DNA of 64,000 nucleotides from Syntrophobacterales bacterium. Lineage in GTDB: Bacteria > Desulfobacterota > Desulfobaccia > Desulfobaccales > 0-14-0-80-60-11. The stretch is from assembly GCA_037388025.1 (NCBI GenBank), contig JARRKO010000039.1:10295-74294 (forward strand). The letters run 5' to 3'. Of this stretch, positions 1 to 64,000 are shown in pieces. The position numbers were made by a program, and so were the translations under genes. How positions within the stretch are numbered: the first letter of the stretch is position 1; the number at the start of each line of letters is the position of its first letter. The notes under the pieces were generated by a model, which saw only the letters and a list, made by a program, of their open reading frames with translations, had not been told where the DNA came from and ran no database searches.

Positions 1-383
1 ACCTGTTTAACGGCCTGTCCAAAGTGGCCCGGGAACGGGAGGCCAGGGCCCAGGCGGCCCAAGCCCAGGAGCAGCAGCGGGAGTTTCTGGACCATATCCG
101 CCACCAGGTAACCGAAAGCGTGGAGCACCTGAAAACGGCCCACGCCCGCCTTAAGGTGGGCCGGGCCGCGGTGGAGCAGGCCCGGGAGAGCCTGCGCCTC
201 ATCCGTTTGCGCTATGAGGCGGGCCTCACCATCCTGGTGGACCTGCTCACCGCAGAAGACGCCAAAAAAGAGGCGGATCTGAACTATCTCACGGCCTTGT
301 TTGATACCCACCTGGCCCAGGCAGGGCTGGAGTTGGCTTTGGGGACTATTTCGGGGCCGGTGGGGGGAAATGGAAAACCGTAG
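1..383 (+). CDS. TolC/OprM-family outer-membrane efflux protein, C-terminal fragment (gene starts upstream of window)
   Basis: Frame open from the window edge to the stop at 381-383. Helical-repeat text typical of TolC-family C-termini (SLRLIRLRYEAGL..DLLTAE). Immediately precedes the adaptor and RND pump genes. Confidence 0.7.
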   Translation, partial: LFNGLSKVAREREARAQAAQAQEQQREFLDHIRHQVTESVEHLKTAHARLKVGRAAVEQARESLRLIRLRYEAGLTILVDLLTAEDAKKEADLNYLTALFDTHLAQAGLELALGTISGPVGGNGKP

Positions 384-446
384 GGTCGACGGGCGCAGGA
401 TTGAGTTCGAAACCCGCCCCTCCATTGATGTACGGAACCTAACGAC

Positions 447-1502
447 ATGGCTACCAAGAAAAAATTAATCGGACTGAGCGCCCTGGTGGCGGGGGCCATC
501 CTGTTCATGGCCTGGCTGGCGGGGCTGCTGCACTTCGGCAAGATCCCCCCAGGCCAGGTGCACCTTAAAACAGCAATGCCCCCGGGCCGGATTCTTACTG
601 TCCAAGAAACCGAAATTCCCCGGGAACTGGAGGTCCTGGGCGGGGTGATCTCTAAAAGCCTGTCCCAGGTCTCCGCCCAGGTCCCCGGCCGCGTGGTGAA
701 AATCTGGGTGGGCTCCGGCCTCAGGGTAAAGCCCGGGGACCCCCTGGTTACCCTGTCGGCTGCGGAATACCAGGCCAAGGTCGACCGGGCCGGAGCGGCG
801 GTGGCCCAGGCCAAGGCTCAGTTGATTAAGGATAAGGCGGATTACCACCGTTACCAGGTTCTTTTTCAACAAGGTGCGGCCAGTCCCCAGGAGTTCGAGG
901 CCATGTCAGCCCGCTATAAATCCGCCCAAGCCGGCCTGGCCCAGGCGCAGGCTCAACTCTCCGAGGCCGCCACCCTGAAAGGATACACCGTAGTGCGGAC
1001 TCCCGAGGCCGCGGTGGTGGCGGAGCGCAAGGTGGCGGTGGGAGACCTGGCCCAACCCGGACAGCCGCTGATATCTCTCTACAATCCCACGCTGCTCCAG
1101 ATCGAAGGCGAGGTCAATGACAGCTACCGGGAGCAAGTTAAGGTGGGGGGGAAGGCCAAAGCCAGCGTCCCTGCGGTGAATTTTACAGCTCCTCTTCCCA
1201 TCGCCGAAATCTTTCCCATCAGCGCCTCCGGGAGCCGGACCTTTAAGGTGCGGACCATTATCTTTCAGAACCCGGTCCTGGTGCCAGGGATGTTTGCCCG
1301 CCTTTCCCTGCCCCTGGCCCCCACCCGGGGCATCCTTATTCCCAAAGATGCAGTGGACATCGTGGGCCAGCTCACCATGGTCAAGGTGGTGGTGGACCAC
1401 ACGGCCCAGATGCGCCAGGTGAAGCTGGGGCGACAAGTTGATGATAAAGTGGTAGTTCTGGCGGGATTGCAGCCTGGTAGTAAGATTCTGGTGCCCAAAT
1501 AA
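447..1502 (+). CDS. Efflux RND transporter periplasmic adaptor subunit (HlyD/MFP family)
   Basis: 351 aa with an N-terminal TM anchor, a coiled-coil region (AEYQAKVDRAGAAVAQAKAQL) and beta-barrel text. Stop lies 2 nt before the RND permease start. Confidence 0.85.
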   Translation: MATKKKLIGLSALVAGAILFMAWLAGLLHFGKIPPGQVHLKTAMPPGRILTVQETEIPRELEVLGGVISKSLSQVSAQVPGRVVKIWVGSGLRVKPGDPLVTLSAAEYQAKVDRAGAAVAQAKAQLIKDKADYHRYQVLFQQGAASPQEFEAMSARYKSAQAGLAQAQAQLSEAATLKGYTVVRTPEAAVVAERKVAVGDLAQPGQPLISLYNPTLLQIEGEVNDSYREQVKVGGKAKASVPAVNFTAPLPIAEIFPISASGSRTFKVRTIIFQNPVLVPGMFARLSLPLAPTRGILIPKDAVDIVGQLTMVKVVVDHTAQMRQVKLGRQVDDKVVVLAGLQPGSKILVPK

Positions 1503-1504
1503 CC

Positions 1505-4500
1505 ATGGCCAACAAACCTGAAGACCTCCATCTCGGCTTCACAGCTCGCCTGGTTAAAGTCTTTCTGCTGTCCAAGCTCCCCACGATTATCATCATCGTC
1601 TGCCTCCTGGCCGGCCTCATGGCCCTGCTCTTCACCCCCCGGGAAGAAGATCCCCAGATCAAGGTGCCCATGGTGGACATCCTCATCCAGTTTCCCGGGG
1701 CTTCCCCTGAAGAAGTGGAAAACCTGGTCGTCATCAATCTCGAGAAAAAACTCTGGGAGATGGAAGGCTTAAAAGATATCTATTCCCAGGCCAAAGACGG
1801 CTTCGCGGTGGTGACCGCCAGGTTCAAGGTGGGGGAGAACCTGGAGAGCAGCCTGTTCAAGGTCTATAACAAGGTCTTTTCCAACATTGACCAGGTGCCG
1901 TCGGGGGTGACGGGCTGGGTGGTCAAGCCCATGAACATCAACGACGTGCCCATCGTCACCTTGAGCCTGTACAGCAACTCCGCGGACGACTACCAGCTGC
2001 GGCGGGTGGCGGACGAGTTGCTGCACCGCCTGCAAAGCATCCCGGACACGGGCCGCACCTATGTGGTGGCGGGTCGGCGGCGCCAGGTGCGGGTGGTGGC
2101 CGACCCGGTCCGCCTCGCGGGCCATAACCTGGATTTGGCTGCGGTAGCGAAGGCGATTGAAGTGAGCAACGTCAATCTGCCGGCGGGCCATTTTTCCAAG
2201 CAGGACCGGGAATACCTGGTGCAGGCCGGGCCGTTCCTCAAGAGCTCCGACGAGGTCGCCGACCTGGTGGTGGGGGTGCATCAGGGCAAGCCGGTGTACC
2301 TGAAGGACGTGGCGGACGTCATTGACGGGCCGGAAGAGCCGGTAAAAATGAGCACCATTGCCTTCGGCCCCACCGAGGAACTGCCGCCGGGCTACGAGCG
2401 GGGAACGTTTTACCCGTCAGTGACCATGGCTCTGGCCAAACGGACCGGCACCAACGCCGTGACGGTGGCCGAAGGCATCCTGCACAAGCTGGACGAGCTG
2501 AAAAAGGAGGTCATCCCGCCCAACATCCGGGTGAAAGTAACCCGGGACTATGGCGAGACCGCCAACGAGAAGGTCAACGAACTCATCCGGGAACTTTTGA
2601 TTGCGGTGCTGTCCATCACCGTGCTCCTGACCCTGTTCCTGGGGTGGCGGGAGGCCCTGATTGTGGCCCTGGCGGTGCCCCTGACCCTGGCCATTACACT
2701 GTCCGGCAACATGATGTTCGGCTATACCATAAACCGGGTGACATTGTTTGCCCTGATCCTCTCCCTGGGGCTGCTGGTGGATGACCCCATTATTGACGTG
2801 GAGAACATCCACCGCCATTTCCAGCTGCGGGACCACCCGCCCCTGGAGGCTACCCTGGTGGCGGTGGATGAGGTCCGGGCCCCCACCATCCTGGCCACCT
2901 TCACGGTCATTATCAGCTTCATCCCCATGTACTTCGTTACCGGCATGATGGGGCCGTATATGCGGCCCATGCCGTTGAACGTGCCCCTGGCCATGCTCAT
3001 GAGCCTGGCCATCGCCTTCACGGTCACGCCCTGGGCCACCTATCATCTGTTGAAGAAGGAGTACGGCAAGGAGGCCAAGCCCTTTGTCCTGGAGGAGACC
3101 TGGATCTATCGAAAATATACCGGGATTATGAAACCTCTCCTGGACAGCCGCCGCAAAGGCCACCTGTTCCTGCTGGGGGTCGTGGTCTTGTTTCTCATAT
3201 CTGTGTCCCTGCCGGTCCTGAACCTGGTGCCCCTGAAGATGCTGCCGTTTGACAACAAAAACGATTTTCTGGTAGTGGCGGATATGCCCAACGACACTAC
3301 CCTGGAGGGCACCCAACAGGCCCTGGAGGCCTTCGGCCGGTACCTGACCACGGTCTCGGAGGTGGACAACGTGGTCAACTTCGCCGGGGTGAGCGCCCCC
3401 ATTGATTTTAACGGCTTGGTGCGCCACTACTACCTCATGCAGGGGCCGTGGGTAGGCCAGACCCGGGTCAACCTGGTGGAGAAGCAGAAGCGGTCTGCCG
3501 CGTCTCATGCCATCGCCCTGTGGATCAGGCCGGAAATGCAAAAGATCGCCCGGAAATACCAGGTGCGCATGAAGATCGTGGAAGTGCCCCCGGGGCCGCC
3601 GGATATGCAGACCCTGGTGGCGGAAGTCTACGGGCCCCCCGGGGCTTCCTATGCCAGCATTATCCAGGCCGCCCAGCAGGTAAAGGGATTCTTCCTGAAG
3701 ACGAAAAACGTGGTGGATGTGGACGCCTCGGTGGAGACCCCCGAACCCCGCTTCCGGTTCCTGGTGGATAAACAGAAAGCGGCCTTAAGCGGCTTGAGCC
3801 AAGCCCAGATCACCCAGGGCCTGGCCATGGCCGAAGCCGGCAAGGACGTGGGTCGGGTCCACCTGTCCAGGGAGCGCCTCCCCCTGGAGATCTTTCTCAG
3901 GGGCCCTCTGGCCTGGCGCTCCTCCATTCTGAGCCTGGGGCAGCTCTACTTCAAAAACCCGCAAGGGGCCATGGTGCCTTTGCAGGAACTGGGTCATTTC
4001 GACCTGGACCTGGCCCCCAAATCCATCGTACGGAAAAACCTGGAGCGGTTGGTATACGTCACCGGCAATACCGCGGGGTTGAGCCCGGTGAACGCCATCA
4101 TCGACCTGATGGAGGACACCGGGCGCAATCCCCTGCCCCCGGGCTACCGGGTCAATTATGCCGGCGAAGGGGAGTGGAAGATCACGGTGCAAGTCTTCCG
4201 GGATCTGGGTATTGCCTTCGCCGGGGCCCTGGTGGGTATCTATATCCTGCTGGTGCTTCAGACCTCGTCATACACCATGCCGCTGGTGATCATGGTGGCC
4301 ATTCCCCTGACCATGATAGGGGTGATGCCCGGGTTTGCCCTGCTAAACGCCCTCTTCACGACGCCTGTGAAGGGCTACGCGAACCCCATCTACTTCACCG
4401 CCACCGCCATGATCGGCATGATCGCGCTGGCCGGTATTGTGGTGCGCAATTCCATCATTCTCATCGACTTCATCCACCACCACCTGGATCGGGGCTATAG

Positions 4501-4741
4501 CCTGGAGGATGCGGTGCTGCGGTCCGGGGCGGTGAGGCTCCGGCCCATTGTGCTGACGGCCCTGGCGGCCATGTTCGGCTCCTGGGTCATCACCCTGGAC
4601 CCCATCTTTTCGGGGTTGGCCTGGTCCTTCATCTTCGGCCTGTTCGCCTCCACCATGTTTACCCTGGTGGTGGTGCCGTTGATCTACTATATGCTGGAAA
4701 ACAAAAAGCCTGCTCAGAGGAAAAACATCTCGGATCGCTAA
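1505..4741 (+). CDS. Efflux RND transporter permease subunit (AcrB/CzcA superfamily)
   Basis: 1078 aa with 12-TM RND architecture and two large periplasmic loops. Characteristic TM4 text LGLLVDDPIIDVENI. Confidence 0.9.
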   Translation: MANKPEDLHLGFTARLVKVFLLSKLPTIIIIVCLLAGLMALLFTPREEDPQIKVPMVDILIQFPGASPEEVENLVVINLEKKLWEMEGLKDIYSQAKDGFAVVTARFKVGENLESSLFKVYNKVFSNIDQVPSGVTGWVVKPMNINDVPIVTLSLYSNSADDYQLRRVADELLHRLQSIPDTGRTYVVAGRRRQVRVVADPVRLAGHNLDLAAVAKAIEVSNVNLPAGHFSKQDREYLVQAGPFLKSSDEVADLVVGVHQGKPVYLKDVADVIDGPEEPVKMSTIAFGPTEELPPGYERGTFYPSVTMALAKRTGTNAVTVAEGILHKLDELKKEVIPPNIRVKVTRDYGETANEKVNELIRELLIAVLSITVLLTLFLGWREALIVALAVPLTLAITLSGNMMFGYTINRVTLFALILSLGLLVDDPIIDVENIHRHFQLRDHPPLEATLVAVDEVRAPTILATFTVIISFIPMYFVTGMMGPYMRPMPLNVPLAMLMSLAIAFTVTPWATYHLLKKEYGKEAKPFVLEETWIYRKYTGIMKPLLDSRRKGHLFLLGVVVLFLISVSLPVLNLVPLKMLPFDNKNDFLVVADMPNDTTLEGTQQALEAFGRYLTTVSEVDNVVNFAGVSAPIDFNGLVRHYYLMQGPWVGQTRVNLVEKQKRSAASHAIALWIRPEMQKIARKYQVRMKIVEVPPGPPDMQTLVAEVYGPPGASYASIIQAAQQVKGFFLKTKNVVDVDASVETPEPRFRFLVDKQKAALSGLSQAQITQGLAMAEAGKDVGRVHLSRERLPLEIFLRGPLAWRSSILSLGQLYFKNPQGAMVPLQELGHFDLDLAPKSIVRKNLERLVYVTGNTAGLSPVNAIIDLMEDTGRNPLPPGYRVNYAGEGEWKITVQVFRDLGIAFAGALVGIYILLVLQTSSYTMPLVIMVAIPLTMIGVMPGFALLNALFTTPVKGYANPIYFTATAMIGMIALAGIVVRNSIILIDFIHHHLDRGYSLEDAVLRSGAVRLRPIVLTALAAMFGSWVITLDPIFSGLAWSFIFGLFASTMFTLVVVPLIYYMLENKKPAQRKNISDR

Positions 4742-4856
4742 AAATTCCCCTTACCCCGGCAATATGCTAAGATTGATGCTGCCCTACCCTTCTCCCTGCA
4801 CATCCTATGGGCATGGGGCATGAACTGGAAAACAATTTGGTGATACAAACTGAGCC

Positions 4857-5552
4857 GTGGATGCCAAACAAAAACTGTTTACTGAACAAGTAGAAAGAAT
4901 CATTGACAGAAAGTTTCATACCATTGCCAACCTGGACAAGACCGATTTTATCAGTCGCTACCTCACGCCATTACGAGAAACACTCGTGACATATGATATA
5001 GAGACAGTTTCTCGAGAGAATCGTCAACCGTTTTTGCTTGTGGTGCCGCACCGGATTGTGCCATTGAGCTTCCAACTGGAAAGCGTCAGAGAGAGAATGA
5101 ACCAAAAACAGCTGGAATATATTATCAAACCCGAGTGGTTTGAGAATGCGCCAGGGGTATCGACACCCGGCGAGCCGTATCTTATTTTGGATGTCGAAAC
5201 CGGGTATGCCATGCTGAATATTACTCCGAAAAAATGCATCAAGAAATTTAATCAAGAAGGAAGGTTTGGTCTAACCATTGATGAGGGCCTCGCTCTTATC
5301 ACCCATTTCCCGGAAGTTCTGGAAAGTCATTGGCTGGATTTGCCGGGCTCGGTTTTGATCCATAAATGCGCCGGCCAGGACGCGCTACAACGTGGCATGC
5401 AGAGCGCCCTGCCCCCGGGATTTGGCCTGACAACCTTTATTCCAACCTTCTACTATAAATACTACGACGATCTGAGGCTTTACTACATTAACGAAACGAC
5501 GGAAACGCCCTATTCGGGGTCGGCATCCTGTGGTAAACGGTTATCTCACTAA
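4857..5552 (+). CDS. Hypothetical protein (AT-richer orphan gene)
   Basis: 231-aa uninterrupted ORF in a visibly lower-GC stretch. GTG start, no clear SD. I recognise no family. Confidence 0.5.
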   Translation: MDAKQKLFTEQVERIIDRKFHTIANLDKTDFISRYLTPLRETLVTYDIETVSRENRQPFLLVVPHRIVPLSFQLESVRERMNQKQLEYIIKPEWFENAPGVSTPGEPYLILDVETGYAMLNITPKKCIKKFNQEGRFGLTIDEGLALITHFPEVLESHWLDLPGSVLIHKCAGQDALQRGMQSALPPGFGLTTFIPTFYYKYYDDLRLYYINETTETPYSGSASCGKRLSH

Positions 5553-5657
5553 TTATTCCCCCAGGCAGATTGAAGCATGAAAAAAGCACTAAGAGGCTGC
5601 AACATAATTTTATAAAATTCAGTATCTTACGACTTAACTCGGAAAACTACTGAGACC

Positions 5658-6737
5658 ATGCCCACAAAAATAGACCAGCATCTTCTTCAGCTCATCAATA
5701 AGATCAACTCCTCCCTTGACATTGACACGGTGCTGAACTGCGCCATGATGACGGCCGAGGAGGCCCTGCAAGCTGAGGCCAGCGCCATCTTTGAAGTGGA
5801 CGTTGACCACGGTGACCTCTTCTTCCGGCTGGCCCGAGGAGAGAAAGCCGATAAAGTCAAGTCCCTGCGCCTCAAGCTGGGAGAGGGCGTGGCCGGTTGG
5901 GTGGCCCAGACCGGCCAGGCCGTCATTGTGCCTCGAACTGAGGCTGATCCGCGCTTCAACCCCGGGTGTGACGAGCACTCAGGCTTTCAAACCCGTTCCA
6001 TCCTGTGCGTACCCTTAAAACACCAGGACCGACTTTTGGGAGTGATCCAGGTGCTCAACAAACGTCCTCCCTTGGAGTTTGACCAGGAAGATCTGGAATT
6101 ACTGACTCTCTTGGCGCAACCCATCGCGGTGGCTTTGGCAAATGCTCAGGCTTACACCCGTTTAGCGCAGGTTTCCCGACAGGTGATCAAGACCCTGTCC
6201 AAAACGGTGGAACTCAGGGACCCCTACACCGCGGGTCACCAACGGCGCGTAGCCCTGTTGGCGGTGACCATTGCCCAGGAGATGGGCTTGGATCAGGATA
6301 GGCGGGAATCTTTGCGGGTAGCCTGTACCTTGCATGACATCGGCAAGATCGTCGTGCCTGCGGAAATTCTTAGTAAGCCGGGACGTATCAACCCTCTGGA
6401 ACAGGAATTGGTGAAAAGTCACTCCCGGGTCGGTTACGAAATCTTAAAAGAGATTGATTTCCCCGGGGAGATCGCCGATTTTGTCCTCCAGCATCATGAG
6501 CGCCTGGATGGTTCCGGTTACCCGGCCGGGTTGCAAGGAGAGGAGATTTCCCTGGAGGCCCGTATCATTGCTGTGGCCGACGTCGTGGAGGCGATGATCT
6601 TTCACCGGCCTTATCGCCCCAGTTTGGGTGTGGAGAGCGCTTTGGAGGAAATCTCCCAGGAGCGGGGCAAGGGTCTGGATGCGAAGGTGGTGGATGCTTG
6701 CTGCAGGTTGTTCCAAAGAGGGTTTGACTTTGAATAG
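5658..6737 (+). CDS. GAF domain / HD-GYP domain protein (probable c-di-GMP phosphodiesterase)
   Basis: N-terminal GAF text followed by HD-GYP signatures (HDIGK and HHERLDGSGYP). Confidence 0.85.
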   Translation: MPTKIDQHLLQLINKINSSLDIDTVLNCAMMTAEEALQAEASAIFEVDVDHGDLFFRLARGEKADKVKSLRLKLGEGVAGWVAQTGQAVIVPRTEADPRFNPGCDEHSGFQTRSILCVPLKHQDRLLGVIQVLNKRPPLEFDQEDLELLTLLAQPIAVALANAQAYTRLAQVSRQVIKTLSKTVELRDPYTAGHQRRVALLAVTIAQEMGLDQDRRESLRVACTLHDIGKIVVPAEILSKPGRINPLEQELVKSHSRVGYEILKEIDFPGEIADFVLQHHERLDGSGYPAGLQGEEISLEARIIAVADVVEAMIFHRPYRPSLGVESALEEISQERGKGLDAKVVDACCRLFQRGFDFE

Positions 6738-6760
6738 GCAGCAGGGCCTGCCAGCCCAAG

Positions 6761-6793
6761 GAACCGGGCCTCGAACCAGGTTCGTTTTGTTTG
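6761..6793 (+). terminator. Possible intrinsic terminator after the HD-GYP gene
   Basis: GAACC...GGTTC inverted repeat followed by GTTTTGTTTG. Confidence 0.3.
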
Positions 6794-6883
6794 CGGCTTT
6801 TTCTAATTAATCTTGCTTTGCTGGGAGCTTTTGGACATAATCATTTTTACGCGTTAAACCATTTACTACAAGCTATCGCTCAA

Positions 6884-6905
6884 CTTTTTCTTTGAACTTT
6901 GAACC
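6884..6905. repeat. Heptad tandem repeat (TTTGAAC units)
   Basis: ctttttc tttgaac tttgaac. The 16-mer CTTTGAACTTTGAACC is identical to 58577-58592. Confidence 0.8.
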
Positions 6906-6912
6906 AAAACGC

Positions 6913-6990
6913 GGGGGCGTAGTTCAGATTGGTTAGAACGCCGGCCTGTCACGCCGGAGGTCGCGAGTTCAAGTCTCGTCGTCCCCGCCA
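6913..6990 (+). tRNA. tRNA-Asp (anticodon GTC), CCA encoded
   Basis: Manual cloverleaf: acceptor GGGGGCG/CGTCCCC, D arm GTTC..GAAC, anticodon stem CCGGC/GCCGG with loop CTGTCAC, T arm GCGAG-TTCAAGT-CTCGT, discriminator G, then CCA. Confidence 0.9.
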
Positions 6991-7043
6991 TTCACTAATT
7001 GCCAGCCTTTGCTCCTCTGTGATCCCAGATCGCACGTCTGGCT

Positions 7044-7459
7044 TCACCAGGAGCGCTTCGGGTAAATGCCTCGGGTGGGGGTAGTTGGAGGAGATACGTC
7101 TTCTGACCAGGATCGGTCCACTGCCTTGAGGTAATCCCTTCTCCCTTTGCCTACCAAGCGGTTGTTTTGAAAAACCAAGGGCGTGTAGCCCCCCCGCACG
7201 GTATCGCTCTCCGGGGATAATCCATGTTGTGAGTGCGGTAAAAGTACAGGAGAAAGTGTCCCCCCCGAAAGTTCCCTTCTTCCTTGATCTGGGGGGCGCC
7301 CATAATGCCCTCCACTTCCTCCCGACTCATCCCCAACTTCACTCCCTGCTCGCGAAAATACGTGGAAAAGATTTCTTTTTTGGGCCATTGAGTGAGGATT
7401 TTTTGCCCACAGCCACAGACCAGAGGAAAGACGATCAGCACCAGGGAAAGCCAGGACAT
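7044..7459 (-). pseudogene. Small lipoprotein (BamE/SmpA-OmlA- or DUF3192-like), apparently frameshifted
   Basis: Frame 1 (7459 down to about 7215) gives a signal peptide with lipobox (LVCGC) and GMSREEVEGIMGAPQ...LLYFYRTHNMDY. The family-like C-terminus (TPLVFQNNRLVGKG..DYL) continues only in the -1 frame, which ends at 7044. The switch is near the GGGG run at 7213-7216. Confidence 0.45.
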
Positions 7460-7757
7460 GGAGTTCTCCAGAGAAAAGCATTTTTCTCAATATAATGCCG
7501 GGTCAGGTGGGCGTCAACCTAAACCCGGCGTCCATCGACTGGAGAAAAATGGCATTTCTGATTTTTCCAATCTGATCGGCACCCTTGGCAAGCCCCCCGG
7601 ACTGGAAGCGGCACCCAATTAAAAAGCCTCTGTTCTCTGATGGTGACAATATCCTCCTGGCTTGAGAGTCTAGACTTAATCAGGGAAAGACCCAGACTTT
7701 ACCGGGGTGAGACTTTCCCACCCAGGCGGAAATTTTTTCCGACCCTCCTTTTTTCCT

Positions 7758-7958
7758 TCAATTAGGCGTGACTTCACAAACCGGGGAATCCAGGGGCTGG
7801 CCGAAGGAGTCTTTCCCATTCAAGGTCCGGGTGCGATAAAAAGTCTTGAGACGCTGGCGAATGGCCAGGCCCTCCTTCCCCATCTTGGCTAAGATGTGCT
7901 CGGTCAACGGCGCCAGATCCTCATGAGCCAGAACAGTGGTCCGTTTGTTGCGTTTCAT
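7758..7958 (-). CDS. Putative ribbon-helix-helix (CopG/Arc-like) small protein
   Basis: GGAGGGA SD before ATG at 7958. N-terminus MKRNKRTTVLAHEDLAPLTEHILAKMGKEGLAIRQRL fits a strand-helix-helix pattern. Weak call. Confidence 0.3.
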   Translation of the reverse strand: MKRNKRTTVLAHEDLAPLTEHILAKMGKEGLAIRQRLKTFYRTRTLNGKDSFGQPLDSPVCEVTPN

Positions 7959-8081
7959 CGTGGTCCCTCCACAGATATTTTGGTTCATGAACATTCAAAT
8001 TTGGTGCCACTTTGTTGTAAGGAGATTTATTTCTGTGGCAAGGTGTTTCGTGAGGTCCGCCCTAAAGCACGGGTTGGAAAG

Positions 8082-8474
8082 TTTTCTGTTTTCGGTTTTC
8101 GGTTCTCTGTAGTACTGTCTCAAAACCAAAAAAGCCTGGTGGCACAGGTGTCTTCACCTGTGCACTCTGGAATTTTCGAGCCGAGGCGTGATAATAGGCA
8201 ATTTTAGGGCGTGCCGTGCACGCCAAGCGGCCACGGGCCGCTAATAATGTTGGTGCGAATCTGGCCCCAAAATTTTATAAGGGCGGGTTTGAAACCCGCC
8301 CCTACAGGATCGCTACTGTTTTCGGTTTTCCCTAGCATTCTCCCATGAGCCGCCGCTATCGCAAAACCAGGAAAAGGTTGGTAGGGCGGGCGTCCCGCCC
8401 GCCATTTTGGAGCGCGGAGCGCACTCTAATATTCATTTGAACTCAAAACTCAAAACTCGAAACTTGAGCTTTTC
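8082..8474. repeat. Composite intergenic repeat cluster: heptad arrays plus at least five different GC-rich hairpins
   Basis: Heptads at 8082-8109 (TTTTCGG type), 8319-8332 and 8440-8467 (AACTCAA type). Hairpins: GCACAGGTG/CACCTGTGC 8142-8163; GGCGTGC/GCACGCC 8208-8224; GCGGCC/GGCCGC 8227-8241; palindrome GGGCGGGTTTGAAACCCGCCC 8281-8301; GGGCGGG-cgt-CCCGCCC 8384-8400. GGAGCGC occurs twice at 8409-8422. Confidence 0.85.
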
Positions 8475-8545
8475 CAGGCAGAAAATTGGCGCTATTCACC
8501 AGGGAAGGTCAGAATGTCAGCTGTGACCACAGATATGAAAAAAAC

Positions 8546-9247
8546 TCAGGCCAGATCGACGAATCGGAGGAAATTACCCATAAAGCGGCGGAAGGTGTCT
8601 CCAATAACGACTTCCTTCTCCTGAGCCTGAGAGGGGAGAGCTTCGGGGTCCACCTCGGTCCCCGTCAGGGCCCACTCCCGGTCGTGGGCCAGCCAGGTGG
8701 CCGCGTCCCGGGCATCGGCATGGTTGTCGAACTGCAAGCCGACCACCCGGGGATTTTCTATGATTCCTATGGCTTCCACCGGAGCGGCTTTGGAAGTGAC
8801 CAGGATGTCCAGGCCATGGGGAACCGGCATGAACACTCCCTGGCCGTGCCACTTGAAAAGGGGGAAGTTCACCGGCAGGCCCTGGAAGGCAGGGTGCCTC
8901 TGTCCCCTGGGGGTGAGATGGCCGGTGGCGAAGCCCACGGACTTTTGGGCCATTGGCCCCACCCGGCAGCCCAGCACATGGGCCAGAAGCTGGTGCCCCA
9001 GACAAAACCCCAAATAGAACCGGCCGGAGGCTATGGTCTCCTTGATCATCGCCTTGAGGGGCTTAAGATAGGGGAATTCCTCCTCCTCATCCACGTTGGG
9101 AGAGCCCCCCAGGACCACAAGACCGGCATAGGGGTCCAGGGCCGGGAGCGGCTGGTGCCAGACCTCGGCTAGGTCAAAATCGACGCGGGCTGCGGCCAAA
9201 GCCGCCAGCAGGTGTCCACCCGGCCTTTCCCAATCCATATGTTGCAC
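8546..9247 (-). CDS. Type 1 glutamine amidotransferase (GATase1) domain protein
   Basis: 233 aa with nucleophile-elbow text GFCLGHQLL and GATase1-like layout. Confidence 0.8.
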   Translation of the reverse strand: MQHMDWERPGGHLLAALAAARVDFDLAEVWHQPLPALDPYAGLVVLGGSPNVDEEEEFPYLKPLKAMIKETIASGRFYLGFCLGHQLLAHVLGCRVGPMAQKSVGFATGHLTPRGQRHPAFQGLPVNFPLFKWHGQGVFMPVPHGLDILVTSKAAPVEAIGIIENPRVVGLQFDNHADARDAATWLAHDREWALTGTEVDPEALPSQAQEKEVVIGDTFRRFMGNFLRFVDLA

Positions 9248-9344
9248 AATAAGAATTTATTTTCCGGTCACAGACGCGCTCCTTTGGAAACATGATACAG
9301 TGGAATGTAACTAAGCCGGGTGTCGGCCCTGTTATCCCTAACTT

Positions 9345-10109
9345 ATGGAACTACTGGACCTTAACGGCCTCAGACTGTACCGCTTCCCTCGATTATCGGC
9401 TTTTCCCGAGGTCATCCATGGGGTGTTCACCCGGCAAGGCGGGGTGAGCCGTGGATCCTATCACAGCCTCAACGTCAGCCTGGCCGTGGGTGACCTGTCT
9501 TCCCAAGTGGAGGAAAACCTGCGGCGGGTGCAGCAGACCCTAGACCTGGACGGGCTCGTCAGTGCCACCCAGGTGCACGGCCTCAACGAGGCCGTTATTC
9601 AAGCAGGCTGTGCCACTCTTCCGGGAGAAATCCCGGAAGTGGACATCCTCATCACAGCCCAGCCCGATCTGGGCCTGGTCATCAAGCAAGCGGACTGTCA
9701 GGCCGTAATGTTTTACGATCCCGAGCACCGGGTGGTGGCCCAGACCCACTGCGGTTGGCGGGGCCAGGTCGGCGGCGTCCTGCGCGAGACCGTCAGGCGC
9801 CTTGCCTTCCACTTTCATTCCCGTCCCCAGGCCCTCCAGGCCGCCATCGGTCCGGGATTGGGCCCCTGCTGCGCCGAATTTCGCCACTACCGGCGGGAGT
9901 TTCCCCCTGAATTGTGGAAATACCAGGTGCGTCCGGGGTATTTCGACCTCTGGCAACTCAGCTTCGACCAGCTTGCGGCTGCGGGGATCAAGCCTGGCAA
10001 CATCGAAGTGGCCGCTCTCTGCACCCGCTGCCGGCCAACGGAGTTTTTCTCTTACCGCCGGGAAGGGGTCACAGGTCGCCAGGCCGCGGTGATTGCCCTC
10101 AGACCCTGA
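9345..10109 (+). CDS. pgeF: Peptidoglycan editing factor PgeF / YfiH (DUF152, laccase-domain) family
   Basis: 254 aa. Family text VHG...DILITAQP...ADCQAV...HCGWRG...CTRC. Confidence 0.85.
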   Translation: MELLDLNGLRLYRFPRLSAFPEVIHGVFTRQGGVSRGSYHSLNVSLAVGDLSSQVEENLRRVQQTLDLDGLVSATQVHGLNEAVIQAGCATLPGEIPEVDILITAQPDLGLVIKQADCQAVMFYDPEHRVVAQTHCGWRGQVGGVLRETVRRLAFHFHSRPQALQAAIGPGLGPCCAEFRHYRREFPPELWKYQVRPGYFDLWQLSFDQLAAAGIKPGNIEVAALCTRCRPTEFFSYRREGVTGRQAAVIALRP

Positions 10110-10147
10110 AAACGGCCAAGTTGCCTAAAAGGAGAGGCGGTGCCTAT

Positions 10148-10306
10148 TTAGGCAGAAGGCGGCGGTTCTTTTTTGGTAAATTTGTCCTTGAAATCATTAT
10201 ACGTTTTTTTGCCCTGCTCGAGGGCCTTGGTCACCTGCTCAGGGTGCTTGTAACCCACATAAATTCCCACACCTAACCCTATAACCAACCAAAAAACCAT
10301 ATCCAT
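10148..10306 (-). CDS. Small membrane protein (52 aa), absent from the ORF track
   Basis: AAGGAAGGAAG SD upstream of the ATG. MDMVFWLVIGLGVGIYVGY is one TM helix, followed by a charged tail (KHPEQVTKALEQGKKTYNDFKDKFTKKEPPPSA). Confidence 0.4.
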   Translation of the reverse strand: MDMVFWLVIGLGVGIYVGYKHPEQVTKALEQGKKTYNDFKDKFTKKEPPPSA

Positions 10307-10379
10307 TTCTTCCTTCCTTGTGTGTGATCAGGTTCAAAAATCAATATATTTTTATCGTTCCTCAGGGGAAATGGCAACC

Positions 10380-11018
10380 TCATTCCAGGGCAGCCAGCGC
10401 CTCTTGGGCCAGCCGGCCCACGGTGGTGCGGCGCAGTTCCCCTCGGTCGTAAAGCTCCACCGACTCTTTATCCTCCACTAATTTTTCCAATGGTCCTCTG
10501 GCTTCCCGGTGCTTTAATTTGCCTAGAGCCCAGGCGCTCAAGCCCCGAATCTGGGGGTCATTGTCTGTTAAACAGGCAAAAATGGCGGGGCAGACCTCGC
10601 CCAGCGCGTCCGGGTGCACCTCGGCCAGACGGCCGATACCCCAAAGCATGGGCTCTCGGGAGAAGGGCTCATTCAGGAAACCGCAAAACATGGGGATGAT
10701 GTCGGCCACTACGGGGAGCTCATGCCGACCGATTTCTCCCAGGGCCGCGGCCGCCCCCCAGCCAAAGCTCCCGGAATCTTCATTTAGGAGCCAAAGCAGC
10801 CGGGTGATGACCTTCTGCACCTGCTGGGGATGACCGTGAGCCACGTGGCCCAATCCCTCCAGGGCCCGCCAATGCATGGGGTCGTGGGGGTCATAGAGGA
10901 ACTGCAACAGGCGATCCGCCACCTGTTTTTCTTCACCGGCCAGCGCTACCAGTTCTGGAAATTTTCCCTTTTCCAGTAAGGTTCGGATCTCTTGCCGCAG
11001 CGCGGCTCGACTCTTCAT
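10380..11018 (-). CDS. HEAT-repeat protein (DVU0298-like)
   Basis: 212 aa of repeated helical HEAT-like units (..WRALEGLG.., ..AAAALGEIG.., ..AWALGKL..). Confidence 0.65.
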   Translation of the reverse strand: MKSRAALRQEIRTLLEKGKFPELVALAGEEKQVADRLLQFLYDPHDPMHWRALEGLGHVAHGHPQQVQKVITRLLWLLNEDSGSFGWGAAAALGEIGRHELPVVADIIPMFCGFLNEPFSREPMLWGIGRLAEVHPDALGEVCPAIFACLTDNDPQIRGLSAWALGKLKHREARGPLEKLVEDKESVELYDRGELRRTTVGRLAQEALAALE

Positions 11019-11022
11019 GGGG

Positions 11023-11052
11023 CCAGGCTATATCAGTCCAGGTTATATCAGT
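11023..11052. repeat. Tandem 15-mer (CCAGGYTATATCAGT x2) abutting the start of the HEAT-repeat gene
   Basis: Two adjacent copies differ at one base. They lie 5 nt from the ATG at 11018 (minus strand). Confidence 0.8.
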
Positions 11053-11069
11053 AAAAATAGTAATTCTGG

Positions 11070-11474
11070 TTAAAAGGGGATGTCGTCGTCGGGCACGCCC
11101 CCCTCCGGCGGCGAGAAGGGGGCTTCAGTTTCCCGCTCCCCTCGTCCCTGACCGAGCATTCTCATAGTGTCGGCCACGATCTCGTAAGAGTATCGCTTTA
11201 CGCCATCTTGCTCCCAGGTATCGGAGCGGATGCGGCCTTCAATGTAAACCTGACGGCCCTTGGAGAGATACTGGCCGCAGATTTCGGCAAGCTTGCCCCA
11301 GGCCGTGATACGGTGCCATTCGGTGCGCTCCTGCCGGGTACCTTGCCGGTCGGTAAAAGTCTCGCTGGTGGCAATGCGGAATTTGGCCACCGCCGTGCCA
11401 CTCGCGGTATAACGTAATTCGGGATCCGCCCCCAGGTTACCAATTAAAATCACCTTGTTTACGCCACCAGCCAT
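11070..11474 (-). CDS. ssb: Single-stranded DNA-binding protein
   Basis: OB-fold text [19 protein letters not shown]...[12 protein letters not shown] and acidic tail ending DDDIPF. Confidence 0.92.
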
Positions 11475-11642
11475 ACTTCCTCCTTGGGGCTCCTGGCCTT
11501 GGAATTATTTTCCTCTACCACACAAAGAAACCCCAAGCAAGGACTAATCTCTCCAGGAGGATTTAAGGAAGGGGACTCGTAGGTAGTTGACAGTGGAAAT
11601 TGATTGATGGCTTATACCACTTAATATTGACCGCATCAAACC

Positions 11643-11702
11643 GTAGGGGCGGACCCGCGTGTCCGCCCGTTATTTTGGGCCGACACATGGGTCGGCCCCT
11701 AC
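11643..11702. repeat. Tandem GC-rich hairpin pair (GTAGGGGCGGAC...GTCGGCCCCTAC)
   Basis: GGGCGGAC/GTCCGCCC (11647-11668) and GGGCCGAC/GTCGGCCC (11677-11698). The element ends are mutually inverted (GTAGGGG / CCCCTAC). Confidence 0.8.
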
Positions 11703-11730
11703 GAAATTTTCATTTCAGAGAGAACGGGGC

Positions 11731-13488
11731 TCATTTCCTCGGACGGGCCCAATCGAGCAACCTGAGTTCCGGGGTGATCTGGCCCATAAAGGAGGAAAAG
11801 CGGGCACTAAGGGCCACCTCAAGGGGGCCGGAGAGGGGGTGGTACGAGCCCTGGTCAAAGGCGATGGCTTCCAGGACCACCTGGCCCTGGGAAAGCTGTA
11901 CCTTCAGATGTCGTTCCCCCACCACCCGGGAGGTGAGACATTCCACGGTCTGGCAGACGAAAACCGGCTCGGGGTTCCCCGGGCCGAAGGGACGCAGGCG
12001 TTCCAGGTGTTTATAGAAATTCTGGTCCAGGTCGAACAAATCCACCGCGGCGTCCACCCTGAGCGTGGGGCGCAAGCGGGCCTCTCCCACCTGGGTCAGG
12101 AAAGCCTCTTCCAAAGCTTCCTGCAGGGCCGGGAGGTTTTCCTCGGCAACGGTGAAACCGGCCGCGGCTTCATGGCCGCCAAATTTCACCAGATGTTGGC
12201 GGCACGCCCTCAATCCCTGAAAAAGATGATACCCTTCGATGGAGCGGGCCGAGCCTTTGCCCAGGCCGTCCTTCAGGCTCACCAGGGCCACGGGCCGGTG
12301 AAACTCTTCGGCTAAACGGGCCGCCGCGATTCCCAGGACGCCGGGGTGCCAGCCTTCCCGGCCCAGAACCAGGACCGGTCGCTGCTCCCAGCCCTCCTGG
12401 CGGATCAAGCTGAGGGCCTGGTTTAAAACTTCTTGTTCCAGGGACTGGCGTCGCCGGTTGAATTCATTGAGAATTCTCGCCTGGGCCCGGGCCTGGCCCA
12501 GGTCCGTGGCCAAAAGCAGATGGAGAGCTCCCTGGGCCTGGCCCAGCCTCCCGGCAGCGTTGAGGCGGGGAGCCAGGCGAAAGCCTATGTCCCGGAAGGT
12601 GACGGTCTTGCCGTTCAACCCCGAGGCCTCCTTCAAAGCCAGCAACCCCGGACGCCGGGTCTCTTCGAGGACCCCGAGCCCCTGGCGCACCAAAATGCGG
12701 TTTTCCCCCAACACCGGGACCACATCAGCCGCGGTTCCCAGGGCCACCAAGTCCAGGTAATTTTTGAGATTCGGTTCCGGGTGGTTTTCGAACCAGCCTT
12801 CGTCCCGGAGCTGAGCCCTGACCGCCAGAGCCAGGAGCAACGCCACTCCCACCCCGGCCAGCATCCCGAAGGGGTAGGACTCACCGCCCCGTTTGGGGTT
12901 CACCACCGCCAGGGCGGGGGGCAACTCCGGAGGCAATTCGTGGTGGTCGGTGATGATGACCTCGATGCCGTGGTCCTGGGCCCAGGTCACCTCCGCGGCG
13001 TCGCTCACCCCGCAGTCCACCGTCACCAGCAGCCTGGCTTTCGAGGCCAACTTCTCCAAAGCCGTCTGGTTGAGGCCATAGCCCTCCTCCAAACGGTCCG
13101 GGATGTAGGGGAAACAGGTTAGACCCAGTTCCTGGAAAAACTGGGTAAGGAGACAAGTGGCGGTCAGGCCGTCGGCGTCATAGTCCCCGTACACCACCAG
13201 GGGTTCCCGCTGCCGCACGGCCCGGGCCAGGCGCTCTGCAGCCGCGCCCAGGTCCGGCAGGCCAAAGGGAGTCGCCAGGCGGTCCAGGGTGGGCTCCAGG
13301 AAGGCCAGGACCTCCTCCGGGTCCGAAAGCCCGCGGTTCAGTAAAAGTCGGGCGATGAGGGGCGGCAGACCGTGGCGGGAACTTACCTGTCCCACTAAAT
13401 CCAACCGCTCCGGATGCATCTGCCACACCTTCCGCCGCCGCATGACTCTCCTTAGGTATGATTTTTGATGGAGAGGACCAGGGGTCAC
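11731..13488 (-). CDS. recJ: Single-stranded-DNA-specific exonuclease RecJ
   Basis: DHH/DHHA1 text (VVYGDYDADG, ITDHH, GGHEAAAGF). The start may be an internal Met. Confidence 0.9.
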   Translation of the reverse strand: MTPGPLHQKSYLRRVMRRRKVWQMHPERLDLVGQVSSRHGLPPLIARLLLNRGLSDPEEVLAFLEPTLDRLATPFGLPDLGAAAERLARAVRQREPLVVYGDYDADGLTATCLLTQFFQELGLTCFPYIPDRLEEGYGLNQTALEKLASKARLLVTVDCGVSDAAEVTWAQDHGIEVIITDHHELPPELPPALAVVNPKRGGESYPFGMLAGVGVALLLALAVRAQLRDEGWFENHPEPNLKNYLDLVALGTAADVVPVLGENRILVRQGLGVLEETRRPGLLALKEASGLNGKTVTFRDIGFRLAPRLNAAGRLGQAQGALHLLLATDLGQARAQARILNEFNRRRQSLEQEVLNQALSLIRQEGWEQRPVLVLGREGWHPGVLGIAAARLAEEFHRPVALVSLKDGLGKGSARSIEGYHLFQGLRACRQHLVKFGGHEAAAGFTVAEENLPALQEALEEAFLTQVGEARLRPTLRVDAAVDLFDLDQNFYKHLERLRPFGPGNPEPVFVCQTVECLTSRVVGERHLKVQLSQGQVVLEAIAFDQGSYHPLSGPLEVALSARFSSFMGQITPELRLLDWARPRK

Positions 13489-13583
13489 GGATCCCTGCCC
13501 CCTCCCTTAAGCTCCCTCCCCCAACCCCCTAAGGGAAAAGGGTTAGCAGGTAGTGGAGCCGTGTTCCCCCACTTTCCTTAAGG

Positions 13584-14297
13584 TCAATCCACCGTCTCCC
13601 CCGGTTTCAGAGGGATCACCCGGGTTTCCGGTTGGTCTTTTATAAGGTCCTGCAATTCCTCCGGGGTGCCGGTGAGCACCGGAAAGGTGCCGTAGTGCAT
13701 GGGAATGACGAAACGGGGTTTCAGCATCCGGCAGGCCAGGGCCGCTTCCTTGGGGCTCATGACATAGTGGCTGCCGATGGGCAGCAGGGCCACCTCGGGA
13801 TGATAAAGTTCCCGGATGAGTTCCATGTCCCGGAACACCGCGGTATCTCCGGCATGGTACACGGAGAAACCGTCGGGGAAGGTGACCACAAAGCCTCCCG
13901 GGTCCCCGGCAGAGACCATCTGGCCCCCCACTTCGGCGGTGGAAGAGTGGATGGCCGTGGTCATGGTGACTTTGAGGCCATCGAGGCTGATGGTGCCCCC
14001 TTTATTCATGCCTATGACCTGGGGAGCGCCGGCCTGGGCCAGAATCTGGGAAAGTTCATGAATGGCCACCACCTGGGCCCCAGTGGCCTGAGCCAGGGGC
14101 ACCGTCTCCCCGATATGATCGGCATGGCCGTGAGTGACGAGAATGGCGTCCACCGGTCCCACCTCGGAGACCGGTGTGTTGAGAAGGGGGTTGCTGAGCC
14201 AGGGATCGATGACCACCGTTACACCCTGGCCGGACAGTTTAAAAGCGGCGTGGCCGTAAAAGGTGATGCTGACGCCGCGACCGATGGTTCCTGCCAT
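13584..14297 (-). CDS. Metal-dependent hydrolase, MBL fold (UPF0173-like)
   Basis: THGHADH motif and beta-lactamase-fold layout, 237 aa. Confidence 0.85.
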   Translation of the reverse strand: MAGTIGRGVSITFYGHAAFKLSGQGVTVVIDPWLSNPLLNTPVSEVGPVDAILVTHGHADHIGETVPLAQATGAQVVAIHELSQILAQAGAPQVIGMNKGGTISLDGLKVTMTTAIHSSTAEVGGQMVSAGDPGGFVVTFPDGFSVYHAGDTAVFRDMELIRELYHPEVALLPIGSHYVMSPKEAALACRMLKPRFVIPMHYGTFPVLTGTPEELQDLIKDQPETRVIPLKPGETVD

Positions 14298-14348
14298 GGC
14301 AGCCTCCCATATAAGACCAGCAAAATGCTGATTTGCCGATTAGTGAGA

Positions 14349-15359
14349 TTAGTAAAAGTTCTTGGGTACCTGGGCCAATTGTTCCAAAGTTTCCAGGCTA
14401 TGACGCACTCCTAGGGCGATCAGGGTGTCTCCGGCATCAATCTGCGTGCCGGGACTGGGGTTGAAGATCATGTCCCCGTTGGCCCGCTTGATGGAAACAA
14501 TGATAGTATTAAGATTTTGGCGGATGCCTGAATCTTTGAGGGCCTTACCCACCAGCGGAGAGGAAGGGGCCACCGGGATCTCTTCCATGCTCAGATCCAC
14601 GTCCTCTTTCATGGCCAGGTCCAGGAAGGTTACCACGTTGGGACGCAGAATGGACTGGGCCATTTTGCGGCCGCCCAATTCATAGGGAGATTCCACCCGA
14701 TTAGCCCCGGCCCGCAGCAGCTTCTGTTCCGAGCCCGGCTCTGCGGCCCGGGCCACAATGAAGATATTCGGGTTAAGACTGCGGGCGGTCAGGGTTATGA
14801 AAACGTTATTGGCATCTGAGGAAACCACGGCAATCAATCCTTTGGCTCGTTCAATACCGGCTTCCATCAGAACTTCTTCTTTGGTAGCGTCTCCCACCAA
14901 AATATCGTAGCCCAACTCTTCCAGGCCTACCACCAGTTCTGCTTGGTTCTCCACCACCACAAAAGGAATGTGCCGCTGCTTCAGTTGCCGGGCGATAATC
15001 TCCCCGATGCGGCCGAAGCCGCAAATGATGTAGTGGCCGTGAAGTTTCTGGATATGTTTCTGCAATTTGCGCTTTCCCAGGGCGTCCCTGATTTCGCCCT
15101 CAACAATTATCTTGGCCAGCCCGGTGATGATGTAGAACATGATCCCGATCCCGGCCAGCATCAGCCCTATGCTGTAGAACCGCCCCACCTGGGTCAGGGG
15201 CCTCACCTCCCCATAACCCACAGTGGTGAGGGTTATGACTGTCATCCACAAGGCGTCGAGGAAGTTCCAGCCCTCGACCCAGACATAGCCCAGAGAGCCC
15301 AAGATAATAAAAATTATCAGGATGGCGCTCCACTGGATGATTTTTCGAATGACTACCAT
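14349..15359 (-). CDS. Potassium channel protein with RCK (TrkA-N/TrkA-C) domains
   Basis: Selectivity filter TTVGYGE after two TM helices. Rossmann text ICGFGRIG. C-terminal TrkA-C-like part. Confidence 0.85.
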   Translation of the reverse strand: MVVIRKIIQWSAILIIFIILGSLGYVWVEGWNFLDALWMTVITLTTVGYGEVRPLTQVGRFYSIGLMLAGIGIMFYIITGLAKIIVEGEIRDALGKRKLQKHIQKLHGHYIICGFGRIGEIIARQLKQRHIPFVVVENQAELVVGLEELGYDILVGDATKEEVLMEAGIERAKGLIAVVSSDANNVFITLTARSLNPNIFIVARAAEPGSEQKLLRAGANRVESPYELGGRKMAQSILRPNVVTFLDLAMKEDVDLSMEEIPVAPSSPLVGKALKDSGIRQNLNTIIVSIKRANGDMIFNPSPGTQIDAGDTLIALGVRHSLETLEQLAQVPKNFY

Positions 15360-15416
15360 CCCGCGCGAAAACCTGGCGCCATTCTAAAACTGTCAATCCA
15401 GGGTGTCATGAACCCT

Positions 15417-17333
15417 TTAACCCTTGACCAGGGCCTCGGCCACATAGGAGTCGGTGATAAGGACATTAAAGAAGCGCCCTTTGAGGCAAGCCCGGATAGC
15501 CTCGGTTTTCTCAACCCCTCCGGCCACGGCTATGATGAATTTGTTTTCCTGAGCCGCCTTTTCACGTAATTCCGGGGCCATAACGCCGATGATGCGGTCG
15601 GTCAGGGCCGCGAGGTCCTTGTCTTTTTTACCGATCAGGGGTTCCCCTTGAACATTGATGGGCGTATGGTTGATCTCCGCCACCACGCCTTTGGCGGCCA
15701 ACTGCTCGGCGCTCAGGTTTAATTCCTGCTGGGCCAGAGCCATGAAGCCCGGCTTATCCACCGCCAGGTGGCCGATGGCCAGGAGCATAATGTCCACGTC
15801 CCAAATGTCCTGATAAATCTTCTGGAGTTCCGGGTTGGCCTTGATTTGCGCTTCGTATTCCTTCCGGGAGGTGACGGGCATGGAGGGCAGATTATAGGCG
15901 ATGGCGTCCGGATATTTGGTGCTCATCATGCCCACTAAAGCATTGCTGGTCAGTCCCGGCATAAAGAAGATACGGGTCAGAGATAGCGGATAAATGTGTG
16001 GGTTGCTGAGCCGCTCCTGCTCCAGATACGTGACCAAGTAATACAAGGTTTTGCCGCAGGAGATGCCGATCTTGATGCCGTCCCAGGCGACTTCCTGGAC
16101 ATAATGGGCAGCCTCCCGGGCTATGGTCTTTTGCACCGCTTCGAAATCCTTGATCCCGGGATCCACCACCCTGATCTCCTTGAGATGCGGATACATTTTA
16201 TAAAGTTCGTCCTCCAGATCGGAACGCCGCGGGATAGCCGACTTCTCGAAAATAAAAGCCATGACCTGGGGCAGCGTGGTGTATTCCATTTCATGGAGAC
16301 CCAGCCGGTGCGGCTCAAAAGGTCCATGGCGACGCATGTAAGTGGCTACTTCGCTGGCCTGCCTCCGGGCATCGTCATAGGCCACATCGGAGAACAGGTC
16401 CACCGGCCCGATGAGTTTGCCTTCGCAGAGCTGGTACCCAGCGGCGATGACCCGGGGCGGCCCGTCAAAGCGGATGGGCCGGGCGTCGGCAAAGGAAACC
16501 GGCATCAAGGGGCCGTTGTGGGAACCCCGCATCCAGCCCTCTACCAAGTGCGGAAAAGCAAAGGGCTCCAATACCTCACCCACCGCGGGAAAACCGGACT
16601 GGGAGCGCACTATGAGCACCGGGTCGTCTTTACCCACATAGCGGCCGGCGATGAGGCCTAGTTTTTGAGAGGACGCCACCGAGACAATCTCGTTATCCTT
16701 TTTCCGGTAGACGCTCTCGATGAGGTATCTGGATGATGCCCCGATGAGGACCAGCATGTCGTACATGTCTTCCGGACAGGAGAGTATCCATTCCTTGTCT
16801 TCAAATACGTCCAGGATCCGGAAGCGGAAACCCCGGTGCATGGAAGGGTCGATGACCAACCCAGGGGTATTGAAGGGATCGGCGAACATTTTAAAGAGCG
16901 GCAGGTTCCAGGCCCCGGGCGAAGTCTTGTCCGCCATGAAAATGATCACCGGCTCACTCTTGCGCTCCACGAAGCTCAATTCCGCCACGCCAGGCCCCAT
17001 GCCTTTGACATTGCCCGAGAAAGCGTCGGCCAGCATATCCTGCCCGGCCCCATAAAGCTTCATGCGTTTGGCCAGTTCAGTGAGGTCCAAAAAGGTGTCC
17101 CAGGCGAACTGATGGGTTTCCAGATTGTCTACGCCCCGGTGGTGGGTCATGACCAGTTCCACGTCATCGCCGACATGAAGCGCATGACCGTCCACCAGGA
17201 AGCCCCGTTTCACGGCATCATCCAGGTGTTTTTGCGCCAGAGCCAGCATGTCCGGGTGAGACGAGCTGTGCCCCACCCAACCGCCGACGTCTGCTTTGAT
17301 AACCGATAGCGTGATTTTTTTCTCAGTTGCCAT
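15417..17333 (-). CDS. fbp: Fructose-1,6-bisphosphate aldolase/phosphatase (class V FBPase) fused to a C-terminal SorC/CggR-type sugar-phosphate-binding domain
   Basis: Residues about 1-365 match the archaeal-type FBPA/P nearly motif for motif (ITLSVIKADVGG..GH, MADKTSPGAWNLPL, MEYTTLP). Residues about 375-638 carry SorC sugar-binding text (IGISCGKTLYYL..., IIAVAGGVEKTEAIRACLKGRFFNVLITD). One uninterrupted 638-aa ORF. Confidence 0.85.
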   Translation of the reverse strand: MATEKKITLSVIKADVGGWVGHSSSHPDMLALAQKHLDDAVKRGFLVDGHALHVGDDVELVMTHHRGVDNLETHQFAWDTFLDLTELAKRMKLYGAGQDMLADAFSGNVKGMGPGVAELSFVERKSEPVIIFMADKTSPGAWNLPLFKMFADPFNTPGLVIDPSMHRGFRFRILDVFEDKEWILSCPEDMYDMLVLIGASSRYLIESVYRKKDNEIVSVASSQKLGLIAGRYVGKDDPVLIVRSQSGFPAVGEVLEPFAFPHLVEGWMRGSHNGPLMPVSFADARPIRFDGPPRVIAAGYQLCEGKLIGPVDLFSDVAYDDARRQASEVATYMRRHGPFEPHRLGLHEMEYTTLPQVMAFIFEKSAIPRRSDLEDELYKMYPHLKEIRVVDPGIKDFEAVQKTIAREAAHYVQEVAWDGIKIGISCGKTLYYLVTYLEQERLSNPHIYPLSLTRIFFMPGLTSNALVGMMSTKYPDAIAYNLPSMPVTSRKEYEAQIKANPELQKIYQDIWDVDIMLLAIGHLAVDKPGFMALAQQELNLSAEQLAAKGVVAEINHTPINVQGEPLIGKKDKDLAALTDRIIGVMAPELREKAAQENKFIIAVAGGVEKTEAIRACLKGRFFNVLITDSYVAEALVKG

Positions 17334-17391
17334 ATGTGCTCCTTTCCGATACCTTACCCAAATTCCTTGGTATCACGACGAAAGTTGTGGT

Positions 17392-17985
17392 ATGGAGATG
17401 GCCATGTGCCGTTGGCCTTGTTGGATCCTCTTTATTCTGTCGGCCGCTGCGGCTGTCGGCGCTTGTGGGCTTCGGGCCTTGCCGCCCAAGCCTGCCGCGG
17501 TTGCCTTCCTGCCGGGCGAATACTTGAAGGAGTCGTATTTCGCCCCGGATTTTAATCCGGCTGAGACTATTTACTCCTTCAACGCCTTCCCGGTGGCCCA
17601 GGCCAGCAATGTGTCGGCAGAGGCCTTCCGGAAAATCTTCGCCGAAGAACTGGTCCGCGCCTGGCAAGCCCAGGGGCTCAAAATTGGCTCCGGGAAAGAT
17701 GCCTGCTCCCTGTCCGGAACCATCCACCACTTGGCGGTCAGGGGAGCCCACCTGCGCTGGTTAACGGGCCGCTTGTTTGCCTCACTGACTATCTCCGGGA
17801 CCATCACCCGGGGGGACCGGGTGCTGTTTGCCTTCCGGGATCAAGTCTACTTAAGCTCTCCCCTGGCCCCGGGTTTTGCGGCTCCCCATGAAAAGGACTT
17901 GCTCCTTCACCGTTTGGCCCAGGAGACCGTTAACCACCTCCTCAACGAACTGCTGCTTCATGGGGTCACCGGCGATTCCGGGTAG
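17392..17985 (+). CDS. Putative lipoprotein
   Basis: Start moved to the Met giving signal peptide MEMAMCRWPCWILFILSAAAAVGAC (lipobox). The longer track ORF overlaps the fbp start. Confidence 0.55.
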   Translation: MEMAMCRWPCWILFILSAAAAVGACGLRALPPKPAAVAFLPGEYLKESYFAPDFNPAETIYSFNAFPVAQASNVSAEAFRKIFAEELVRAWQAQGLKIGSGKDACSLSGTIHHLAVRGAHLRWLTGRLFASLTISGTITRGDRVLFAFRDQVYLSSPLAPGFAAPHEKDLLLHRLAQETVNHLLNELLLHGVTGDSG

Positions 17986-18692
17986 AGGTCCGCGAAAACC
18001 CGCATGATTATTTTGGGTTTATGTATGGCGTTGGTGAACACCTCAATTTTACCGACGTAACGTCCCCGTTCGTGATATTTATTGATAATATCCATGACAT
18101 AAATCTTGCCGGGCTTTTCCGTCCTGAGGGTTACATCGATTTTATCGGGAATGGAATTTTGAAATTTGGTGATCTGCCAGGGAAACGGCATGTGGGAAAC
18201 AAACCGCACCTGGGCTGTAAGCTTCTCCTCGGGAGCGCCCCGTAAGCGGACAATGTGGCTGGGTAGGATATCGATACTTTTTTCAGCATCCCCTTTTAGA
18301 ACCAAATTCACCGAGGTCCGGTCCTCGTCATTAAATCTGACGTAGGTCTTTTTCTTGAAAGCGTGGACCACGGAAAAGGGCTTGAGTTCCAAGTTAATTT
18401 TGCCCTCCTTCCCGGGCGGAATAACCCGATCATAATCCGCCACAGTACAGGCGCAGTCCGGGTCCACTACCAAAATTTTCAGATCCCGGTCACCGGTATT
18501 TTTGATGACGAAGCTGTGCGCCAAGGCCATGTCTTCCCTTATATGGCCGAAGTCATGCTCCGTCACGGGTATCTCTACCCGGGGTTGGGCCTGGGCGGGG
18601 GCATAGACACCCATACCCAGGAAAATCAGGAGACTCAGAAACAGAGACAAGCGCACAGAATGGGGGTGTGGCTTCTGATCAGTTTTACTCAT
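17958..18692 (-). CDS. DUF1573-domain secreted protein
   Basis: Signal peptide, then HDFGHI....F.IKNTGDRDLKI text typical of DUF1573. Confidence 0.7.
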   Translation of the reverse strand: MSKTDQKPHPHSVRLSLFLSLLIFLGMGVYAPAQAQPRVEIPVTEHDFGHIREDMALAHSFVIKNTGDRDLKILVVDPDCACTVADYDRVIPPGKEGKINLELKPFSVVHAFKKKTYVRFNDEDRTSVNLVLKGDAEKSIDILPSHIVRLRGAPEEKLTAQVRFVSHMPFPWQITKFQNSIPDKIDVTLRTEKPGKIYVMDIINKYHERGRYVGKIEVFTNAIHKPKIIMRVFADLYPESPVTP

Positions 18693-18918
18693 GGGGCATA
18701 TCAGATATTTTTAGATTAGATTGGGTGAGAGGAAATCCAGGCAGATGTGGCCGGGGCCTCTTTCAGCAAGCTCCTCGAGGCTCCGCCCTCTCGGGGCAAT
18801 TCCTGCCCCCACCTAGCCCTCCACGCCAAACTATTGTACCACAAAGAAGCCACGGTGACATACGGGAAATTTACCCCTAACATTCTTCCCCTGAAGGCCG
18901 GTTGTGCCATATTCTAAT

Positions 18919-18947
18919 TTTACCCATGGCTCGAAGTGGTATATAAT
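18919..18947 (+). promoter_or_regulatory. Candidate sigma70-type promoter for hisB
   Basis: TTTACC, 17-nt spacer, TATAAT; about 30 nt upstream of the hisB ATG. Confidence 0.35.
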
Positions 18948-18976
18948 GGCCTGAAAATCAGCCACGAGTCTCGCGC

Positions 18977-19561
18977 ATGAACCGTTCTAGCCGAATAACC
19001 CGCAAGACCAGGGAAACTGACATCGAGGTGGCCTTGGACCTGGACGGCGTAGGTAAGGTTGACCTCGCCACCGGCATTCCTTTCCTGAATCACATGCTGC
19101 ACCTGTTTGCGGCCCATGGCTATTTCGATTTGACCGTCAGGGCAACCGGGGACCTGGAGGTGGATCAGCACCACACCGTGGAGGACATCGGCATCTGCCT
19201 GGGCCAGGCCTTTCGGGAGACCTTGACCGCCAAGTCCGGCGTGCGCCGCTACGGGGAAGCCCGGGTGCCCATGGATGAGGCCCTGGCTCAGGCCACGGTG
19301 GACCTGTCCAACCGGCCTTTCCTCCACTTCGACGTGCGCTTCGCCCCGGTGTCCGCGGCCCTGGACCCGCAACTCATCAAAGAGTTCTGGCGGGCCGTGG
19401 CCATCCACGGCGGCATGACCATCCATATCGAAGTGCCCTACGGCGACAATACCCATCATATCATGGAGGCCATCTTCAAGGCCATGGGCCGGGCCCTGGA
19501 CCGGGCCAGCCAACCTGAACCCCGGGCCCAGGGCACACCCTCCACCAAGGGAATGTTATGA
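18977..19561 (+). CDS. hisB: Imidazoleglycerol-phosphate dehydratase
   Basis: 194 aa. RKTRETDI..., HHTVEDIGI and HH..EA.FKA motifs. Confidence 0.92.
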   Translation: MNRSSRITRKTRETDIEVALDLDGVGKVDLATGIPFLNHMLHLFAAHGYFDLTVRATGDLEVDQHHTVEDIGICLGQAFRETLTAKSGVRRYGEARVPMDEALAQATVDLSNRPFLHFDVRFAPVSAALDPQLIKEFWRAVAIHGGMTIHIEVPYGDNTHHIMEAIFKAMGRALDRASQPEPRAQGTPSTKGML

Positions 19562-19626
19562 AATTATGCGGGGGAGTGTCAGGAAAAGCGATTCCCTGCC
19601 ATCTTCAGCATCAACCTCATCAGAGC

Positions 19627-19678
19627 GGTAGCACGGGCTTCCAGCCCGTGTCGGCCCGGGCAAAATGCCCGGGCTACC
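19627..19678. repeat. Composite double-hairpin element (GGTAGC ... GCTACC)
   Basis: CACGGGCT-tcc-AGCCCGTG (19632-19650) and GCCCGGGCA-aaa-TGCCCGGGC (19654-19674) enclosed by GGTAGC/GCTACC. Degenerate relatives at about 19690-19713, 20557-20578 and 46059-46109. Confidence 0.8.
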
Positions 19679-19770
19679 TGATTTAAATAGGTAGTTCAGG
19701 TTTCCAGCCTGTGTTTAATGAAATATCCCGGCTGAGTTAATGAGCCTTTCATGAAAAGGAGGATTGCCCA

Positions 19771-20478
19771 ATGGGTCCCCCGGCTCTCCTGGATAAAACG
19801 TACAACACCATAATCACTAAACTGGTGGAAACCGGCCAAGCCCCTCATTATACCGAGATTGCCTCGGCATTGGGGGTCTCTATGGAAGAGGGCCGCAGGG
19901 CTCTCCATGAACTGATGTCCGCCGGTGTGCTGGGCATGTGGCTGTTTCCGGATACGGATTATATCAGCAGCTTTGCGCCCTTTAGCAACCTCCCCACCCA
20001 GTATCGCCTCACCATAGCGGGTGAACAAAAATGGTTCGCCCAGTGAGGTTTCGAGGCGCTGGCAGTATGCTGGCTTTTTCCCGGCAAACCAGTGCAGATC
20101 ACCGCTCCTTGCCTTGATTGTGGCTTACCGCTGCAGGTGGAGATGCAAGACGGCCGGGTCATAACCACCACTCCGGAGGGCATCATTGCTTATGTGGCCA
20201 TCCCCTTCTCCCGATGGCTGGAGCGGCTGCCCCATGCCTGAAGCACCATGAATCTCTTCCGGTCGGAAGAGCATATCCGGAACTGGGCTCAATTTGATCC
20301 CGCCACCGAGGAAGGCATTCTGCCACTGGCAGACCTGGTGAAGATATTTTCCGGCAATTTTTTCCGCCAACGGCTGGACCCGGATTACGCGTCCCAGAGT
20401 AAACAATACCTGGGTGAATTTCTGGCAGAGATCGCGGCAGTTGCCAAAACGCGGCCTTTTTGGCGACTAAGGCCATAA
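19771..20478 (+). CDS. MerB-family (alkylmercury/organomercurial lyase-like) protein, predicted selenoprotein with two in-frame UGA codons (20044-20046, 20239-20241)
   Basis: Track ORFs 19771-20046 and 20248-20478 and the unlisted stretch between them share one frame, interrupted only by two TGA codons. AAGGAGG SD lies 8 nt before 19771; there is none before 20248. Merged 235-aa product: wHTH N-terminus, WFAQ-U-GFEAL (compare MerB YAWC96ALD99TL) and PHA-U-STMNLFRS..W (compare SFC159CHVHFFAS..W). Hairpins follow both TGAs. Confidence 0.6.
20058..20074 (+). promoter_or_regulatory. SECIS-like hairpin 1 (moderate)
   Basis: GCUGGC-AGUAU-GCUGGC: 6 bp including two G-U pairs. Begins 11 nt after UGA 20044-20046. 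The loop contains GU. Confidence 0.4.
20254..20271 (+). promoter_or_regulatory. SECIS-like hairpin 2 (strong)
   Basis: CUCUUCC-GGUC-GGAAGAG: perfect 7-bp stem with a GGUC tetraloop. Begins 12 nt after UGA 20239-20241. Confidence 0.65.
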
Positions 20479-20636
20479 TGAGGGTCAGGAGACTATGTGG
20501 AAAAATCGAGGGTGGAGAACCGTTCTTGTAACACATCCACATCCCATCCCCACCCCGGTAGCGCGGGCTTCCAACCTGATTACTATCGAATCAAAATATT
20601 GTGTTAGCACCGTCAACCAATAAAACTTTCTAAATT

Positions 20637-21667
20637 ATGCGAGCCATCACTGGTCAACTAACACCTGAAATTTCAGAATTTATTGGTAAACTTTCAGTTG
20701 CCAAAGCCGATGCATTTCCGGTGTCATCGTTTCAAGAAATTATGCGTCTTGTCGCACGATTATCATATATGAATAAAGACCTAAAATTTATAGAGGAGAC
20801 CGTGTTAAACGTATTGAAATGGATATAAGGTTTGACAGGCTGTCGCGGGCTTCTCAGAGACTATCTGATTATCTTGAAACTGAGGGGCTCGAAGGATATC
20901 AAGATGTAAAACGCCGCCGTTATATTCAATGGAGTATCATACAACACTACGAGGTTTGCCCAACCCCTTTCCTCGACCTAACACATTCACTAAGAGTAGC
21001 TTGTTCTTTTGCTTTCCTTGACGCAGAGGATTTTGATCCTTATGTTTTCGTATTTGGCCTCCCATACATGACTAATAGAATATCTATTAACTCTGAGCAT
21101 GATATCATTAACGTTCGCCTTTTAAGTATTTGTCCACCTGACGCTTTTAGACCTTACTACCAAGAAGGTTACTTAGTAGGTACCGATGAAATTACCAATG
21201 AATATACTGATAAAACAGAATTAGATTTTAACAGACGTTTAATTGCAAAATTTAAACTTAATAAAGAACATTTTTGGGAGGAAGGTTTTGATGCTATACC
21301 ACAATCTGCGCTATATCCAGATGGAGATCGTGTTAAAGCTATTTGTGAACAAATAGTAATTTATTCTGATACAGAAATCGGACCAGAAATCCTCGGTAGA
21401 TTTCTTCAAGAATGGACTGATATAGAGAATCTCGTGTTAAGCTTTGCCCGCCAGAGGCGGGATAAAGTGTACTCAATCCGGGAAGCTATTAACTTTTTGT
21501 CAAGAGCTGAGATTCTATCATCTGATGTCCAAGAAAGACTCACAAATCTTAGACAATTAAGAAATCGTGTAGTTCACTACCCAAAAGAATTGAACGTTCA
21601 AGATTTGGCAAATGGATTTGACGAAATAGCCAATTTAAAAAATAAATTAAAAAAATTGCATTTTTAA
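20637..21667 (+). CDS. FRG-domain protein with C-terminal HepT-like HEPN domain; apparent -1 frameshift near 20783-20786
   Basis: AT-rich. FRG core IIQHYEVCPTPFLDLTHSLRVACSFAF and RPYYQEGYL. The name-giving motif (KIYRGD) lies in-frame upstream of ATG 20819 but after a stop; it continues the 63-aa ORF 20637-20828 if a -1 shift occurs at CTAAAATTT. The C-terminus has LRQLRNRVVHY (Rx4H, HepT/DUF86-like). Confidence 0.6.
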
Positions 21668-21694
21668 AACTGATTCTTCGTTAAAATAACTTCC

Positions 21695-22627
21695 TTGACT
21701 CTAAACCAGAAGATGCATAGAAGAAAATTTTTAAAACATTTGGTATGTGGGCTGGCCGCGGGCTGGGCCGGGGGCCGCCTGTTCTGGCCGCGCTGGGCCG
21801 AGGCCACCACCCCGGCCATCTCCCTAGCCCTCCTGGCCGACCCCCACCTGATGGACGGGAACGACCGGCGTGCCGAGGCCCTATCTTTGGCCCGGGCGGT
21901 GGCGGAAATCAAGTCCCACAAGCCGCCCCCGCATCTGGTGCTGTTTGCCGGCGACCTGGCCCACGACGGCAACCCTGACGCCCTGGCCCTGGGGGAGGAA
22001 ATCCTCTCGGATCTTCCCATGCCGGTGCTGGCGGTGCGGGGCGAAGGGGATGGCCGCTCAGCAAAAGGCCAGGCCGGCTGGAGACTCTTCAGCCAGGGCC
22101 GCTTCGTTCACGACTGCGATGGCATCAATCTCCTCGGCCTGGACACCGGTTGGCAGGACACCCCGGCAGGTCCGGGCTTCACCTTGGGAGAGACCCAACA
22201 CCGTTGGCTGGCCCGCGTCCTATCCGGGCTGGACCCGGCCAAACCGCTGGTCATCCTGTCCCATGCCCCCCTGACCCCCATCTTCCGTCCCTGGGGGCAG
22301 TGGACCGTGGACAGCGGCCCTCTAATAGACCGACTCTCCCAATTCCACCAGGTCCATTGCTGCCACGGCCATGTCCATCACGGCGGCTGGTCGGCGGGAG
22401 CGGGCCTCGGGGTGGAAAATTTCGGCCATGGTCGAATCCTGAAAGCCGCCAACCGCCAACCCCTTTCTCACTTAGCCTTACCAGCCACATCCTGGCCTTT
22501 ACCTCACCCTCTAAAAGGAACACCGAGAAAGCTGCGACCTGGGTTGGGTCCTCGTGGCTGCGGCTGGGCTCTTTTGAATACCGGAGGTCAATCATGTAAG
22601 CTTAAGCAAATTTTCTGGGAGGCCTGA
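21695..22627 (+). CDS. Metallophosphoesterase with twin-arginine (Tat) signal
   Basis: MHRRKFLKHL..AAGWAGG Tat-like leader. Calcineurin-like motifs (ADPHL, GDLAHDG, HAPL, GHVHH). Confidence 0.75.
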   Translation: MTLNQKMHRRKFLKHLVCGLAAGWAGGRLFWPRWAEATTPAISLALLADPHLMDGNDRRAEALSLARAVAEIKSHKPPPHLVLFAGDLAHDGNPDALALGEEILSDLPMPVLAVRGEGDGRSAKGQAGWRLFSQGRFVHDCDGINLLGLDTGWQDTPAGPGFTLGETQHRWLARVLSGLDPAKPLVILSHAPLTPIFRPWGQWTVDSGPLIDRLSQFHQVHCCHGHVHHGGWSAGAGLGVENFGHGRILKAANRQPLSHLALPATSWPLPHPLKGTPRKLRPGLGPRGCGWALLNTGGQSCKLKQIFWEA

Positions 22628-22796
22628 AAAGGTTCTTAATATTACTGGATTCTTCGCTTCAGTTCGGATGACCAGACATCAACGCTTGAGGCTTTGCCAT
22701 TTACTTCAGTGAAAAGACCGAAAGCGCCATCTTAAACCCGGTACCTTAATAAAAATCTAATACGGGTTAGGTATCATTAACAAACTTGAGCCGGCG

Positions 22797-23306
22797 ATGA
22801 ATATTAAAAAGCTCGATGAAAAAAGGCAGTTGGAATTTTACGCGGTTCTCTATTTCATCCGGGATCAGCGGAAACATCACCACAGGTGGTTAATATTCAA
22901 AGAATTTTCCGACCCGCCCAATCCGGACACCTATTGCTGGCTCAACGGCGAACAGGTGGGCATCGAGGTGACCCACCTCTGCGGCAACAATCACGATGCC
23001 AAAAACGCGCTGGGGAAGCTGAATAACGGAGAGAATTTGGAAGGGAACAAGCAGCAGCCGGTGCCGCCCGGGTCCATGAACAACCGCCTTCCCCATGAAC
23101 TGAACCGGATTTTGGAGTATAAAGCCAAGCACCACTACGGCGACAAGACTTGGCTGGTGATTCGCAATACCTACCCGCTCTGGGAGAAAGGTGATTTCGA
23201 ACGCTACCGGGGCGACATTAAAGTGCCCCGCCAGCACGCGTTTGAGGAAATTTGGTTGGTCTGCGATCCGGTGGCCGCGTCGGGAACTATCCGCCTTTAC
23301 CCGTAA
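22797..23306 (+). CDS. Hypothetical protein (possible PD-(D/E)xK-like core, weak)
   Basis: 169-aa ORF in a lower-GC patch. PD...(13 aa)...GIEVT resembles a nuclease-fold motif, but the Lys is not conserved. Confidence 0.45.
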   Translation: MNIKKLDEKRQLEFYAVLYFIRDQRKHHHRWLIFKEFSDPPNPDTYCWLNGEQVGIEVTHLCGNNHDAKNALGKLNNGENLEGNKQQPVPPGSMNNRLPHELNRILEYKAKHHYGDKTWLVIRNTYPLWEKGDFERYRGDIKVPRQHAFEEIWLVCDPVAASGTIRLYP

Positions 23307-23327
23307 GCTTCCTTTCCCTTCATCTGC

Positions 23328-24983
23328 TCAATCCATCCACAGACTCTTAGAGATCTGCCCCCAACCGGGTAATCCCACCCCCGGCCCTGCCAGTAGTTCC
23401 TCCACCTTTTCCTCCAGGCGAGCGATGAGGGGAGGCAGGGTCTGGTTATCCAGGGCCGAGAGGGCCACGCCCTGATGCACGCGCACCTGAATGGTTGCCA
23501 GTTCCGGGGTCACCAGGTCCATCTTGTTAAACACCTTGAGCACGGGTTTGTCGCTCAACTCTAGGTCGGCCAGAATGCGGTCCACGGCCTCCATCTGTTC
23601 CGGGAAGCGGGGATTGCTCAGGTCGATGACGTGGATGAGGAGGTCGGCTTCCTCCAACTCCTCCAGGGTGGCTTTAAAGGCCTCCAGCAGGTTCTTCGGC
23701 AGATCCTGGATGAAGCCCACCGTGTCAGTGATGATCACTTCCCGTTCCCGGGGAAAGCGCAGACGGCGGCTGGTGGGGTCCAGGGTGGCAAAGAGTCGGT
23801 CTTCGGCCAGCACACTGGCGTGAGTCAGGGCGTTGAACAGGGTGGATTTGCCGGCGTTGGTGTAGCCGATGATGGACAGGATGGGGAGTTGGTGGCGCTT
23901 GCGCCCTTCCCGCCTGACCCTGCGTTCGGCCCTCACCTTGTCCAGGTCCCGGTTGAGGCGGTGCAGGCGCTCCTGCAAGCGCCGCCGGTCGATCTCCAGC
24001 TTGGTCTCCCCCGGACCCCGGCCACCGATACCGCCGGTGAGGCGGGACAGGGCGTCGTCCCGGCCCCGGAGGCGGGGCAACAGGTACTTCACCTGGGCCA
24101 TCTCCACCTGAAGCTTGCCCTCCCGGGTCCGGGCCCGCTGGGCAAAAAGGTCCAGGATGAGCTGGGTGCGGTCGATGACCCGAAGTTCGGTGAAATCGGT
24201 AATGGAGCGCACCTGGGCCGGGGTGAGCTCGGCGTCAAAGACCAGGAGGTCGGAACCCACCTGCAGGGCCTGGATGACCAAATCGGTGAGGCGGCCCTTA
24301 CCCATGAGAAAGCGGGGGTCCACCCGGGAACGATGCTGGATGACGGTGGCGGCCACCTCCAGACCGGCGGAGCGGGCCAGTTCCGTGAGCTCCGCCATGG
24401 AATCCTCGGCCTCCGCCTTGTTCCGGGCCGAAACCCCCACCAGGATGGCCCGTTCCCGTCCCGACGGTCCCCGGCCATCGCCGCTGCGGGCCAGCTCTCC
24501 TTCCAGGGACTCCACCATCTCGGCGAAATTGAGGTCCAGGTGAGTGACATGGTCCACCCTGGAGATGGTCCAATTTTTACCGTTTTCTTCGTGGGGCAGG
24601 AGGTGGGCCAGATGCACGGTCCCCGGCAGTCCCTGGGGATTAACGGCCAGCGCCGCCACGGCGTCCAGGCGCAACAGGGCCAGGTCCATGAGGTCGTCCT
24701 GGCTCAGGGGACTATCGTCCAGATGGGTGTGAATCAGGCGCAGGCCCTTGAGGCGGCCCCGGGCGCCCCGCTCCCGGGGGAGTTCGGGAATAAGCAGGCC
24801 CTTGGCATCCCCCACGATGACGTGGCTGACGACCCCCGCTCGATCCACCAGGATGCCCACCTGGCGACCAACTTCCCGGGAAATTTCGGCGAGCTGCCGG
24901 GCCAACTCTGGGGTGACTAGCTCCCGAGGGGGTATCCGGCGGCGGTAGAGGCGCTCCAACCGCCGGGTCTGCTGGTGCTTCAA
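23328..24983 (-). CDS. hflX: GTPase HflX
   Basis: HflX N-domain plus G-domain motifs (GYTNAGKSTLFNALT, DTVGF, NKMD). 551 aa with a long N-terminal extension. Confidence 0.9.
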   Translation of the reverse strand: MKHQQTRRLERLYRRRIPPRELVTPELARQLAEISREVGRQVGILVDRAGVVSHVIVGDAKGLLIPELPRERGARGRLKGLRLIHTHLDDSPLSQDDLMDLALLRLDAVAALAVNPQGLPGTVHLAHLLPHEENGKNWTISRVDHVTHLDLNFAEMVESLEGELARSGDGRGPSGRERAILVGVSARNKAEAEDSMAELTELARSAGLEVAATVIQHRSRVDPRFLMGKGRLTDLVIQALQVGSDLLVFDAELTPAQVRSITDFTELRVIDRTQLILDLFAQRARTREGKLQVEMAQVKYLLPRLRGRDDALSRLTGGIGGRGPGETKLEIDRRRLQERLHRLNRDLDKVRAERRVRREGRKRHQLPILSIIGYTNAGKSTLFNALTHASVLAEDRLFATLDPTSRRLRFPREREVIITDTVGFIQDLPKNLLEAFKATLEELEEADLLIHVIDLSNPRFPEQMEAVDRILADLELSDKPVLKVFNKMDLVTPELATIQVRVHQGVALSALDNQTLPPLIARLEEKVEELLAGPGVGLPGWGQISKSLWMD

Positions 24984-25152
24984 TCCGGTAAGATTACCAA
25001 ACGGCCGGCTGATAACTGCTCCTTGGATGGATTAATTTTAAAAATAACTGGTTCAATTTTATCAAAAAATCTTTCATATCTAAAGCAATCATTTGGATTG
25101 GCAAAGGGTCCACGACCCCTGGCCCCCTCTCCCAATAACTTTTACCCCAATC

Positions 25153-25923
25153 TCAAGTTAGCCCCACAATCTGCGTCATCAGATGTGCCTGCTCCCTTAT
25201 AGTGGGGTCCAGGACGTTGGCCAGGGCCAGGCTGAGGCCGGCCCCGGCCAGCAGGGCCAGCACGGTGACTTCCATCTGCACCGGATACAGTTCCCGTAAG
25301 CCGCTGCGCAGGTTGGACAGGCCCACCATGGTGCGGGCCGGAAGGCCAAAAAGCGCGCCCGAGGCCAAGTAACGCACGGCCCTGAGCCCCGCTCCGGTCT
25401 GGAGCCAGGCATCCGGCCACCTGAGGTTGGGAAGCACCGGATCAAAAATGAGCTGGTGGTCGATGAGGCCAGCGTCCAGGGCCCGTTCCCGCAGTTCCAT
25501 GGCCACAGCCACTTTGCCTTCCAGAGAAGGCGGCGGGTGTGACTTTTGGTCCAGCAACAGGAGCACCACCGAGGTTTGGTGCGCCACCGCCAGAGGCAGA
25601 ATTTCCTGAAGTTTTTCTTCCTCCAGGGTGACCGCGTTGAGGATGGGTTTTTCCCGGCACGCCGCCAGCCCCAGGGCCAGCACCCGAGGATTAGGGCTGT
25701 CCAGAATGAGGGGGAGAGAGGTCACCTCCTGGACCGCGTCCACCAGGAAGGCCATCCGGTCTTCATAGCGCCGGGACAGGTAGCCGGGATTGAGATCCAA
25801 CATCCGGGCCCCGGCCGCCACGCAGCGCCTGGTCATTTCCTGTAGGGGCTCGGGATGAAGATCACGCAGGGCCTGGGCCACCAGGGGGTTGGCCCCGGTG
25901 AGGTTATCCGCCGCAATGATCAT
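25153..25923 (-). CDS. Pterin-binding (DHPS/MeTr-like) domain protein
   Basis: Start set at MIIAADNL, whose ATG overlaps the upstream gene stop (TGATG). TIM-barrel pterin-binding text (LDLNPG..., ILNAV, SNLS). Confidence 0.65.
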   Translation of the reverse strand: MIIAADNLTGANPLVAQALRDLHPEPLQEMTRRCVAAGARMLDLNPGYLSRRYEDRMAFLVDAVQEVTSLPLILDSPNPRVLALGLAACREKPILNAVTLEEEKLQEILPLAVAHQTSVVLLLLDQKSHPPPSLEGKVAVAMELRERALDAGLIDHQLIFDPVLPNLRWPDAWLQTGAGLRAVRYLASGALFGLPARTMVGLSNLRSGLRELYPVQMEVTVLALLAGAGLSLALANVLDPTIREQAHLMTQIVGLT

Positions 25924-26528
25924 CAAGCGTTGATGGCGGCGTGGGCCTTGGCCAGCAGCTGGCTGCGCACCCGCAAGGTGGCCTCCAGTCCCTGGTGCGA
26001 GGCCTGGGACAGCCGGTTGACCCACTCCCTCTGTCGGATCGTCGCGTTGATCAGGGGGAGATTGGCCGCGGCTATGTGGTAGGCCGCCTGGAGAGCCCCA
26101 CCCAGAAGCTCGGTGGCCACCAGGAGGTCGGAGAGGAGGTGGTTGCGGCAGTGAGCTCCCGCCTCACCTATCAGGTCCAGGGCCACCAGCACCTGCCCCA
26201 TAACCTGCCAGGGACAGCGGGTGGCCTCCTCCACCGCCCTCTGGAGGTTGGACCCCTGTTGCCGCACGGACAGGGCCTGGGCCATGGTCAGGTAGGCCTC
26301 CACATCCGCTCGGCGCAGGCGCTGGAAAATCCGGACCAGGCGGCGCGTTTCCGCTAATTTCTCGGTCCAAAAAGTGACTTGGGACTCATCGTTGTAAGGA
26401 CGGGATTTCTCCAAACGGATGACCTTGGTTAAGAGGGCCAGCCCCACGCCGGCGCTGAAAGCGGCCGCCGCCCCACCACCAGGGTCGGGCCGGGCCCGGG
26501 CCAACTGGTCGAGGAAGGAGGGACTCAT
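25923..26528 (-). CDS. Cyclodeaminase/cyclohydrolase family protein (FTCD C-terminal-like)
   Basis: 201 aa. GGGAAAAFSAGVGLAL.. and LP.IN text typical of the formiminotransferase-cyclodeaminase C domain / FchA-like family. Confidence 0.7.
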   Translation of the reverse strand: MSPSFLDQLARARPDPGGGAAAAFSAGVGLALLTKVIRLEKSRPYNDESQVTFWTEKLAETRRLVRIFQRLRRADVEAYLTMAQALSVRQQGSNLQRAVEEATRCPWQVMGQVLVALDLIGEAGAHCRNHLLSDLLVATELLGGALQAAYHIAAANLPLINATIRQREWVNRLSQASHQGLEATLRVRSQLLAKAHAAINA

Positions 26529-26727
26529 AAGTTCAATTCAGGGTAAAATATCGACATATTTTTCTTCTTCAGGAACACACTCCGTTTGGAGAGCATCACG
26601 GGTCTTGGCCCGGATATCCAGGCTTTGTGTTCGTGTGCCTCAAAATAAACGAGTTGAAGGCAATCGTCAAGGGGGCGCGCTTGCGGCTTGTCTTGCAGGA
26701 CCAAACTGTTGTGGCTATACTTATTAC

Positions 26728-28512
26728 ATGACTCCCTCAGAACCAAAGCAGACCAGTAAAGAAATGGGCAAAATCCCCGACCAGAAAGAACTGGAAAAAG
26801 AGATCAGTGACTACCTGAGCAAAAAATACGGCAGCCGTATCAAGGTAGTTTCCCCATATTGGGTAGCCAAACCTGGGCCGGATAAAAAAGGGAAAGGCAA
26901 AGCAGATAAGCTCAGCCAGATTAATTTCGACCTGAAGCCTGAGGATCTGGAAGCCTATCTCCACGAATATGTTATCAAGCAGGAAGACGCCAAAAGCATT
27001 CTGGCCACCAAGATCTGCACCCACTTCAACCGTATCCGCCATTACCTGGAAAAAGGGCGGGAACCCGAACCCGGGGTCGGGGCCATCAAGAACAACATCA
27101 TCCTCATCGGCCCTACCGGAGTGGGCAAGACCTACCTCATCAAGCTCATCGCCGACAAGATTGGGGTGCCCTTTGTCAAGGGGGACGCCACCAAGTTCAG
27201 CGAAACCGGCTATGTCGGCGGCGACGTGGAGGACCTGGTGCGGGATTTGGTGTACGCCGCGGACGACGACCTGGACATGGCCCAATACGGCATCATTTAC
27301 ATCGATGAAATCGACAAGATTGCCGCTTCAGGAAGCTACTGGGGCCCCGACGTCTCCCGGAGCGGCGTACAGCGGGCCCTCCTAAAACCCATGGAAGAGA
27401 CGGAAGTCGACCTCAAGGTCTCCCATGACCCGGTCTCCCAGATCCAGGCCATCGAGCAGTACCGCCGCACCGGCAAAAAGGAGAAGCGCACTCTCAACAC
27501 CAGACACATTTTGTTCATCGTCAGCGGTGCGTTCAACGGTCTGGAAAGATTCGTCAAGGAGCGCCTGACCAAGCAGGAGATCGGCTTTGGAGCCACCGTG
27601 GCTACCCGGGAAGAGGAGAAGCAGCTCGTCTCCAAGGTAACGGCTGAAGACCTGATCAAATACGGCTTTGAATCGGAATTCGTGGGGCGGCTGCCGGTCA
27701 TCGCGGTGTTGCACGAACTGAGCGCGGACGACCTCTATGAAATTCTCATCAACCCCAATAATCCCATCATCAATAGCAAGAGGCGGGATTTCGGGGCCTA
27801 CGGCATTGACATCAAATTCGAAGACAAGGCTCTGCGTTTGCTGGCTGAACGCGCCGCCCAGGAAAAAACCGGGGCCCGGGGCCTGGTAAGCGTCATTGAG
27901 CGGGTCCTGATCAATTTTGAAAAGCGGCTGCCTTCCACGGATATCCGCGAACTGGTGGTCACCCCTGAAATGGTGACCCAGGCCCAGGAGGAACTGGACC
28001 GGCTCCTCGAGCATCCGGATGCTCCGGAGCTCCGGGAACGCTTTCTGGAAGCCGGTCACAAGGAACGGGAACTCCTGAGGGAGTCGATCTGGCGCCGGGA
28101 ACAGGAACTCTATCACCAGCATCGACTCTCTCTCACCGAGGCCCGGGTGGAAATGCTGGCGGACCTTTATATCCTTTTTGACGGGGATATGAAGGCCGCG
28201 TTTGACGCCATGGGACGCCTATACCAGCAGGTACGCCATTTTGAAGACCGCTTCCAGGAAGAACACCATCTGACCCTGCATTTCGACGCCGAAGCCGTCG
28301 ACCAGATTTTGCAGGAAGCCCTGGACCTGGAAGTTCCGGCCTTAAGCGTCTGCCAGAACCTGGCCAAGGATTTGGAGCACGCCCTGAAATTGGTGCGGGA
28401 CCGCACTTCCCAGGACAACTTTCTCCTCACTAAGGAGGCCATCGAAGACCTGGACGCCTACCTGAACCAGGTGATCCGGGATTACTACCAGAAAACCCTG
28501 TTCCGGGAGTAA
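26728..28512 (+). CDS. ClpX-like AAA+ ATPase lacking the zinc-ribbon N-domain, with a long C-terminal helical extension
   Basis: Walker A GPTGVGKTYL, Walker B IIYIDEIDKI, IGF-loop text EIGFGA, sensor text TGARGL. About 150 extra C-terminal residues. Start set at MTPSEPK (the longer track ORF has antisense-like composition). Confidence 0.75.
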   Translation: MTPSEPKQTSKEMGKIPDQKELEKEISDYLSKKYGSRIKVVSPYWVAKPGPDKKGKGKADKLSQINFDLKPEDLEAYLHEYVIKQEDAKSILATKICTHFNRIRHYLEKGREPEPGVGAIKNNIILIGPTGVGKTYLIKLIADKIGVPFVKGDATKFSETGYVGGDVEDLVRDLVYAADDDLDMAQYGIIYIDEIDKIAASGSYWGPDVSRSGVQRALLKPMEETEVDLKVSHDPVSQIQAIEQYRRTGKKEKRTLNTRHILFIVSGAFNGLERFVKERLTKQEIGFGATVATREEEKQLVSKVTAEDLIKYGFESEFVGRLPVIAVLHELSADDLYEILINPNNPIINSKRRDFGAYGIDIKFEDKALRLLAERAAQEKTGARGLVSVIERVLINFEKRLPSTDIRELVVTPEMVTQAQEELDRLLEHPDAPELRERFLEAGHKERELLRESIWRREQELYHQHRLSLTEARVEMLADLYILFDGDMKAAFDAMGRLYQQVRHFEDRFQEEHHLTLHFDAEAVDQILQEALDLEVPALSVCQNLAKDLEHALKLVRDRTSQDNFLLTKEAIEDLDAYLNQVIRDYYQKTLFRE

Positions 28513-28536
28513 GATGGTTCTTCATAAAATTTTTTA

Positions 28537-28560
28537 CCAAAAACCGAAAACTGAAAACCG
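28537..28560. repeat. Heptad tandem repeat (CCGAAAA type, reverse complement of TTTTCGG)
   Basis: ccaaaaa ccgaaaa ctgaaaa ccg, directly upstream of the radical SAM gene. Confidence 0.8.
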
Positions 28561-28568
28561 TATAACTT

Positions 28569-29747
28569 ATGATCGGCGTTTCCAAACTCTACTGCGGCGC
28601 GGTGGAACCCGGGGATGTGTTGCGCTACCGGCGCCACTCCGGGGAGCTGCCCTCCCATCTTTTGCAATTCTCCGCGGATAAAAAGCCGGTGGTGGTGTGG
28701 AATGTCACCCGCCGCTGCAACCTCAAATGCGTCCACTGCTACGCCCACGCCGACGCCGCGGCCGCGCCTGACGAGCTGACCCACGCTGAAGGCCTGGCCC
28801 TCCTCGACGACCTGAAAACCTTCGGCGTGCCGGTGGTGCTGTTCTCCGGGGGCGAGCCCCTGATGCGTCCGGACCTGTTCGATCTGGTATCCCATACCGT
28901 GACCTCGGGCATGCGCGCCGTGATCTCCACCAACGGCACCCTCATCACCCGGAAGGTGGCTCTGCGCCTCAAGGACCTGGGCCTGTCCTACGTGGGCATC
29001 AGCCTGGACGGCATCGAACCCACCCACGACCGCTTCCGAGGGAAAAAAGGCGCCTTCGCCGCGGCCATGGCCGGGGTGCGCCGCTGCCAGGAAGTGGGCC
29101 TCAAAGTGGGCCTGCGTTTCACCCTGAACCGGTCTAACTTCCAGGAAGTGCCGGCCATCTTCGACCTGGTGGAGAACTACCACATCCCCCGCATCTGCTT
29201 TTACCACCTGGTTTATACCGGCCGGGGCCGCGAGCTTTTGGACCATGCCTTGACCCACGCCGAGACCCGGGAGACCGTAGACCTCATCTGTAGGCGCACC
29301 CAGCGGCTCTTCGAGCGCGGCCAACCTGTGGAGGTCCTCACCGTGGACAACCACGCCGACGGGCCATACATCTATCTGAAATTGCTCAAGGAAAATCCCC
29401 AGCGGGCTGCTGAGGTGCTGGAACTCCTGCAGATGAACGAAGGGAACAACTCGGGCCGGGGCATCGGCTGCGTTAGTTGGGACGGCGCGGTGCACGCCGA
29501 CCAGTTCTGGCGGCACCTTTCTTTCGGCAATGTCCGGGAGAGGCCCTTCAGCGCCATCTGGACCGATCTTTCCAACCCCTTGCTGGCCCAGCTCAAGGAC
29601 AAAAAACGCCACGTCACCGGCCGCTGCCACGATTGCCGCTGGCTCAGCGTGTGTGGCGGCAACTTCCGGGTCCGCGCCGAAGCCCTCACCGGCGACCTCT
29701 GGGCCCCCGACCCCGCCTGCTACCTGACAGACGAAGAAATCAGCTGA
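28569..29747 (+). CDS. Radical SAM/SPASM protein, NirJ/AhbC/AhbD-like
   Basis: CNLKCVHCY (CxxxCxxC) cluster motif. C-terminal Cys-rich SPASM-like region (CHDCRWLSVCGG...C). Confidence 0.85.
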   Translation: MIGVSKLYCGAVEPGDVLRYRRHSGELPSHLLQFSADKKPVVVWNVTRRCNLKCVHCYAHADAAAAPDELTHAEGLALLDDLKTFGVPVVLFSGGEPLMRPDLFDLVSHTVTSGMRAVISTNGTLITRKVALRLKDLGLSYVGISLDGIEPTHDRFRGKKGAFAAAMAGVRRCQEVGLKVGLRFTLNRSNFQEVPAIFDLVENYHIPRICFYHLVYTGRGRELLDHALTHAETRETVDLICRRTQRLFERGQPVEVLTVDNHADGPYIYLKLLKENPQRAAEVLELLQMNEGNNSGRGIGCVSWDGAVHADQFWRHLSFGNVRERPFSAIWTDLSNPLLAQLKDKKRHVTGRCHDCRWLSVCGGNFRVRAEALTGDLWAPDPACYLTDEEIS

Positions 29748-30058
29748 AGCGCCTTGGCGAATTTTTTTAAAGGCGCTTTGACTGAGCAATTTCAAAGAAA
29801 CTTTAATAGACCTCATATACCTCGAATTGCGGATATAGTAGAAGTATCGTTTAACTTATGCTTCTTTAGTATAAAACAAAAAGGCAGGGCCATATGACTC
29901 TGCCGATATGTTTCCCTAATAGAAAAGTCCTTTAGGTCCTTCCCAAATTTCGTTTTTATGTTGTAAGGATAATGTCAGATTGAACTTTAATTTTAAGGAC
30001 GAGTTCTAAGTTATGCAAAAACTAAGAGGACACCACTGAGGCCATGCCCAACTAACAA

Positions 30059-30424
30059 TTATTTTTGATCCGCTTCAAACACCAAGGTTAAAATTTTCCA
30101 ACCCTGATCAGTTTTTACAAAAGTAAAGATGTCTGTTCCTGTGGTGGAAGCGTTGCCCTTATGCAGCTCCCAACGGACCAAGGCGTTGGCGATCCGCCCT
30201 CGCACCTCTATGGAAGTTTGCGTTGGTTTCTCAGACATGGGCTTTGTTGTTGAGATATGGGCCTTTTTCTGTATGGCGATGAAATTTTCGAGCCGAAAAT
30301 GGTGCGGATCACCTGGACCGTCAATAAAATAAATTGAGGCTTTGGGATGAAAACATTTCTGGTAAGCCTGCATGTCAGGCTTAGACCATGACGAGAAATA
30401 ATCCGATATCAGTTTGTCAAGCAA
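30059..30424 (-). CDS. NTF2-like (SnoaL/DUF4440-type) protein, 5' end unclear
   Basis: 121 aa from a TTG start. The in-frame upstream codons encode a lipobox-like LCLFLSIGCSS but are bounded by TAA with no ATG/GTG/TTG. Confidence 0.5.
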   Translation of the reverse strand: MLDKLISDYFSSWSKPDMQAYQKCFHPKASIYFIDGPGDPHHFRLENFIAIQKKAHISTTKPMSEKPTQTSIEVRGRIANALVRWELHKGNASTTGTDIFTFVKTDQGWKILTLVFEADQK

Positions 30425-30763
30425 CTGTTCATCGGAAATAGCCCCATGAATACCTGAGGAGCATCCAATAGAGAGGAACAGACATAAAATTTATTTAAAA
30501 ATAACGATTTGTCAATGACTAGGTTCCTCACGCTGTAATCTGGGGGAAGTTTTAAAGGGGACTCGATGGGCAATATCCTGCCCCTAGCAACAACGCCCAT
30601 CTTCTCAGGCGAAAAACAGAAAAGGGACGCCTTCTGGAGGTTATTGGGACCTTCGTTTACCCCAAGGGCGGATAGAGAGCAGTTGTATGTCCCTGCGTTT
30701 GATGGTAAGGAAAAAGGGGCAAGGGGCCGCTCCCTCATACCTTAGCCAAGCCAGGGATGCGTT

Positions 30764-31432
30764 ATGAAAAGGATTAAGCCACATGTGCTGGTTTTTGCTT
30801 CCGGGACCAAAACCGGTGGCGGCTCCGGATTTGAGAACATGGTAAGGGCTTCCCGGACCAGACCTCCCCTTTTGGACGCCTGGATTTGTGCGGTTATCAC
30901 CAATCATGTGGACGGCGGGGTGTGGCATAAGGCCCAAGCTCTCGGGATACGTTCCGAATACTGGGCTGGCCCCTATACAGCCAAGGGCTACCAAAACCTG
31001 GTCAAATATTTCGCCGCTGATTACGTCATGCTCTCCGGCTGGCTGAAACTGGTGTCAGGCCTTGACCCGGCGCGGACCATTAATATCCATCCCGGTCCTT
31101 TGCCCCGCTTCGGGGGACCGAATCTTTATGGACACCACGTGCACGACGCGGTGATAGCCGCGTATCAGCGGGGGGAAATCACCCACACCGCGGTCACCAT
31201 GCATTTTGTGGATGAGGTATATGACCGGGGCCCGATCTTTTTCGCCCACCCCATTCCCATTGAGCCGAGCGATACACCGGAAACCCTGGCTGCCAGGGTC
31301 AATCTGATTGAACATGAATGGCAACCCCGGGTTCTCAACTATATCGTGCACGAACAGGTGCGGTTGGTGGGCAACGAAGTGGTCTATGAGACGGAAGACC
31401 TGAAGCGTCTGCTGAGGCCGCAAATGGAGTAA
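30764..31432 (+). CDS. Formyltransferase family protein (PurN-like)
   Basis: 222 aa. INIHPGPLP and HH..D text of the formyl_trans_N fold. Confidence 0.7.
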   Translation: MKRIKPHVLVFASGTKTGGGSGFENMVRASRTRPPLLDAWICAVITNHVDGGVWHKAQALGIRSEYWAGPYTAKGYQNLVKYFAADYVMLSGWLKLVSGLDPARTINIHPGPLPRFGGPNLYGHHVHDAVIAAYQRGEITHTAVTMHFVDEVYDRGPIFFAHPIPIEPSDTPETLAARVNLIEHEWQPRVLNYIVHEQVRLVGNEVVYETEDLKRLLRPQME

Positions 31433-31859
31433 ATCACCAACTTGACAGACGAGAAAATCCCCTGAAAGACCCCCCTCATAATTTTTCCCCGCTGCTAGGC
31501 CGCTTTTGCCGCAGGCGTGTTGGAAATTTCGAAAAGCCGCGACAAAAGTAAAACCGCTCCCCTACCTCTAGTCAACGCAGGCCAGGGCCCTGGAATTCTT
31601 AGGAGTCGCGCCAACTGGGTGAGCTACTGGTCCAGGGCCTCCTGGAGTTGTCGATAAGTTCCCATAAGGTTCTCCTGGGACTGGGCCCCAAAAAAACTTC
31701 TGCCTGGGTTCTGGACAGAAGTCATCTGCCCCGCCTGGGGAAAGCGGCGCGGTTATGGCGGACTTCATCGCCCACCCGGCTCCCGGCTAGGTCCGGAAAC
31801 CGGATGGGATTTGATAAAGAACCCCCAGGCTCTTGGGGCCTTGAATGAAAAAAACTCAG

Positions 31860-33644
31860 TTAGAACAGCCCGTATGGTTTGCCGGTCTTGAGATTCACCT
31901 CCACCTTCCGGAAGGCCGGGTTGGAGCTGGTGCCGGGCATCAGGCTGATGGTGCCGGTACAGGGGCAGATGTATTTGGCGCCGCTGTACAGCAGAAAGTC
32001 CCGGACCGCTAACTGCCAACCCTTGGGCGCGCCCTTCACCGTGGGATCATGAGTGAGTGACAGGTGCGTCTTCACCATCATCACATGATAATCTCGGAAC
32101 TTGGGATCGGCTTCGAAGCCCTTGGCCTTGGCCTCGGCCTCGGGCGTATAGACCACCCCGTCGGCGCCGTAGACTTCCCGGGCGATGGTTTCAATCTTTT
32201 GACGGAGCGGCATCTCCGTGGGGTAGAGGAACTTGAAGTCCACCTTCTCCTTGCAGGCGTCCATCACCGCGTCCGCCAGCTCCATGCCGCCCTCGCCGCC
32301 ATAGCGCCAGTAGTTGCCCTCCGCGGCCCGGACCCCTTCGGCATCGGCACACCGTTTGACCATCTCGATCTCTTCATCGGTGTCGGTGGGGAAGCGGTTG
32401 ATGGAAACCACCGGCTTGATCCCTGATTTCTTGACGATGTTGATGTTTTGGACCAGGTTCTTGAGGCCGTCCTCCAGCCAGGCCAGGGTCTGGGGAGTGG
32501 ACTTATAGTATTCCTCGGGGATGGGTTTCCCCGGCCGGACGGGCAAGGCCCCGGCGTTGACCCCGTGGTGCTTCAAGGCCCGCACCGAGGAGGTGAGCAC
32601 CGCCACATTGGGTTTGAGGCCGCTCTCCCGGCACTTGATGTTCCAGAACTTCTCGAAGCCCAGGTCGCAGCCGAAACCGGACTCGGTGCAATGGTAGTCA
32701 AAGAGCTTCAGGCCGATCTGGTCGGCAACGATGGTGGATTGGGCCACGGCGATGTTGCCGAAGGGCCCGGCGTGCACGAAGACCGGCTGCAATTCCACGG
32801 TGGCGCACAGGGTGGGGTTGATGGAGGGCAGCATAAAGGCAGTCATGGCCCCGGCGCACTCCAGGTCCTCGGTGGTGACGGGGTTGCCCTTCTTGTCATA
32901 GGCCACGGTGATCTCCCCCAACCGTTTGCGCAGATTCGGCAGGTCGCTGAACATGGAGAGGATGGCCATCACTTCCGAGGCCACCGCGATGACAAAGCCG
33001 GAGTCCATCATATAGCCGTCCATCTTGGTGCCCCGGCCGATGGTGATGTTGCGCAGGGACTGGGCGCAGAAGTCCATGCACCACTTAAATTCTACTCGTC
33101 TGGGATCAATGTTCAGCCGCTTGAGGGGTATCTTGGCCAGCTGCTCGTCGTCGTAATTGAATTCATGTTGCAGCCGGGAGGTTAAAGCCGTCATGGCCAT
33201 GTTATTGGCATTCATGACATTGTTGATGTCCCCGGTGAGGCCCAGGGAGAAGTCGCTCATGGGAATCAAGAGCGCGATGCCGCTGCCCGCGGCGGTGCCC
33301 TTGATGTTCATGGTGGGCCCGCCCGAGGGCTGGCGGATGCAGCCACCCACATTCATACCCCGCGCCCCCAGGCCTTCAATCAGGCCCATGGTGGTCACGG
33401 TCTTACCTTCCCCCAGGGGAGTAGGGGTGATGGCGGTGATGTCGATGTAATAACCGTCCGCCTTGTCCTTCAAGCGCTCCTTGACGGCCATGTAGTCCAC
33501 CCGGCCGATTTTGCGTCCCATCGGGATGCGCTCTTCGGGCAAGATGCCGATCTTGTCGCATTGTCGGTTAAAATCCAGTTCCTCTTCCGCGAGCTCTCCA
33601 ATCTGCCAGTCTTCCTGTTTAGTGGGATCATACTTCGCCATCAT
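31860..33644 (-). CDS. fhs: Formate--tetrahydrofolate ligase
   Basis: 594 aa. [10 protein letters not shown]-loop text and full-length FTHFS-like sequence. Confidence 0.92.
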
Positions 33645-33731
33645 TCCGTCCCTCCTTCATAGTTTAAGAATAAATTCACATTGCCAGGCATACTTCAGCT
33701 TCTGTTACATCTCACATCAATGTTCGCTTCT

Positions 33732-33950
33732 TCAGGTCCTTTCTAGTTTGTTTAACATCGTTACACAGTAAGACTCCCAATCCTTCCACATCACTTCTTC
33801 TATTTCGCCTCTTTCAAACGCCCACCTGGACGCCTCATCGATAATTGGGTCTGTGCCGCCTGCTGAAAGCTGATACATTCTTTGGATCTCATTGATCGCA
33901 GCACGATAGACAGCCTTTTTGGTCAGGCGGAGCTCTATAACCTTGCCCAT
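33732..33950 (-). CDS. Hypothetical small protein
   Basis: 72-aa ORF in an AT-richer islet with an AGGAAAGGGG SD-like sequence upstream. Confidence 0.4.
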   Translation of the reverse strand: MGKVIELRLTKKAVYRAAINEIQRMYQLSAGGTDPIIDEASRWAFERGEIEEVMWKDWESYCVTMLNKLERT

Positions 33951-34074
33951 GGTTAGACCCCTTTCCTGGTCTTCTGAAAAGGTATTGGCATTTTCTCTTT
34001 TCGAGGTTTACGGTGTTCATCGGCAAATCTCCAACTCCGGCAATCGTGATTTCTTATAAACCGTCCCTTGGATG

Positions 34075-34359
34075 TTAGGGCACGATTTCCCAATGAATGG
34101 CAAAGGTATTATCATAGAGGGTATAGGTAAATCCCATCACCTTGCCTGTGCCTGGTGACCCTCCTTCCTGGATTTTCCAGTAAGACAAGAAAACAGCGGG
34201 AATCAAACGGGGATGCCCGGTCTGGGGGTCATCGGCGATGGTTTGCCATACTTCTCTTTTCTCCATTACCCGCCAAAGGGTGCCGTATTTTTTGCTGCGC
34301 ACTGTCTGCCCCACTTCGGGCAACCCTTTTTCCCGGATGATTTCTTCAAACGCTTTCAT
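34075..34359 (-). CDS. Hypothetical small protein
   Basis: 94-aa ORF with a strong GAGGAGGGA SD upstream of the ATG. Confidence 0.5.
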   Translation of the reverse strand: MKAFEEIIREKGLPEVGQTVRSKKYGTLWRVMEKREVWQTIADDPQTGHPRLIPAVFLSYWKIQEGGSPGTGKVMGFTYTLYDNTFAIHWEIVP

Positions 34360-34735
34360 GGCGTTCCCTCCTCTCCGCAGTGAGTCCTGCGGAAATTAGC
34401 GGAGTGGCACAGGTCGAATTCGACGGTGCAGCTATCAGCGGTCAGTCTCGGTTTTCAGTTGAAAAAAGCTCGGGATTATTCAAACAGGAACTTTATAATG
34501 GTTCCTAATCTGTGCTTGGGAACCCTTTATCAGCCAGCCTTACCTTGACCCAAGGGCAACTTGGGAGGAGGGGAAAAATTATAGACCTCAAATTGCTGAT
34601 ATAGAGCAGATATTGAACTCATGGTCAATCTGGATCCAACACGCCGTACTTAAGTGCCTGAAGGGTTGTAGTTAAATGAAGTCCGGAGTACTATACTCAC
34701 AATCCTAACTCGAGATAAAGGAGATAGATGATTTG

Positions 34736-35191
34736 ATGAAGTCAGGAAAATTATTGTTGTTGCTGGTTTTGGGCCTGGGGTTGAGTCTGGGTCTGGCGGC
34801 GTCCGTCTGGGCTCAGCCCATGGTTAAGGGCATGGGCCCCAGTCTCGGGATGATGAATCTGACCCCGGATCAGGCGGCCAAGATTTTCGACCTCAGGGAA
34901 AAGATGTATGCCGATACCGTCGGTTTGCGCAAACAGGGGGTTATCAAGCATGCGGAACTGGCGGCCTTGTTGAGGGCGAAGAAGCCTGATCAAAACGCCA
35001 TCCAGGCCAAGCAGAAGGAGTTGGAGGCCCTGGCAGTCCAGATGCAGAAGAAGATAACTGCCTTCCAATTGGAAGCTAAGAAGATCGCCCCTGATTTCGA
35101 TATGGGCATGGGAATGGGTATGGTTCCCGGATATGGGACGGGCATGGGCAAGTGCCCCGCTGCTGGACCGCCGCCTCCTCCTGCCAAATAA
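34736..35191 (+). CDS. Periplasmic Spy/CpxP/ZraP-family (heavy-metal/envelope stress) protein
   Basis: Signal peptide (..AASVWA), LTPDQ..K...LR repeat text, Met/Gly-rich tail MGMGMGMVPGYGTGMG. AAGGAG SD. ATG at 34736 preferred over TTG at 34733. Confidence 0.65.
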   Translation: MKSGKLLLLLVLGLGLSLGLAASVWAQPMVKGMGPSLGMMNLTPDQAAKIFDLREKMYADTVGLRKQGVIKHAELAALLRAKKPDQNAIQAKQKELEALAVQMQKKITAFQLEAKKIAPDFDMGMGMGMVPGYGTGMGKCPAAGPPPPPAK

Positions 35192-35510
35192 GGCTGCTTA
35201 ACCACTCCGGAGCTGGAGGACCGGACCGGCCCTTCAGTATTATGCAGGCCGGGGCAGAGCCTTCGATCCTGGCCTGATTTTTGCCCGAGGCAGATAAAAC
35301 AAAAACCCGGAATGCCCGATTGTCTGGCACTCCTGTGGAAACATGATAAACCTTACGGCATTTTGTAGAAAGGAATCTCCTGTGTGCCAAGTCAATTGCC
35401 GAGGTGGTGTGGTATCCGGTTAGAATCCATGGCAGTCTCCTATTCGTGGTTCCCTGCAAGGTGGGACCGCCGCATATCTTGCTACTAGCAACAATTCGCC
35501 CCTTCTTAAG

Positions 35511-35544
35511 CGGAAAACAATAAAGGGCGCTCGGGCGCCCTCTT
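35511..35544 (-). terminator. Intrinsic terminator downstream of the cold-shock gene
   Basis: On the minus strand GGGCGC-ccga-GCGCCC followed by TTTATTGTTTTCC. Confidence 0.6.
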
Positions 35545-35577
35545 ACTAAAGAATATCTGGGTTGCTGGAAAGCCGGT

Positions 35578-35781
35578 TTACACCTTCTCGACGTTCACCG
35601 CCTGGAGGCCCTTGGGGCCTTCGTTGATCTCGAACTCCACTTCATCGTTTTCTTTCAGAGTCCGAAAACCTTTCCCCAAAATGCTGGTGTAGTGCACAAA
35701 GACGTCATTGCCATCGTCCTGCTGGATGAAGCCGTAGCCCTTGGATTCATTGAACCACTTGACTTTGCCGGTGACGCGCAT
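35578..35781 (-). CDS. Cold-shock protein (CspA family)
   Basis: [12 protein letters not shown] (RNP1) and VFVHY (RNP2). GGAGGAGG SD before ATG at 35781. Confidence 0.92.
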
Positions 35782-35877
35782 AACTCCTCCTCCCAAAATA
35801 TTCCTTCCAAGGCGGCTTCCCCCGAGGTGCAGGCCATAAAATATGGGCGGCCTTTTTGGTTCTTTTGGTAACTTGCC

Positions 35878-36843
35878 TTAATCTTGTCCTAACAATAGGC
35901 GCAGGTGGTCCTCCACGCAGTCCGCCAGGACGGTGAGGTTGTAGCCCCCTTCCAGGACACTAATGAGGCGGCCGTCAGCGCTTTCCTGGGCCAGGTTCAG
36001 GAGCATTTCTCCCATTTGCTTGTACGCGCCCCGGGTCAGGTTCTGATGGGCCAGGGGATCATCCTCATGGGCATCAAAGCCCGCGGAAATCAAAACAAAT
36101 TGCGGGGCAAACTTTCGGAGGCGGGGCAGGGCCTCCTGCTCCAGGGCCTTGAGATAGGCCTCGTCGCCGGCGCCCCCGGGCATGGGGAGGTTCAGGGTGA
36201 AACCCTTGCCGGGGCCCTTGCCCTCTTCCTGGCGGTGGCCGGTGCCGGGATAGCAGGTGTCCGGGTCTTCATGGAGAGACAGATAGAACACCCGGGGGTC
36301 CGATTCGAACATATGCTGGGTGCCGTTGCCGTGGTGCACGTCCCAATCGATGATGGCCACCCTTTCCAGGCCGTATTTTTCCAGGATATAGACCGCGCCC
36401 AAGGCGATGTTGTTGAAGTAACAAAAGCCCAGAGCCCGGTTGTGTTCGGCGTGGTGGCCCGGCGGCCGCACCGCACAAAAGGCGTTTTGCACCATGCCGC
36501 TCATGACATTTTCCACGGCCGCAAACACCCCGCCCACCGCCAGCAAGGCGATATAATACGACTCCGGGCAGATACCGCAGTCGGGCACCCCGAAGATGGT
36601 GTAGCCTTTCTCACACGCGGTTTGGAACCGTTTGATGTAATCCGGGTCATGGAGCCGCTCGACCCAGGGCACCGGAGCCTGGTAAGGGCGGATGAGAATC
36701 AGTTCCTCCATCAGGCCGGTGTCGTTGAGGCGCTGCATGATGGCCTCCAGGCGGGCGGGGCGCTCCGGGTGCCAGTCCCCGGGGCGATGCCGCAGGTATT
36801 GTTCATCATAGACCAGACCGGTGTTACGTCGCATGCAAATCAA
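35878..36843 (-). CDS. Histone deacetylase-family amidohydrolase
   Basis: RPPGHHA, DWDVHHGNGTQ and GGY text. Confidence 0.85.
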   Translation of the reverse strand: MICMRRNTGLVYDEQYLRHRPGDWHPERPARLEAIMQRLNDTGLMEELILIRPYQAPVPWVERLHDPDYIKRFQTACEKGYTIFGVPDCGICPESYYIALLAVGGVFAAVENVMSGMVQNAFCAVRPPGHHAEHNRALGFCYFNNIALGAVYILEKYGLERVAIIDWDVHHGNGTQHMFESDPRVFYLSLHEDPDTCYPGTGHRQEEGKGPGKGFTLNLPMPGGAGDEAYLKALEQEALPRLRKFAPQFVLISAGFDAHEDDPLAHQNLTRGAYKQMGEMLLNLAQESADGRLISVLEGGYNLTVLADCVEDHLRLLLGQD

Positions 36844-36994
36844 CCTCCACTTCCACTTCCACCGCCCGCCTGCAGGGCGATGCTAACCTATCGCAAATCC
36901 TTTATCCCGTCAAAGAAATATTAAAGGGAGGGTATTTTAACTGCAGCCCTCCCCCGGTGGCACTCTTTTTGATAAAGTAGTTTAATATCGAGGC

Positions 36995-37255
36995 TCAAAT
37001 GGAAGATTCCAGGTCTTCCCGGTCCAGGAGCCCTTGGGACACCAGGGCCTCCTCCAGTTCGACCAGGGCTTGCTTGAACGCGGGATACAGATTCACCGCC
37101 AGAGATACCCCCTTGCGGGTGGGCACCCACTCGTCACCCTGGTCCGCCGGCACGTGCACCCGGATGTCCACCAGACGGCGGCCTTTGAATTCCGATAGCG
37201 ACAAAAAAATGGTTTCCCTGGCGTTTTTTGGCAGTTTGGCAATTACTTCGGACAT
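36995..37255 (-). CDS. PC4/YdbC-like (transcriptional coactivator p15 fold) ssDNA-binding protein
   Basis: Start at MSEVIAK with AAGGGGGAG SD. Text FKGRRLVDIRVH...W.PTRKG.S fits the bacterial PC4-like family. Confidence 0.55.
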   Translation of the reverse strand: MSEVIAKLPKNARETIFLSLSEFKGRRLVDIRVHVPADQGDEWVPTRKGVSLAVNLYPAFKQALVELEEALVSQGLLDREDLESSI

Positions 37256-37422
37256 GCATACTCCCCCTTGGCGGCCGGCGGTTGACTGCCGGCCTCGGAG
37301 AAAGACTTCGCCTATCTGGGGAAGTTTGTCAAGTCTGTTATGATTTTTGAGGGGAGGCCGGGGGAGTGCCACTCCCCTAGCCCCCTCCCTCAACAACTCG
37401 ATTCCATCCGAAAGAAACCGTT

Positions 37423-38901
<1,479 letters not shown>

Positions 38902-38916
38902 TCATGATATAACCTC

Positions 38917-39039
38917 GTTCCCAAGCTCAGCTTGGCAAACATTTTCAGTTCCCAAGCGGGAGCTTGGGAACCAGGTTTAAAAATGTAGGGCGGGCACCGC
39001 CCACCAATTTTTCATCGTTACCAAGCAGGAGCTTGGTAA
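38917..39039. repeat. Three copies of a GTTNCCAAGC-nnnn-GCTTGGNAAC hairpin interleaved with a GTAGGGCGGG-type hairpin
   Basis: CCAAGC-tca-GCTTGG (38921-38935); GTTCCCAAGC-ggga-GCTTGGGAAC (38948-38971); TTACCAAGC-agga-GCTTGGTAA (39018-39039); GGGCGG-gca-CCGCCC (about 38988-39002). Confidence 0.85.
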
Positions 39040-39062
39040 TCAAAATTAACGGGTAAAGTACC

Positions 39063-40103
39063 ATGCGTTATCTAAAATTAGGCAAAACCGGGTTGGAAGT
39101 CTCGGAGGTGGGGTTTGGCGGCATTCCCATCATCCGGCTGTCCATGGAGGAGGCCGTGGCGGTGCTGCGCCGGGCCTTGGAGCGGGGGGTTACCCTGTTC
39201 GATACCGCCAATCTCTACATGGACAGCGAGGACAAGTTCGGCCGGGCCCTGGCGGGGGAGCGCCAGCGATTGGTCCTGGCCACCAAAAGCATTAAAAGGG
39301 ATCGGGCCGGGGTAGAGGCCGACATCCACCAGAGTCTTACGAAAATGCGCACCGATTACCTGGACCTCTTTCAGTTCCACCAGGTTTCCCAGGAAGAAGA
39401 TGTCAACGCCATTACCGGCCCGGACGGGGCCATGGAAGGGGTGGTGCGTGCCCAGGAGGCCGGCAAGATTCGCCATATCGGCGTGACCTCCCATAGTATC
39501 ACGATGGCGCAACGCCTGGTGAAAACGGGGCTTTTTGCCACCATCCAGTTTCCCTTCAGTTTCGTAGAGGAGGCCGCGGCGGCAGAGCTTTTCCCCCTGG
39601 CCCGGGAGCAAAACCTGGGAATTCTGGCCATGAAGCCCTTTTGCGGCGGGCTGGTGGACCGGGCCCGGGTGGCCTTCGCCTATCTGCGCCAGTTTCCGGA
39701 CGTCATTCCCCTGCCCGGCTGGGACACGGTGGCGGGGGTGGACGAGGTGCTGGATCTCTATGCACAGGAAAACGTGGTCACCCCGGAGGACCGGGCCGCA
39801 TGGGTCCGCTACCGCGAGGAGTTGGGGGACAAATTCTGCCGGCGCTGCGAGTATTGCCAGCCCTGCCCCCAGGGCGTCAAAATCACTCCGGCCATGCTCT
39901 ACGGCATCGTGGCCCACCGCATGGGGCCGGAAAAGGCCGCCAAGTTTGCCGCCCCGATCATGGAGACCGTGAAGGAATGTATTGAATGCGGGGAGTGCGT
40001 AGAGCGTTGCCCCTATGGCCTCCCCATCCCGGAGACCATCCAGCACCACCTGGCCCTGTTTGAGGAACATTGCCGGGCCGCTGGGAAAACCAATGATCAG
40101 TGA
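39063..40103 (+). CDS. Aldo/keto reductase with C-terminal 4Fe-4S (ferredoxin-type) domain
   Basis: AKR N-terminal text (LGKTGLEVSEVGFGG) plus C-terminal CxxCxxC...CP motifs (CRRCEYCQPCP, CIECGECVERCP). Confidence 0.85.
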   Translation: MRYLKLGKTGLEVSEVGFGGIPIIRLSMEEAVAVLRRALERGVTLFDTANLYMDSEDKFGRALAGERQRLVLATKSIKRDRAGVEADIHQSLTKMRTDYLDLFQFHQVSQEEDVNAITGPDGAMEGVVRAQEAGKIRHIGVTSHSITMAQRLVKTGLFATIQFPFSFVEEAAAAELFPLAREQNLGILAMKPFCGGLVDRARVAFAYLRQFPDVIPLPGWDTVAGVDEVLDLYAQENVVTPEDRAAWVRYREELGDKFCRRCEYCQPCPQGVKITPAMLYGIVAHRMGPEKAAKFAAPIMETVKECIECGECVERCPYGLPIPETIQHHLALFEEHCRAAGKTNDQ

Positions 40104-40175
40104 TCAGTGGTTAGTAAATCAAAAGAATCCTGTCGTTGACTACTGATATCTGATTACTGGCCACTGATTTCTCGG
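40094..40175. repeat. Heptad tandem repeats (TGATCAG / TACTGAT types)
   Basis: tgatcag tgatcag tggttag ... tactgat atctgat tactggc cactgat. The first block starts inside the last codons of the AKR gene. Confidence 0.8.
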
Positions 40176-40317
40176 GTTATTCGCTGACTCTCAGCCGATT
40201 TTCCTTGACAGCATAAAAATAGTTATGCAATATTAAAAACTTGAAGTAACGTATTAAGCGTCTCAGCAGAGGTAAATCGAAAAAAGTTTGTATGGAAAAC
40301 AGTTGATGATTAAAGCG

Positions 40318-40362
40318 GCATCTGGATGCCCCCCGGGGACTTCCGAGATGCCTTTTTTATTG
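40318..40362 (+). promoter_or_regulatory. Long imperfect hairpin plus T6 run directly upstream of the thrS start (terminator/attenuator-like)
   Basis: GGCATCT...AGATGCC outer stem enclosing a GC-rich inner stem, followed by TTTTTTATT. Ends 12 nt before ATG 40374. Confidence 0.4.
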
Positions 40363-40373
40363 GCTATTCTGAT

Positions 40374-42290
40374 ATGAGAATTTCCCTTGCCGAAGGTTCC
40401 GCCCGCGATTTTCAGGACGGGACCACTGTAGCCCAAGCCCTGCAGGAACTGGGGGTGCCCACGAACCGCGAAGTGGTGGCCGCCAAGGTAAACGGCCATC
40501 TCATGGACCTGACCGCGCACCTTTCCCAGGACTCTACCTTAATCCCCATAAGTGTCAACTCCCCTGATGGCCTGGAAATCATGCGCCACAGCACTTCCCA
40601 CCTCATGGCCGAGGCAGTGCGGGATCTGTTCCCCGGGGTCAAAGTAGCCATCGGTCCGGCCATCGAGGCGGGCTTCTATTACGACTTCGACACCAAAGAG
40701 CCCTTTACCCCGGAAGACCTGGCCCGCATCGAGGTCAAGATGTCGGAGCTGGTGGCCCAGGATCTTTCCTTCGAGCGGGAAGAAATCCCCAGAGACGAGG
40801 CCATCCGCCGGTTTGAGGAGGAAGGGGAAACCTATAAGGTCGAGATCCTCCAGGACATCGACCAGAATGAGGTGAGTCTCTACCGCCAGGGGTCCTTCGT
40901 GGACCTGTGCCGGGGGCCGCACGTCCCTTCCACCGGCTACTTGCAAGCCTTCAAACTCACCGGCATCTCCGGCGCCTATTGGCGGGGCGATGAGCGCCTC
41001 CCCATGCTGCAGCGCATTTACGGTACGGCCTTCCCCACCCGGGAAGAGCTGGAGCGCCACCTGGAACTCATAGAGGAGGCCAAACGCCGGGACCACCGCC
41101 GCCTGGGGAAGGAACTGGAGCTTTTTTCCATCGAAGACGAAGCCGGACCGGGGTTGGTGATTTACCACCCCAAAGGCGCGTTGCTGCGGAGCCTCATCGA
41201 GGACTTCGAGCGCAAGCTCCACCTAAAACGCGGTTACCTCATGGTCATGGGACCCCAGATGCTCCGGGCCGACCTTTGGGCCAAATCCGGCCATATGGAA
41301 AACTATAAGGATCACATGTACTTCACCGAGGCCGAGGGGCAGGTTTACGGCATCAAACCCATGAACTGCGTGGCCCACATGCTCATTTACAAGTCCCGGG
41401 TCCGGAGCTATCGGGAACTGCCCCTGCGCTTTTTCGAGCTCGGCACGGTGCTGCGCCATGAGCGTTCCGGGGTCCTGCACGGGCTCACCCGGGTGCGCCA
41501 GTTTACCCAGGACGACGCGCACATCATCTGCACCCCCGACCAGGTGGAAAGTGAAATTCTCGGCATCCTGGACATGGTGGCCGAAGTCATGGCCGTGTTC
41601 GGCTTCGAGTATGAAGTGGAACTTTCCACCCGGCCCGAAAAATCCATCGGCACCGACGTGGACTGGGACCTGGCCACTAATGCCCTTACCGGCGCGCTTA
41701 AGACCCGGGGGCTACCCTACCACATCTGTGAGGGAGAAGGCGCGTTTTACGGTCCCAAAATTGACGTCAAGCTCAAGGACGCCTTGGGCCGCAGTTGGCA
41801 GTGCGCCACCATCCAGTGCGACTTCACCCTGCCGGAGCGCTTCGACCTCACTTACGTGGGCGCGGATGGGGGCCGCCATCGCCCGGTCATGCTGCACCGG
41901 GTGGTCCTGGGGTCCCTGGAGCGCTTTTTAGGGGTGCTGGTGGAGCATTTTGCCGGCGCTTTTCCGGTGTGGCTGGCCCCGGTGCAGGCCATTTTGCTGC
42001 CCATCACTGACCGGGTCCACGACTATGCCCGGGAAGTGGCCCAAAAGATGCTGGCCGCCGACCTGCGAGTGGAAACTGACCTCAGGCCCGAGACTCTGCG
42101 CTATAAAATCCGGGAGGCCCAGTTGCAAAAAATTCCCTATATGGTGGTGGTGGGGGACCGGGAAGCGGCTCAACGCACCCTCTCTCCCCGCCTCCGTGAC
42201 GGCACTGAGTTGAAGGACCTGGACATCGAAACTTTTATAAACCGGCTGAAAAATGAAAGCCGCATTCCCTTCCCTGGAGAAGATATTTGA
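40374..42290 (+). CDS. thrS: Threonine--tRNA ligase
   Basis: TGS-domain start [13 protein letters not shown], class II core and editing-domain text. An earlier ATG at 40326 is possible but lies inside the leader hairpin. Confidence 0.92.
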
Positions 42291-42829
42291 GTTTGAGGAG
42301 AAGAGCTACCATCCATAGACCCCCTCCACAGCGGGTCAGAGTTAACACCAATATCAGGGCCCCCGAAGTGCGTCTCATCGGCGAAGACGGTCAGCAGATC
42401 GGGGTGATGGATGTCAAAGACGCCCTGGCCCATGCCGCCAAGTCCAATCTGGATCTGGTGGAAGTGGCCCCCCAGGCCAACCCGCCGGTCTGCCGCATTA
42501 TGGACTATGGCAAGTACAAGTACCAGCAAAGCAAGAAGCAGCAGGAGGCCCGGCGCCGTCAGACCACCATCCAGGTCAAGGAAGTCAAGGTACGCCCCAA
42601 GATCGAAGAGCACGACATGAATTTCAAACTCAAGAACATCCGGCGATTCTTGGCGGACCGGGACAAAGTCAAGGTGACCATGATCTTCCGAGGCCGGGAG
42701 ATGGCCCACCAGGATCGGGGTTACCTTATCCTCAAGCAGATGGCTGAAACTCTGGATGATGTGGGTCAAGTGGAGCAGGAGCCCAAACACGAAGGGCGCA
42801 CCCTCTTCATGATCATCGCTCCCAAGTGA
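42287..42829 (+). CDS. infC: Translation initiation factor IF-3 (non-ATG start)
   Basis: [18 protein letters not shown]...[14 protein letters not shown]. No in-frame ATG near the N-terminus. Candidate starts: TTG 42287 (GGAGA SD, overlaps thrS stop), TTG 42293, ATC 42311 (GAGGAG SD). Confidence 0.88.
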
Positions 42830-42913
42830 AAATTATCCGCGGTTGCAGTTTTTGGTTTTCAGTTTGAAAATTTTAATTATATAATTAAAATTTGTGTTTT
42901 GATTTGGTGATCC

Positions 42914-42934
42914 CCCCGTCGAGTCGGGGTTTTT
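42914..42934 (+). promoter_or_regulatory. Short GC hairpin plus T run between infC and rpmI
   Basis: CCCCG-tcgagt-CGGGG followed by TTTTTG. Confidence 0.3.
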
Positions 42935-42967
42935 GTAAAGATTGACAGCACTGAACGAGGACAACTC

Positions 42968-43165
42968 ATGCCTAAAATAAAAACCCACCGGGGTGCGGCC
43001 AAACGCTACAAGAGCACTGGCAGCGGGCGCCTGAAGCATAAACGGCCTGGCCACAGCCATCTGTTGACGGGAAAGGCCAGGAAACGCAAGCGCCAGCAGC
43101 GCCTGCCGGCTTATGCCCATGCCGCCGAAAAGAAAGGCCTGATGAGGCTTCTGCCCTATATCTGA
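42968..43165 (+). CDS. rpmI: 50S ribosomal protein L35
   Basis: [15 protein letters not shown]..., 65 aa. Confidence 0.92.
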
Positions 43166-43180
43166 AAAGAGGAGTAAGCC

Positions 43181-43534
43181 ATGCCACGCGTTAGGAAAAA
43201 GGTAGCCTCCCGGGCCCGCCGCCGGAAGTACCTGAAACTCGCCAAAGGCTACCGCAGCGGCCGCCGCCGCCTGTACCGCTCGGCCAGGGAGGCGGTGGAA
43301 CGGGCCCTGTGCTTTGCCTATCGGGACCGGAAGGTGCGCAAACGGGAATTCCGCAGTCTGTGGATCACCCGTATCAACGCGGCCTTGCGGCCTATGGGGA
43401 TGTCCTACAGCAAATTCATCGGCGGTTTGAAGAAAGCCGATATCGCCCTGGACCGCAAGACCCTGGCGGACCTCGCCATCCATGCTCCCCAGGTGTTCGC
43501 CCATATTGTCGACCAATCCCGCCCGGCCGCTTGA
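43181..43534 (+). CDS. rplT: 50S ribosomal protein L20
   Basis: [26 protein letters not shown]..., 117 aa. Confidence 0.93.
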
Positions 43535-43559
43535 GGAAGGTAGGATAATTGTTTGTGGG

Positions 43560-43598
43560 GGGAGGGCTAGGGACCTAAGTCCCCTACCCTCCCTTTAT
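43560..43598 (+). promoter_or_regulatory. Hairpin with internal loop plus T-rich tail between rplT and pheS
   Basis: GGGAGGG-cta-GGGAC-ctaa-GTCCC-cta-CCCTCCC followed by TTTAT. Confidence 0.35.
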
Positions 43599-43615
43599 AC
43601 TTACAGAGGCAACTC

Positions 43616-44635
43616 ATGACGGCAATAGAGCAGGAAATCGCGGCACTATCCGAGACAGCCCTGGGGGAGGTACCCCAGGCGGCCAGCCCCGAAGAACTGG
43701 AAGCCCTCCGGGTGAAATACCTGGGTCGCAAAGGCTCCCTTACCAAGGTTCTGCGAGGCCTCAAGGACCTGGACCCGGATCTGCGCCGCCAGGTGGGCGC
43801 CCAGGCCAACCGGGTCAAGGAAAGCCTTGAAACCGCGCTGGCCCATGCCCACATCGGGCTCAAAGAAGCCGCGGCCCGGGCCGCGGCCCCAGCCATCGAC
43901 GTCACCCTGCCCGGCCGCCGGGGTCCTTTGGGACGCCTTCACCCCCTCACCCGCATCATGGATGAGATGTGCGACATCTTCCTGCACCTGGGTTTCGAGG
44001 CCGTCACCGGCCCGGAAGTGGAGCTGGACTGGTATAACTTCGAGGCCCTTAACATCCCCCCGGACCACCCGGCCCGGGACATGCAGGACACCTTCTATTT
44101 CGACGACAAGGTGCTGCTCCGCACCCACACCTCCCCCATGCAGATCCGGGTCATGGAAAAACGCCAGCCCCCGGTGCGCATCATCGCGCCGGGCAAGGTC
44201 TACCGCCGGGACTCGGACATGACCCACTCCCCCATGTTCCATCAGGTGGAAGGACTTTTAGTGGACCGGGGCGTCACCTTTGCCGACTTGAAGGGGGTCC
44301 TTACCGAGTTCGTGCACCAGATGTTCGGCCCCGAGGTGGGCCTGCGCTTCCGGCCCAGCTACTTCCCCTTTACCGAGCCGTCGGCCGAGATCGACATTGC
44401 CTGCGTTATTTGCCGGGGAGAGGGCTGCCGGGTCTGCAAGATCACCGGCTGGCTGGAGATTTTGGGGGCCGGCATGGTCCACCCCGCGGTGTTCGAAGCC
44501 GTGGGTTACGACCCGGAAGAGTACACCGGCTTCGCCTTCGGCCTGGGGGTGGAGCGCGTCGCCATGCTGAAATACGGTATTGACGACATCCGCCTGTTCT
44601 TCGATAACGACCTGCGTTTTTTACGGCAATTCTGA
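43616..44635 (+). CDS. pheS: Phenylalanine--tRNA ligase alpha subunit
   Basis: 339 aa. [11 protein letters not shown] and [12 protein letters not shown] motifs. No pheT follows in this window. Confidence 0.93.
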
Positions 44636-44679
44636 TTTCGCTGTTTTCTATTGCGCCCCTTCGCCAGCCTCCCCAGCAT

Positions 44680-44708
44680 AAAAAAGCCCGGAAGCACCGC
44701 TTTCGGGC
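44680..44708 (-). terminator. Intrinsic terminator for the lipoprotein gene (minus strand)
   Basis: Minus strand GCCCGAAAGC-ggt-GCTTCCGGGC (10 bp with one G-U pair) followed by TTTTTT. Confidence 0.55.
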
Positions 44709-44755
44709 CCAGGTGAATCATTGAAAATCCAGTACCACCTTTTTCTGTTTTACCT

Positions 44756-45151
44756 TTATTCAACCCCCAAATTTCTCATGACAGTCCGGTGAAAATAGGC
44801 CGACTGGTCCTTGTTGCCCATGAAGCCGAAGCGCACCGCGACGGTGGTGATATCATTGGGTCGGGCGGTCAAGTTGATATTCACCTTGGTGCCGTCCGGG
44901 GTGGATGCCAGGATACTGCTGTTCGTAGGAGTGTAATTTTCTTTTTCGATGGTCAATCGCAAGGTTTGGCAAGCGGCGACGCAGGCCTGATAGGTGGGCT
45001 CCATGGGCCGGGGATAGTCCTTGGTCATGGTACCTTCCGCCCACTGGTAGGCGCCGATCCCCAAGGCCGCGCCTACTGCCATGAGACAGCCGCCCAGCCA
45101 AACTACCATGAGAAGTATCCCCGCAAGCTTATATCCACTTTTACGCAGCAT
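44756..45151 (-). CDS. Lipoprotein (DUF3568-like)
   Basis: Signal peptide with lipobox WLGGC, 131 aa. Confidence 0.6.
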   Translation of the reverse strand: MLRKSGYKLAGILLMVVWLGGCLMAVGAALGIGAYQWAEGTMTKDYPRPMEPTYQACVAACQTLRLTIEKENYTPTNSSILASTPDGTKVNINLTARPNDITTVAVRFGFMGNKDQSAYFHRTVMRNLGVE

Positions 45152-45332
45152 AATTCATCCTCCCCCTGTGTTAACCTTATCCGCTCTTATGCCATCAATA
45201 CCCGGATATGTCAACGCCTGGCAGAGAAAGAAGGGAAAAACCTAAAAGTTGATGCTTATATTGGGGGGGATCCTTTTGTGGCAGGCACGATGCGGGTGAA
45301 AAAAGTATCTTCCACCCGAGCCGGTGACCCGG

Positions 45333-45986
45333 TCAGGATTTCTTGGCGCTGCCTTGGGCCTTTTGCCCGAAATCACAGTAAGGCAACAGGGGACATAGGG
45401 GGCACTTGGGGTTGCGGGCCACGCAGATTTGGCGGCCGTGCCAGATCATCTGGTGGGAAAATTTCACCCAACGCTCCTTGGGGATGAGGGGCATAAGGTC
45501 AAACTCGATCTTCACCGGGTCCTTTTCTTTGGTAAGCCCCAGACGTTGGGAGACCCTTCCCAAGTGAGTGTCCACAAAAATACCGGGGATGCCGAAGGCG
45601 TTCCCCAAGACCACATTGGCGGTCTTGCGGCCGATGCCCGGCAGTTTCACCAACTCTTCCAGAGAACCCGGCACCTTGCCGCCGAAGTTTTCCACCAGCT
45701 GCTGGCACAAGGACTTGATACTTTTTGCCTTGTTATGAAAAAAGCCGGTGGGCCGGATCATCTCTTCCAACTTCTCCAGAGGGGCCTCGGCATAATCCTT
45801 AGCGGTGGGATATTTGGCAAACAAAGCCGGTGTCACCTGGTTGACCCTGACATCGGTGCACTGGGCGGACAGGACCGTGGCCACCAGCATCTCCAGGGGG
45901 TTGGTGAAATCCAGGGTAACATGGGCCTCCGGATAATGCTGATCCAACAACTTTAGAATCGGTCCCACTTTCTCCGCCGCAGTCAT
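45333..45986 (-). CDS. nth: Endonuclease III
   Basis: HhH-GPD text (LPGIGRKTANVVL) and C-terminal CX6CX2CX5C cluster. Confidence 0.9.
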   Translation of the reverse strand: MTAAEKVGPILKLLDQHYPEAHVTLDFTNPLEMLVATVLSAQCTDVRVNQVTPALFAKYPTAKDYAEAPLEKLEEMIRPTGFFHNKAKSIKSLCQQLVENFGGKVPGSLEELVKLPGIGRKTANVVLGNAFGIPGIFVDTHLGRVSQRLGLTKEKDPVKIEFDLMPLIPKERWVKFSHQMIWHGRQICVARNPKCPLCPLLPYCDFGQKAQGSAKKS

Positions 45987-46058
45987 GGGGCCTCCAGGGA
46001 ATTGAATGAAATGTGGGGGAGGGGGCCAGGGGCCCTTGCCCTACCGCCGACATTTGTC

Positions 46059-46109
46059 GGGAGCACAGGCTTCCAGCCTATGCCACACAGGCAAGATGCC
46101 TGTGCTCCC
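46059..46109. repeat. GC-rich hairpin element (GGGAGCACAGGC ... GCCTGTGCTCCC)
   Basis: 12-bp outer inverted repeat. The inner part resembles the CACGGGCT-tcc-AGCCCGTG family and includes CACAGGCA-aga-TGCCTGTG. Confidence 0.8.
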
Positions 46110-46185
46110 GGAAGGAAAAAGGGCAATGGCTTGAGGTACTAACAACAGGCCACTGCCCTCTTTAGTCCTTATATCTGTTTTCACC

Positions 46186-46767
46186 TTATAAATTCAGCAT
46201 TTGCTGCTTGCGGTCTTCGAGTACAGGCTCGAATTGGTCCAGGAGGTTTCCTTCGAACTTGCGCCATTCCTGTTGGAACTCAGGCAGGTTTTCCACATCC
46301 AGACGGACCTTGGTTTTAAGCTGGGCTTCCAAAGCCCGGGTATAGTTACCCAGGGTTTGCATGAAGCTGTTTTTCATCTGCTGGAGCGCGGTATTGCGGG
46401 CCATGAGGAACTGTTGCAAGAGCTGGTCTATTTCCTGTTTGATACGACCCATGGCCTTTTTATTGGTGGCCACCACCATGATGCCTTCCAGGGCCTTATT
46501 CAGCCGGGAGTCGATAGTCTCTTCCTTGGGAAAGGTGATGTTCCTCAGAAAGACCTCTTTCATGGCGACGCGGGCCAGGGGCTGGGCCTCGGGGGACAAG
46601 ACGGCCAGTTCTTTCTCCAGGTCTATTTCTTCTTCTTTTAGGTATTGAACGGCCCATTGCCGTCCTTGCTCTTTGTATTTATCCTGGAGTAGGTCTTCTT
46701 TGGTGGCCCGGCCGTATTGCTCGGCCTTTTCCAGGGCCAGTTCCAGGGCGCTTTTAATTTCGGCCAC
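46186..46767 (-). CDS. Hypothetical helical protein
   Basis: 193-aa ORF with coding-like composition. No family recognised. Confidence 0.55.
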   Translation of the reverse strand: MAEIKSALELALEKAEQYGRATKEDLLQDKYKEQGRQWAVQYLKEEEIDLEKELAVLSPEAQPLARVAMKEVFLRNITFPKEETIDSRLNKALEGIMVVATNKKAMGRIKQEIDQLLQQFLMARNTALQQMKNSFMQTLGNYTRALEAQLKTKVRLDVENLPEFQQEWRKFEGNLLDQFEPVLEDRKQQMLNL

Positions 46768-46811
46768 GCGTGCTCACTTTCTTCCCCACCTGGGGAGTCT
46801 TAGCAGGTCCC

Positions 46812-47096
46812 TCATTTAATCTTGGGCGAAGCCGCAGTGTCGCCCGCGTCGGAGGTTTTCCCGGCACCGGTGTCTCCTGAGTCCTTGCCGGAGTCGGGGG
46901 TGGCGGAATTCGGCCGGCTGCTCTTATAATCGCTGACGTACCAGCCACCGCCTTTAAGATGAAAGGCACAGTTGCTGATAAGTTTGGTCAGAGGGCCGCC
47001 GCACGCGGGACAGGTGCTCAGGGGCTCATCGGAAAACTTCTGCCAGGACTCGGTAACGTGTCCGCACGCGGCGCATTGATACTCATAGATGGGCAT
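46812..47096 (-). CDS. FmdB-family zinc-ribbon protein
   Basis: [13 protein letters not shown]...CPACGG signature with a low-complexity tail. Confidence 0.8.
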
Positions 47097-47620
47097 ATTT
47101 CACAACCTCCTTGCCATTGGTCCTCGTAATAACGGATAACCGGCCCCAGTTCCAGATAGTTCAGAGGGGCCAGGATTTTCCAGGTCAAACGGTGCACCCG
47201 GGCTTCTTCTTCATCCTTTTCCTGGGGAGAAGAGTCAAACAAGGCCTCAAACCGGCTGAACCGCACGATGTGCACCAATTCGTGGGTCAGGATGTAACAC
47301 AGCAAGGGGAACAGCCTCAGGTCTTGCCGGGAGGCCAGGGCCTTCAGGATGTTGTGGTCCTGGAGGCAGACCCGGTAAAAATCGAAGGTTGAAGATTTGA
47401 GCACCCGGCCCGGCGGGCAGCCGTCATATTTGGCCACCAGGGCCAAGGCGTGGGGGGACACCTCCTCTTCCCTGAGGTGAGCCAGGGTGGAAATGTCATA
47501 GCGGGCCGTGAGCCAGTGGCGGTTGGTGAGCTTGAAAAAGTCCGAGGTTATCTCCTCGGCCACTGCCAGCGCCTCTCTCAGGGGTTCCCGATGCTTTGGT
47601 TGGAAGTATTGGATTTCCAT
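47018..47620 (-). CDS. Hypothetical protein with HExxH motif
   Basis: 200 aa containing [11 protein letters not shown]. The 3' end overlaps the FmdB-like gene by 79 nt according to the ORF track. Confidence 0.5.
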
Positions 47621-47742
47621 AACTTCAATCTATAAATTTATTCATCTTCCCTTGCCTTGTCAACCGCCCTTTGTTATGAAAAAATTATGAGAAAAACCAT
47701 GTCTAGTCAGAAAAACAGGGAGGCTCATCCCTGGTACCGGCC

Positions 47743-48483
47743 ATGACGCGACTGCCCCGGCAACTGGAAGACCTGGCCAGGGTCCTCACCTATCTGTTCT
47801 GCCACCGGCCGGACGAATTCGGTCTGGTGCTGGACCCTGAGGGGTTTGTCCCGGTCAAGCAGCTTCTGCAGGCCCTGGCGGCGGAGCCGGGCTGGGGACA
47901 CGTCCGCCGCCACCACCTGGAGCAGTTAGCCGGCCTGCTTCACCCTCCCCGCTTTGAGCTGGCAGAGGACCGTTTCCGTTGTTTGACCCCGGGTCCGGCC
48001 CAGCTCCGCCAACCCGGGGAAGAACTACCGGCGCTGCTGTATATAGCCATTCCCGCTAAAGCCCATGAGCCGGTTTTTGCCGCGGGCTTGAAGGCCCCCC
48101 GGGGGCAGGAGCTTATCCTGGCCGACACCCCGGAGCTGGCCGTGAAGCTGGGCCGCCGACGCAGCCCCGAGCCCATTTTGGTCACGGTGCAGGCCCAGGC
48201 CGCCACCCGGACGGGTGTTACCTTGGACAAGTACGGCGAGCACCTGTATCTGGCCCGGGAAGTTCCCCGAAAATTCCTGCAACTGGCCACCCCGACCCCC
48301 CAACCGGAAAAACCCAAGCCGGAAAAGGCCGCGCCGCCTCCCCGCCCCCTCTCCGGCACCGTGGTCCTGGACCTCCCCGAGTTCCTGGGAAAGCAAACTC
48401 GGGGCAAAAGCAAGGGCAGAAAGGACGAACCGGCCTGGAAGTCCGGAGCCCGGGCCCTGCGCCGGCAGCGCCGTAAAAAATAG
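47743..48483 (+). CDS. Tpt1/KptA-like (RNA 2'-phosphotransferase fold) protein with basic C-terminal tail; catalytic residues apparently not conserved
   Basis: N-terminal LARVLTYLFCHRPDEFGLVLDPEGFVPVKQLL parallels LS..LRHRPE.LGL.LD..GWV. The later blocks lack the Arg/His of the catalytic tetrad. Confidence 0.45.
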   Translation: MTRLPRQLEDLARVLTYLFCHRPDEFGLVLDPEGFVPVKQLLQALAAEPGWGHVRRHHLEQLAGLLHPPRFELAEDRFRCLTPGPAQLRQPGEELPALLYIAIPAKAHEPVFAAGLKAPRGQELILADTPELAVKLGRRRSPEPILVTVQAQAATRTGVTLDKYGEHLYLAREVPRKFLQLATPTPQPEKPKPEKAAPPPRPLSGTVVLDLPEFLGKQTRGKSKGRKDEPAWKSGARALRRQRRKK

Positions 48484-48558
48484 CTTTGAGCTTTGAGCTT
48501 TGAGCTTTGCGCTATAAGCTTTAAGCTATGAGCTGTAGGTCTTGAGTTTCGAGTTTTC
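48482..48558. repeat. Longest heptad array in the window (11 units, AGCTTTG type)
   Basis: agctttg x4, then cgctata agcttta agctatg agctgta ggtcttg agtttcg agttttc. Begins at the stop codon of the preceding gene and runs to the 5' end of the VOC gene. Confidence 0.9.
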
Positions 48559-48576
48559 ACTTCAATCGTTACCTTT

Positions 48577-48981
48577 GTGGTCCGGGATATGGAAGAGGCC
48601 AAGCGCTTCTTCGGGCTTTTGGGTTTTCAGGTGGACCTGGACGTCACCATCTCCGGCGAGGTCATTGAGCGCTACCTGGGGATCAAGGACATCGAAGCCC
48701 AGCATGTCACCTTGGCGCTGGCCGACTCGCCGGTGCGCCAGGAAATACAGCTCCTGCAATACAGTCACCCCGACCCCATCCCCGATCCCCATATCAATGA
48801 TCTTAATAAACTGGGGTATAACCACGTCTGCTTTGTGGTGGAAGATATTGAAGCAGAGGTGGCAAGACTCAAGGCCAACGGCGTCAAGTTTCGGAACGAC
48901 ATCATGGACTTCCATAGCCGGAAACTGATTTATTTGTATGGGCCCGAGGGCATTACCCTGGAACTGGCGCAATGGCATTGA
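48577..48981 (+). CDS. VOC-family (glyoxalase/bleomycin-resistance fold) protein
   Basis: 134 aa from GTG. Text VRDMEEAKRFFG..GF and HVCFVVEDIE..G. The in-frame upstream FTSIVTF looks like the first beta-strand but has no canonical start. Confidence 0.75.
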   Translation: MVRDMEEAKRFFGLLGFQVDLDVTISGEVIERYLGIKDIEAQHVTLALADSPVRQEIQLLQYSHPDPIPDPHINDLNKLGYNHVCFVVEDIEAEVARLKANGVKFRNDIMDFHSRKLIYLYGPEGITLELAQWH

Positions 48982-48996
48982 GATTGCGGCGAGTTT

Positions 48997-49575
48997 ATGC
49001 CGGCAGAAAGCCTTTCTCTTGATTGTCTCATCGTTTTAGGAGCCCGCCTCAACCAGGAGGGCCGTCCCGGTCGCATCGCCCGTATGCGGGTGGAGCACGC
49101 CCTCCGTCTCTGGCAGGCGGCGGGCGGCACCTGCCGCCTGTTGATCACGGGGGGATGCTCCCGGGGGAGCCTGGCCGTCTCCGAAGCCCGGGCCATGGCC
49201 AACCATGCTCTGGACTTAGCTGAAACGCAGTGGGGCCCGGATTCCCGGGAACGCCTGGGAACCTGCCTGGTGCTGGAAGAAACCAGTCGGACCACCCGGG
49301 ACTCGGCCCGCCATACCCTGCCCCTGGTCCTTGACTTGCAGTTCGGCGCCGTGGGCCTGGTCTCCGACGCCCTGCACCTGCGCCGGGCCCATTATCTCTT
49401 CCGCCGCCATTACCAGCCCCACCCCGTTAGGCTGCACCCCCTCCCCGTCCCCGGGGTCTGGCGCCACTACTGGCAAAACCGGCGTTACCTCTGGCTCACC
49501 AAGATGGCCCTCCGGGAAAGCGGCGCTTGGCTCAAGGTCCTGACCCGCCGGACCAGGCCCCGGAGAGAAAAATAG
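48997..49575 (+). CDS. YdcF/ElyC (DUF218) family protein
   Basis: CLIVLGARL...LLITGG... layout, 192 aa. Confidence 0.7.
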   Translation: MPAESLSLDCLIVLGARLNQEGRPGRIARMRVEHALRLWQAAGGTCRLLITGGCSRGSLAVSEARAMANHALDLAETQWGPDSRERLGTCLVLEETSRTTRDSARHTLPLVLDLQFGAVGLVSDALHLRRAHYLFRRHYQPHPVRLHPLPVPGVWRHYWQNRRYLWLTKMALRESGAWLKVLTRRTRPRREK

Positions 49576-49789
49576 CAAGTCTTTCGTGTTTAACCCGAAA
49601 AATGCCCAAAAACCTTACCGGACAGGCGCCTAAATCCCTTTTTCAGCAAGGGGTCTGGCAAAACTCCAACTGTTTTGCAGCTATCCTCCCTTTTTTCGCC
49701 AAAAAAGACTTGACAGATAGACGGAATGGGATTAAAAAGGCATGGATTAATTAAGAAAATTTTCACAATACCTCGCCACGGATTCACCC

Positions 49790-51658
49790 ATGCTGGAGAT
49801 CAAAAAAGTCGAAAGCGCCACCCTGAGTCCTCCGCAGATTGCTGATATCCAGGACATTTGTTCCCGCTTCAGCCGCATCAAAGGCGGCCTCCTGCCTGCG
49901 CTGCACGCGGTGCAGAGCGTCTGCGGCAATTGGCTTCCCATGGAAGCCCTGCAACTGGTCTCCCGGGAGTTTAACCTGCCCTATGCCTATCTGTATGGCG
50001 TCTTGAGCTTTTATACCATGTTCGCCACCCAGCCCCGGGGTAAGCACATCATCCGCCTGTGCGAATCCCCGCCCTGTCACGTCATGGGTGCGGAAAGCCT
50101 CCAGGAGGTGTTGGAAAAGGAACTGGGCATCCACGTGGGCCAGACCACCGAGGACGGCCTCTTCACCTTGGAGCACACCGCCTGCCTGGGAGTGTGTGAA
50201 ATCGCCCCGGCTATGCAAATCAATGAAGTGGTGCACGGCCGCCTCACCGCGGACTCGGTGAAGCAAATCCTGGCCGACTACCGGGCGGGCAAGGCCCCAG
50301 ATTACCGCACCATCCGGCGTACCACCAATCCCTTGAGCGACTATCCGGCCAGCCCCGACGAGGTGACCCTGCTCAGAAACGTCGACCAGATCGATCCTAT
50401 GAGCATCGATGACTATCTGGCCCAGGGCGGCTATGAGGGCCTCAAGCAGGTGGTCACCACCATGACCGATGAAGAGGTGGTGGAATTGGTGAAAGCCTCA
50501 GGCCTGCGGGGCCGGGGCGGCGCCGGCTTCCCCACCGGCCTCAAGTGGTCTTTCACCCGACCCTCCCCCATCAAGCCCAAGTACATCGTCTGCAACGCCG
50601 ACGAAGGGGAGCCCGGCACCATCAAGGATCGTTACCTGATGGAAGGCGACCCCCACCGGGTCCTGGAAGGCATAGCCATCACCGGCTATGCCGTGGGCGC
50701 CAATCAGGCCTATATCTACGTCCGGGGCGAATATTATCTCAGCATGCTCCGCCTGCAAAACGCCATTGACCAAGCCATGGACAAAGGCTATTTGGGGGAC
50801 AACCTCTTCGGCACCGACTTTTCCTTTCGCATTCAGATACAAACCGGCGGCGGCTCCTATGTCTGCGGTGAGGAAACCGCGCTCATCGAGTCCATTGAAG
50901 GCAAACGGGGCTATCCGCGGGTCAAGCCCCCCTTCCCCGGCCAGGTGGGGGTGTGGAACAAACCCACCATCGTCAACAATGTGGAGTCCATGGCCAGTGT
51001 GCCGGATATCATCGTCAAGGGCGCGGAGTGGTACGCGGCCAAAGGCACCGAGGACTCCAAGGGTACCAAGATCCTCCAGGTGGTGGGCCAGGTCAACAAG
51101 CCCGGCATCGTGGAGGCCAATCTGGGCATGCCCCTGTCTGACCTGATCGACAAGATCGGGGGCGGCGTGCGCCAGGGCCGGAGAATCAAGGCGGTCCAAC
51201 CCGGCGGCGCGGCCTCGGGCTTCATCCTCCCAGAGCACGTCGATACGCCCCTGGAATATAAAGCCATGATGGAGGTGGGGGGCGCCTTGGGTTCCGGCAC
51301 CATGCTGGTCCTGGACGATACCACCTGTGTGGTGGACGTGGTCCGGTGCTTGATGTACTTCTTCCAGCACGAGTCCTGCGGCTTCTGCCTGCCCTGCCGC
51401 CGGGGCACCCGGGTGCTCTATGAGCTGGTCTGCAAGGTGGCCGAAGGCAGAGGCGAAGAGGCGGATTTGGATCGCCTGCTGACCTTGTCCAAAACCATGG
51501 TGGACAGCACCAACTGCGCTCTGGGCTGGAGCCCCCATTCGTTCCTTAAGACCACCATCGAGCGCTTTAGGGACGAGTGGCTGGCCCATGTAGCGGGAAA
51601 CTGCCCATTAGGCGTATGTAAAAAGGAAGAAGCCCCGGCTCAGGCTGCGGGGGAATAA
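49790..51658 (+). CDS. nuoF: NADH-quinone oxidoreductase NuoE-NuoF fusion protein
   Basis: N-terminal NuoE-like 2Fe-2S thioredoxin-fold text (CESPPCHVMG...CLGVCEIAPA) followed by NuoF motifs (GLRGRGGAGFPTG, CNADEGEPGT, ESCGFCLPCR). Confidence 0.88.
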   Translation: MLEIKKVESATLSPPQIADIQDICSRFSRIKGGLLPALHAVQSVCGNWLPMEALQLVSREFNLPYAYLYGVLSFYTMFATQPRGKHIIRLCESPPCHVMGAESLQEVLEKELGIHVGQTTEDGLFTLEHTACLGVCEIAPAMQINEVVHGRLTADSVKQILADYRAGKAPDYRTIRRTTNPLSDYPASPDEVTLLRNVDQIDPMSIDDYLAQGGYEGLKQVVTTMTDEEVVELVKASGLRGRGGAGFPTGLKWSFTRPSPIKPKYIVCNADEGEPGTIKDRYLMEGDPHRVLEGIAITGYAVGANQAYIYVRGEYYLSMLRLQNAIDQAMDKGYLGDNLFGTDFSFRIQIQTGGGSYVCGEETALIESIEGKRGYPRVKPPFPGQVGVWNKPTIVNNVESMASVPDIIVKGAEWYAAKGTEDSKGTKILQVVGQVNKPGIVEANLGMPLSDLIDKIGGGVRQGRRIKAVQPGGAASGFILPEHVDTPLEYKAMMEVGGALGSGTMLVLDDTTCVVDVVRCLMYFFQHESCGFCLPCRRGTRVLYELVCKVAEGRGEEADLDRLLTLSKTMVDSTNCALGWSPHSFLKTTIERFRDEWLAHVAGNCPLGVCKKEEAPAQAAGE

Positions 51659-51687
51659 AGATAATCATCTCCTGGTTCCCTCATTAA

Positions 51688-51891
51688 ATGGGAAACAACT
51701 GGATAACCGGGGTCATGGCGAGTTACCTTATCAAAGTGGAGAAGACGAACGGCAAATATTCCGCCACTTGTCCGGATCTGCCAGGTTGTGTGGCCACCGG
51801 CAGGACCCGGGGAGAACTTCTTCAACGCATGTCGGAAGCACTGAAGCTACACCTGGAAGGTCTGCGGGAAGACAAGTTGCCTCAGCCGTAA
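51688..51891 (+). CDS. HicB-like antitoxin-fold protein (UPF0150), orphan
   Basis: YLIKVEKTNGKYSATCPDLPGCVATGRTRGELLQRMSEALKLHLEGL matches the HicB N-domain pattern. The start may be Met at 51715. Confidence 0.6.
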   Translation: MGNNWITGVMASYLIKVEKTNGKYSATCPDLPGCVATGRTRGELLQRMSEALKLHLEGLREDKLPQP

Positions 51892-51972
51892 TCCAGGGGC
51901 TTTGCGGCATATATCTCTATTCATCTTTAAGTCGAACCCTCTGATTCCCGAGTTGGGAAGCTGATGGGAAAT

Positions 51973-52000
51973 TTGAATAAAGCAACCTTACCCCTATAAT
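51973..52000 (+). promoter_or_regulatory. Candidate sigma70-type promoter immediately upstream of nuoA
   Basis: TTGAAT, 16-nt spacer, TATAAT. The -10 element ends 12 nt before the nuoA ATG, implying a very short leader. Confidence 0.35.
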
Positions 52001-52012
52001 AAAGGTTTCTTT

Positions 52013-52369
52013 ATGCTCATTGACTACTTACCTGTCCTGATCTACATGGTCATCGCCGTCGGCCTGGTGGTGCTGATTGTGGGCATGTCCGAGTTCCTCG
52101 GCAAAAAGAAGCACACCTACCAGAAGGACCTGGCCTACGAGTGCGGCATGGACCCCATCGGCGACGCCCGCCACCGCTATGCGGTGCGCTTTTACGTCAT
52201 CGCCATGTTCTTCATCGTGTTCGACATTGAAGCCATCTTCCTCTACCCCTGGGCCGTGGTCTTCAAGCCCCTGGGCTGGTTCGGTTTCGCGGAGATGGCT
52301 GTCTTTATCTTTATCCTGGTAGTGGGTTTGGCCTACGTCTGGGGTAAAGGCGCCTTGGAGTGGGAGTGA
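52013..52369 (+). CDS. nuoA: NADH-quinone oxidoreductase subunit A
   Basis: 118 aa, three TM helices, YECGMDP motif. Confidence 0.9.
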   Translation: MLIDYLPVLIYMVIAVGLVVLIVGMSEFLGKKKHTYQKDLAYECGMDPIGDARHRYAVRFYVIAMFFIVFDIEAIFLYPWAVVFKPLGWFGFAEMAVFIFILVVGLAYVWGKGALEWE

Positions 52370-52378
52370 TAAAGACGG

Positions 52379-52392
52379 TTTTCTGTTTTCGG
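52379..52392. repeat. TTTTCGG-type heptads (nuoA-nuoB spacer)
   Basis: GGTTTTCTGTTTTCGGTAAA: one mismatch to the 20-mer found at 54755 and 59052. Confidence 0.85.
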
Positions 52393-52455
52393 TAAATAAA
52401 AAAGGACCCAATTATCCTGCGCTAAAAACCAACAACGGTTTTTTGGAGTATCTGC

Positions 52456-52971
52456 ATGGGCATCGAAGAAAAACTGGGCTACAACGTCCTGACCACAACC
52501 CTCGAGAAGTTAGTGGACTGGGGGAGAAAAAGCAGCCTCTGGCCCTGTACCTTCGGGCTGGCTTGCTGCGCCATTGAGATGATCGTCACCGCGGCCAACC
52601 GTTGGGACATCGCCCGCTTCGGCATGGAAGCCTTTCGGGCCAGCCCTCGGCAGGCCGACCTCATGATTGTGGCCGGCACGGTCTGTAAAAAAATGATGCC
52701 CGCCATCGAACGCATTTATGAGCAGATGACCGAACCCAAGTGGGTCATCGCCATGGGGGCCTGCGCTTCTTCCGGGGGTATTTTTGATTCTTACTCGGTG
52801 GTCCAGGGGATTGACCTCTACCTGCCGGTGGACGTCTATATCCCCGGGTGCCCGCCCCGGCCGGAAGGTCTGCTCTATGGCATCCTGAAACTTCACGAGA
52901 AAATCTTGAAGGATCCCTTCTTAACTCAACAATACCGGGAAAAGCTGGCAGCCCGGCAGGAGGCGGCCTGA
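52456..52971 (+). CDS. nuoB: NADH-quinone oxidoreductase subunit B
   Basis: [15 protein letters not shown] and PGCPP motifs. Confidence 0.93.
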
Positions 52972-53429
52972 TGCACGTCGCGGTGGATCTCCTTAAAAAG
53001 CAGTTTCCGTCCGAAATCGTGGAGGTGGTGGAACATCGGGGGGACACCACCGTCGTCGTCAAGCCCGGTCGCATCCGGGATATTTGCCGGTTTCTCCGGG
53101 ATGATGAAACCGTGTCTTTCAAATATCTGTCGATGATTGCCGGGTTGGACTACGCGCCGCAAAGCCCCCGGTTTGCGGTGGCCTATAACTTGTATTCCCA
53201 TAAAAACCACGACCGCCTGACCTTGAAAGTATTTCTGGAGAGCGACACCGCGCCGACCATCGACTCGGTGGTCCCGGTGTGGTCCACCGCGGACTGGCAC
53301 GAACGGGAAGCCTTTGACCTCATGGGTATCAAGTTCAGAGGTCACCCCCAGTTGAAACGCATTCTGATGCCGGCGGACTGGAAGGGCTATCCTTTGAGGA
53401 AAGAATACCCCCAACGGGGGAGTGATTAG
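52971..53429 (+). CDS. nuoC: NADH-quinone oxidoreductase subunit C
   Basis: Start at MHVAVDLL overlapping the nuoB stop (TGATG). ERE.FD..G..F.GHP text. Confidence 0.88.
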   Translation: MHVAVDLLKKQFPSEIVEVVEHRGDTTVVVKPGRIRDICRFLRDDETVSFKYLSMIAGLDYAPQSPRFAVAYNLYSHKNHDRLTLKVFLESDTAPTIDSVVPVWSTADWHEREAFDLMGIKFRGHPQLKRILMPADWKGYPLRKEYPQRGSD

Positions 53430-53526
53430 CAGTCAGCAGCCAGTAATCAGTATTGGGATGGTTTAGAGAGTTAGTCAAAATTTTTTCATCAACGAATAAG
53501 TCTTGTAGCTCATAGCTCATAGCTTT
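53424..53526. repeat. Heptad arrays in the nuoC-nuoD spacer
   Basis: gattagc agtcagc agccagt aatcagt (53424-53451) and tagctca tagctca tagcttt (53506-53526). Confidence 0.8.
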
Positions 53527-53540
53527 CTCAAGGAACTTCA

Positions 53541-54734
53541 ATGGAACAGGTTAAACCCATCCCCCAAACGGAAATCATGGTCCTGAACGTGGGCCCCCAG
53601 CACCCCAGCACCCACGGTGTTCTCCGGGTGTTGGTGGAGCTGGACGGCGAGGTCATGGTCAGGGCTGAACCGGATATCGGCTATCTCCACCGCGGCATTG
53701 AGAAGCTGTGCGAAAACCGCACCTACCACAAGTGCCTGCCCCTCATGAACCGGGTGGATTATTTGGCCGGTGAGGTGAATAACTTCGGCTTCTGCCTGGC
53801 GGTGGAAAAGCTGCTCGGCATCGAGGTGCCCAAGCGGGCTCAGTACATCCGGGTGATCATGGCCGAATTCACCCGCATCGCCTCCCACATCTTCTGGCTG
53901 GGCACCCATGCCCACGACCTGGGAGCCATGACGCCATTGTTTTACGGTTTCCGTGAACGGGAAAAGATCATGGACCTGTGCGAAATGGTCTCCGGCGCCC
54001 GCATGTTTCCCCTTTATTTCCGCATCGGGGGCCTGGCCGCGGATCTACCCGAGGGCTTTTTGGCCAAGGCCATGGAATTCGTCAAAGAATTCCCGGACAA
54101 GTGGAAGGACTACGACAACCTGCTCACCAAGAATGAAATCTGGAAGGAACGCACCATCGGGGTGGGCGTCATGACCGCGGATGAGGCCCTGGATTGGGGC
54201 TGGTCCGGCCCCATGGCCCGGGGTTCGGGCGTCGATTGGGACCTGCGCCGGGATAACCCCTATTCCAGTTATGAAGACTTTGACTTTGTAGTACCCCTGG
54301 GCACGAAAGAAGGGGACACCTACTCCCGCTACCTGGTGCGCATGCAGGAGATGCTGCAGAGCAACCGCATCCTGCGCCAGGCCCTGGAAAAGCTGCCTGA
54401 GGGCGATATCAAGGTGGACGACCCCCGGGTAAGTCTTCCCCCGAAGGACAAGGTTTACAGCGATATCGCCGCGCTCATCAGCCATTTTAAGCTTATCCAG
54501 GAGGGTATCAAACCTCCGACCGGCGAAATCTACCAGGCCATCGAAGCTCCCAAGGGGGAACTGGGCTTTTACCTGATCAGCAACGGCACGGGCCAGCCTT
54601 TCCGGGTGAAGATCAGGGCGCCTTCCTTCGTGGTGCTGAATTCGTTGGGGAAATTGTCGGAGGGGCGCCTCTTGGCCGACCTCATCGCGCTCATCGGCAC
54701 CATGGACATCGTGCTGGCGGATGTGGATAGGTAG
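53541..54734 (+). CDS. nuoD: NADH-quinone oxidoreductase subunit D
   Basis: 397 aa. GPQHPSTHGVLR and RIRAPSF-like (VKIRAPSF) motifs. Confidence 0.93.
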   Translation: MEQVKPIPQTEIMVLNVGPQHPSTHGVLRVLVELDGEVMVRAEPDIGYLHRGIEKLCENRTYHKCLPLMNRVDYLAGEVNNFGFCLAVEKLLGIEVPKRAQYIRVIMAEFTRIASHIFWLGTHAHDLGAMTPLFYGFREREKIMDLCEMVSGARMFPLYFRIGGLAADLPEGFLAKAMEFVKEFPDKWKDYDNLLTKNEIWKERTIGVGVMTADEALDWGWSGPMARGSGVDWDLRRDNPYSSYEDFDFVVPLGTKEGDTYSRYLVRMQEMLQSNRILRQALEKLPEGDIKVDDPRVSLPPKDKVYSDIAALISHFKLIQEGIKPPTGEIYQAIEAPKGELGFYLISNGTGQPFRVKIRAPSFVVLNSLGKLSEGRLLADLIALIGTMDIVLADVDR

Positions 54735-54753
54735 GGCGGGCGTCCCGCCCGCC
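54730..54753. repeat. 24-nt hairpin element identical to 8380-8403
   Basis: GGTAGGGCGGGCGTCCCGCCCGCC is a perfect match at both loci. Here it starts within the last codons and stop of nuoD. Confidence 0.9.
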
Positions 54754-54756
54754 GGG

Positions 54757-54853
54757 TTTTCGGTTTTCGGTAAAGAGACTCGGGAGGAAAGCTGATAGCT
54801 GACTGATAACTGCTGAGCACTGACAGCTGACAGCTGATAGCCGATAGCTCAAA
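54757..54853. repeat. Heptad arrays in the nuoD-nuoG spacer (TTTTCGG x2, then 9 units of GCTGATA type)
   Basis: ttttcgg ttttcgg (54757-54770); gctgata gctgact gataact gctgagc actgaca gctgaca gctgata gccgata gctcaaa (54791-54853). Confidence 0.9.
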
Positions 54854-54876
54854 GGCAATCAATACAGGAAAGAACT

Positions 54877-57525
54877 ATGGTAAACCTCACCATCGACGGC
54901 CGGGCCATTCAAGCGGAGCCAGGGAAAACCATCTTAGAGGTCGCCCAAGAGAACGGCATTTTCATTCCCTACCTCTGCTACCATCCGGCCCTGAAGCCCA
55001 TCGGTTCCTGCCGCATCTGCGTGGTGGAAGTAACCCCCGGACCGCCCCGACCCCTCCCCGCCTGCGCCACCTATGTGGCCGAAGGTCAGGAGGTGGTCAC
55101 CAACTCAGAGCGGGTCCAGGCCATCCGCCAAGAGCTGATGAAGCTAGTCCTCATCAACCATGCCCTGGAATGCCCCATCTGTGACAAGGGCGGCGAATGC
55201 GAACTTCAGGATCTCACCCACGCCCTGGGCATCGGCGAAGTAGATTATGAAGCCATCAAGCTGCCCCCCAACATCGACTATGCCTCCCGCCTCATCGAGC
55301 GCCACCCAGACCGCTGCGTCACCTGCGGCCGCTGTGTGCGCATTTGCCGGGACCACGTGGGGGCCATGGCCATTAACTTCATGGACCGGGGCTATTTCAC
55401 CGAGTTGGGGTCGGGGCTGGTGCCCCTGGACTGCGAGTTCTGCGGATCCTGCGTGGACATTTGCCCGGTGGGGGCCCTCATCAACACGGTCTTTAAGTAC
55501 AGGGCCCGGGCCTGGGAAGGAGAGAAGACCGAGATGGTCTGTTCCTTCTGCGGCGGCGGCTGCACTTACTCCGTGCACACGGTGGACAACCGTATCCTGC
55601 GGGTGGTGAACGAAGACACCGTGGTCCTGTGCGGTCGGGGCCGTTTCGGCTTCCCCGTGGTGGAATCCGAGGACCGTCTTAAGACCCCTCTCATTAAAGA
55701 GAATGGCGATTTCCGGGAGGCCACCTGGGATGAAGCCATGGATTTCGCGGCCTCGCGCCTCCAGGAGATTATGGACGAAGCGGGCGCGGGCGCAGTATAT
55801 GGCGTGGGTTCTCCCCGGGCCACCAACGAGGCCAATTACCTCTTCCAGAAACTTTTCCGGTCAGTGCTGGGCACCAACAACCTGGACAACCCGGCCCGGC
55901 TCCACTATCTCAAGGCCGTCAGCGCGCTGGCCCAGGTCTTCGGCTGGCCGCAGCTTGCCAAGCTCGAAGGCCCCAAGGCCAAGTCCGAGCCTTATCACTC
56001 GTCGTTCAACATCACCGAGGGGTCCGAGGGCAGCGGCTTCAGCTCTGTCCTGGGAACCTTGAGTGAACTTCCCAAGGCTGACCTGGCCCTGGTGATCGGC
56101 ACCGACCTCACCCCGGAAATGCCACCCCTGGGGTGGGCCCTGATGGCGGCCCGGCAAAACGAGGCTTTCAAGCTCATCGTGGCCAACCCCCGCCAGACCA
56201 AGTTCGACCGCTACGCCGATCTCAGTCTGCGCTATAAGCCCGGGGCCGAACGGATGGTCATTGCCGGCCTGATCAAAGCCCTGTTGGGGGCGAATCCCGA
56301 GCTGGCCCCGGCCATCCAGGCCAAGGGGTGGGAGGATTTTCAGGAGATCCCCAAGAAATACGGCCCCAAGGAGTGGGCCACCCGCTCCGGGCTGGAAGAA
56401 TTCGCTCCCTTTGAAGAAGCCGCGCAGCTCCTGCTCCAGGCCCAGTCCCCGGCCATCATCTTCGGCACCGAGCTTCTGGGGCAGGATAAAGGCGATCAGA
56501 CCGCCCTGGCCCTGGCCGACCTTTTTCTCATCATCGGCCGGCCTGACAGTCCGGGCAGCAAACTGTATCCCATTGCGGAGAAGGCCAACACCCGAGGCGC
56601 CTGTGAACTGGGCGTCCTCCCCGACCGGCTGCCCGGGTATCTGCCCCTCAACGCCGACAATGCCGCGGCTTTCTTCGGCAGCAAGCCCCCGGTTTCCGAG
56701 CCCGGCCCCACACTGCTAGAGGCCCTGGACCTTCTGGAGCAGGGTGACCCCGCCGCGCCCCAGGCCATCTATGCCCTGGGCGGCGACCTGCTGCGCTGGC
56801 TGCCCAACCGGTCCCGCACGCAAAAGCTGTTGAAAAAGCTTAAGTTCCTGGTGGTGCAGGATGCCTTCCTCACCGACACCGCCAAGCTGGCCGACGTGGT
56901 TTTGCCGGTGGCGGTGCACGCCGAGCAGGAAGGCACCTACCTCAGCAGCGGCGGGCAGTTGGGCGTTTTGGCCCGAGCCCTGAACGGCAACGGCGTGCGC
57001 CCCGACTGGCAAATCATTTGCGATCTGGCCACCCGGCTGGGCTTGCGCATGTCCTATCGCAACCCGGCCCACATCTTCCAGGAACTCTCCAGTCTTATGC
57101 CCTCCTGGGCTGGTCTGGCCCCCAAGCTGGCCCTACCCTGCCCCGCGGTGCAAGCCACCGTTTCTGGTGAGTTCCAACCCTTTGATGTGGACATCAGCCT
57201 GCCGGGACGGCGGCCCCTAGCATTGATTATCGGCAAATCCCTGCAACACTCCGGCTCCTTTACCACCCACGCGCCGGTCGGCACCCTCCAGGTAACCCCG
57301 GGGGCAACCCTGCGGCTCAATCCTGAAGATGCGGCCGGCCTGGAACTCGAGCCGGGAGAAGAGGTGAAGGTGATTTCTTCCCACGGCGAAGTGGCGGCCA
57401 CGGTGCAATTGAGCCTGGACTTGCCGCCGGGAGTCGCTTTTCTGCCGGAGCATTTCGGCGAACCGGCGGCGAACAAGCTTACCCTCAATTCCAACTTGGT
57501 ACGGGTAACTATTCAGAAGGCATAA
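54877..57525 (+). CDS. nuoG: NADH-quinone oxidoreductase subunit G (molybdopterin-oxidoreductase-like)
   Basis: N-terminal 2Fe-2S and 4Fe-4S Cys motifs (CRICVVEV, HALECPICDKGGECELQ, CVTCGRCVRIC), then an MopB-like domain. 882 aa. Confidence 0.88.
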   Translation: MVNLTIDGRAIQAEPGKTILEVAQENGIFIPYLCYHPALKPIGSCRICVVEVTPGPPRPLPACATYVAEGQEVVTNSERVQAIRQELMKLVLINHALECPICDKGGECELQDLTHALGIGEVDYEAIKLPPNIDYASRLIERHPDRCVTCGRCVRICRDHVGAMAINFMDRGYFTELGSGLVPLDCEFCGSCVDICPVGALINTVFKYRARAWEGEKTEMVCSFCGGGCTYSVHTVDNRILRVVNEDTVVLCGRGRFGFPVVESEDRLKTPLIKENGDFREATWDEAMDFAASRLQEIMDEAGAGAVYGVGSPRATNEANYLFQKLFRSVLGTNNLDNPARLHYLKAVSALAQVFGWPQLAKLEGPKAKSEPYHSSFNITEGSEGSGFSSVLGTLSELPKADLALVIGTDLTPEMPPLGWALMAARQNEAFKLIVANPRQTKFDRYADLSLRYKPGAERMVIAGLIKALLGANPELAPAIQAKGWEDFQEIPKKYGPKEWATRSGLEEFAPFEEAAQLLLQAQSPAIIFGTELLGQDKGDQTALALADLFLIIGRPDSPGSKLYPIAEKANTRGACELGVLPDRLPGYLPLNADNAAAFFGSKPPVSEPGPTLLEALDLLEQGDPAAPQAIYALGGDLLRWLPNRSRTQKLLKKLKFLVVQDAFLTDTAKLADVVLPVAVHAEQEGTYLSSGGQLGVLARALNGNGVRPDWQIICDLATRLGLRMSYRNPAHIFQELSSLMPSWAGLAPKLALPCPAVQATVSGEFQPFDVDISLPGRRPLALIIGKSLQHSGSFTTHAPVGTLQVTPGATLRLNPEDAAGLELEPGEEVKVISSHGEVAATVQLSLDLPPGVAFLPEHFGEPAANKLTLNSNLVRVTIQKA

Positions 57526-57529
57526 GACG

Positions 57530-58555
57530 ATGAACCTGCTCCTGCTGATTATTCTCACGGCCCTGAAGATCACCGTAGTATTTGTGGTCTTCTTGACAGT
57601 GATCGCTTACACGGTGCTCATGGAGCGGAAAGTCCTGGGGTTCATCCAGCTCCGTTACGGCCCCAACCGGGTGGGACCCTGGGGACTGTTGCAACCGCTG
57701 GCCGACCTCCTCAAGCTCCTGTTTAAGGAGGACTTCACTCCGCCGGGTGCCAACCGGGTGCTATTCACTTTGGCCCCCATAATCACCGCAGTCACCGCGT
57801 TTCTGCCCTTTGCGGTGATTCCCTTCGCCAGTAACATCCTGCCCGCCAAGATCACTATTTATGGGCAAACCATCGATCTGACCGTGGCGAACCTGAATCA
57901 GGGCGTCATTGCCGACATGAACGTGGGACTCCTCTACGTCTTTGCCATGGGCTCCCTGGCGGTTTACGGCGCGGTGCTGGGTGGCTGGGCCTCCAACAAC
58001 AAGTACTCCCTGTTGGGGGGCCTGCGCCTTTCCGCCCAGATGGTAAGCTACGAGCTGGCCCTGGGCCTTTCTGTCATCGGCGTCCTCATGTTGGCCGGCT
58101 CCCTGAGCCTGGTGAAGATCGTGGAAGCCCAGAAGTCCATGTGGTTCATTGTCTATCAGCCCCTGGGTTTTTTACTGTTCCTCACCGCCGCGTTCGCCGA
58201 GTGCGCCCGCACTCCCTTTGACCTGATCGAGTGCGAAAACGAGCTGGTGGCCGGCTTTCAAACCGAATATAGCTCCATGAAATGGGCCTTGTTTATGCTG
58301 GGGGAATACTGCCATATCATTGTGGCCAGCGCGCTGACCGTTACCCTCTTTTTAGGCGGCTGGCAAGGCCCCTTTCTCCCGCCCATTGTTTGGTTCACCC
58401 TGAAGACTTTCGCTCTGGTGTTTTTCTTCATGTGGGTGCGGGGGACCTTTCCGCGGTTCCGCTTTGACCAGCTTATGCAACTGGGCTGGAAGGTGCTTCT
58501 CCCCCTGGCTCTGCTCAACATCGTGGCCACCGGAGTTGTGATGGTGATGCTGTAG
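57530..58555 (+). CDS. nuoH: NADH-quinone oxidoreductase subunit H
   Basis: 341 aa, polytopic. LMERKVLGFIQLRYGPNRVG signature. Confidence 0.93.
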   Translation: MNLLLLIILTALKITVVFVVFLTVIAYTVLMERKVLGFIQLRYGPNRVGPWGLLQPLADLLKLLFKEDFTPPGANRVLFTLAPIITAVTAFLPFAVIPFASNILPAKITIYGQTIDLTVANLNQGVIADMNVGLLYVFAMGSLAVYGAVLGGWASNNKYSLLGGLRLSAQMVSYELALGLSVIGVLMLAGSLSLVKIVEAQKSMWFIVYQPLGFLLFLTAAFAECARTPFDLIECENELVAGFQTEYSSMKWALFMLGEYCHIIVASALTVTLFLGGWQGPFLPPIVWFTLKTFALVFFFMWVRGTFPRFRFDQLMQLGWKVLLPLALLNIVATGVVMVML

Positions 58556-58573
58556 ATTTTAAGCTGCTAACAT

Positions 58574-58608
58574 CAACTTTGAACTTTGAACCTTGAACCT
58601 TGAACGAG
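58574..58608. repeat. Heptad array in the nuoH-nuoI spacer (GAACCTT type)
   Basis: caacttt gaacttt gaacctt gaacctt gaacgag. Shares a perfect 16-mer with 6890-6905. Confidence 0.85.
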
Positions 58609-58615
58609 GCCATAT

Positions 58616-59047
58616 ATGATTATCCCGCTGCTCAAAGGACTGGCCACCACCATCAGGCACTGCTTCAGCAAGCCTGTCACCCTCCAGTACCCTGAGGTCA
58701 AGCGGCCGGTTTATCCCCGTTTTCGGGGCCACCCGGAACTGGTGGTGAACGAGGATGGCAACCGCCGTTGCGTGGCCTGCACGCTGTGCAAGGTGGTCTG
58801 CCCCAGCAATGCCATCAAGGAGATTGTGCCGGCGGAAGGCGAGGAGCACGAGAAATACCCGGTTCAGTTCGTCATCGACCTGACCCGCTGTATTTTCTGC
58901 GGTTTTTGCCAGGAGGCCTGCCCCAAGGCGGCCATCAAACTGAATAACCTGTATGAGTTGGCCCAGTACCAGAAAAGCGTCCTCATCCTCGACATCGACC
59001 GGGCCACCCAGGCCAAGTCGGAAATGCGTATGACGGATTGGCTGTAA
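58616..59047 (+). CDS. nuoI: NADH-quinone oxidoreductase subunit I
   Basis: Two ferredoxin-type motifs (CVACTLCKVVCP, CIFCGFCQEACP). Confidence 0.9.
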   Translation: MIIPLLKGLATTIRHCFSKPVTLQYPEVKRPVYPRFRGHPELVVNEDGNRRCVACTLCKVVCPSNAIKEIVPAEGEEHEKYPVQFVIDLTRCIFCGFCQEACPKAAIKLNNLYELAQYQKSVLILDIDRATQAKSEMRMTDWL

Positions 59048-59051
59048 GGCC

Positions 59052-59131
59052 GGTTTTCGGTTTTCGGTAAAACATTGAATACAATCGCCATGAATAATCA
59101 GCAGAAAACAGCACACACTGAACAGAAAACT
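59052..59131. repeat. Heptad arrays in the nuoI-nuoJ spacer
   Basis: GGTTTTCGGTTTTCGGTAAA (59052-59071, identical to 54755-54774) and atcagca gaaaaca gcacaca ctgaaca gaaaact (59097-59131). Confidence 0.85.
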
Positions 59132-59152
59132 CCCCTCAGGGAGGCATAAGGG

Positions 59153-59650
59153 ATGGACTTAATTTTCTTTGGCCTGGCTGGAGTGGCGCTGATCTCCGGG
59201 GTGCTGGTGGTCTTCCAAACCCACCCCCTCAGGAGCGCGCTCTGGCTCATCGTGAATTTCTTTGCGGTGGCCGGCATCTATCTTCTGCTGCACGCCGAAT
59301 TCATCGCCGCCATCCAAATCATCGTTTACGCCGGGGCCATTATGGTCCTGTTCCTCTTTGTCATCATGCTGTTGAACCTGAGGCAACCGGAGGAGCCCAC
59401 CAAAGAGCCCTATTCGGCCCAGAAGGTGGTGGGGGTGGCCTTGAGCGCGGCCGCGGCCCTCTTTTTGTCCTACGGTCTGGCCCAGGTGAAAATGTCTCCC
59501 GCGGCCCCGGCCAAGGTCGGTTTGGGAAACACCGAGTCCATCGCCAAACTGCTCTTCACCGACTATCTGCTGCCCTTTGAGGTCACCAGTGTGCTGCTCT
59601 TGGTGGCCATCGTCGGCGCGGTGGTATTGTCCAAGAGCAAGTTGAAGTAA
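59153..59650 (+). CDS. nuoJ: NADH-quinone oxidoreductase subunit J
   Basis: 165 aa, polytopic, NuoJ-like text (AIQIIVYAGAIMVLFLFVIM). Confidence 0.88.
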   Translation: MDLIFFGLAGVALISGVLVVFQTHPLRSALWLIVNFFAVAGIYLLLHAEFIAAIQIIVYAGAIMVLFLFVIMLLNLRQPEEPTKEPYSAQKVVGVALSAAAALFLSYGLAQVKMSPAAPAKVGLGNTESIAKLLFTDYLLPFEVTSVLLLVAIVGAVVLSKSKLK

Positions 59651-59670
59651 GCTAACACGGAGAACCCGTA

Positions 59671-59976
59671 ATGGTTGTACCGCTGCCGTACATTTTAGGT
59701 CTTAGCGTGGCCCTGTTTGCCCTGGGGGCGATCGGGGTCCTCATCCGGCGCAACATCCTCATCATCCTTATGTGTCTGGAGATGATGCTGAACGCCGTTA
59801 ACCTGGCCTTCATCGGTTTTGCCGATTATTTCAAAGCCGTGGACGGCCAGATGTTCGTCTTTTTCGTCATGACCGTGGCTGCGGCTGAAGTGGCGGTGGG
59901 TCTGGCCCTGGTAGTGGCCATCTTCCGCCAGCGCGCCACCGTGAACGTCGACGACCTGAACATCCTCAAATGGTGA
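59671..59976 (+). CDS. nuoK: NADH-quinone oxidoreductase subunit K
   Basis: 101 aa, three TM helices, [10 protein letters not shown] and [10 protein letters not shown] text. Confidence 0.9.
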
Positions 59977-59986
59977 GGCTATCCCC

Positions 59987-61894
59987 ATGATCGAGTATGT
60001 CTGGCTCATCCCGGTCTTCCCCTTAATCGGCTTTATGATCAACGGCCTTATGGGGCATCGGCTCCCCAAGAACATCATAGGGACCCTCGGCTCGGCCATG
60101 GTGGGTCTGAGCTTCGCGCTCACGGTTTCCATCTTCCTCGAATACGTGAAGCTCCCGGTGGACGCCCGCCCGGTGGAAGTGACGGTTTACACCTGGATAG
60201 CTTCCGGCGGTTTCAAGGCCGTGGTAGCCTTCCTGGTGGATCCCCTGGCCCTCATTATGCTGTCGGTGGTCTCGGGTGTCAGCTTTATCATCCATATCTA
60301 CTCCGTGGGCTACATGCATGAAGATCCCGGCTTCCCCCGCTACTTCGCCTACCTCAATCTTTTCGTGTTTTTCATGCTGGTTCTGGTGGGAGCCAACAAC
60401 TTCCTCATGATGTTCGTAGGCTGGGAAGGCGTGGGGCTGTGCTCCTATCTCCTGATCGGCTTCTGGTATGAGAAGCAGTCCGCCAGCGACGCCGGCAAAA
60501 AGGCCTTCGTGGTCAACCGGATCGGCGACTTCGGCTTCCTCTTGGGCATCTTCCTTATCTTCTGGACCTTCAGCTCCGTCAACTTCCGGGAAGTCTTTAC
60601 CCTAGCTGCCAAGTATCCGGTGGGAAGCGGTGTCATCACCGCCATCACTTTGTTTCTCTTTGTGGGGGCCACCGGTAAATCAGCCCAGATTCCGCTCTAC
60701 ACCTGGCTGCCCGACGCCATGGAAGGCCCCACCCCGGTCAGCGCCTTGATTCACGCCGCCACCATGGTGACCGCCGGGGTTTATATGGTGGCCCGCTGCA
60801 GCGCCCTTTTCACCCTGGCGCCCATTTCCATGATGGTGGTGGCCATCATAGGCGCGGCCACGGCCATTTTCGCCGCTTCCATGGGCATGGCCCAGTTTGA
60901 CATCAAACGGGTCCTGGCTTACTCCACCGTGAGCCAGCTCGGCTATATGTTCCTGGCTTGCGGCGTGGGAGCCTTCACGGCCGGCATTTTCCATCTCATG
61001 ACCCACGCTTTTTTCAAGGCCCTCCTCTTTCTGGGAGCCGGCTCCATCAGCCACTCGCTCTCCGGAGAGCTGGATATGCGCAAAATGGGGGATATGCGCA
61101 AGCACATCCCCATAACCTATTGGACCTTCATGATCGCCACCCTGGCCATCTGCGGTATCTTCCCCTTCGCCGGCTTCTTCAGTAAAGACGAAATTCTTTT
61201 CCACTCCCTAGTGGACGGCCATATGATGTACTGGGGCATCGCCACAGCCGCGGCCTTTATCACGGCTTTTTACATGTTCCGGGCGGTGTTCATGGTGTTT
61301 TTCGGCGAATCCCGGGTTGAGCCCGAAGTGGCCCACCATGTCCACGAGTCGCCTCCGGTCATGACCATACCCCTCATGCTTCTGGCAGTGGGGTCGGCCT
61401 TCGGCGGCCTGGTGGGCATTCCCATTATCGAGGGCGGCCACGTCTTCAAAGAATTTTTGGCACCATCCATCATATATTCCGCAGGACACCACGTGGGTCA
61501 TTACTCCATCTCCTTTGAAGTGGGCATGATGATTTTATCCATGGCGGTGGCCTTTGCCGGCATATTTGTCGCCTACCGCATGTACATCCGCAAGCCCGAT
61601 CTGCCCGCCGTCCTGGCCAAAAAGTTCAGGGTGGCCTACGAGCTCGTCTTCAACAAGTACTACGTGGATGAGATCTACGACATGGCGGTGGTGGAGCCCG
61701 TCAAGGAAAGCTCCAACTTTCTGTGGACCGGGGTGGATGACAAGGTGGTGGACGGCGCAGTGAACGGGTCGGCGGGAGTCGTCGCCTGGCTGAGCGCCCA
61801 TATTCGCAAACTCGAAACCGGCTTCCTCCAGAACTATGCCCTGGCTATTGTCCTGGGAGTCGCCTTGATCGTCGGCTATCTCGTCGGGTTGTAA
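59987..61894 (+). CDS. nuoL: NADH-quinone oxidoreductase subunit L
   Basis: 635 aa antiporter-like subunit (WEGVGLCSYLLIGFW, SALIHAATMVTAGV). Confidence 0.93.
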   Translation: MIEYVWLIPVFPLIGFMINGLMGHRLPKNIIGTLGSAMVGLSFALTVSIFLEYVKLPVDARPVEVTVYTWIASGGFKAVVAFLVDPLALIMLSVVSGVSFIIHIYSVGYMHEDPGFPRYFAYLNLFVFFMLVLVGANNFLMMFVGWEGVGLCSYLLIGFWYEKQSASDAGKKAFVVNRIGDFGFLLGIFLIFWTFSSVNFREVFTLAAKYPVGSGVITAITLFLFVGATGKSAQIPLYTWLPDAMEGPTPVSALIHAATMVTAGVYMVARCSALFTLAPISMMVVAIIGAATAIFAASMGMAQFDIKRVLAYSTVSQLGYMFLACGVGAFTAGIFHLMTHAFFKALLFLGAGSISHSLSGELDMRKMGDMRKHIPITYWTFMIATLAICGIFPFAGFFSKDEILFHSLVDGHMMYWGIATAAAFITAFYMFRAVFMVFFGESRVEPEVAHHVHESPPVMTIPLMLLAVGSAFGGLVGIPIIEGGHVFKEFLAPSIIYSAGHHVGHYSISFEVGMMILSMAVAFAGIFVAYRMYIRKPDLPAVLAKKFRVAYELVFNKYYVDEIYDMAVVEPVKESSNFLWTGVDDKVVDGAVNGSAGVVAWLSAHIRKLETGFLQNYALAIVLGVALIVGYLVGL

Positions 61895-61908
61895 CCTAGG
61901 AGTTGCCC

Positions 61909-63444
61909 ATGCAGCTGCCCATTCTCTCTGTTCTGATCTTTCTCCCCCTGCTGGGGATCGTGCCCCTGTTTTTTCTGAGCCAGAAAAACGACAAGGTCTT
62001 GAAGGGCTACACCCTGGCCCTGTCACTGGTGGAGTTCGTGCTGTCCCTGCGTCTCTGGTTCGGGTTCAACGACGCCTCTGCCGGCATGCAGTTCGTGGAG
62101 CGCCATAACTGGCTGCCTCAGTACGGCATCAGCTATTATGTAGGGATAGACGGCTTTTCCCTGTTGTTGATCCTGCTGACCACCTTTCTGACCCCCATTT
62201 GCGTGCTGGCTACTTGGGAGGACGTGCAGTTCCGGGTCAAGGAATTCATGATCTGCCTCCTGTTCATGATGAGCGGCATGATCGGCGTCTTTGTCTCCCT
62301 GGATCTCTTCCTCTTCTATGTGTTTTGGGAATTGCAGCTCATCCCCATGTACCTGCTCATCGGCGTCTGGGGCAATCCGGCCCGCCGGGTCTACGCCGCG
62401 GTCAAATTCTTCTTGTTCACCATGTTCGGCTCGCTGCTCATGCTGGTGGCCATTTTGGTGCTCTACTTCCATTACGGCAAAACCACCGGCACCTATACCT
62501 TTGACCTCCTGAAGCTGTATGGCCTGAACGTCCCCTTCAACATGCAGTTCTGGATGTTTCTGGCCTTCGCTTTGGCCTTCGCCATTAAAGTGCCCATGTT
62601 CCCCTTCCACACCTGGCTGCCGGACGCCCACACCGAGGCGCCCACCGTGGGCTCCGTTATCCTGGCCGCGGTGCTGTTGAAAATGGGAACTTACGGCTTC
62701 CTGCGCTTTAACATGCCCCTGTTCCCTGAGGCGGCGTACTATTTCGTGCCCCTCTTCAGCATCCTGGCCATCATCGGCATCGTTTACGGGGCCCTGGTCT
62801 CCATGGTGCAGAAGGACCTGAAACGCCTCATCGCCTTTTCCTCGGTCTCACACTTGGGTTTTGTTATGCTGGGGCTCTTTACTTACACCATGCAGGGGGT
62901 CCAGGGGGGCATCATTCAGATGATCAACCACGGCCTGTCCACCGGGGCCTTGTTTTTGATTGTCGGCTGTATCTATGAGCGCCGGCACACCCGCATGATC
63001 GCCGATTTCGGGGGCCTGTCCACTCCCATGCCCATTTACGCCGCCATCTTTATGATCGTGGCCCTTTCTTCCATCGGGCTGCCGGGATTGAACGGCTTTG
63101 TGGGTGAGTTTCTTATCCTGCTGGGCGCGTTTAAGGTGAACAAACTGTATGCCGCCATCGGCGCCACCGGCGTTATTTTCGCCGCTTGCTACATGCTGTG
63201 GATGTTCCAGCGGGTGATGTTCGGCAAGGTGACCAACGAGAAAAATATGGGGTTATCGGACCTGTCCTGGCGGGAGATCGCTTATTTTGCTCCGCTCCTG
63301 CTGTTCATCGTCTGGATCGGCGTCTATCCCAGCACTTTCCTGGACAAGACCAAAGCCACTACCGCCCAGTTCATTTCCAAGATGGAAAAAGCCAAGAGCA
63401 GCAAACTCACCTTATCCCACCTCTTTAAGGGGGAGGCGAGATGA
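61909..63444 (+). CDS. nuoM: NADH-quinone oxidoreductase subunit M
   Basis: ATG at 61909 preferred (AGGAG SD 6-7 nt upstream). Antiporter-like text (FHTWLPDAHTEAPT). Confidence 0.92.
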   Translation: MQLPILSVLIFLPLLGIVPLFFLSQKNDKVLKGYTLALSLVEFVLSLRLWFGFNDASAGMQFVERHNWLPQYGISYYVGIDGFSLLLILLTTFLTPICVLATWEDVQFRVKEFMICLLFMMSGMIGVFVSLDLFLFYVFWELQLIPMYLLIGVWGNPARRVYAAVKFFLFTMFGSLLMLVAILVLYFHYGKTTGTYTFDLLKLYGLNVPFNMQFWMFLAFALAFAIKVPMFPFHTWLPDAHTEAPTVGSVILAAVLLKMGTYGFLRFNMPLFPEAAYYFVPLFSILAIIGIVYGALVSMVQKDLKRLIAFSSVSHLGFVMLGLFTYTMQGVQGGIIQMINHGLSTGALFLIVGCIYERRHTRMIADFGGLSTPMPIYAAIFMIVALSSIGLPGLNGFVGEFLILLGAFKVNKLYAAIGATGVIFAACYMLWMFQRVMFGKVTNEKNMGLSDLSWREIAYFAPLLLFIVWIGVYPSTFLDKTKATTAQFISKMEKAKSSKLTLSHLFKGEAR

Positions 63445-64000
63445 CCATACCCGTACCCAGTTTCAGCCTGTCGAGCATCGGACCCTGGCTCACTTTGACC
63501 ATTGCGGCCATTATTATTCTCTTGGTGGACGCCTTTTCACCCAAGGGCCGCAAGGGCATCTTCCCCATCCTGGCGCTATTGGCCCTGGCCGTGGCCGCCT
63601 GGCAGACTTACTGCCTCTGGGGCAAGGTGGGCGTTGACTTCTCCCGCATGGTATACCTCGACAACTTCGCGTTTTACTTCTACCTCATTATCATCCTGGG
63701 AACCGCGCTCACCATCCTCCTTTCTCCCAACTATCTGGAGGAGTTCGGCAAGAACCTCGGTGAATATTACGCCCTGGTGCTCTTTGCCGCGGTGGGCATG
63801 CTCCTCATGGCGGCCAGCGCCCATTTCATCATGATCTTCCTGGGCCTGGAAATCATGTCCATAGCGGTTTATGTGTTAGCGGGCCTCTTCCGGGAGGACC
63901 CCAGGAGCAACGAGGCCGCGCTCAAGTACCTGGTCCTGGGCGCCTTTGCCAGCGGCTTTTTGCTCTTCGGCATGGCCATGCTCTATGGCGCCGCCGGCGG
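63441..64000 (+). CDS. nuoN: NADH-quinone oxidoreductase subunit N, N-terminal part (runs off window)
   Basis: ATG overlaps the nuoM stop (ATGA). Hand translation MTIPVPSFSLSSIGPWLTLTIAAIIILLVDAF...LGLEIMSIAVYVLAG is NuoN-like. Not in the ORF track because no stop falls inside the window. Confidence 0.85.
   Translation, partial: MTIPVPSFSLSSIGPWLTLTIAAIIILLVDAFSPKGRKGIFPILALLALAVAAWQTYCLWGKVGVDFSRMVYLDNFAFYFYLIIILGTALTILLSPNYLEEFGKNLGEYYALVLFAAVGMLLMAASAHFIMIFLGLEIMSIAVYVLAGLFREDPRSNEAALKYLVLGAFASGFLLFGMAMLYGAAG

Follow-up and report, generated by a model that had tools for sequence, protein, structure and literature searches.

Short arrays of heptanucleotide units recur in the spacers of this stretch of DNA (64 kb, hereafter the window), and they raise the question of whether such arrays exceed chance, by what process they would arise, and whether they form, as a sequence-only reading proposed, an unexpected analogue of the STRR elements of heterocystous cyanobacteria.

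Within the window, the arrays exceed what shuffled intergenic sequence yields, as that reading had anticipated. At a local score of at least 10, nine arrays of period 7 were detected in the 64-kb window against ~0.1 in dinucleotide shuffles, and periods 4, 5, 8, 10, 11, 13 and 14 gave 0-1 arrays each. Counting exact match runs of at least 10 gave the same picture, with nine at period 7, 0-1 at other periods not divisible by 3 and 0-3 at those divisible by 3. The match fraction at lag 7 in intergenic DNA was 0.285 versus 0.255 after shuffling (z 6.2), followed by lag 14 (z 3.5) and by remaining lags that all stayed at |z| <= 2.4; coding sequence displayed period 3 only. The ~7.5 kb of non-coding DNA holds all nine strong arrays, five of them inside the nuo (complex I) operon, and the ~56 kb of coding DNA holds none; two-unit arrays within ORFs (22446, 27869) are no more numerous than expected by chance. 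At least eight unit families occur in the window alone, and its features are the following.

6890..6904: (CTTTGAA)x2.1, 8 nt upstream of tRNA-Asp (6913-6990), with the 16-mer CTTTGAACTTTGAACC in common with the array at 58577
8081..8104: (GTTTTCG)x3.4, in 1 kb of non-coding DNA where REP-like hairpins are found too
8316..8334: (GTTTTCG)x2, imperfect
8380..8403: REP-like GC-rich hairpin GGTAGGGCGGGCGTCCCGCCCGCC, 100% identical to 54730-54753; a repeat family distinct from the arrays that shares their spacers
8440..8464: (AACTCAA)x3.6
28536..28560: (ACCGAAA)x3.6, reverse complement of the TTTTCGG family, filling the 56-nt spacer from a ClpX-like gene to ahbC; unchanged in two further assemblies
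40094..40120: (TGATCAG)x2.3 plus degenerate units, overlapping the stop codon of an aldo-keto reductase gene; 5' arm of an inverted pair
40140..40175: (TNACTGA)x5, degenerate; 3' arm, complementary to 40094-40120
48482..48558: AGCTTTG, starting at the TAG stop of a KptA-like gene
52376..52440: (CGGTTTT)x2 after the stop codon and a degenerate A-rich partner, nuoA-nuoB spacer
53430..53456: units CAGTCAG CAGCCAG TAATCAG, nuoC-nuoD spacer
53506..53526: (TAGCTCA)x2.7, 16 nt upstream of nuoD
54730..54753: the other copy of this REP-like hairpin, lying across the nuoD stop codon (the gene ends at 54734) and adjacent to the (GGTTTTC) array
54754..54772: (GGTTTTC)x2.4, directly 3' of the REP-like GC hairpin, nuoD-nuoG spacer
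54790..54853: (AGCTGAY)x8.6-9, its 3' end ~24 nt ahead of the nuoG start
58575..58608: (AACTTTG)2(AACCTTG)2-3, filling the nuoH-nuoI spacer
59051..59069: (CGGTTTT)x2.6, directly 3' of the nuoI stop

Every array cited in the sequence-only reading was recovered, either exactly where it had been placed or 1-3 nt away, and its shared 16-mer matches exactly at both 6890 and 58577. Its counts were too generous. Instead of at least 16 array-bearing spacers there are about 10 distinct ones: nine of 50 passed a simple period-7 test (0.5 expected), and the spacer at 40104-40325 completes the number. Similarly, in the AGCTTTG array at 48482-48558 four units are perfect and the rest degenerate (7.6 copies by TRF, 48482-48534).

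The lengths of the arrays differ between closely related genomes. In strain comparisons drawn from metagenome assemblies, which represent essentially two haplotypes, L081 matches the window at 99.77% identity across 15.4 kb (7 SNPs, 4 indels), and three of the four indels measure +7, +14 and -7 nt and all fall within arrays. In L081, CAACGGT is duplicated in the nuoA-nuoB spacer (+7 nt at 52433), the nuoC-nuoD array at 53430..53456 has two additional units (+14 nt) and the (TAGCTCA) array at 53506..53526 has one unit less (-7 nt), while in L099, a 93% identical relative, the (CGGTTTT) array after the nuoI stop is longer by one unit (+7 nt). The window alleles recur in the independent assembly L082. 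Across relatives, the nuoC-nuoD spacer can be as short as 9 nt or as long as 323 nt. The nuoH-nuoI spacer measures 12 nt in most relatives, some of them at 87-91% NuoI identity. In the window, L001, L099, L101, L103 and L104 it contains (A/G)GCTTTN arrays and extends to 43-228 nt, and in L105 it extends to 125 nt with GCTGA-type units instead. Arrays grow, shrink and drift by whole 7-nt units, and their turnover is quick. The slippage-type length variation for which the earlier reading had proposed to compare strains and relatives was thus observed, and among the roles that the earlier reading listed, that of replication slippage hot spots is the one backed by these 7-nt-step indels.

Period-7 arrays are also present in relatives and in other phyla, and hence are not remnants of one duplicated segment, an outcome against which the earlier reading had cautioned. 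The loci closest to the window belong to Desulfobaccales MAGs (NuoG 84% identity), and its gene content (ahbC; a regulator matching the Geobacter/Pelobacter type) fits a placement with sulfate-reducer-like bacteria of the Desulfobaccales type. Desulfobaccales-like loci hold 25 such arrays in 174 kb, Acidobacteriota loci 48 in 349 kb, Nitrospirae loci 10 in 77 kb and Rhizobiales loci none in 465 kb, with 0-7 arrays per group at periods other than 7; Chloroflexota loci display the period-7 excess too. Dozens of heptamer unit families, among them (CAACAGT)x6 at the Terriglobia locus L072, are found in other phyla with no motif common to them, and so many unrelated units argue for a process that selects on length and not for a sequence-specific binder. 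Two placements recur: (AGCTGAN)n immediately precedes the nuoG ribosome-binding site in eight or more lineages with protein identity of only 66-97%, and in more than one spacer and species (CGGTTTT)n directly follows a stop codon. As a counterpoint to slippage, this conservation could reflect selection for function.

Neighbouring arrays are frequently arranged as inverted pairs. Among the 59 neighbouring pairs, inverted ones number 27 and direct ones 3, where ~1.6 inverted pairs would be expected. The hairpins they form are strong (z -4 to -15; the pair 40094-40120/40140-40175 folds at -26.8 kcal/mol, z -4.3), yet their G-U pairs are symmetric between strands (83 on one, 87 on the other), and this combination fits an origin at the DNA level.

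We consider it probable that the arrays are slippage-driven heptanucleotide microsatellites of the STRR-like, long-SSR class. Units would be gained and lost when strands slip during replication or misalign in a similar way. Many arrays may have been seeded at short palindromes or hairpins, the arms of which would then expand separately and give rise to the frequent inverted pairs, for which hairpin-templated copying offers another conceivable route. ORFs would purge arrays, with expression acting as a mild filter only, and in operon spacers this filter would prefer orientations that are purine-rich and carry stops on the sense strand. The arrays would not act as sequence-specific regulatory sites, and their consequences for the mRNA (longer spacers, hairpins) would likely be side effects. 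A weakness of this reading is that it does not account for units being of 7 nt and not of 5, 8, 10 or 11 nt.

The siting of the arrays invites other readings. They are restricted to untranslated spacers, including the intercistronic nuo spacers, where no harm comes from a unit length not divisible by 3; they start at a stop codon or no more than ~25 nt from one, and between their end and the next start 2-32 nt remain, which leaves the Shine-Dalgarno sequence free. In nuo spacers, units with a stop codon on the sense strand only outnumber those with one on the antisense strand only (39 versus 15, p 0.0015), which indicates expression-level selection of some kind. Both this siting and the sense-strand bias toward stop-containing, purine-rich units would suit cis-acting RNA elements in polycistronic mRNAs. 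Such elements could offer periodic binding sites to a single-strand RNA-binding protein that covers ~7 nt (a cold-shock-domain protein, S1 or a CsrA-like protein), or could be hairpins between cistrons by which parts of the nuo transcript are stabilised or processed, as with REP/BIME elements or RNase III sites. The retention of (AGCTGAN)n upstream of nuoG in those eight or more lineages and the strong folding of inverted pairs point in the same direction. Moreover, binding proteins of such a kind were proposed for TAACTGA repeats (MacGregor 2015, PMC4679880), and, judging by deletion constructs described in a preprint on Nostoc, heptamer repeats may affect expression. We nevertheless judge a cis-acting RNA role unlikely, given that one genome holds many unrelated unit sequences, that units of the TTTTCGG family face either way between genes on the same strand, that arrays are patchy even among close relatives, with an ancestral spacer of 12 nt, that copy number differs between 99.8%-identical strains, and that the hairpins have no G-U or energy asymmetry by strand. 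Furthermore, an Rfam search of the whole window returned tRNA-Asp as its sole match and none at arrays, and terminator-like sites (28 found, 19.7 +/- 4.5 expected) are not clearly enriched. Nothing specific supports the mRNA-processing and protein-binding functions that the sequence-only reading had suggested.

The far from random architecture of the inverted pairs might alternatively betray MITE- or REPIN-like miniature mobile elements residing in spacers, with single arrays as their decayed halves. Spacers of some lineages have indeed gained blocks of 50-200 nt, and REP-like hairpins, in identical copies at 8380 and 54730, sit in the same spacers. This origin is very unlikely, however, as array-bearing spacers share no internal sequence, pairs at different loci included, neither target-site duplications nor constant termini were seen, units vary by locus within a single genome, and polymorphisms are single-unit steps and not the presence or absence of whole elements. 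Still less probable are binding or structural arrays at the DNA level, for instance 7-bp-phased A/T-tracts recruiting nucleoid or regulatory proteins. Although these have a precedent in the TTTTGAT heptads of the Vibrio cholerae ctxAB promoter, and would agree with the many A/T-tract-rich units (TTTTCGG, GTTTTTC, AACTCAA, CGAAAAT) and with hairpins symmetric between strands, most arrays lie between co-transcribed genes inside operons and not at promoters, many units are devoid of A/T tracts (AGCTGAC, TAGCTCA, TGATCAG), and a sense-strand bias is unexpected for a purely double-stranded-DNA role. Finally, it is unlikely that the arrays stem from a dedicated mechanism of patchy inheritance instead of generic slippage. 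Candidates for such a mechanism would be a specialised polymerase or repair activity adding 7-nt units at hairpins, or a conserved single-strand-binding protein with a 7-nt footprint (e.g., of the cold-shock-domain type) that selects and maintains arrays and thereby organises intercistronic RNA. The idea is based on the same nuo-spacer architecture being found in unrelated phyla (Desulfobaccales, Acidobacteriota, Nitrospirae and Chloroflexota): units of exactly 7 nt with almost any sequence, very often in inverted pairs, with a sense-strand bias in operons.

The arrays bear on a question standing since 2007, namely why 7-nt units dominate bacterial microsatellites. They add uncultured lineages of anaerobes and of soil (Desulfobaccales, Acidobacteriota, Nitrospirae) to those in which the phenomenon is seen, provide natural strain pairs in which exact 7-nt array steps stand against a nearly identical locus, and quantify two features that any mechanism will have to explain, the inverted-pair architecture and the sense-strand bias in operons. 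In practical terms, they lengthen the intercistronic spacers of an essential respiratory operon, serve as hypervariable strain markers and can confuse ORF calling.

Among known systems, STRR elements, the heptamers of Nostoc/Anabaena (GGGGAYT, TTTTGAA) and the window arrays share 7-nt units and several families per genome. All are moreover short, dispersed in intergenic and intercistronic spacers, variable in copy number and credited with putative functions only. With STRR elements the window arrays also share drift that keeps the 7-nt register, which the sequence-only reading had observed in the window. The proposed likeness therefore holds for the heptameric unit, the several families and the intergenic dispersal. 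It fails for the canonical unit sequences and for the host, as the window arrays are built from different units, are shorter (2-11 units) and reside in a Desulfobaccales-like anaerobe and not in a heterocystous cyanobacterium. The units of STRR1-3, said to have been described by Mazel et al. in 1990, are reportedly CCCCAGT, TTGGTCA and CAACAGT, and the window contains no tandem copy of any of them.

REP/BIME and REPIN elements of Enterobacteria and Pseudomonas resemble the window arrays in occupying intercistronic and 3' operon spacers and in their capacity to form hairpins, and the inverted pairs recall REPIN doublets. However, REPs are conserved palindromic units of ~35 nt mobilised by RAYT transposases, whereas the arrays change in 7-nt steps without one conserved palindromic unit: their units differ by locus, and only the 24-nt GC hairpin is identical. 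No RAYT (TnpA_REP) transposase gene was noticed in the 64-kb window. The GC-rich hairpin family at 8380 and 54730 is genuinely REP-like and coexists with the arrays.

The GGGAATC repeats of Xanthomonas (Rehm et al. 2015, PMC4692102) are, like the window arrays, intergenic heptamers that differ widely in length and sequence from one close relative to the next at the same gene pairs, with some convergent inverted pairs and stem-loop potential, and the intergenic siting agrees with that reported for Xanthomonas and Nostoc (PMC4692102). The Xanthomonas repeats constitute a single dominant family, rich in G and able to fold into G-quadruplexes, whereas the window holds many families without G-tracts (TTTTCGG, AGCTTTG, AGCTGAY, AACTTTG, TAGCTCA, AACTCAA, TGATCAG). 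No window unit offers the G3-4 tract per unit, over at least four units, that a G-quadruplex demands, and GGGAATC in tandem is absent from the window. Direct repeats of TAACTGA are known from marine Beggiatoaceae, cyanobacteria and Bacteroidetes (MacGregor 2015, PMC4679880), and Geobacter metallireducens carries MTYCTGA x5 and GGGACCG x4 elements (PMC2700814); these too are tandem heptamers, intergenic and near start codons. The TNACTGA (40140-40175) and ACTGATA/GCTGAYA (54790-54853) arrays of the window resemble rotations of TAACTGA and MTYCTGA, TAACTGA itself occurring there once, never in tandem, with degenerate relatives only. In those genomes a single heptamer dominates, which suggests one binding factor, whereas the window has many families.

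The long SSR class (Mrazek, Guo & Shah 2007; Huang & Mrazek 2014), as summarised in PMC4679880 and PMC4692102, shares with the window tandem units of 5-11 nt beyond chance length, the dominance of heptanucleotides, a phylogenetically patchy distribution and a slippage model. According to Mrazek et al. 2007 as quoted in these two papers, heptanucleotides are the commonest long-SSR class in most SSR-rich prokaryotic genomes, so that the arrays cannot be called unexpected outside cyanobacteria, and the footprint of the replicative polymerase was put forward to explain the preference for 7 nt. In the parts of the literature that were available, no report of heptamer long SSRs in this lineage or in Acidobacteriota, Nitrospirae or Chloroflexota MAG loci was found. 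Outside cyanobacteria, heptanucleotide excess has been published for Xanthomonas, Burkholderia, Beggiatoaceae and Geobacter, and specific heptamer families for Xanthomonas, Beggiatoaceae, Bacteroidetes and Geobacter metallireducens. The arrays are real but of a described microsatellite kind, and no new regulatory or biological system. The window displays all three features of the long SSR class, a 7-nt excess, a non-coding location and copy-number variation between strains, and because heptamer excess is already on record in other non-cyanobacteria, its arrays belong to that described class.

Tandem Repeats Finder returned 40 rows for the window, 13 of which have period 7 and lie where the sequence-only reading had placed its arrays; direct reading of the sequence confirmed every array cited, and the 16-mer common to 6890 and 58577 was found as described. 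Its description of the arrays was thus correct, and its count was too high: about 10 spacers carry arrays instead of at least 16, and the AGCTTTG array, said to hold 11 units, exists as four perfect units followed by decayed ones. Among exact match runs of at least 10, period 7 accounts for nine arrays, and each remaining period for 0-1 where not divisible by 3 and 0-3 where divisible by 3. A mismatch-tolerant local score of at least 10 also gave nine arrays at period 7 and 0-1 at each of periods 4, 5, 8, 10, 11, 13 and 14, against about 0.1 period-7 arrays in dinucleotide shuffles. The excess over shuffled intergenic sequence that had been proposed as a check was present in the window, where the intergenic match fraction at lag 7 reached 0.285 versus 0.255 after shuffling (z 6.2); lag 14 gave a z of 3.5 and the remaining lags were flat. 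Only period 3 is visible in the coding DNA, where two-unit arrays within ORFs (22446, 27869) are no commoner than chance predicts, and all strong arrays lie in approximately 7.5 kb of non-coding DNA. The period-7 excess is genuine and has firm statistical support; chance or an assembly artefact is essentially excluded.

Five of the array-bearing spacers (nuoA-nuoB, nuoC-nuoD, nuoD-nuoG, nuoH-nuoI and nuoI-nuoJ) belong to a complex I operon composed of a nuoEF fusion, a small HicB-like ORF and nuoA-B-C-D-G-H-I-J-K-L-M. Others follow a KptA-like gene and an aldo-keto reductase gene, separate a ClpX-like gene from ahbC, or precede tRNA-Asp; the window further encodes thrS-infC-rpmI-rplT-pheS, ahbC, the ClpX-like ATPase and tRNA-Asp. 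In a set with a single genome for each species, NuoG matches a Desulfobaccales MAG best (84% identity), which makes the host a non-cyanobacterial anaerobe, in line with the earlier supposition. The operon has an unusual gene order at 49790-52369, the fused nuoE-nuoF (622 aa) lying upstream of nuoA instead of between nuoD and nuoG, with the HicB-like antitoxin ORF (51688-51891, 67 aa) between the fusion and nuoA; this order is kept in relatives. Elsewhere, a low-GC island at 20001-22000 (ORFs 20637-21667; GC 0.46 versus about 0.58, ORF GC3 0.27-0.30) suggests recently acquired DNA.

Arrays tend to start at or just past the upstream stop codon and to end 2-32 nt ahead of the following start codon, so that the Shine-Dalgarno sequence is not part of them, a placement expected if they merely fill spacers. 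Arrays and REP-like hairpins occur together in a 1 kb non-coding stretch (7491-8545), which also contains a possible unannotated ORF of about 66 aa on the minus strand (7760-7957; MKRNKRTTVLAHEDL...) without family match. GC-rich hairpins of REP-like families lie in the same spacers as heptamer arrays, and GGTGGGC-N4-GCCCACC(CTACAT) and GCACAGGCTTCCAGCCTGTGC recur in the nuo spacers of Desulfobaccales-like MAGs (L001-L010, L099-L114).

REP-like hairpins in the window
8380-8403 and 54730-54753, GGTAGGGCGGGCGTCCCGCCCGCC, two copies, 100% identical
8131-8160, further hairpin
8283-8303, further hairpin
46058-46110, further hairpin

At least eight unit families without a common motif were counted in the window, and dozens in other loci. 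The TTTTCGG family is seen in both orientations between same-strand genes, and a 27-nt motif made of a stop codon, (A/G)G(A/C)CGG, (TTTTCGG)2 and TAAA directly follows three nuo stops.

Copies of the 27-nt stop-codon motif
52370-52396, after nuoA
54748-54774, after nuoD
59045-59071, after nuoI

Similar motifs follow stop codons in other spacers in six loci of relatives (L002, L006, L099, L103, L105, L113); copying, convergence or selection may account for this spread. Upstream of nuoG, an (AGCTGAN)n array is conserved in at least eight lineages. In six relatives (L006, L007, L010, L111, L112, L114), the nuoD-nuoG spacer measures 450-930 nt and contains an extra small ORF, absent from the window, with an N-terminus resembling that of a signal peptide or lipoprotein; inverted (CAGCTNT)/(AGCTGAN) arrays flank this ORF in L112.

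Independent same-species assemblies, retrieved by exact-protein look-ups, allowed alleles to be compared. Over 15.4 kb, the window and the same-species L081 are 99.77% identical, with seven SNPs and four indels. Three of these indels fall within heptamer arrays, each with a length exactly divisible by 7.

Indels of L081 relative to the window, within heptamer arrays
52433, +7 (CAACGGT)
53441, +14 (CAGCAGC and CAGTAAT)
53506, -7 (TAGCTCA)

An independent MAG contig of the same species (L082) carries the alleles of the window, so that the window and L081 represent two real haplotypes. In the relative L099 (93% DNA identity), the (CGGTTTT) array after nuoI has one extra unit; comparison of array lengths among strains, proposed earlier as a check for slippage, thus gave differences of whole 7-nt units. 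The array at 28536 did not vary in two other assemblies, and for 8081-8464 the exact-protein look-up with the amidotransferase returned nothing. Spacer turnover among relatives is drastic: the nuoH-nuoI spacer is 12 nt long in most of them, three at 87-91% NuoI identity included, 43-228 nt long and full of (A/G)GCTTTN units in the window, L001, L099, L101, L103 and L104, and 125 nt long with GCTGA-type units instead in L105, while the nuoC-nuoD spacer varies between 9 and 323 nt. It follows that the arrays are insertions and expansions which can be dispensed with and which evolve fast, in steps of whole units.

The same assemblies differ from the window in other respects. Four intergenic segments present in 2-4 of them are missing from it, either through real deletions or through assembly collapses; at 48567 the missing stretch takes in the start codon of a glyoxalase gene together with its ribosome-binding site, and also a REP-like hairpin and a (GCTCATN)x3 array. 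The same-species metagenome assembly L085 has a 21-nt in-frame deletion in nuoG relative to 57247-57267.

Intergenic segments missing from the window
30489/30490, 110 nt
~34390, 197 nt
~35856, 141 nt
48567-48569, 128 nt

The arrays are probably heptanucleotide microsatellites, in which misalignment (slippage) would add and remove 7-nt units, point mutation would make units drift, and survival would be restricted to untranslated DNA. Among neighbouring arrays at most 200 nt apart, 27 of 59 pairs are inverted (reverse-complement units, distance at most 1) and three are direct, for a random expectation of 2.8%; the clear inverted pair of the window joins 40094-40120 with 40140-40175. Short palindromes such as AAAACCGGTTTT are present at several stop codons, and arrays may often be seeded on both of their halves, giving rise to inverted pairs, which copying across a hairpin could also produce. 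Folding of these pairs is strong (z -4 to -15), with equal stability on both strands and similar numbers of G-U pairs (83 on one strand, 87 on the other), a symmetry that leaves RNA-level selection on the hairpins unsupported and fits a DNA-level origin. It also weighs against reading the arrays as RNA cis-elements or periodic protein-binding sites, as do the diversity of units, their presence in some close relatives and absence from others, and copy changes at the strain level; this reading is unlikely, even with the conservation of (AGCTGAN)n upstream of nuoG, the recurrence of (CGGTTTT)n near stop codons and a sense-strand bias on its side. Of 125 arrays in nuo spacers, 39 units have a stop codon on the sense strand only, versus 15 on the antisense only (p 0.0015), and the sense strand is purine-rich and C-poor. 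The first count relied on ORF calls, and the bias was kept with gene boundaries defined by homology, so that an artefact of ORF delimitation was rejected. The orientation bias relative to transcription for which a test had been suggested is thus observed, and some expression-level filter therefore shapes the surviving set of arrays.

It is improbable that the arrays owe their existence to a dedicated mechanism or to a binder whose footprint is 7 nt. MITE/REPIN-like elements, or another mobile-element origin, are very improbable, as the array spacers have no internal sequence in common, and protein arrays at the DNA level are more doubtful still. Intrinsic terminators or promoters were rejected, with 28 terminator-like sites against 19.7 +/- 4.5 expected and no convincing overlap with arrays, bar a weak stem ahead of (CGGTTTT) at 59035. 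At the gathering threshold, Rfam matched only tRNA-Asp in the window, in agreement with ARAGORN.

The same scan was applied to loci of other organisms, in which periods other than 7 gave 0-7 arrays per group.

Strong period-7 arrays by group
Desulfobaccales-like relatives, 174 kb scanned, 25 arrays
Acidobacteriota/Terriglobia, 349 kb scanned, 48 arrays
Nitrospirae, 77 kb scanned, 10 arrays
Chloroflexota, 55 kb scanned, 5 arrays
Rhizobiales, 465 kb scanned, 0 arrays

Heptamer-array propensity is lineage-dependent and not peculiar to cyanobacteria. Because NuoG and NuoI served to retrieve these loci, no nuo-specific link is claimed; arrays were found in the flanks too. A Terriglobia (acidobacterial) MAG, L072, carries a (CAACAGT)x6 array at 533-574, whose unit is identical to that of cyanobacterial STRR3.

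Heptamer families are published for several bacterial groups, and the novelty attributed to arrays outside cyanobacteria was overstated. According to PMC4679880 and PMC4692102, Mrazek et al. 2007 gave heptanucleotides as the commonest long-SSR class in most SSR-rich prokaryotes and invoked the polymerase footprint in a slippage model. Besides the STRR, GGGGAYT and TTTTGAA families of Nostoc and Calothrix, known cases include the GGGAATC family of Xanthomonas, some of whose arrays form convergent inverted pairs and which varies extensively among closely related species (PMC4692102), the TAACTGA family of Beggiatoaceae, cyanobacteria and Bacteroidetes (PMC4679880), and GGGACCG x4 and MTYCTGA x5 in Geobacter metallireducens (PMC2700814). 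Units of STRR1-3, TAACTGA, GGGAATC and GGGACCG have no tandem occurrence in the window. Its arrays differ from STRR proper in sequence and host, from the TAACTGA system and G4 heptamer repeats in sequence- or host-specific features, and from REP and MITE in their defining features, whereas they share the general features of the heptanucleotide long-SSR class; they therefore belong to an already known kind. To that kind, the present analysis adds direct evidence of polymorphism in 7-nt steps, an extension to several uncultured lineages, a quantified inverted-pair rule and a sense-strand bias.

Follow-up and report, generated by a model that had tools for sequence, protein, structure and literature searches.

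When a reading frame is broken by UGA at the positions of both catalytic cysteines of MerB, is it a gene in decay, or does it encode an enzyme with two selenocysteine (Sec) residues? No enzyme other than MerB is known to break the carbon-mercury bond of methylmercury, and MerB does so by means of two Cys thiolates and an Asp; its residues Cys96, Asp99 and Cys159 are considered strictly conserved (PMC8261052). The locus studied here lies in the window, by which we mean the whole 64-kb stretch of DNA that was analysed. A preliminary description, made from the sequence alone, had proposed a MerB-family gene in which both catalytic Cys are replaced by Sec, each with a SECIS hairpin, rather than a product of decay, and this proposal was supported by every test that we ran. 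We consider it likely (probability about 0.82) that positions 19771-20478 form one functional gene for a 235-residue two-Sec enzyme of MerB fold; there are no enzymatic, proteomic or Se-labelling data.

Reading frame and predicted fold

The locus forms a single frame whose sole interruptions are TGA codons 92 and 157 (Table 1). The preliminary description had claimed such a frame with a Shine-Dalgarno sequence solely before the first ATG, and hairpins 11-12 nt after the UGAs, the second with a perfect stem of 7 bp. Both claims held in the sequence. Inspection of the region upstream of the internal ATG at 20248 showed nothing resembling a ribosome-binding site. Gene callers fragment the locus into pieces of 91, 32-50 and 76 aa. 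Comparison of the window gene with the related loci L001 and L006 revealed more synonymous than non-synonymous codon changes in all three segments, and the protein segments downstream of either UGA are under purifying selection and contain invariant residues.

Table 1. Positions of the gene and its features in the window
Feature	Positions	Strand	Remarks
Two-Sec MerB-family CDS	19771-20478	+	235 codons with Sec92 and Sec157; TAA stop at 20476-20478
Shine-Dalgarno AAGGAGG	19756-19762	+	8 nt before ATG 19771; read from sequence
UGA codon 92, read as Sec	20044-20046	+	aligns to MerB Cys96 and the equivalent Cys of MerB2
Glu95 codon GAG	20053-20055	+	aligns to the MerB proton donor Asp99
SECIS element 1	20058-20074	+	stem GCUGGC/GCUGGC, loop AGUAU; starts 11 nt after UGA92
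CLDC motif, Cys114 and Cys117	20110-20121	+	invariant columns in family alignments A2 and A3
UGA codon 157, read as Sec	20239-20241	+	aligns to MerB Cys159
SECIS element 2	20254-20271	+	stem CUCUUCC/GGAAGAG, loop GGUC; starts 12 nt after UGA157

The window protein, for which we collected 475 homologues, matches the Pfam MerB family PF03243 with 74.3 bits (cutoff 27), its residues 71-192 covering profile positions 1-120 of 126. A profile search of PDB sequences with the family retrieved MerB2 with E = 1.8e-10. Evidence for the fold itself comes from an AlphaFold model (pLDDT 93.5) of a natural Cys/Cys homologue, P0038, that is 58% identical to the window protein. When this model was compared with the PDB by Foldseek, the top 11 matches were all MerB or MerB2, with E values of 1.2e-10 to 3.1e-7 and TM scores no higher than 0.69. 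Hence the family is predicted, by way of this homologue, to have the three-dimensional fold of MerB. The two-Sec family also carries a helical C-terminal extension of around 45 residues.

The MerB residue equivalences in Table 1 were obtained by profile alignment to solved MerB structures from the PDB, and they confirm the assignment of the preliminary description, in which the first UGA corresponds to Cys96, the acidic residue to Asp99 and the second UGA to Cys159. Glu95 is conserved in at least 90% of the family. Of the two CLDC cysteines, Cys114 aligns with MerB Cys117, whereas Cys117 aligns with a Thr of MerB and is hence specific to this family. The motif around the second UGA is H-A-U-S, with Ala immediately before Sec157. 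Together the alignment and the model of the 58%-identical homologue suggest an active site in which the two Sec and Glu95 are arranged around the metal; this geometry is inferred and no distances are available.

Non-Cys residues in the UGA columns of homologues would have refuted the two-Sec reading. Instead, both database homologues and loci verified on DNA align Cys with both columns. At site 1, Cys occurs in 17 loci and 67 database homologues, and at site 2 it occurs in the loci L003 and L054 and in the proteins P0038, P0047, P0048 and P0079.

Codon states and probable recoding hairpins in related loci

In 83 related loci, spanning at least eight phyla, the codons at the two sites are TGA/TGA in 65, TGC/TGA in 15 and TGC/TGC in two, the remaining locus being in decay. 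Counted by site, this gives 66 TGA and 17 TGC at site 1, and 80 TGA, two TGC and one GTA at site 2, with a constant spacing of 65 codons between the sites. TGA and TGC thus alternate among orthologues at both positions, and the Sec/Sec, Cys/Sec and Cys/Cys states of L001, L002 and L003, respectively, were verified on DNA. Eight loci fell outside the motif scan and were inspected singly; seven proved to be Sec/Sec and one was the decaying L005, which has a TAA stop, the substitution E95Q and the GTA at site 2 in place of TGA. L005 was the only relative found with additional disabling mutations.

The two-Sec form is shared by dozens of anaerobic bacterial species from several phyla; its carriers are mainly uncultured anaerobes and not, as with MerB, plasmids of aerobes. 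The gene is present in samples of peat, sediment and groundwater, SPRUCE and Microflora Danica sites among them. Among the best 120 database homologues, 64 end exactly at the second UGA (150-159 aa). A further feature of the databases is a set of 51 full-length homologues with Trp in both columns, and the codons in their DNA are TGA.

The published consensus for bacterial SECIS elements requires a loop of 3-9 nt, a stem of 4-16 bp, a G within the first two loop positions, a UGA-to-loop distance of 16-37 nt and an MFE of -7.5 kcal/mol or lower (PMC13188914), and both hairpins meet it. SECIS 1 has 6 bp, two of them G-U pairs, and a loop of 5 nt with G at position 2 followed by U; the loop lies 17 nt after UGA92 and the MFE is -8.5 kcal/mol. 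SECIS 2 has 7 perfect bp and a loop of 4 nt with G at position 1; here the loop lies 19 nt after UGA157 and the MFE is -9.6 kcal/mol.

The clearest comparative signal was seen with SECIS 2, which was found at all 74 of 74 TGA sites, with 7/7 pairs formed in 66 and 6/7 in the others, and with the loop GGUC in 73 of the 74. Three of its seven pairs show compensatory double changes (C-G to U-A twice and C-G to A-U, in 13 alignment cells), a level of covariation reached by none of 500 shuffles. One of these changes forces a Glu to Lys substitution in the protein. The element is absent from both Cys/Cys loci, L003 and L054.

SECIS 1 is fully paired (6/6) in 58 of 59 TGA loci as against 5 of 17 TGC loci, and 99.7% of its alignment cells are paired. 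Its changes are solely from G-U to Watson-Crick pairs, one of which entails a Leu to Pro substitution; the alignment was examined for double-sided compensatory changes and none was found. Many orthologues have GGUCU or GGUCA in place of its loop. The hairpin is trailed by UUUUU and was flagged as terminator-like by a consensus scan.

Synonymous positions are frozen only within the hairpin stems, and both hairpins are lost in loci with a long-standing Cys codon. Folding of the single sequence against shuffled controls found the hairpins unremarkable (z = +0.75 for SECIS 1 and -1.35 for SECIS 2), so that the SECIS case stands on the comparative data. An Rfam scan of both hairpins at E values up to 10 matched no model. 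Given that 65 of 83 loci share both TGAs in register and that the hairpins covary with them, the two-UGA pattern is far beyond chance. These data strongly support the view that each UGA has its own SECIS-type recoding hairpin, on comparative sequence evidence and without read-through or Se data.

Sec decoding and rival explanations

Decoding of UGA as Sec in the source genome is assumed here and has not been shown. Searches of the 64-kb window with ARAGORN and Rfam, and by tblastn with E. coli SelA, SelB and SelD, found none of selA, selB, selC or selD. Among the related loci, ARAGORN (60 loci) and tblastn with SelA, SelB and SelD (1.27 Mb) gave only one tRNA-Sec, encoded in L080 at a distance of 9 kb from the orthologue. 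ARAGORN also reported a 'tRNA-Stop (tta)' in L050 and a 93-nt 'tRNA-Gly' in L077; both were rejected as they had no Rfam support. Few bacteria are as rich in selenoproteins as the Thermodesulfobacteriota (PMC13188914). The window was also scanned for further selenoprotein genes, and the TGAs at 48979 and 59974 appeared coding-like but proved to be ordinary gene ends before the next start.

Two explanations that dispense with Sec altogether are all but excluded. The locus could be a pseudogene that descends from a Cys/Cys merB-like gene and acquired two nonsense mutations next to chance hairpins. In its favour, gene callers split the locus, the hairpins are energetically ordinary in isolation and one relative, L005, is truly decaying. 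The comparative data contradict it: both TGAs are kept in register across several phyla, the window gene has no further stops or frameshifts, the segments after the UGAs are conserved, having kept invariant residues and showing more synonymous than non-synonymous changes, and the hairpins covary and follow the TGA state. Moreover, decay in L005 took the form of different lesions. Alternatively, UGA could be read as Trp or Gly under genetic codes 4 or 25, as JGI gene calls imply and as the 51 full-length homologues with Trp in both columns would suggest. However, code 11 does not yield the Trp-bearing proteins from their own DNA, where the codons are TGA; homologues show Cys, not Trp or Gly, at both columns, and the carriers belong to many phyla with the standard code. 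In the window, 16 of the 47 confidently called genes stop at TGA, and read-through of TGA is required in no gene but this one. Hence TGA is a normal stop in the source genome, which rules out an alternative code.

The other two explanations accept Sec at one or both sites. UGA157 alone might be read as Sec, with UGA92 mostly ending translation to give a 91-residue N-terminal product, and with hairpin 1 and its U-run acting as a transcription attenuator. Hairpin 1 is indeed the weaker of the two (6 bp with two G-U pairs), lacks double compensatory changes and resembles a terminator with its UUUUU; Sec is near-universal at site 2 and site 1 alternates more. Sec insertion is also known to be inefficient. 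We nevertheless regard this explanation as very unlikely, as full pairing of hairpin 1 follows the TGA state of its codon (58/59 versus 5/17 loci) and the hairpin meets all the bacterial SECIS criteria, including the loop G-U and the 17-nt spacing. Furthermore, in TGA/TGA genomes the region between the UGAs, including the invariant CLDC, is under purifying selection, which would not persist if translation normally ended at codon 92.

A less remote possibility, which we still consider unlikely, is that the protein has the MerB fold and is a true two-Sec selenoprotein without being a lyase. It might bind, traffic or sequester a soft metal, or be a diselenide or two-selenol redox protein whose diselenide cycling is perhaps serviced by the invariant CLDC dithiol. 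Several observations are compatible with this: no mer operon or pathway context surrounds the gene, the two-Sec family has an invariant CxxC that MerB lacks, the scores are far below the cutoffs of true MerB equivalogs (33 versus 193 and 26 versus 200), MerB without MerA is deemed physiologically problematic (PMC8261052), and the only other protein known with the MerB fold, NosL, is a copper protein (PMC10114901). Against it, an acid is kept at the proton-donor position (Glu95, at least 90%) and the whole Cys/acid/Cys catalytic constellation of MerB is kept in register. Copper-binding MerB variants carry Ser, not an acid, at the position of Asp99.

Proposed function and relation to known systems

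For the preferred reading, a two-Sec lyase, we propose the following mechanism. Translation would begin at ATG 19771 behind the strong ribosome-binding site, a step that is itself strongly supported. At each UGA the SECIS element would recruit SelB and Sec-tRNA(Sec), with Sec being inserted instead of termination. By homology, Sec92 and Sec157 are inferred to occupy the positions of MerB Cys96 and Cys159, the metal-clamping pair, and Glu95 that of Asp99, where it would supply a proton. A soft organometal or organometalloid such as methylmercury may then be held between the two selenolates and its carbon-metal bond cleaved by protonolysis. Such cleavage by the two-Sec protein is likewise inferred from homology and has not been shown, and both the natural substrate and the way in which the metal product is released are unknown. 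A bis-selenolate site would grip Hg(II) extremely tightly, making catalytic turnover on mercury questionable.

A bolder reading, which we offer only as a possibility, is that the protein is a demethylase for methylmercury or another organometal(loid) that acts independently of mer operons in anoxic soils, peat and sediments, with Se giving the affinity needed at natural levels. Its carriers would belong to the guilds in which mercury methylators are found (Syntrophales, Desulfobacterales, Nitrospirota and Chloroflexota), and it would have escaped all merB surveys, the gene being stored in fragments or cut short at UGA. If this were true, the affinity of Se would suit picomolar-nanomolar natural organomercury, and one enzyme would join the selenium and mercury cycles. 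According to reviews, anaerobic demethylation pathways are still uncharacterised (PMC10114901).

On the two-Sec reading, the protein would be a natural MerB-type version in which both thiolates are replaced by selenolates and which is not part of a mercury-resistance operon. To selenium biology it contributes a subfamily not covered by a 2026 census of 119 prokaryotic selenoprotein families, and a rare case in which two Sec, each with its own SECIS, converge on one predicted catalytic metal site. The existence of natural Sec/Sec, Cys/Sec and Cys/Cys forms allows direct comparison. It also exposes a systematic annotation error, as public gene calls either split the gene or use code 4/25 and place Trp at both catalytic positions; as fragments of 91, around 50 and 76 aa, or as truncations of 155 aa, the family is unlikely to register as full-length MerB in merB surveys.

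The preliminary description had left open whether a Sec-containing relative of MerB was known. This is corrected here, since SaoL, a MerB-like organometallic lyase selenoprotein with a single Sec (NCBIfam NF040728; Haft and Gwadz, bioRxiv 10.1101/2022.07.06.499078), has already been described. Hence the concept of a Sec-containing MerB is not wholly new, whereas the subfamily and the double Sec were absent from the literature searched. No account of a MerB relative with two Sec came to light there, but most subscription journals lay outside the search and earlier publication is not ruled out.

SaoL and the window protein share the PF03243 MerB fold, Sec at the position of MerB Cys159 and an acid at that of Asp99. 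In both cases database entries are usually truncated at UGA, the hosts are anaerobes and the substrate is probably an organometal, as yet unproven. In contrast to the window protein, which has Sec at both positions and the sequence A-U-S, SaoL has its single Sec in a CU dipeptide and retains Cys at the Cys96 position. The window protein scores 42.2 bits against the SaoL model and does not reach its cutoff of 140. SaoL is encoded in a conserved nine-gene SAO operon (saoTECXLBPAD) with ABC transporter and efflux genes, whereas the window gene stands alone: the genes around it are hisB and those of an FRG/HepT-like protein, a metallophosphoesterase and HflX, no mer, sao or other metal-related gene adjoins it, and when the neighbouring genes of 76 loci were clustered, conservation did not reach past close relatives. 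A near-identical MAG, GCA_037388145.1, has the neighbouring 638-aa protein on its contig JARRKN010000023.1. The window family also differs from SaoL in its invariant CLDC, its C-terminal extension and its Glu in place of the Asp acid. The window protein therefore fails every SaoL-specific test (score, CU dipeptide and SAO neighbourhood) and belongs to a distinct, stand-alone two-Sec subfamily.

With MerB (EC 4.99.1.2; PDB 3F0O, 3F0P and 1S6L) and MerB2 (PDB 5C17) the likeness extends to the overall fold, including the N-terminal helical domain. MerB Cys96, Asp99 and Cys159 are in register with Sec92, Glu95 and Sec157, which are chemically analogous but not identical residues, and the structural Cys117 is kept as Cys114. 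However, sequence identity is only around 20%, both thiol ligands are replaced by selenols and the vicinal Cys160 is absent. The window protein falls short of the cutoffs of the MerB equivalog models NF009710 and NF033555 (33 versus 193 and 25.9 versus 200 bits), and its gene does not lie in a mer operon, merA, merR, merT and merP all being missing from the neighbourhood.

The hairpins resemble the SECIS of E. coli fdhF in lying within the coding sequence directly after UGA, and the loop of SECIS 2 is the same GGUC. The preliminary description had cited this fdhF loop and its 11-nt spacing, and both proved correct: counted from UGA140 of E. coli K-12 fdhF, the upper stem of the SECIS starts at 11 nt and its GGUC apical loop at 18 nt. 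The window hairpins differ in being shorter (6-7 bp) and in lacking a bulged U and a lower stem, and the window gene, unlike fdhF, has two independent elements in one small gene. More than one UGA-encoded Sec on a single bacterial polypeptide is a property shared with the multi-Sec prokaryotic selenoproteins, a small group among the families that the 2026 census counts (PMC13188914). That census lists MerB-type proteins as SaoL only, with one Sec, whereas the window protein has a pair of Sec 65 residues apart, each served by a separate SECIS, that are predicted to bind a single metal atom together.

Reading frame, fold and surroundings of the MerB-like gene

The reading frame of the MerB-like gene is broken solely by two TGA codons, and the frame, TGA pair, ribosome-binding site and hairpins reported in the preliminary description held in full, coordinates included. 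On inspection, the sequence upstream of the internal ATG at 20248 contains no site comparable to AAGGAGG.

Features of the MerB-like gene in the window
Feature	Position	Strand	Remarks
MerB-like CDS	19771-20478	+	235 codons in one frame, TAA end
Shine-Dalgarno AAGGAGG	19756-19762	+	8 nt 5' of ATG
UGA92 (site 1)	20044-20046	+	codon 92
Hairpin 1, GCUGGC-AGUAU-GCUGGC	20058-20074	+	begins 11 nt past UGA92
UGA157 (site 2)	20239-20241	+	codon 157
Hairpin 2, CUCUUCC-GGUC-GGAAGAG	20254-20271	+	begins 12 nt past UGA157

With both stops read as Cys, the protein scores 74.3 bits with the Pfam MerB model (PF03243, cutoff 27) and falls far short of the NCBIfam models for true MerB (33 against a cutoff of 193, and 26 against 200) and for SaoL, a known MerB-like selenoprotein (42 against 140). 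A profile of the family matched the solved structures of MerB2 (5C17, E = 1.8e-10) and MerB (3F2G, 1S6L and others). The alignment places site 1 on Cys96, site 2 on Cys159, Glu95 on Asp99 and Cys114 on the structural Cys117 of MerB; the first three assignments agree with those of the preliminary description. The fold was modelled on a natural Cys/Cys homologue (P0038, 58% identical), not on the window protein itself. The model (pLDDT 93.5, pTM 0.88) has MerB or MerB2 as all of its best 11 matches in the PDB (E 1.2e-10 to 3.1e-7). The N-terminal helical domain is common to MerB architecture, with structure alignments beginning at residues 15-21. Specific to the family are the invariant motif CLDC, with Cys114 and Cys117, and a helical tail some 45 residues long.

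The gene stands alone: it belongs neither to a mer operon nor to the SAO locus of nine genes. On one side lies hisB and on the other are genes for an FRG/HepT-like protein, a metallophosphoesterase and HflX; when neighbours were clustered over 76 loci, no partner proved to be conserved outside close relatives. The gene is flanked in direct orientation (19627-19646 and 20557-20576) by a short repeat able to form a hairpin, GGTAGCRCGGGCTTCCARCC, with looser copies at about 19689 and at 46059-46078, 8380-8399 and 54730-54749. The window holds five matches where 0.04 would be expected by chance, and the repeat may be a REP-like intergenic element. Farther along, translations read by eye, without a family search, indicate an NADH:quinone oxidoreductase (nuo-like) cluster at 52456-63444; here a nuoK-like gene ends with the TGA at 59974, and the next gene begins at 59987.

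Comparative analysis of the two hairpins

Folded singly against shuffled sequences, neither hairpin is exceptional (z = +0.75 for hairpin 1 and -1.35 for hairpin 2), and Rfam has no model matching either. In contrast, comparison across loci provides strong evidence for both SECIS elements. Hairpin 2 retains 7/7 pairs in 66 of 74 TGA loci and 6/7 in the remainder, with a GGUC loop in 73 of the 74, and it is gone in Cys/Cys loci. Three of its pairs have changed on both sides: the penultimate pair from C-G to U-A, forcing Glu to Lys (L061, L065, L067, L074 and L080), the loop-closing pair from C-G to A-U (L069 and L072), and the stem base from C-G to U-A. Overall 98.1% of cells are paired; sliding the partner column lowers this to 44-60%, and the covariation was matched by none of 500 shuffles.

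Hairpin 1 is complete (6/6 pairs) in 58 of 59 TGA loci versus 5 of 17 TGC loci. It varies only from G-U to Watson-Crick pairs, once by way of a Leu to Pro change (L056, L057 and L059), and no double compensatory change was found across the loci. In the TGC loci L002, L004, L024 and L035 it survives wholly or for the most part; these loci are isolated tips within the Sec/Sec clade, L002 and L004 being sister to the window gene, a pattern consistent with recent Sec-to-Cys replacement leaving a fossil SECIS. In both stems third-codon positions are frozen inside and free just outside.

Both elements meet the four-part bacterial SECIS consensus (PMC13188914, section 5): SECIS 1 has a 5-nt loop, 6 bp, a UGA-to-loop distance of 17 nt and an MFE of -8.5 kcal/mol, and SECIS 2 a 4-nt loop, 7 bp, 19 nt and -9.6 kcal/mol, each loop carrying a G within its first two positions followed by U or G. 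The SECIS of E. coli K-12 fdhF has its upper stem 11 nt past UGA140 and its GGUC apical loop 18 nt past the UGA, confirming the loop and spacing given in the preliminary description. Within 20058-20084, hairpin 1 runs directly into UUUUU, the Leu-Phe codons of a conserved WLFPG, and is flagged as terminator-like by a consensus scan. This arrangement probably just follows from what the sequence encodes; an attenuation role when Sec is not inserted is conceivable but speculative.

Distribution, selenocysteine machinery and alternative readings

A scan of one genome per species gave 293 relatives. The 80 loci kept from it, together with three others, comprise 65 TGA/TGA, 15 TGC/TGA and 2 TGC/TGC pairs and one aberrant locus (L005), with the two sites always 65 codons apart. 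The TGA/TGC alternation proposed earlier as a check is therefore present among orthologues, and homologues carry Cys at both UGA columns. In the syntenic orthologue L002 the first of the two codons is TGC and the second TGA; in L003 both are TGC. In the ENA contig of L002 several genes that are whole in the window are broken into two pieces (3783-4331 and 9246-9830), among them hisB/IGPD (93 + 96 aa) and a metallo-beta-lactamase-fold gene (85 + 48 aa), probably through indel errors of that assembly. The main carriers are Thermodesulfobacteriota (Syntrophales, Syntrophobacterales, Desulfobaccales and Desulfobacterales) and Nitrospirota, with further carriers in Chloroflexota, Acidobacteriota and Actinomycetota; Cys/Sec forms occur in Burkholderiales, Alphaproteobacteria, Rokubacteria, Tectomicrobia and Nitrospinae. 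An exhaustive profile search returned 1375 cluster representatives at E ≤1e-3 (466 at E ≤1e-10), many of which have their end at position 90 or about 155 of the profile, or their start at 159, the fragmentation expected from two UGAs. Public names for the pieces are 'hypothetical protein', 'alkylmercury lyase' or 'organomercurial lyase', never selenoprotein.

The only tRNA in the window is for Asp. No selA, selB or selD was found there, and tblastn with E. coli SelA, SelB and SelD gave no match either there or in related loci totalling 1.27 Mb; the earlier suggestion to look for sel genes hence met with nothing in these sequences, and the machinery of the whole genome is not established. A tRNA-Sec (Rfam RF01852, 71.4 bits) lies at 12829-12920 (-) in L080, about 9 kb downstream of a Cys/Sec orthologue, and Thermodesulfobacteriota rank with the bacteria richest in selenoproteins (PMC13188914, section 10). 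L080 is an Alphaproteobacteria MAG in which this tRNA adjoins genes for a LysR-family regulator and a lysine-decarboxylase-like (LOG/SLOG) protein. ARAGORN also called a 'tRNA-Stop' with anticodon UUA (L050, 4040-4115, -) and an unusually long 93-nt 'tRNA-Gly' (L077, 12588-12680, +); both score under the Rfam tRNA gathering threshold and are likely false positives.

Two alternatives would remove the need for selenocysteine. The first is a code in which UGA is read as Trp: among the best 120 database homologues 51 are full length with Trp at both columns, while 64 have Cys at site 1 and end exactly before site 2 (150-159 aa) and four have Cys at both. The contig of P0001, one of the Trp-bearing proteins, has TGA at both sites and its code 11 translation does not yield P0001, so the Trp calls are artefacts. 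Furthermore, 16 of 47 confident genes in the window end in TGA, and any further in-frame TGA that looks coding there is a gene end with a new start behind it. UGA thus acts as an ordinary stop in this sequence, and we reject an alternative code. The databases treat these loci unevenly: short metagenome contigs (L001, 268-984; P0001-P0027 and others) were called with UGA as Trp, and other pipelines give pieces of 91, 32-50 and 73-77 aa or a truncated 'alkylmercury lyase' of 155-156 aa.

The other alternative, a pseudogene, is also rejected. The TGA pair stays in register across loci, and the segments 3' of each UGA are conserved, with C114, C117, F163, R164 and S165 invariant and synonymous codon differences exceeding non-synonymous ones. 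True decay looks different. Additional disabling mutations in relatives, named in the preliminary description as a sign of a pseudogene, were seen only in L005 (codon 23 CAA to TAA, E95Q, site-2 TGA to GTA). This copy (10001-10711, 81% identical, from a closely related Syntrophobacterales MAG) still has both hairpins intact, and assembly error is not excluded for its lesions. Collectively, the earlier interpretation of a real double-Sec gene of MerB fold, not decay, is supported and very likely correct (probability about 0.9).

Proposed function and comparison with SaoL

One gene with two Sec codons, two SECIS elements and a MerB fold, with both Sec at metal-ligand positions, is shown or strongly supported, Sec decoding in the source genome being assumed. 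By analogy with Cys96, Cys159 and Asp99 of MerB, whose roles are summarised in PMC8261052, the two selenolates would hold an organometal(loid) by its metal, and Glu95 would protonate the leaving carbon; the CLDC pair might serve as a relay for redox or transfer. Cleavage of Hg-C bonds is promoted by selenium compounds (reviewed in PMC10114901), for example by a selone-based compound that imitates the active site of MerB and in demethylation by selenoamino acids with HgSe as end product. The principal competing proposal is that the protein binds metal or acts in redox chemistry without being a catalyst. Cleavage of a carbon-metal bond is inferred by homology, and we consider it slightly less likely than not.

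What is notable is selenium at both metal ligands and two independent SECIS elements in one gene, in a form widely distributed among anaerobes of habitats where mercury is methylated and overlooked by current annotation and by merB surveys. We found no description of a two-Sec MerB relative in the literature searched, most subscription journals being outside its scope. MerB-like selenoproteins are already known through SaoL, described in 2022 (bioRxiv 10.1101/2022.07.06.499078), a precedent that lowers the surprise, and the two-Sec form is probably a new variant. In reviews of 2022 and 2026 the SaoL type, with one Sec, is the sole MerB-type entry among 119 selenoprotein families, 'the vast majority' of which have a single Sec (PMC9312934; PMC13188914). 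In the review scheme, proteins of the same domain architecture that differ in Sec position count as distinct subfamilies. By this rule the window family would be a separate subfamily. In SaoL the Cys159 position is taken by a single Sec that forms part of a CU dipeptide, the Cys96 position is still Cys, and the gene is the marker of an operon of nine genes. The window gene has no such operon, and its family fails all SaoL-specific tests, which concern the CU motif, the operon and the HMM cutoff.

Follow-up and report, generated by a model that had tools for sequence, protein, structure and literature searches.

We found that the gene at 20637-21667 of the window (the whole 64,000-nt stretch of DNA analysed here) is probably a recently pseudogenised, horizontally acquired copy of a stand-alone two-domain conflict gene. 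The lesion, located between Asp48 and Pro71, is a net deletion of 67 nt, or 22 codons and one further base. An intact member of the family consists of an N-terminal FRG core of ~270 aa followed by a C-terminal divergent HEPN domain with the Rx4H RNase motif. The deletion took out the strand with the invariant F-R-G-Q and shifted the frame, leaving a 63-aa and a 282-aa ORF.

The locus and its 67-nt deletion

The locus is read as two overlapping ORFs on the + strand, one frame apart, namely ORF1 (20637-20828, 63 aa, frame 0) and ORF2 (20819-21667, 282 aa, frame 2). Direct reading of the sequence placed a TAA at 20774-20776 and an A4 run at 20783-20786, and the peptides quoted in an earlier, sequence-only reading of this DNA (IIQHYEVCPTPFLDLTHSLRVACSFAF, RPYYQEGYL, LRQLRNRVVHY and IYRGD, the last in frame 2 after the TAA) were all found. 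The features of the locus were as follows.

20637..20780 (+), 5' remnant of the FRG-HEPN gene in frame 0, family codons 1-48 (MRAITGQLT...SYMNKD), from HMM and tblastn
20778..20782 (+), deletion junction, where GAC (Asp48) abuts CCT (Pro71) and the C at 20780 is common to both
20781..20828 (+), out-of-frame tail of ORF1, LKFIEETVLNVLKWI and its stop, without family homology; the frame-0 HMM match stops at NKD
20780..21667 (+), 3' remnant in frame 2, family positions 71-366 (PKIYRGDRV...KKLHF and the stop); HMM 484.8 bits, positions 70-364
20786..21037 (+), surviving part of Pfam FRG (PF08867), including QWSIIQHYEVCPTPFLDLTHSLRVACSFA, residues 51-134 of the joined protein, 34.6 bits
21161..21169 (+), Q-E-G of RPYYQEGYL, conserved columns in the family alignments
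21380..21664 (+, start approximate), C-terminal helical HEPN-type domain, from HepT-like, DUF4145 and HepT-like_2, PDB profile and Foldseek matches
21560..21577 (+), intact HEPN Rx4H motif R-N-R-V-V-H, read from the sequence; R, N and H at least 90% conserved in 53 homologues

The 3' remnant encloses both ORF2 (ATG 20819) and a 293-aa CDS annotated by NCBI. The product of this CDS (P0001, from a Syntrophobacterales MAG) is named 'FRG domain-containing protein', is 100% identical and begins MYRGD; the CDS begins at a non-canonical ATT at 20786 and its record carries no pseudogene flag.

At 0.368, the GC content of the gene is far below that of the whole window (0.574) and of the 5-kb flanks (0.56/0.61), which bears out the earlier statement that the gene is much more AT-rich than its neighbours. 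The window copy was acquired horizontally and its composition is foreign. It is flanked by a MerB-like gene and a metallophosphoesterase, in agreement with the earlier observation that neither an MNT-type antitoxin nor any other partner lies adjacent, and the high-GC housekeeping neighbours further include a class V fructose-1,6-bisphosphatase, a DUF1573 protein, HisB, HflX and a pterin-binding protein. Because its neighbours are of this kind, the FRG-HEPN remnant is a solitary foreign insert outside any defence island. Nothing convincing was found when flanking repeats, tRNA-type landmarks and target-site duplications were sought around the AT-rich insert, and a promoter and terminator scan of the locus gave nothing above shuffled expectation.

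Several observations were made on the surrounding genes. The MerB-like (alkylmercury lyase) frame at 19771-20478 (+) contains two in-frame TGA codons, at 20044-20046 and 20239-20241; when TGA was read as Cys the frame scored 74 bits on Pfam MerB with both positions spanned, and a hairpin starts 12-15 nt after each TGA, neither being more stable than shuffled sequence. This frame is probably a selenoprotein with two selenocysteines, whose positions may correspond to the catalytic cysteines of MerB. A 169-aa ORF lies at 22797-23306 (+), one gene away from the remnant. Its GC content, about 0.45-0.51, is below that of its surroundings and it has no Pfam or PADLOC match; it, too, may be a small gene of foreign origin. 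The fructose-1,6-bisphosphatase is encoded by one 638-aa ORF at 15417-17333 (-) and combines the class V domain (FBPase_3, 590 bits) with a C-terminal SorC-type sugar-binding domain (104 bits).

The lesion was defined by comparison with intact homologues, which are ~366 aa long (about 360-380), are 46-62% identical to the joined query and span 99-100% of it. Alignment to 14 of them revealed that the window copy lacks the 22 residues YLLFFRGQxxDYRNKAGASTFY: where the homologues read ...LNKD-YLLFFRGQxxDYRNKAGASTFY-PSIYRG(D/E)R..., the window copy runs from NKD directly onto P-K-IYRGD. When the family HMM was applied to the three reading frames of the window gene, positions 1-50 were matched only in frame 0 and positions 70-364 only in frame 2, while positions 51-69 were unmatched in all three. 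Likewise, in tblastn the stretch 20637-20780 corresponded to homologue residues 1-48 and the stretch 20780-21664 to residues 71-366, the single C at 20780 being common to both, and the DNA of the homologues at two other loci (L001 and L067) holds 22 codons between NKD and PSIYRG. Neither the missing peptide nor a second copy of the gene was detected elsewhere in the window by tblastn. The loss of 67 nt thus changes the frame and shortens the product. The sequence-only reading had proposed a -1 slip at the A4 run and had taken a repaired protein of ~344 aa (343 aa here) as the intact form. Alignment, HMM and tblastn all show 67 nt to be missing, which rules out a slip of one nucleotide at A4, be it a frameshift or a homopolymer error; intact members are ~366 aa long. 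The other option offered at that time, a recently inactivated gene, was right in that the gene is disrupted, by the 67-nt deletion.

The deleted stretch holds R54, G55, Q56, N62 and Y70, each invariant in 53 homologues. LKIYRGD had previously been taken as the family-defining motif; the real FRG motif is LLFFRGQ, which in intact homologues lies 20 residues upstream of a second conserved motif, IYRG(D/E), and is deleted here. Its Arg is invariant across 130 broader FRG proteins, and in both of our structural models the motif forms a beta strand (E50-56; E56-62) that is part of the domain core. Since this strand has been deleted, neither ribosomal slippage nor correction of a homopolymer error can yield a normal protein. 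Outside the gap the gene is well kept: 44 of the 51 family-invariant columns are retained in the window copy, six of the others falling in the deletion and one being a conservative L to I change, and its HMM score of 1.57 bits per residue compares with a mean of 1.38 for intact loci, the HMM having been built from the closest relatives and so favouring the window copy. Such good preservation outside the deletion means that the break happened recently or, with lower probability, arose in the assembly. No convincing repeats that could explain the deletion were found at the site.

A survey of 80 species-representative loci bore on how the locus should be interpreted. The gene was intact at 65 of them, split at five (each at a site of its own), truncated at two, and naturally without the HEPN tail at eight, which form a clade in Dysgonomonas. 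The sequence-only reading had considered that relatives might carry only decayed copies, which is at odds with the 65 intact loci. With broken or truncated copies at 7 of the 80 loci (about 9%), decay is normal for the FRG-HEPN family, and this weighs against the alternative in which the organism carries a whole gene and the 67 nt were lost only in assembly or consensus calling. An artefact of that kind would agree with the origin of the sequence from a MAG contig and with the lack of further damage outside the gap; however, a clean 67-nt loss is atypical of homopolymer or base-calling error, no collapsible repeat flanks the site, and the exact 23-mer to the left of the junction had 0 matches in the metagenome collection, where no alternative allele was found. 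We consider an artefact improbable.

Somewhat less probable still is that ORF2 (282 aa from ATG 20819, or 293 aa from ATT 20786) encodes a functional, N-terminally truncated protein with an active HEPN RNase. A truncated product could still be made, since the frame is open, the ORF2 start overlaps the ORF1 stop (ATGGATATAA) in a way that would permit translational coupling, and NCBI annotates a 293-aa CDS; moreover, the conserved residues outside the deletion are kept, including RNRVVH. Yet the ~80 missing N-terminal residues take in one helix and two or more core strands of a compact domain, and among the 80 loci and the representatives listed no homologue starts there as a conserved form. 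No convincing promoter or ribosome-binding site was found before ORF2, and selection would presumably act against a HEPN toxin that is unregulated and has no partner. Programmed -1 ribosomal frameshifting at the A4/T3 run, giving a working 343-aa protein, was effectively refuted by the alignment. Although a -1 shift anywhere in 20777-20786 gives one continuous ORF and re-pairing of tRNA-Lys on A_AAA is conceivable, the 22 invariant-rich residues with FRG remain absent from the joined product, A_AAA_TTT is not an X_XXY_YYZ heptamer in frame, and the intact relatives have one uninterrupted ORF, with none of the split copies broken at the same site. A recent pseudogene of foreign origin remains our preferred reading of the locus.

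Domain identities of the FRG-HEPN protein

Joining the two frames gave a 343-aa protein that scored 34.6 bits on Pfam FRG (30.6 for ORF2 alone; cut-off 25), and joining moved the start of the match from profile position 53 to position 4, its end staying at 93, so the profile search upheld the earlier FRG call. All 53 of the 53 homologues matched the same family. The FRG core, QWSxxQHY...TP.LD.T.S.RVA.SFA, lies at 20928-21010 in the window copy, which keeps the Q, H, Y, T and D that never vary among 130 sequences; the name-giving N-terminal (F/Y)-R-G motif is absent. The window copy is a member of the FRG family by descent that has lost the FRG motif.

The HEPN profiles gave sub-threshold scores on the joined protein: 21.6 for HepT-like (cut-off 23.5), 18.9 for DUF4145 (23.1) and 25 for NCBIfam HepT_toxin (60). 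The matches to HepT-like, DUF4145 and HepT-like_2 fell on residues about 255-341. At E<=10, HepT-like was matched by 47 of the 53 homologues and DUF4145 by 40, again sub-threshold but consistent, and there were scattered homologue matches to the RiboL-PSP, Swt1 and Cthe2314 HEPN families. Both DUF86 and DUF4145 belong to the HEPN superfamily (PMC3710099). When the family profile was compared with the PDB, the HepT toxins 6m6w and 5yep were matched (E 0.047) and aligned exactly on RNxxxH, the region of the window motif RNRVVH aligning with LRNIAVH of HepT 6m6w. An AlphaFold model of an intact homologue (P0003) reached a pLDDT of 79.6, with 85-93 in the C-terminal blocks, and in Foldseek its 16 consecutive top matches were HepT/HEPN structures (probability up to 1.00, target TM-score 0.44-0.57, best E-value 0.059). 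The earlier HEPN call was sustained by the consistent profiles and by the HepT structures at the top of the Foldseek list: the C-terminus forms a HEPN domain that is divergent but retains RNxxxH intact.

Conservation in the family peaks in the stretch TNRISxNSEHD...RLLSICPPDALRPYFQEG, which corresponds to residues 168-208 of P0003 (model m091b464a9625), where the pLDDT was <50 with a shallow alignment of 53 sequences; its equivalent in the model of an FRG-only relative, built with 130 more diverse sequences, was confident (>90).

The closest known counterparts of the C-terminal ~95 residues, by both sequence and structure, were HepT (DUF86) toxins of type VII HepT-MntA systems, such as Shewanella SO_3166 (PDB 5yep, 6m6w), with which they share the helical HEPN fold and RNxxxH. 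The scores are nevertheless below the family cut-offs, and the HEPN domain here ends a larger protein whereas HepT is a toxin of ~130 aa. In contrast to HepT-MntA, no MNT nucleotidyltransferase neighbour was present in the window or at the surveyed loci. Nor is there conservation of the Tyr AMPylated by MntA, which we take to be Tyr104 of SO_3166 (from the 6m6w/7bxo work): the residue after the motif His varies (E/D/H/Q/N/S/R/Y) and is followed by Pro (HEP, HDP, HQP, HNP and others; HYP in the window). With no MNT neighbour and no conserved Tyr beside the motif, the window gene is not a HepT-MntA system. A likeness in layout is offered by DUF4145-type and effector-fused HEPN proteins of abortive-infection and R-M contexts, which join HEPN and a conflict module in one polypeptide and are MNT-independent. 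Effector-fused HEPN proteins were surveyed by Anantharaman et al. 2013 (PMC3710099), and FRG is not among the fusions given there; nor is an FRG-HEPN fusion described in the sources read, PMC9503650 and PMC3710099.

The FRG core was further considered as a possible ADP-ribosyltransferase (ART). In the only proposal on mechanism that we found, from the Aravind group (Iyer et al. 2022, PMC9503650, citing Burroughs & Aravind 2020), Frg is placed in the ART superfamily as a possible NADase-type anti-viral effector of prokaryotic immunity. An FRG-only relative modelled from the 130-sequence alignment gave a pLDDT of 94.7 and a pTM of 0.92, and its Foldseek list against the PDB was led by ARTs, namely pertussis toxin S1, rifampin ART Arr, CARDS toxin, pierisin and PARP1/2; pertussis toxin S1 held rank 1 at a non-significant best E of 0.016 (probability up to 0.10). 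The conserved residues of FRG proteins, R of FRG on a strand, T-x-S at the end of a strand before a helix and Q-E before a strand, form a pattern that appears to fit an R-S-E-type ART. Across the broad FRG family, the Q of RPYYQEGYL is invariant and its E and G reach 90% conservation or more, and this Glu would be a candidate catalytic residue if FRG is ART-like. Homologues had no Pfam ART match even at E<=10, FRG matched no solved PDB structure by sequence, a BFVD viral fold search returned nothing, and PHROGs gave one weak match to a family of unknown function. The R-S-E-type pattern and the ARTs at the top of the Foldseek list are what FRG shares with the Frg clade of the ART superfamily; the similarity is statistically weak here and the assignment a prediction, which the fold search weakly supports.

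The FRG-HEPN family and its neighbourhoods

More than 2,400 homologues were found by protein search. Clustering at 50% identity gave 972 clusters with E<=1e-3 and at least 400 with E<=1e-30, and genomic matches came from Proteobacteria, Bacteroidota, Chloroflexota, Acidobacteriota, Planctomycetota, Actinomycetes, Nitrospira, Firmicutes, Leptospira and others. Gene GC was below flank GC at 62 of 74 loci, with a median difference of -0.044. All-vs-all BLAST of the neighbours within 4 kb at the 80 loci revealed only lineage-specific synteny, in Dysgonomonas. There was no conserved partner gene, as no Pfam or PADLOC family occurred more than three times among 136 immediate neighbours, and no neighbour recurred in 73 loci.

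Defence-type genes were nonetheless frequent around the relatives. They comprised ThsA/ThsB, SIR2 and TIR-SEFIR genes, DNA methyltransferases, PIN/Phd, HicB and RiboL-PSP HEPN genes, and further mads, PD-Lambda-3, PDC-S32, BrxA, GajB, RT/DRT, Cas1, AbiJ and Ymh; all of these are mixed with housekeeping genes, and the scan was made without a background control. The sequence-only reading had suggested that FRG-HEPN neighbourhoods be surveyed for defence-island enrichment, and many defence-type neighbours were seen. FRG-HEPN is a stand-alone, patchily distributed, usually low-GC gene that is often beside defence genes. The earlier description of the window gene as a conflict effector stood as to the class of gene, which is of conflict or defence type, and failed as to the copy at hand, which is broken by the 67-nt deletion.

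These properties resemble those of PDC-S15, a candidate single-gene system with an FRG domain, no fixed partner, low GC and variable, often defence-rich surroundings. The PADLOC models of PDC-S15 matched the window protein at a best E of 4.8e-10 and the intact P0003 at 1.7e-8, with partial coverage in both cases. Unlike PDC-S15, the FRG-HEPN subfamily has an extra C-terminal HEPN domain, and the window copy lacks the FRG motif. Since the model matches are weak and partial, the subfamily appears from sequence to be a distant relative of PDC-S15 and not a modelled member. PDC-S15 is itself a candidate system only, and the mentions of it that we found are correlative.

Many relatives consist of the FRG core only (about 275 aa), and their abundance suggests that the core can work by itself. 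In Dysgonomonas (L071, L073, L075, L080, L081, L083, L084 and L086) the FRG-core-only genes encode 266-287 aa and always lie directly downstream of a gene for a 208-aa protein that by its sequence resembles an RNase H with an N-terminal dsRNA/hybrid-binding domain. This pairing is likely to be plain synteny within one genus. Two other relatives differ at the C-terminus: P0190 carries a DpnII restriction-endonuclease-like module in the place of HEPN (Pfam 3.5e-20), and P0136 shows a D...E-A-K pattern that, by eye only, is PD-(D/E)xK nuclease-like. The C-terminal slot therefore appears exchangeable for DNases (DpnII-like in P0190, possibly PD-(D/E)xK in P0136), and with C-terminal nuclease modules exchangeable in this way a regulator-plus-effector layout fits. 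FRG may thus act as a sensor or regulator, as the sequence-only reading had supposed.

Proposed function and significance

We propose that intact FRG-HEPN would act as a single-polypeptide effector of the abortive-infection type. Its HEPN tail would cleave RNA, probably as a dimer by analogy with other HEPN RNases, and the FRG core, with its arginine on the first core strand of a predicted NAD+-using ART domain, may consume NAD+, transfer from it, or gate the RNase. The window copy would no longer perform this role. A more specific scheme, which we put forward as speculative and unlikely, is that intact FRG-HEPN couples NAD+-dependent chemistry directly to RNA cleavage as a defence within a single polypeptide, of which the window copy would be a fossil. 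Such coupling could take either of two forms: an ART-like FRG might ADP-ribosylate or otherwise mark the RNA ends left by its own HEPN RNase, whereby repair would be blocked, or FRG might use NAD+ or ADP-ribose turnover to gate the RNase.

For the host genome the locus amounts to one decayed acquired gene among housekeeping genes, and is of little consequence. The window copy is an ordinary dead gene belonging to a known but uncharacterised family, and it represents no new kind of system. With regard to annotation, the 293-aa 'FRG domain-containing protein' should carry a pseudogene flag, or at least a flag that the FRG motif is absent. The wider interest lies with the family. FRG-HEPN is large, mostly intact and partner-less, and sequence conservation points to candidate catalytic residues in both of its domains; intact members are therefore reasonable single-gene anti-phage candidates. 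The FRG-core model, with its pLDDT of 94.7, together with the weak ART-like fold matches, provides concrete residues for mutation.
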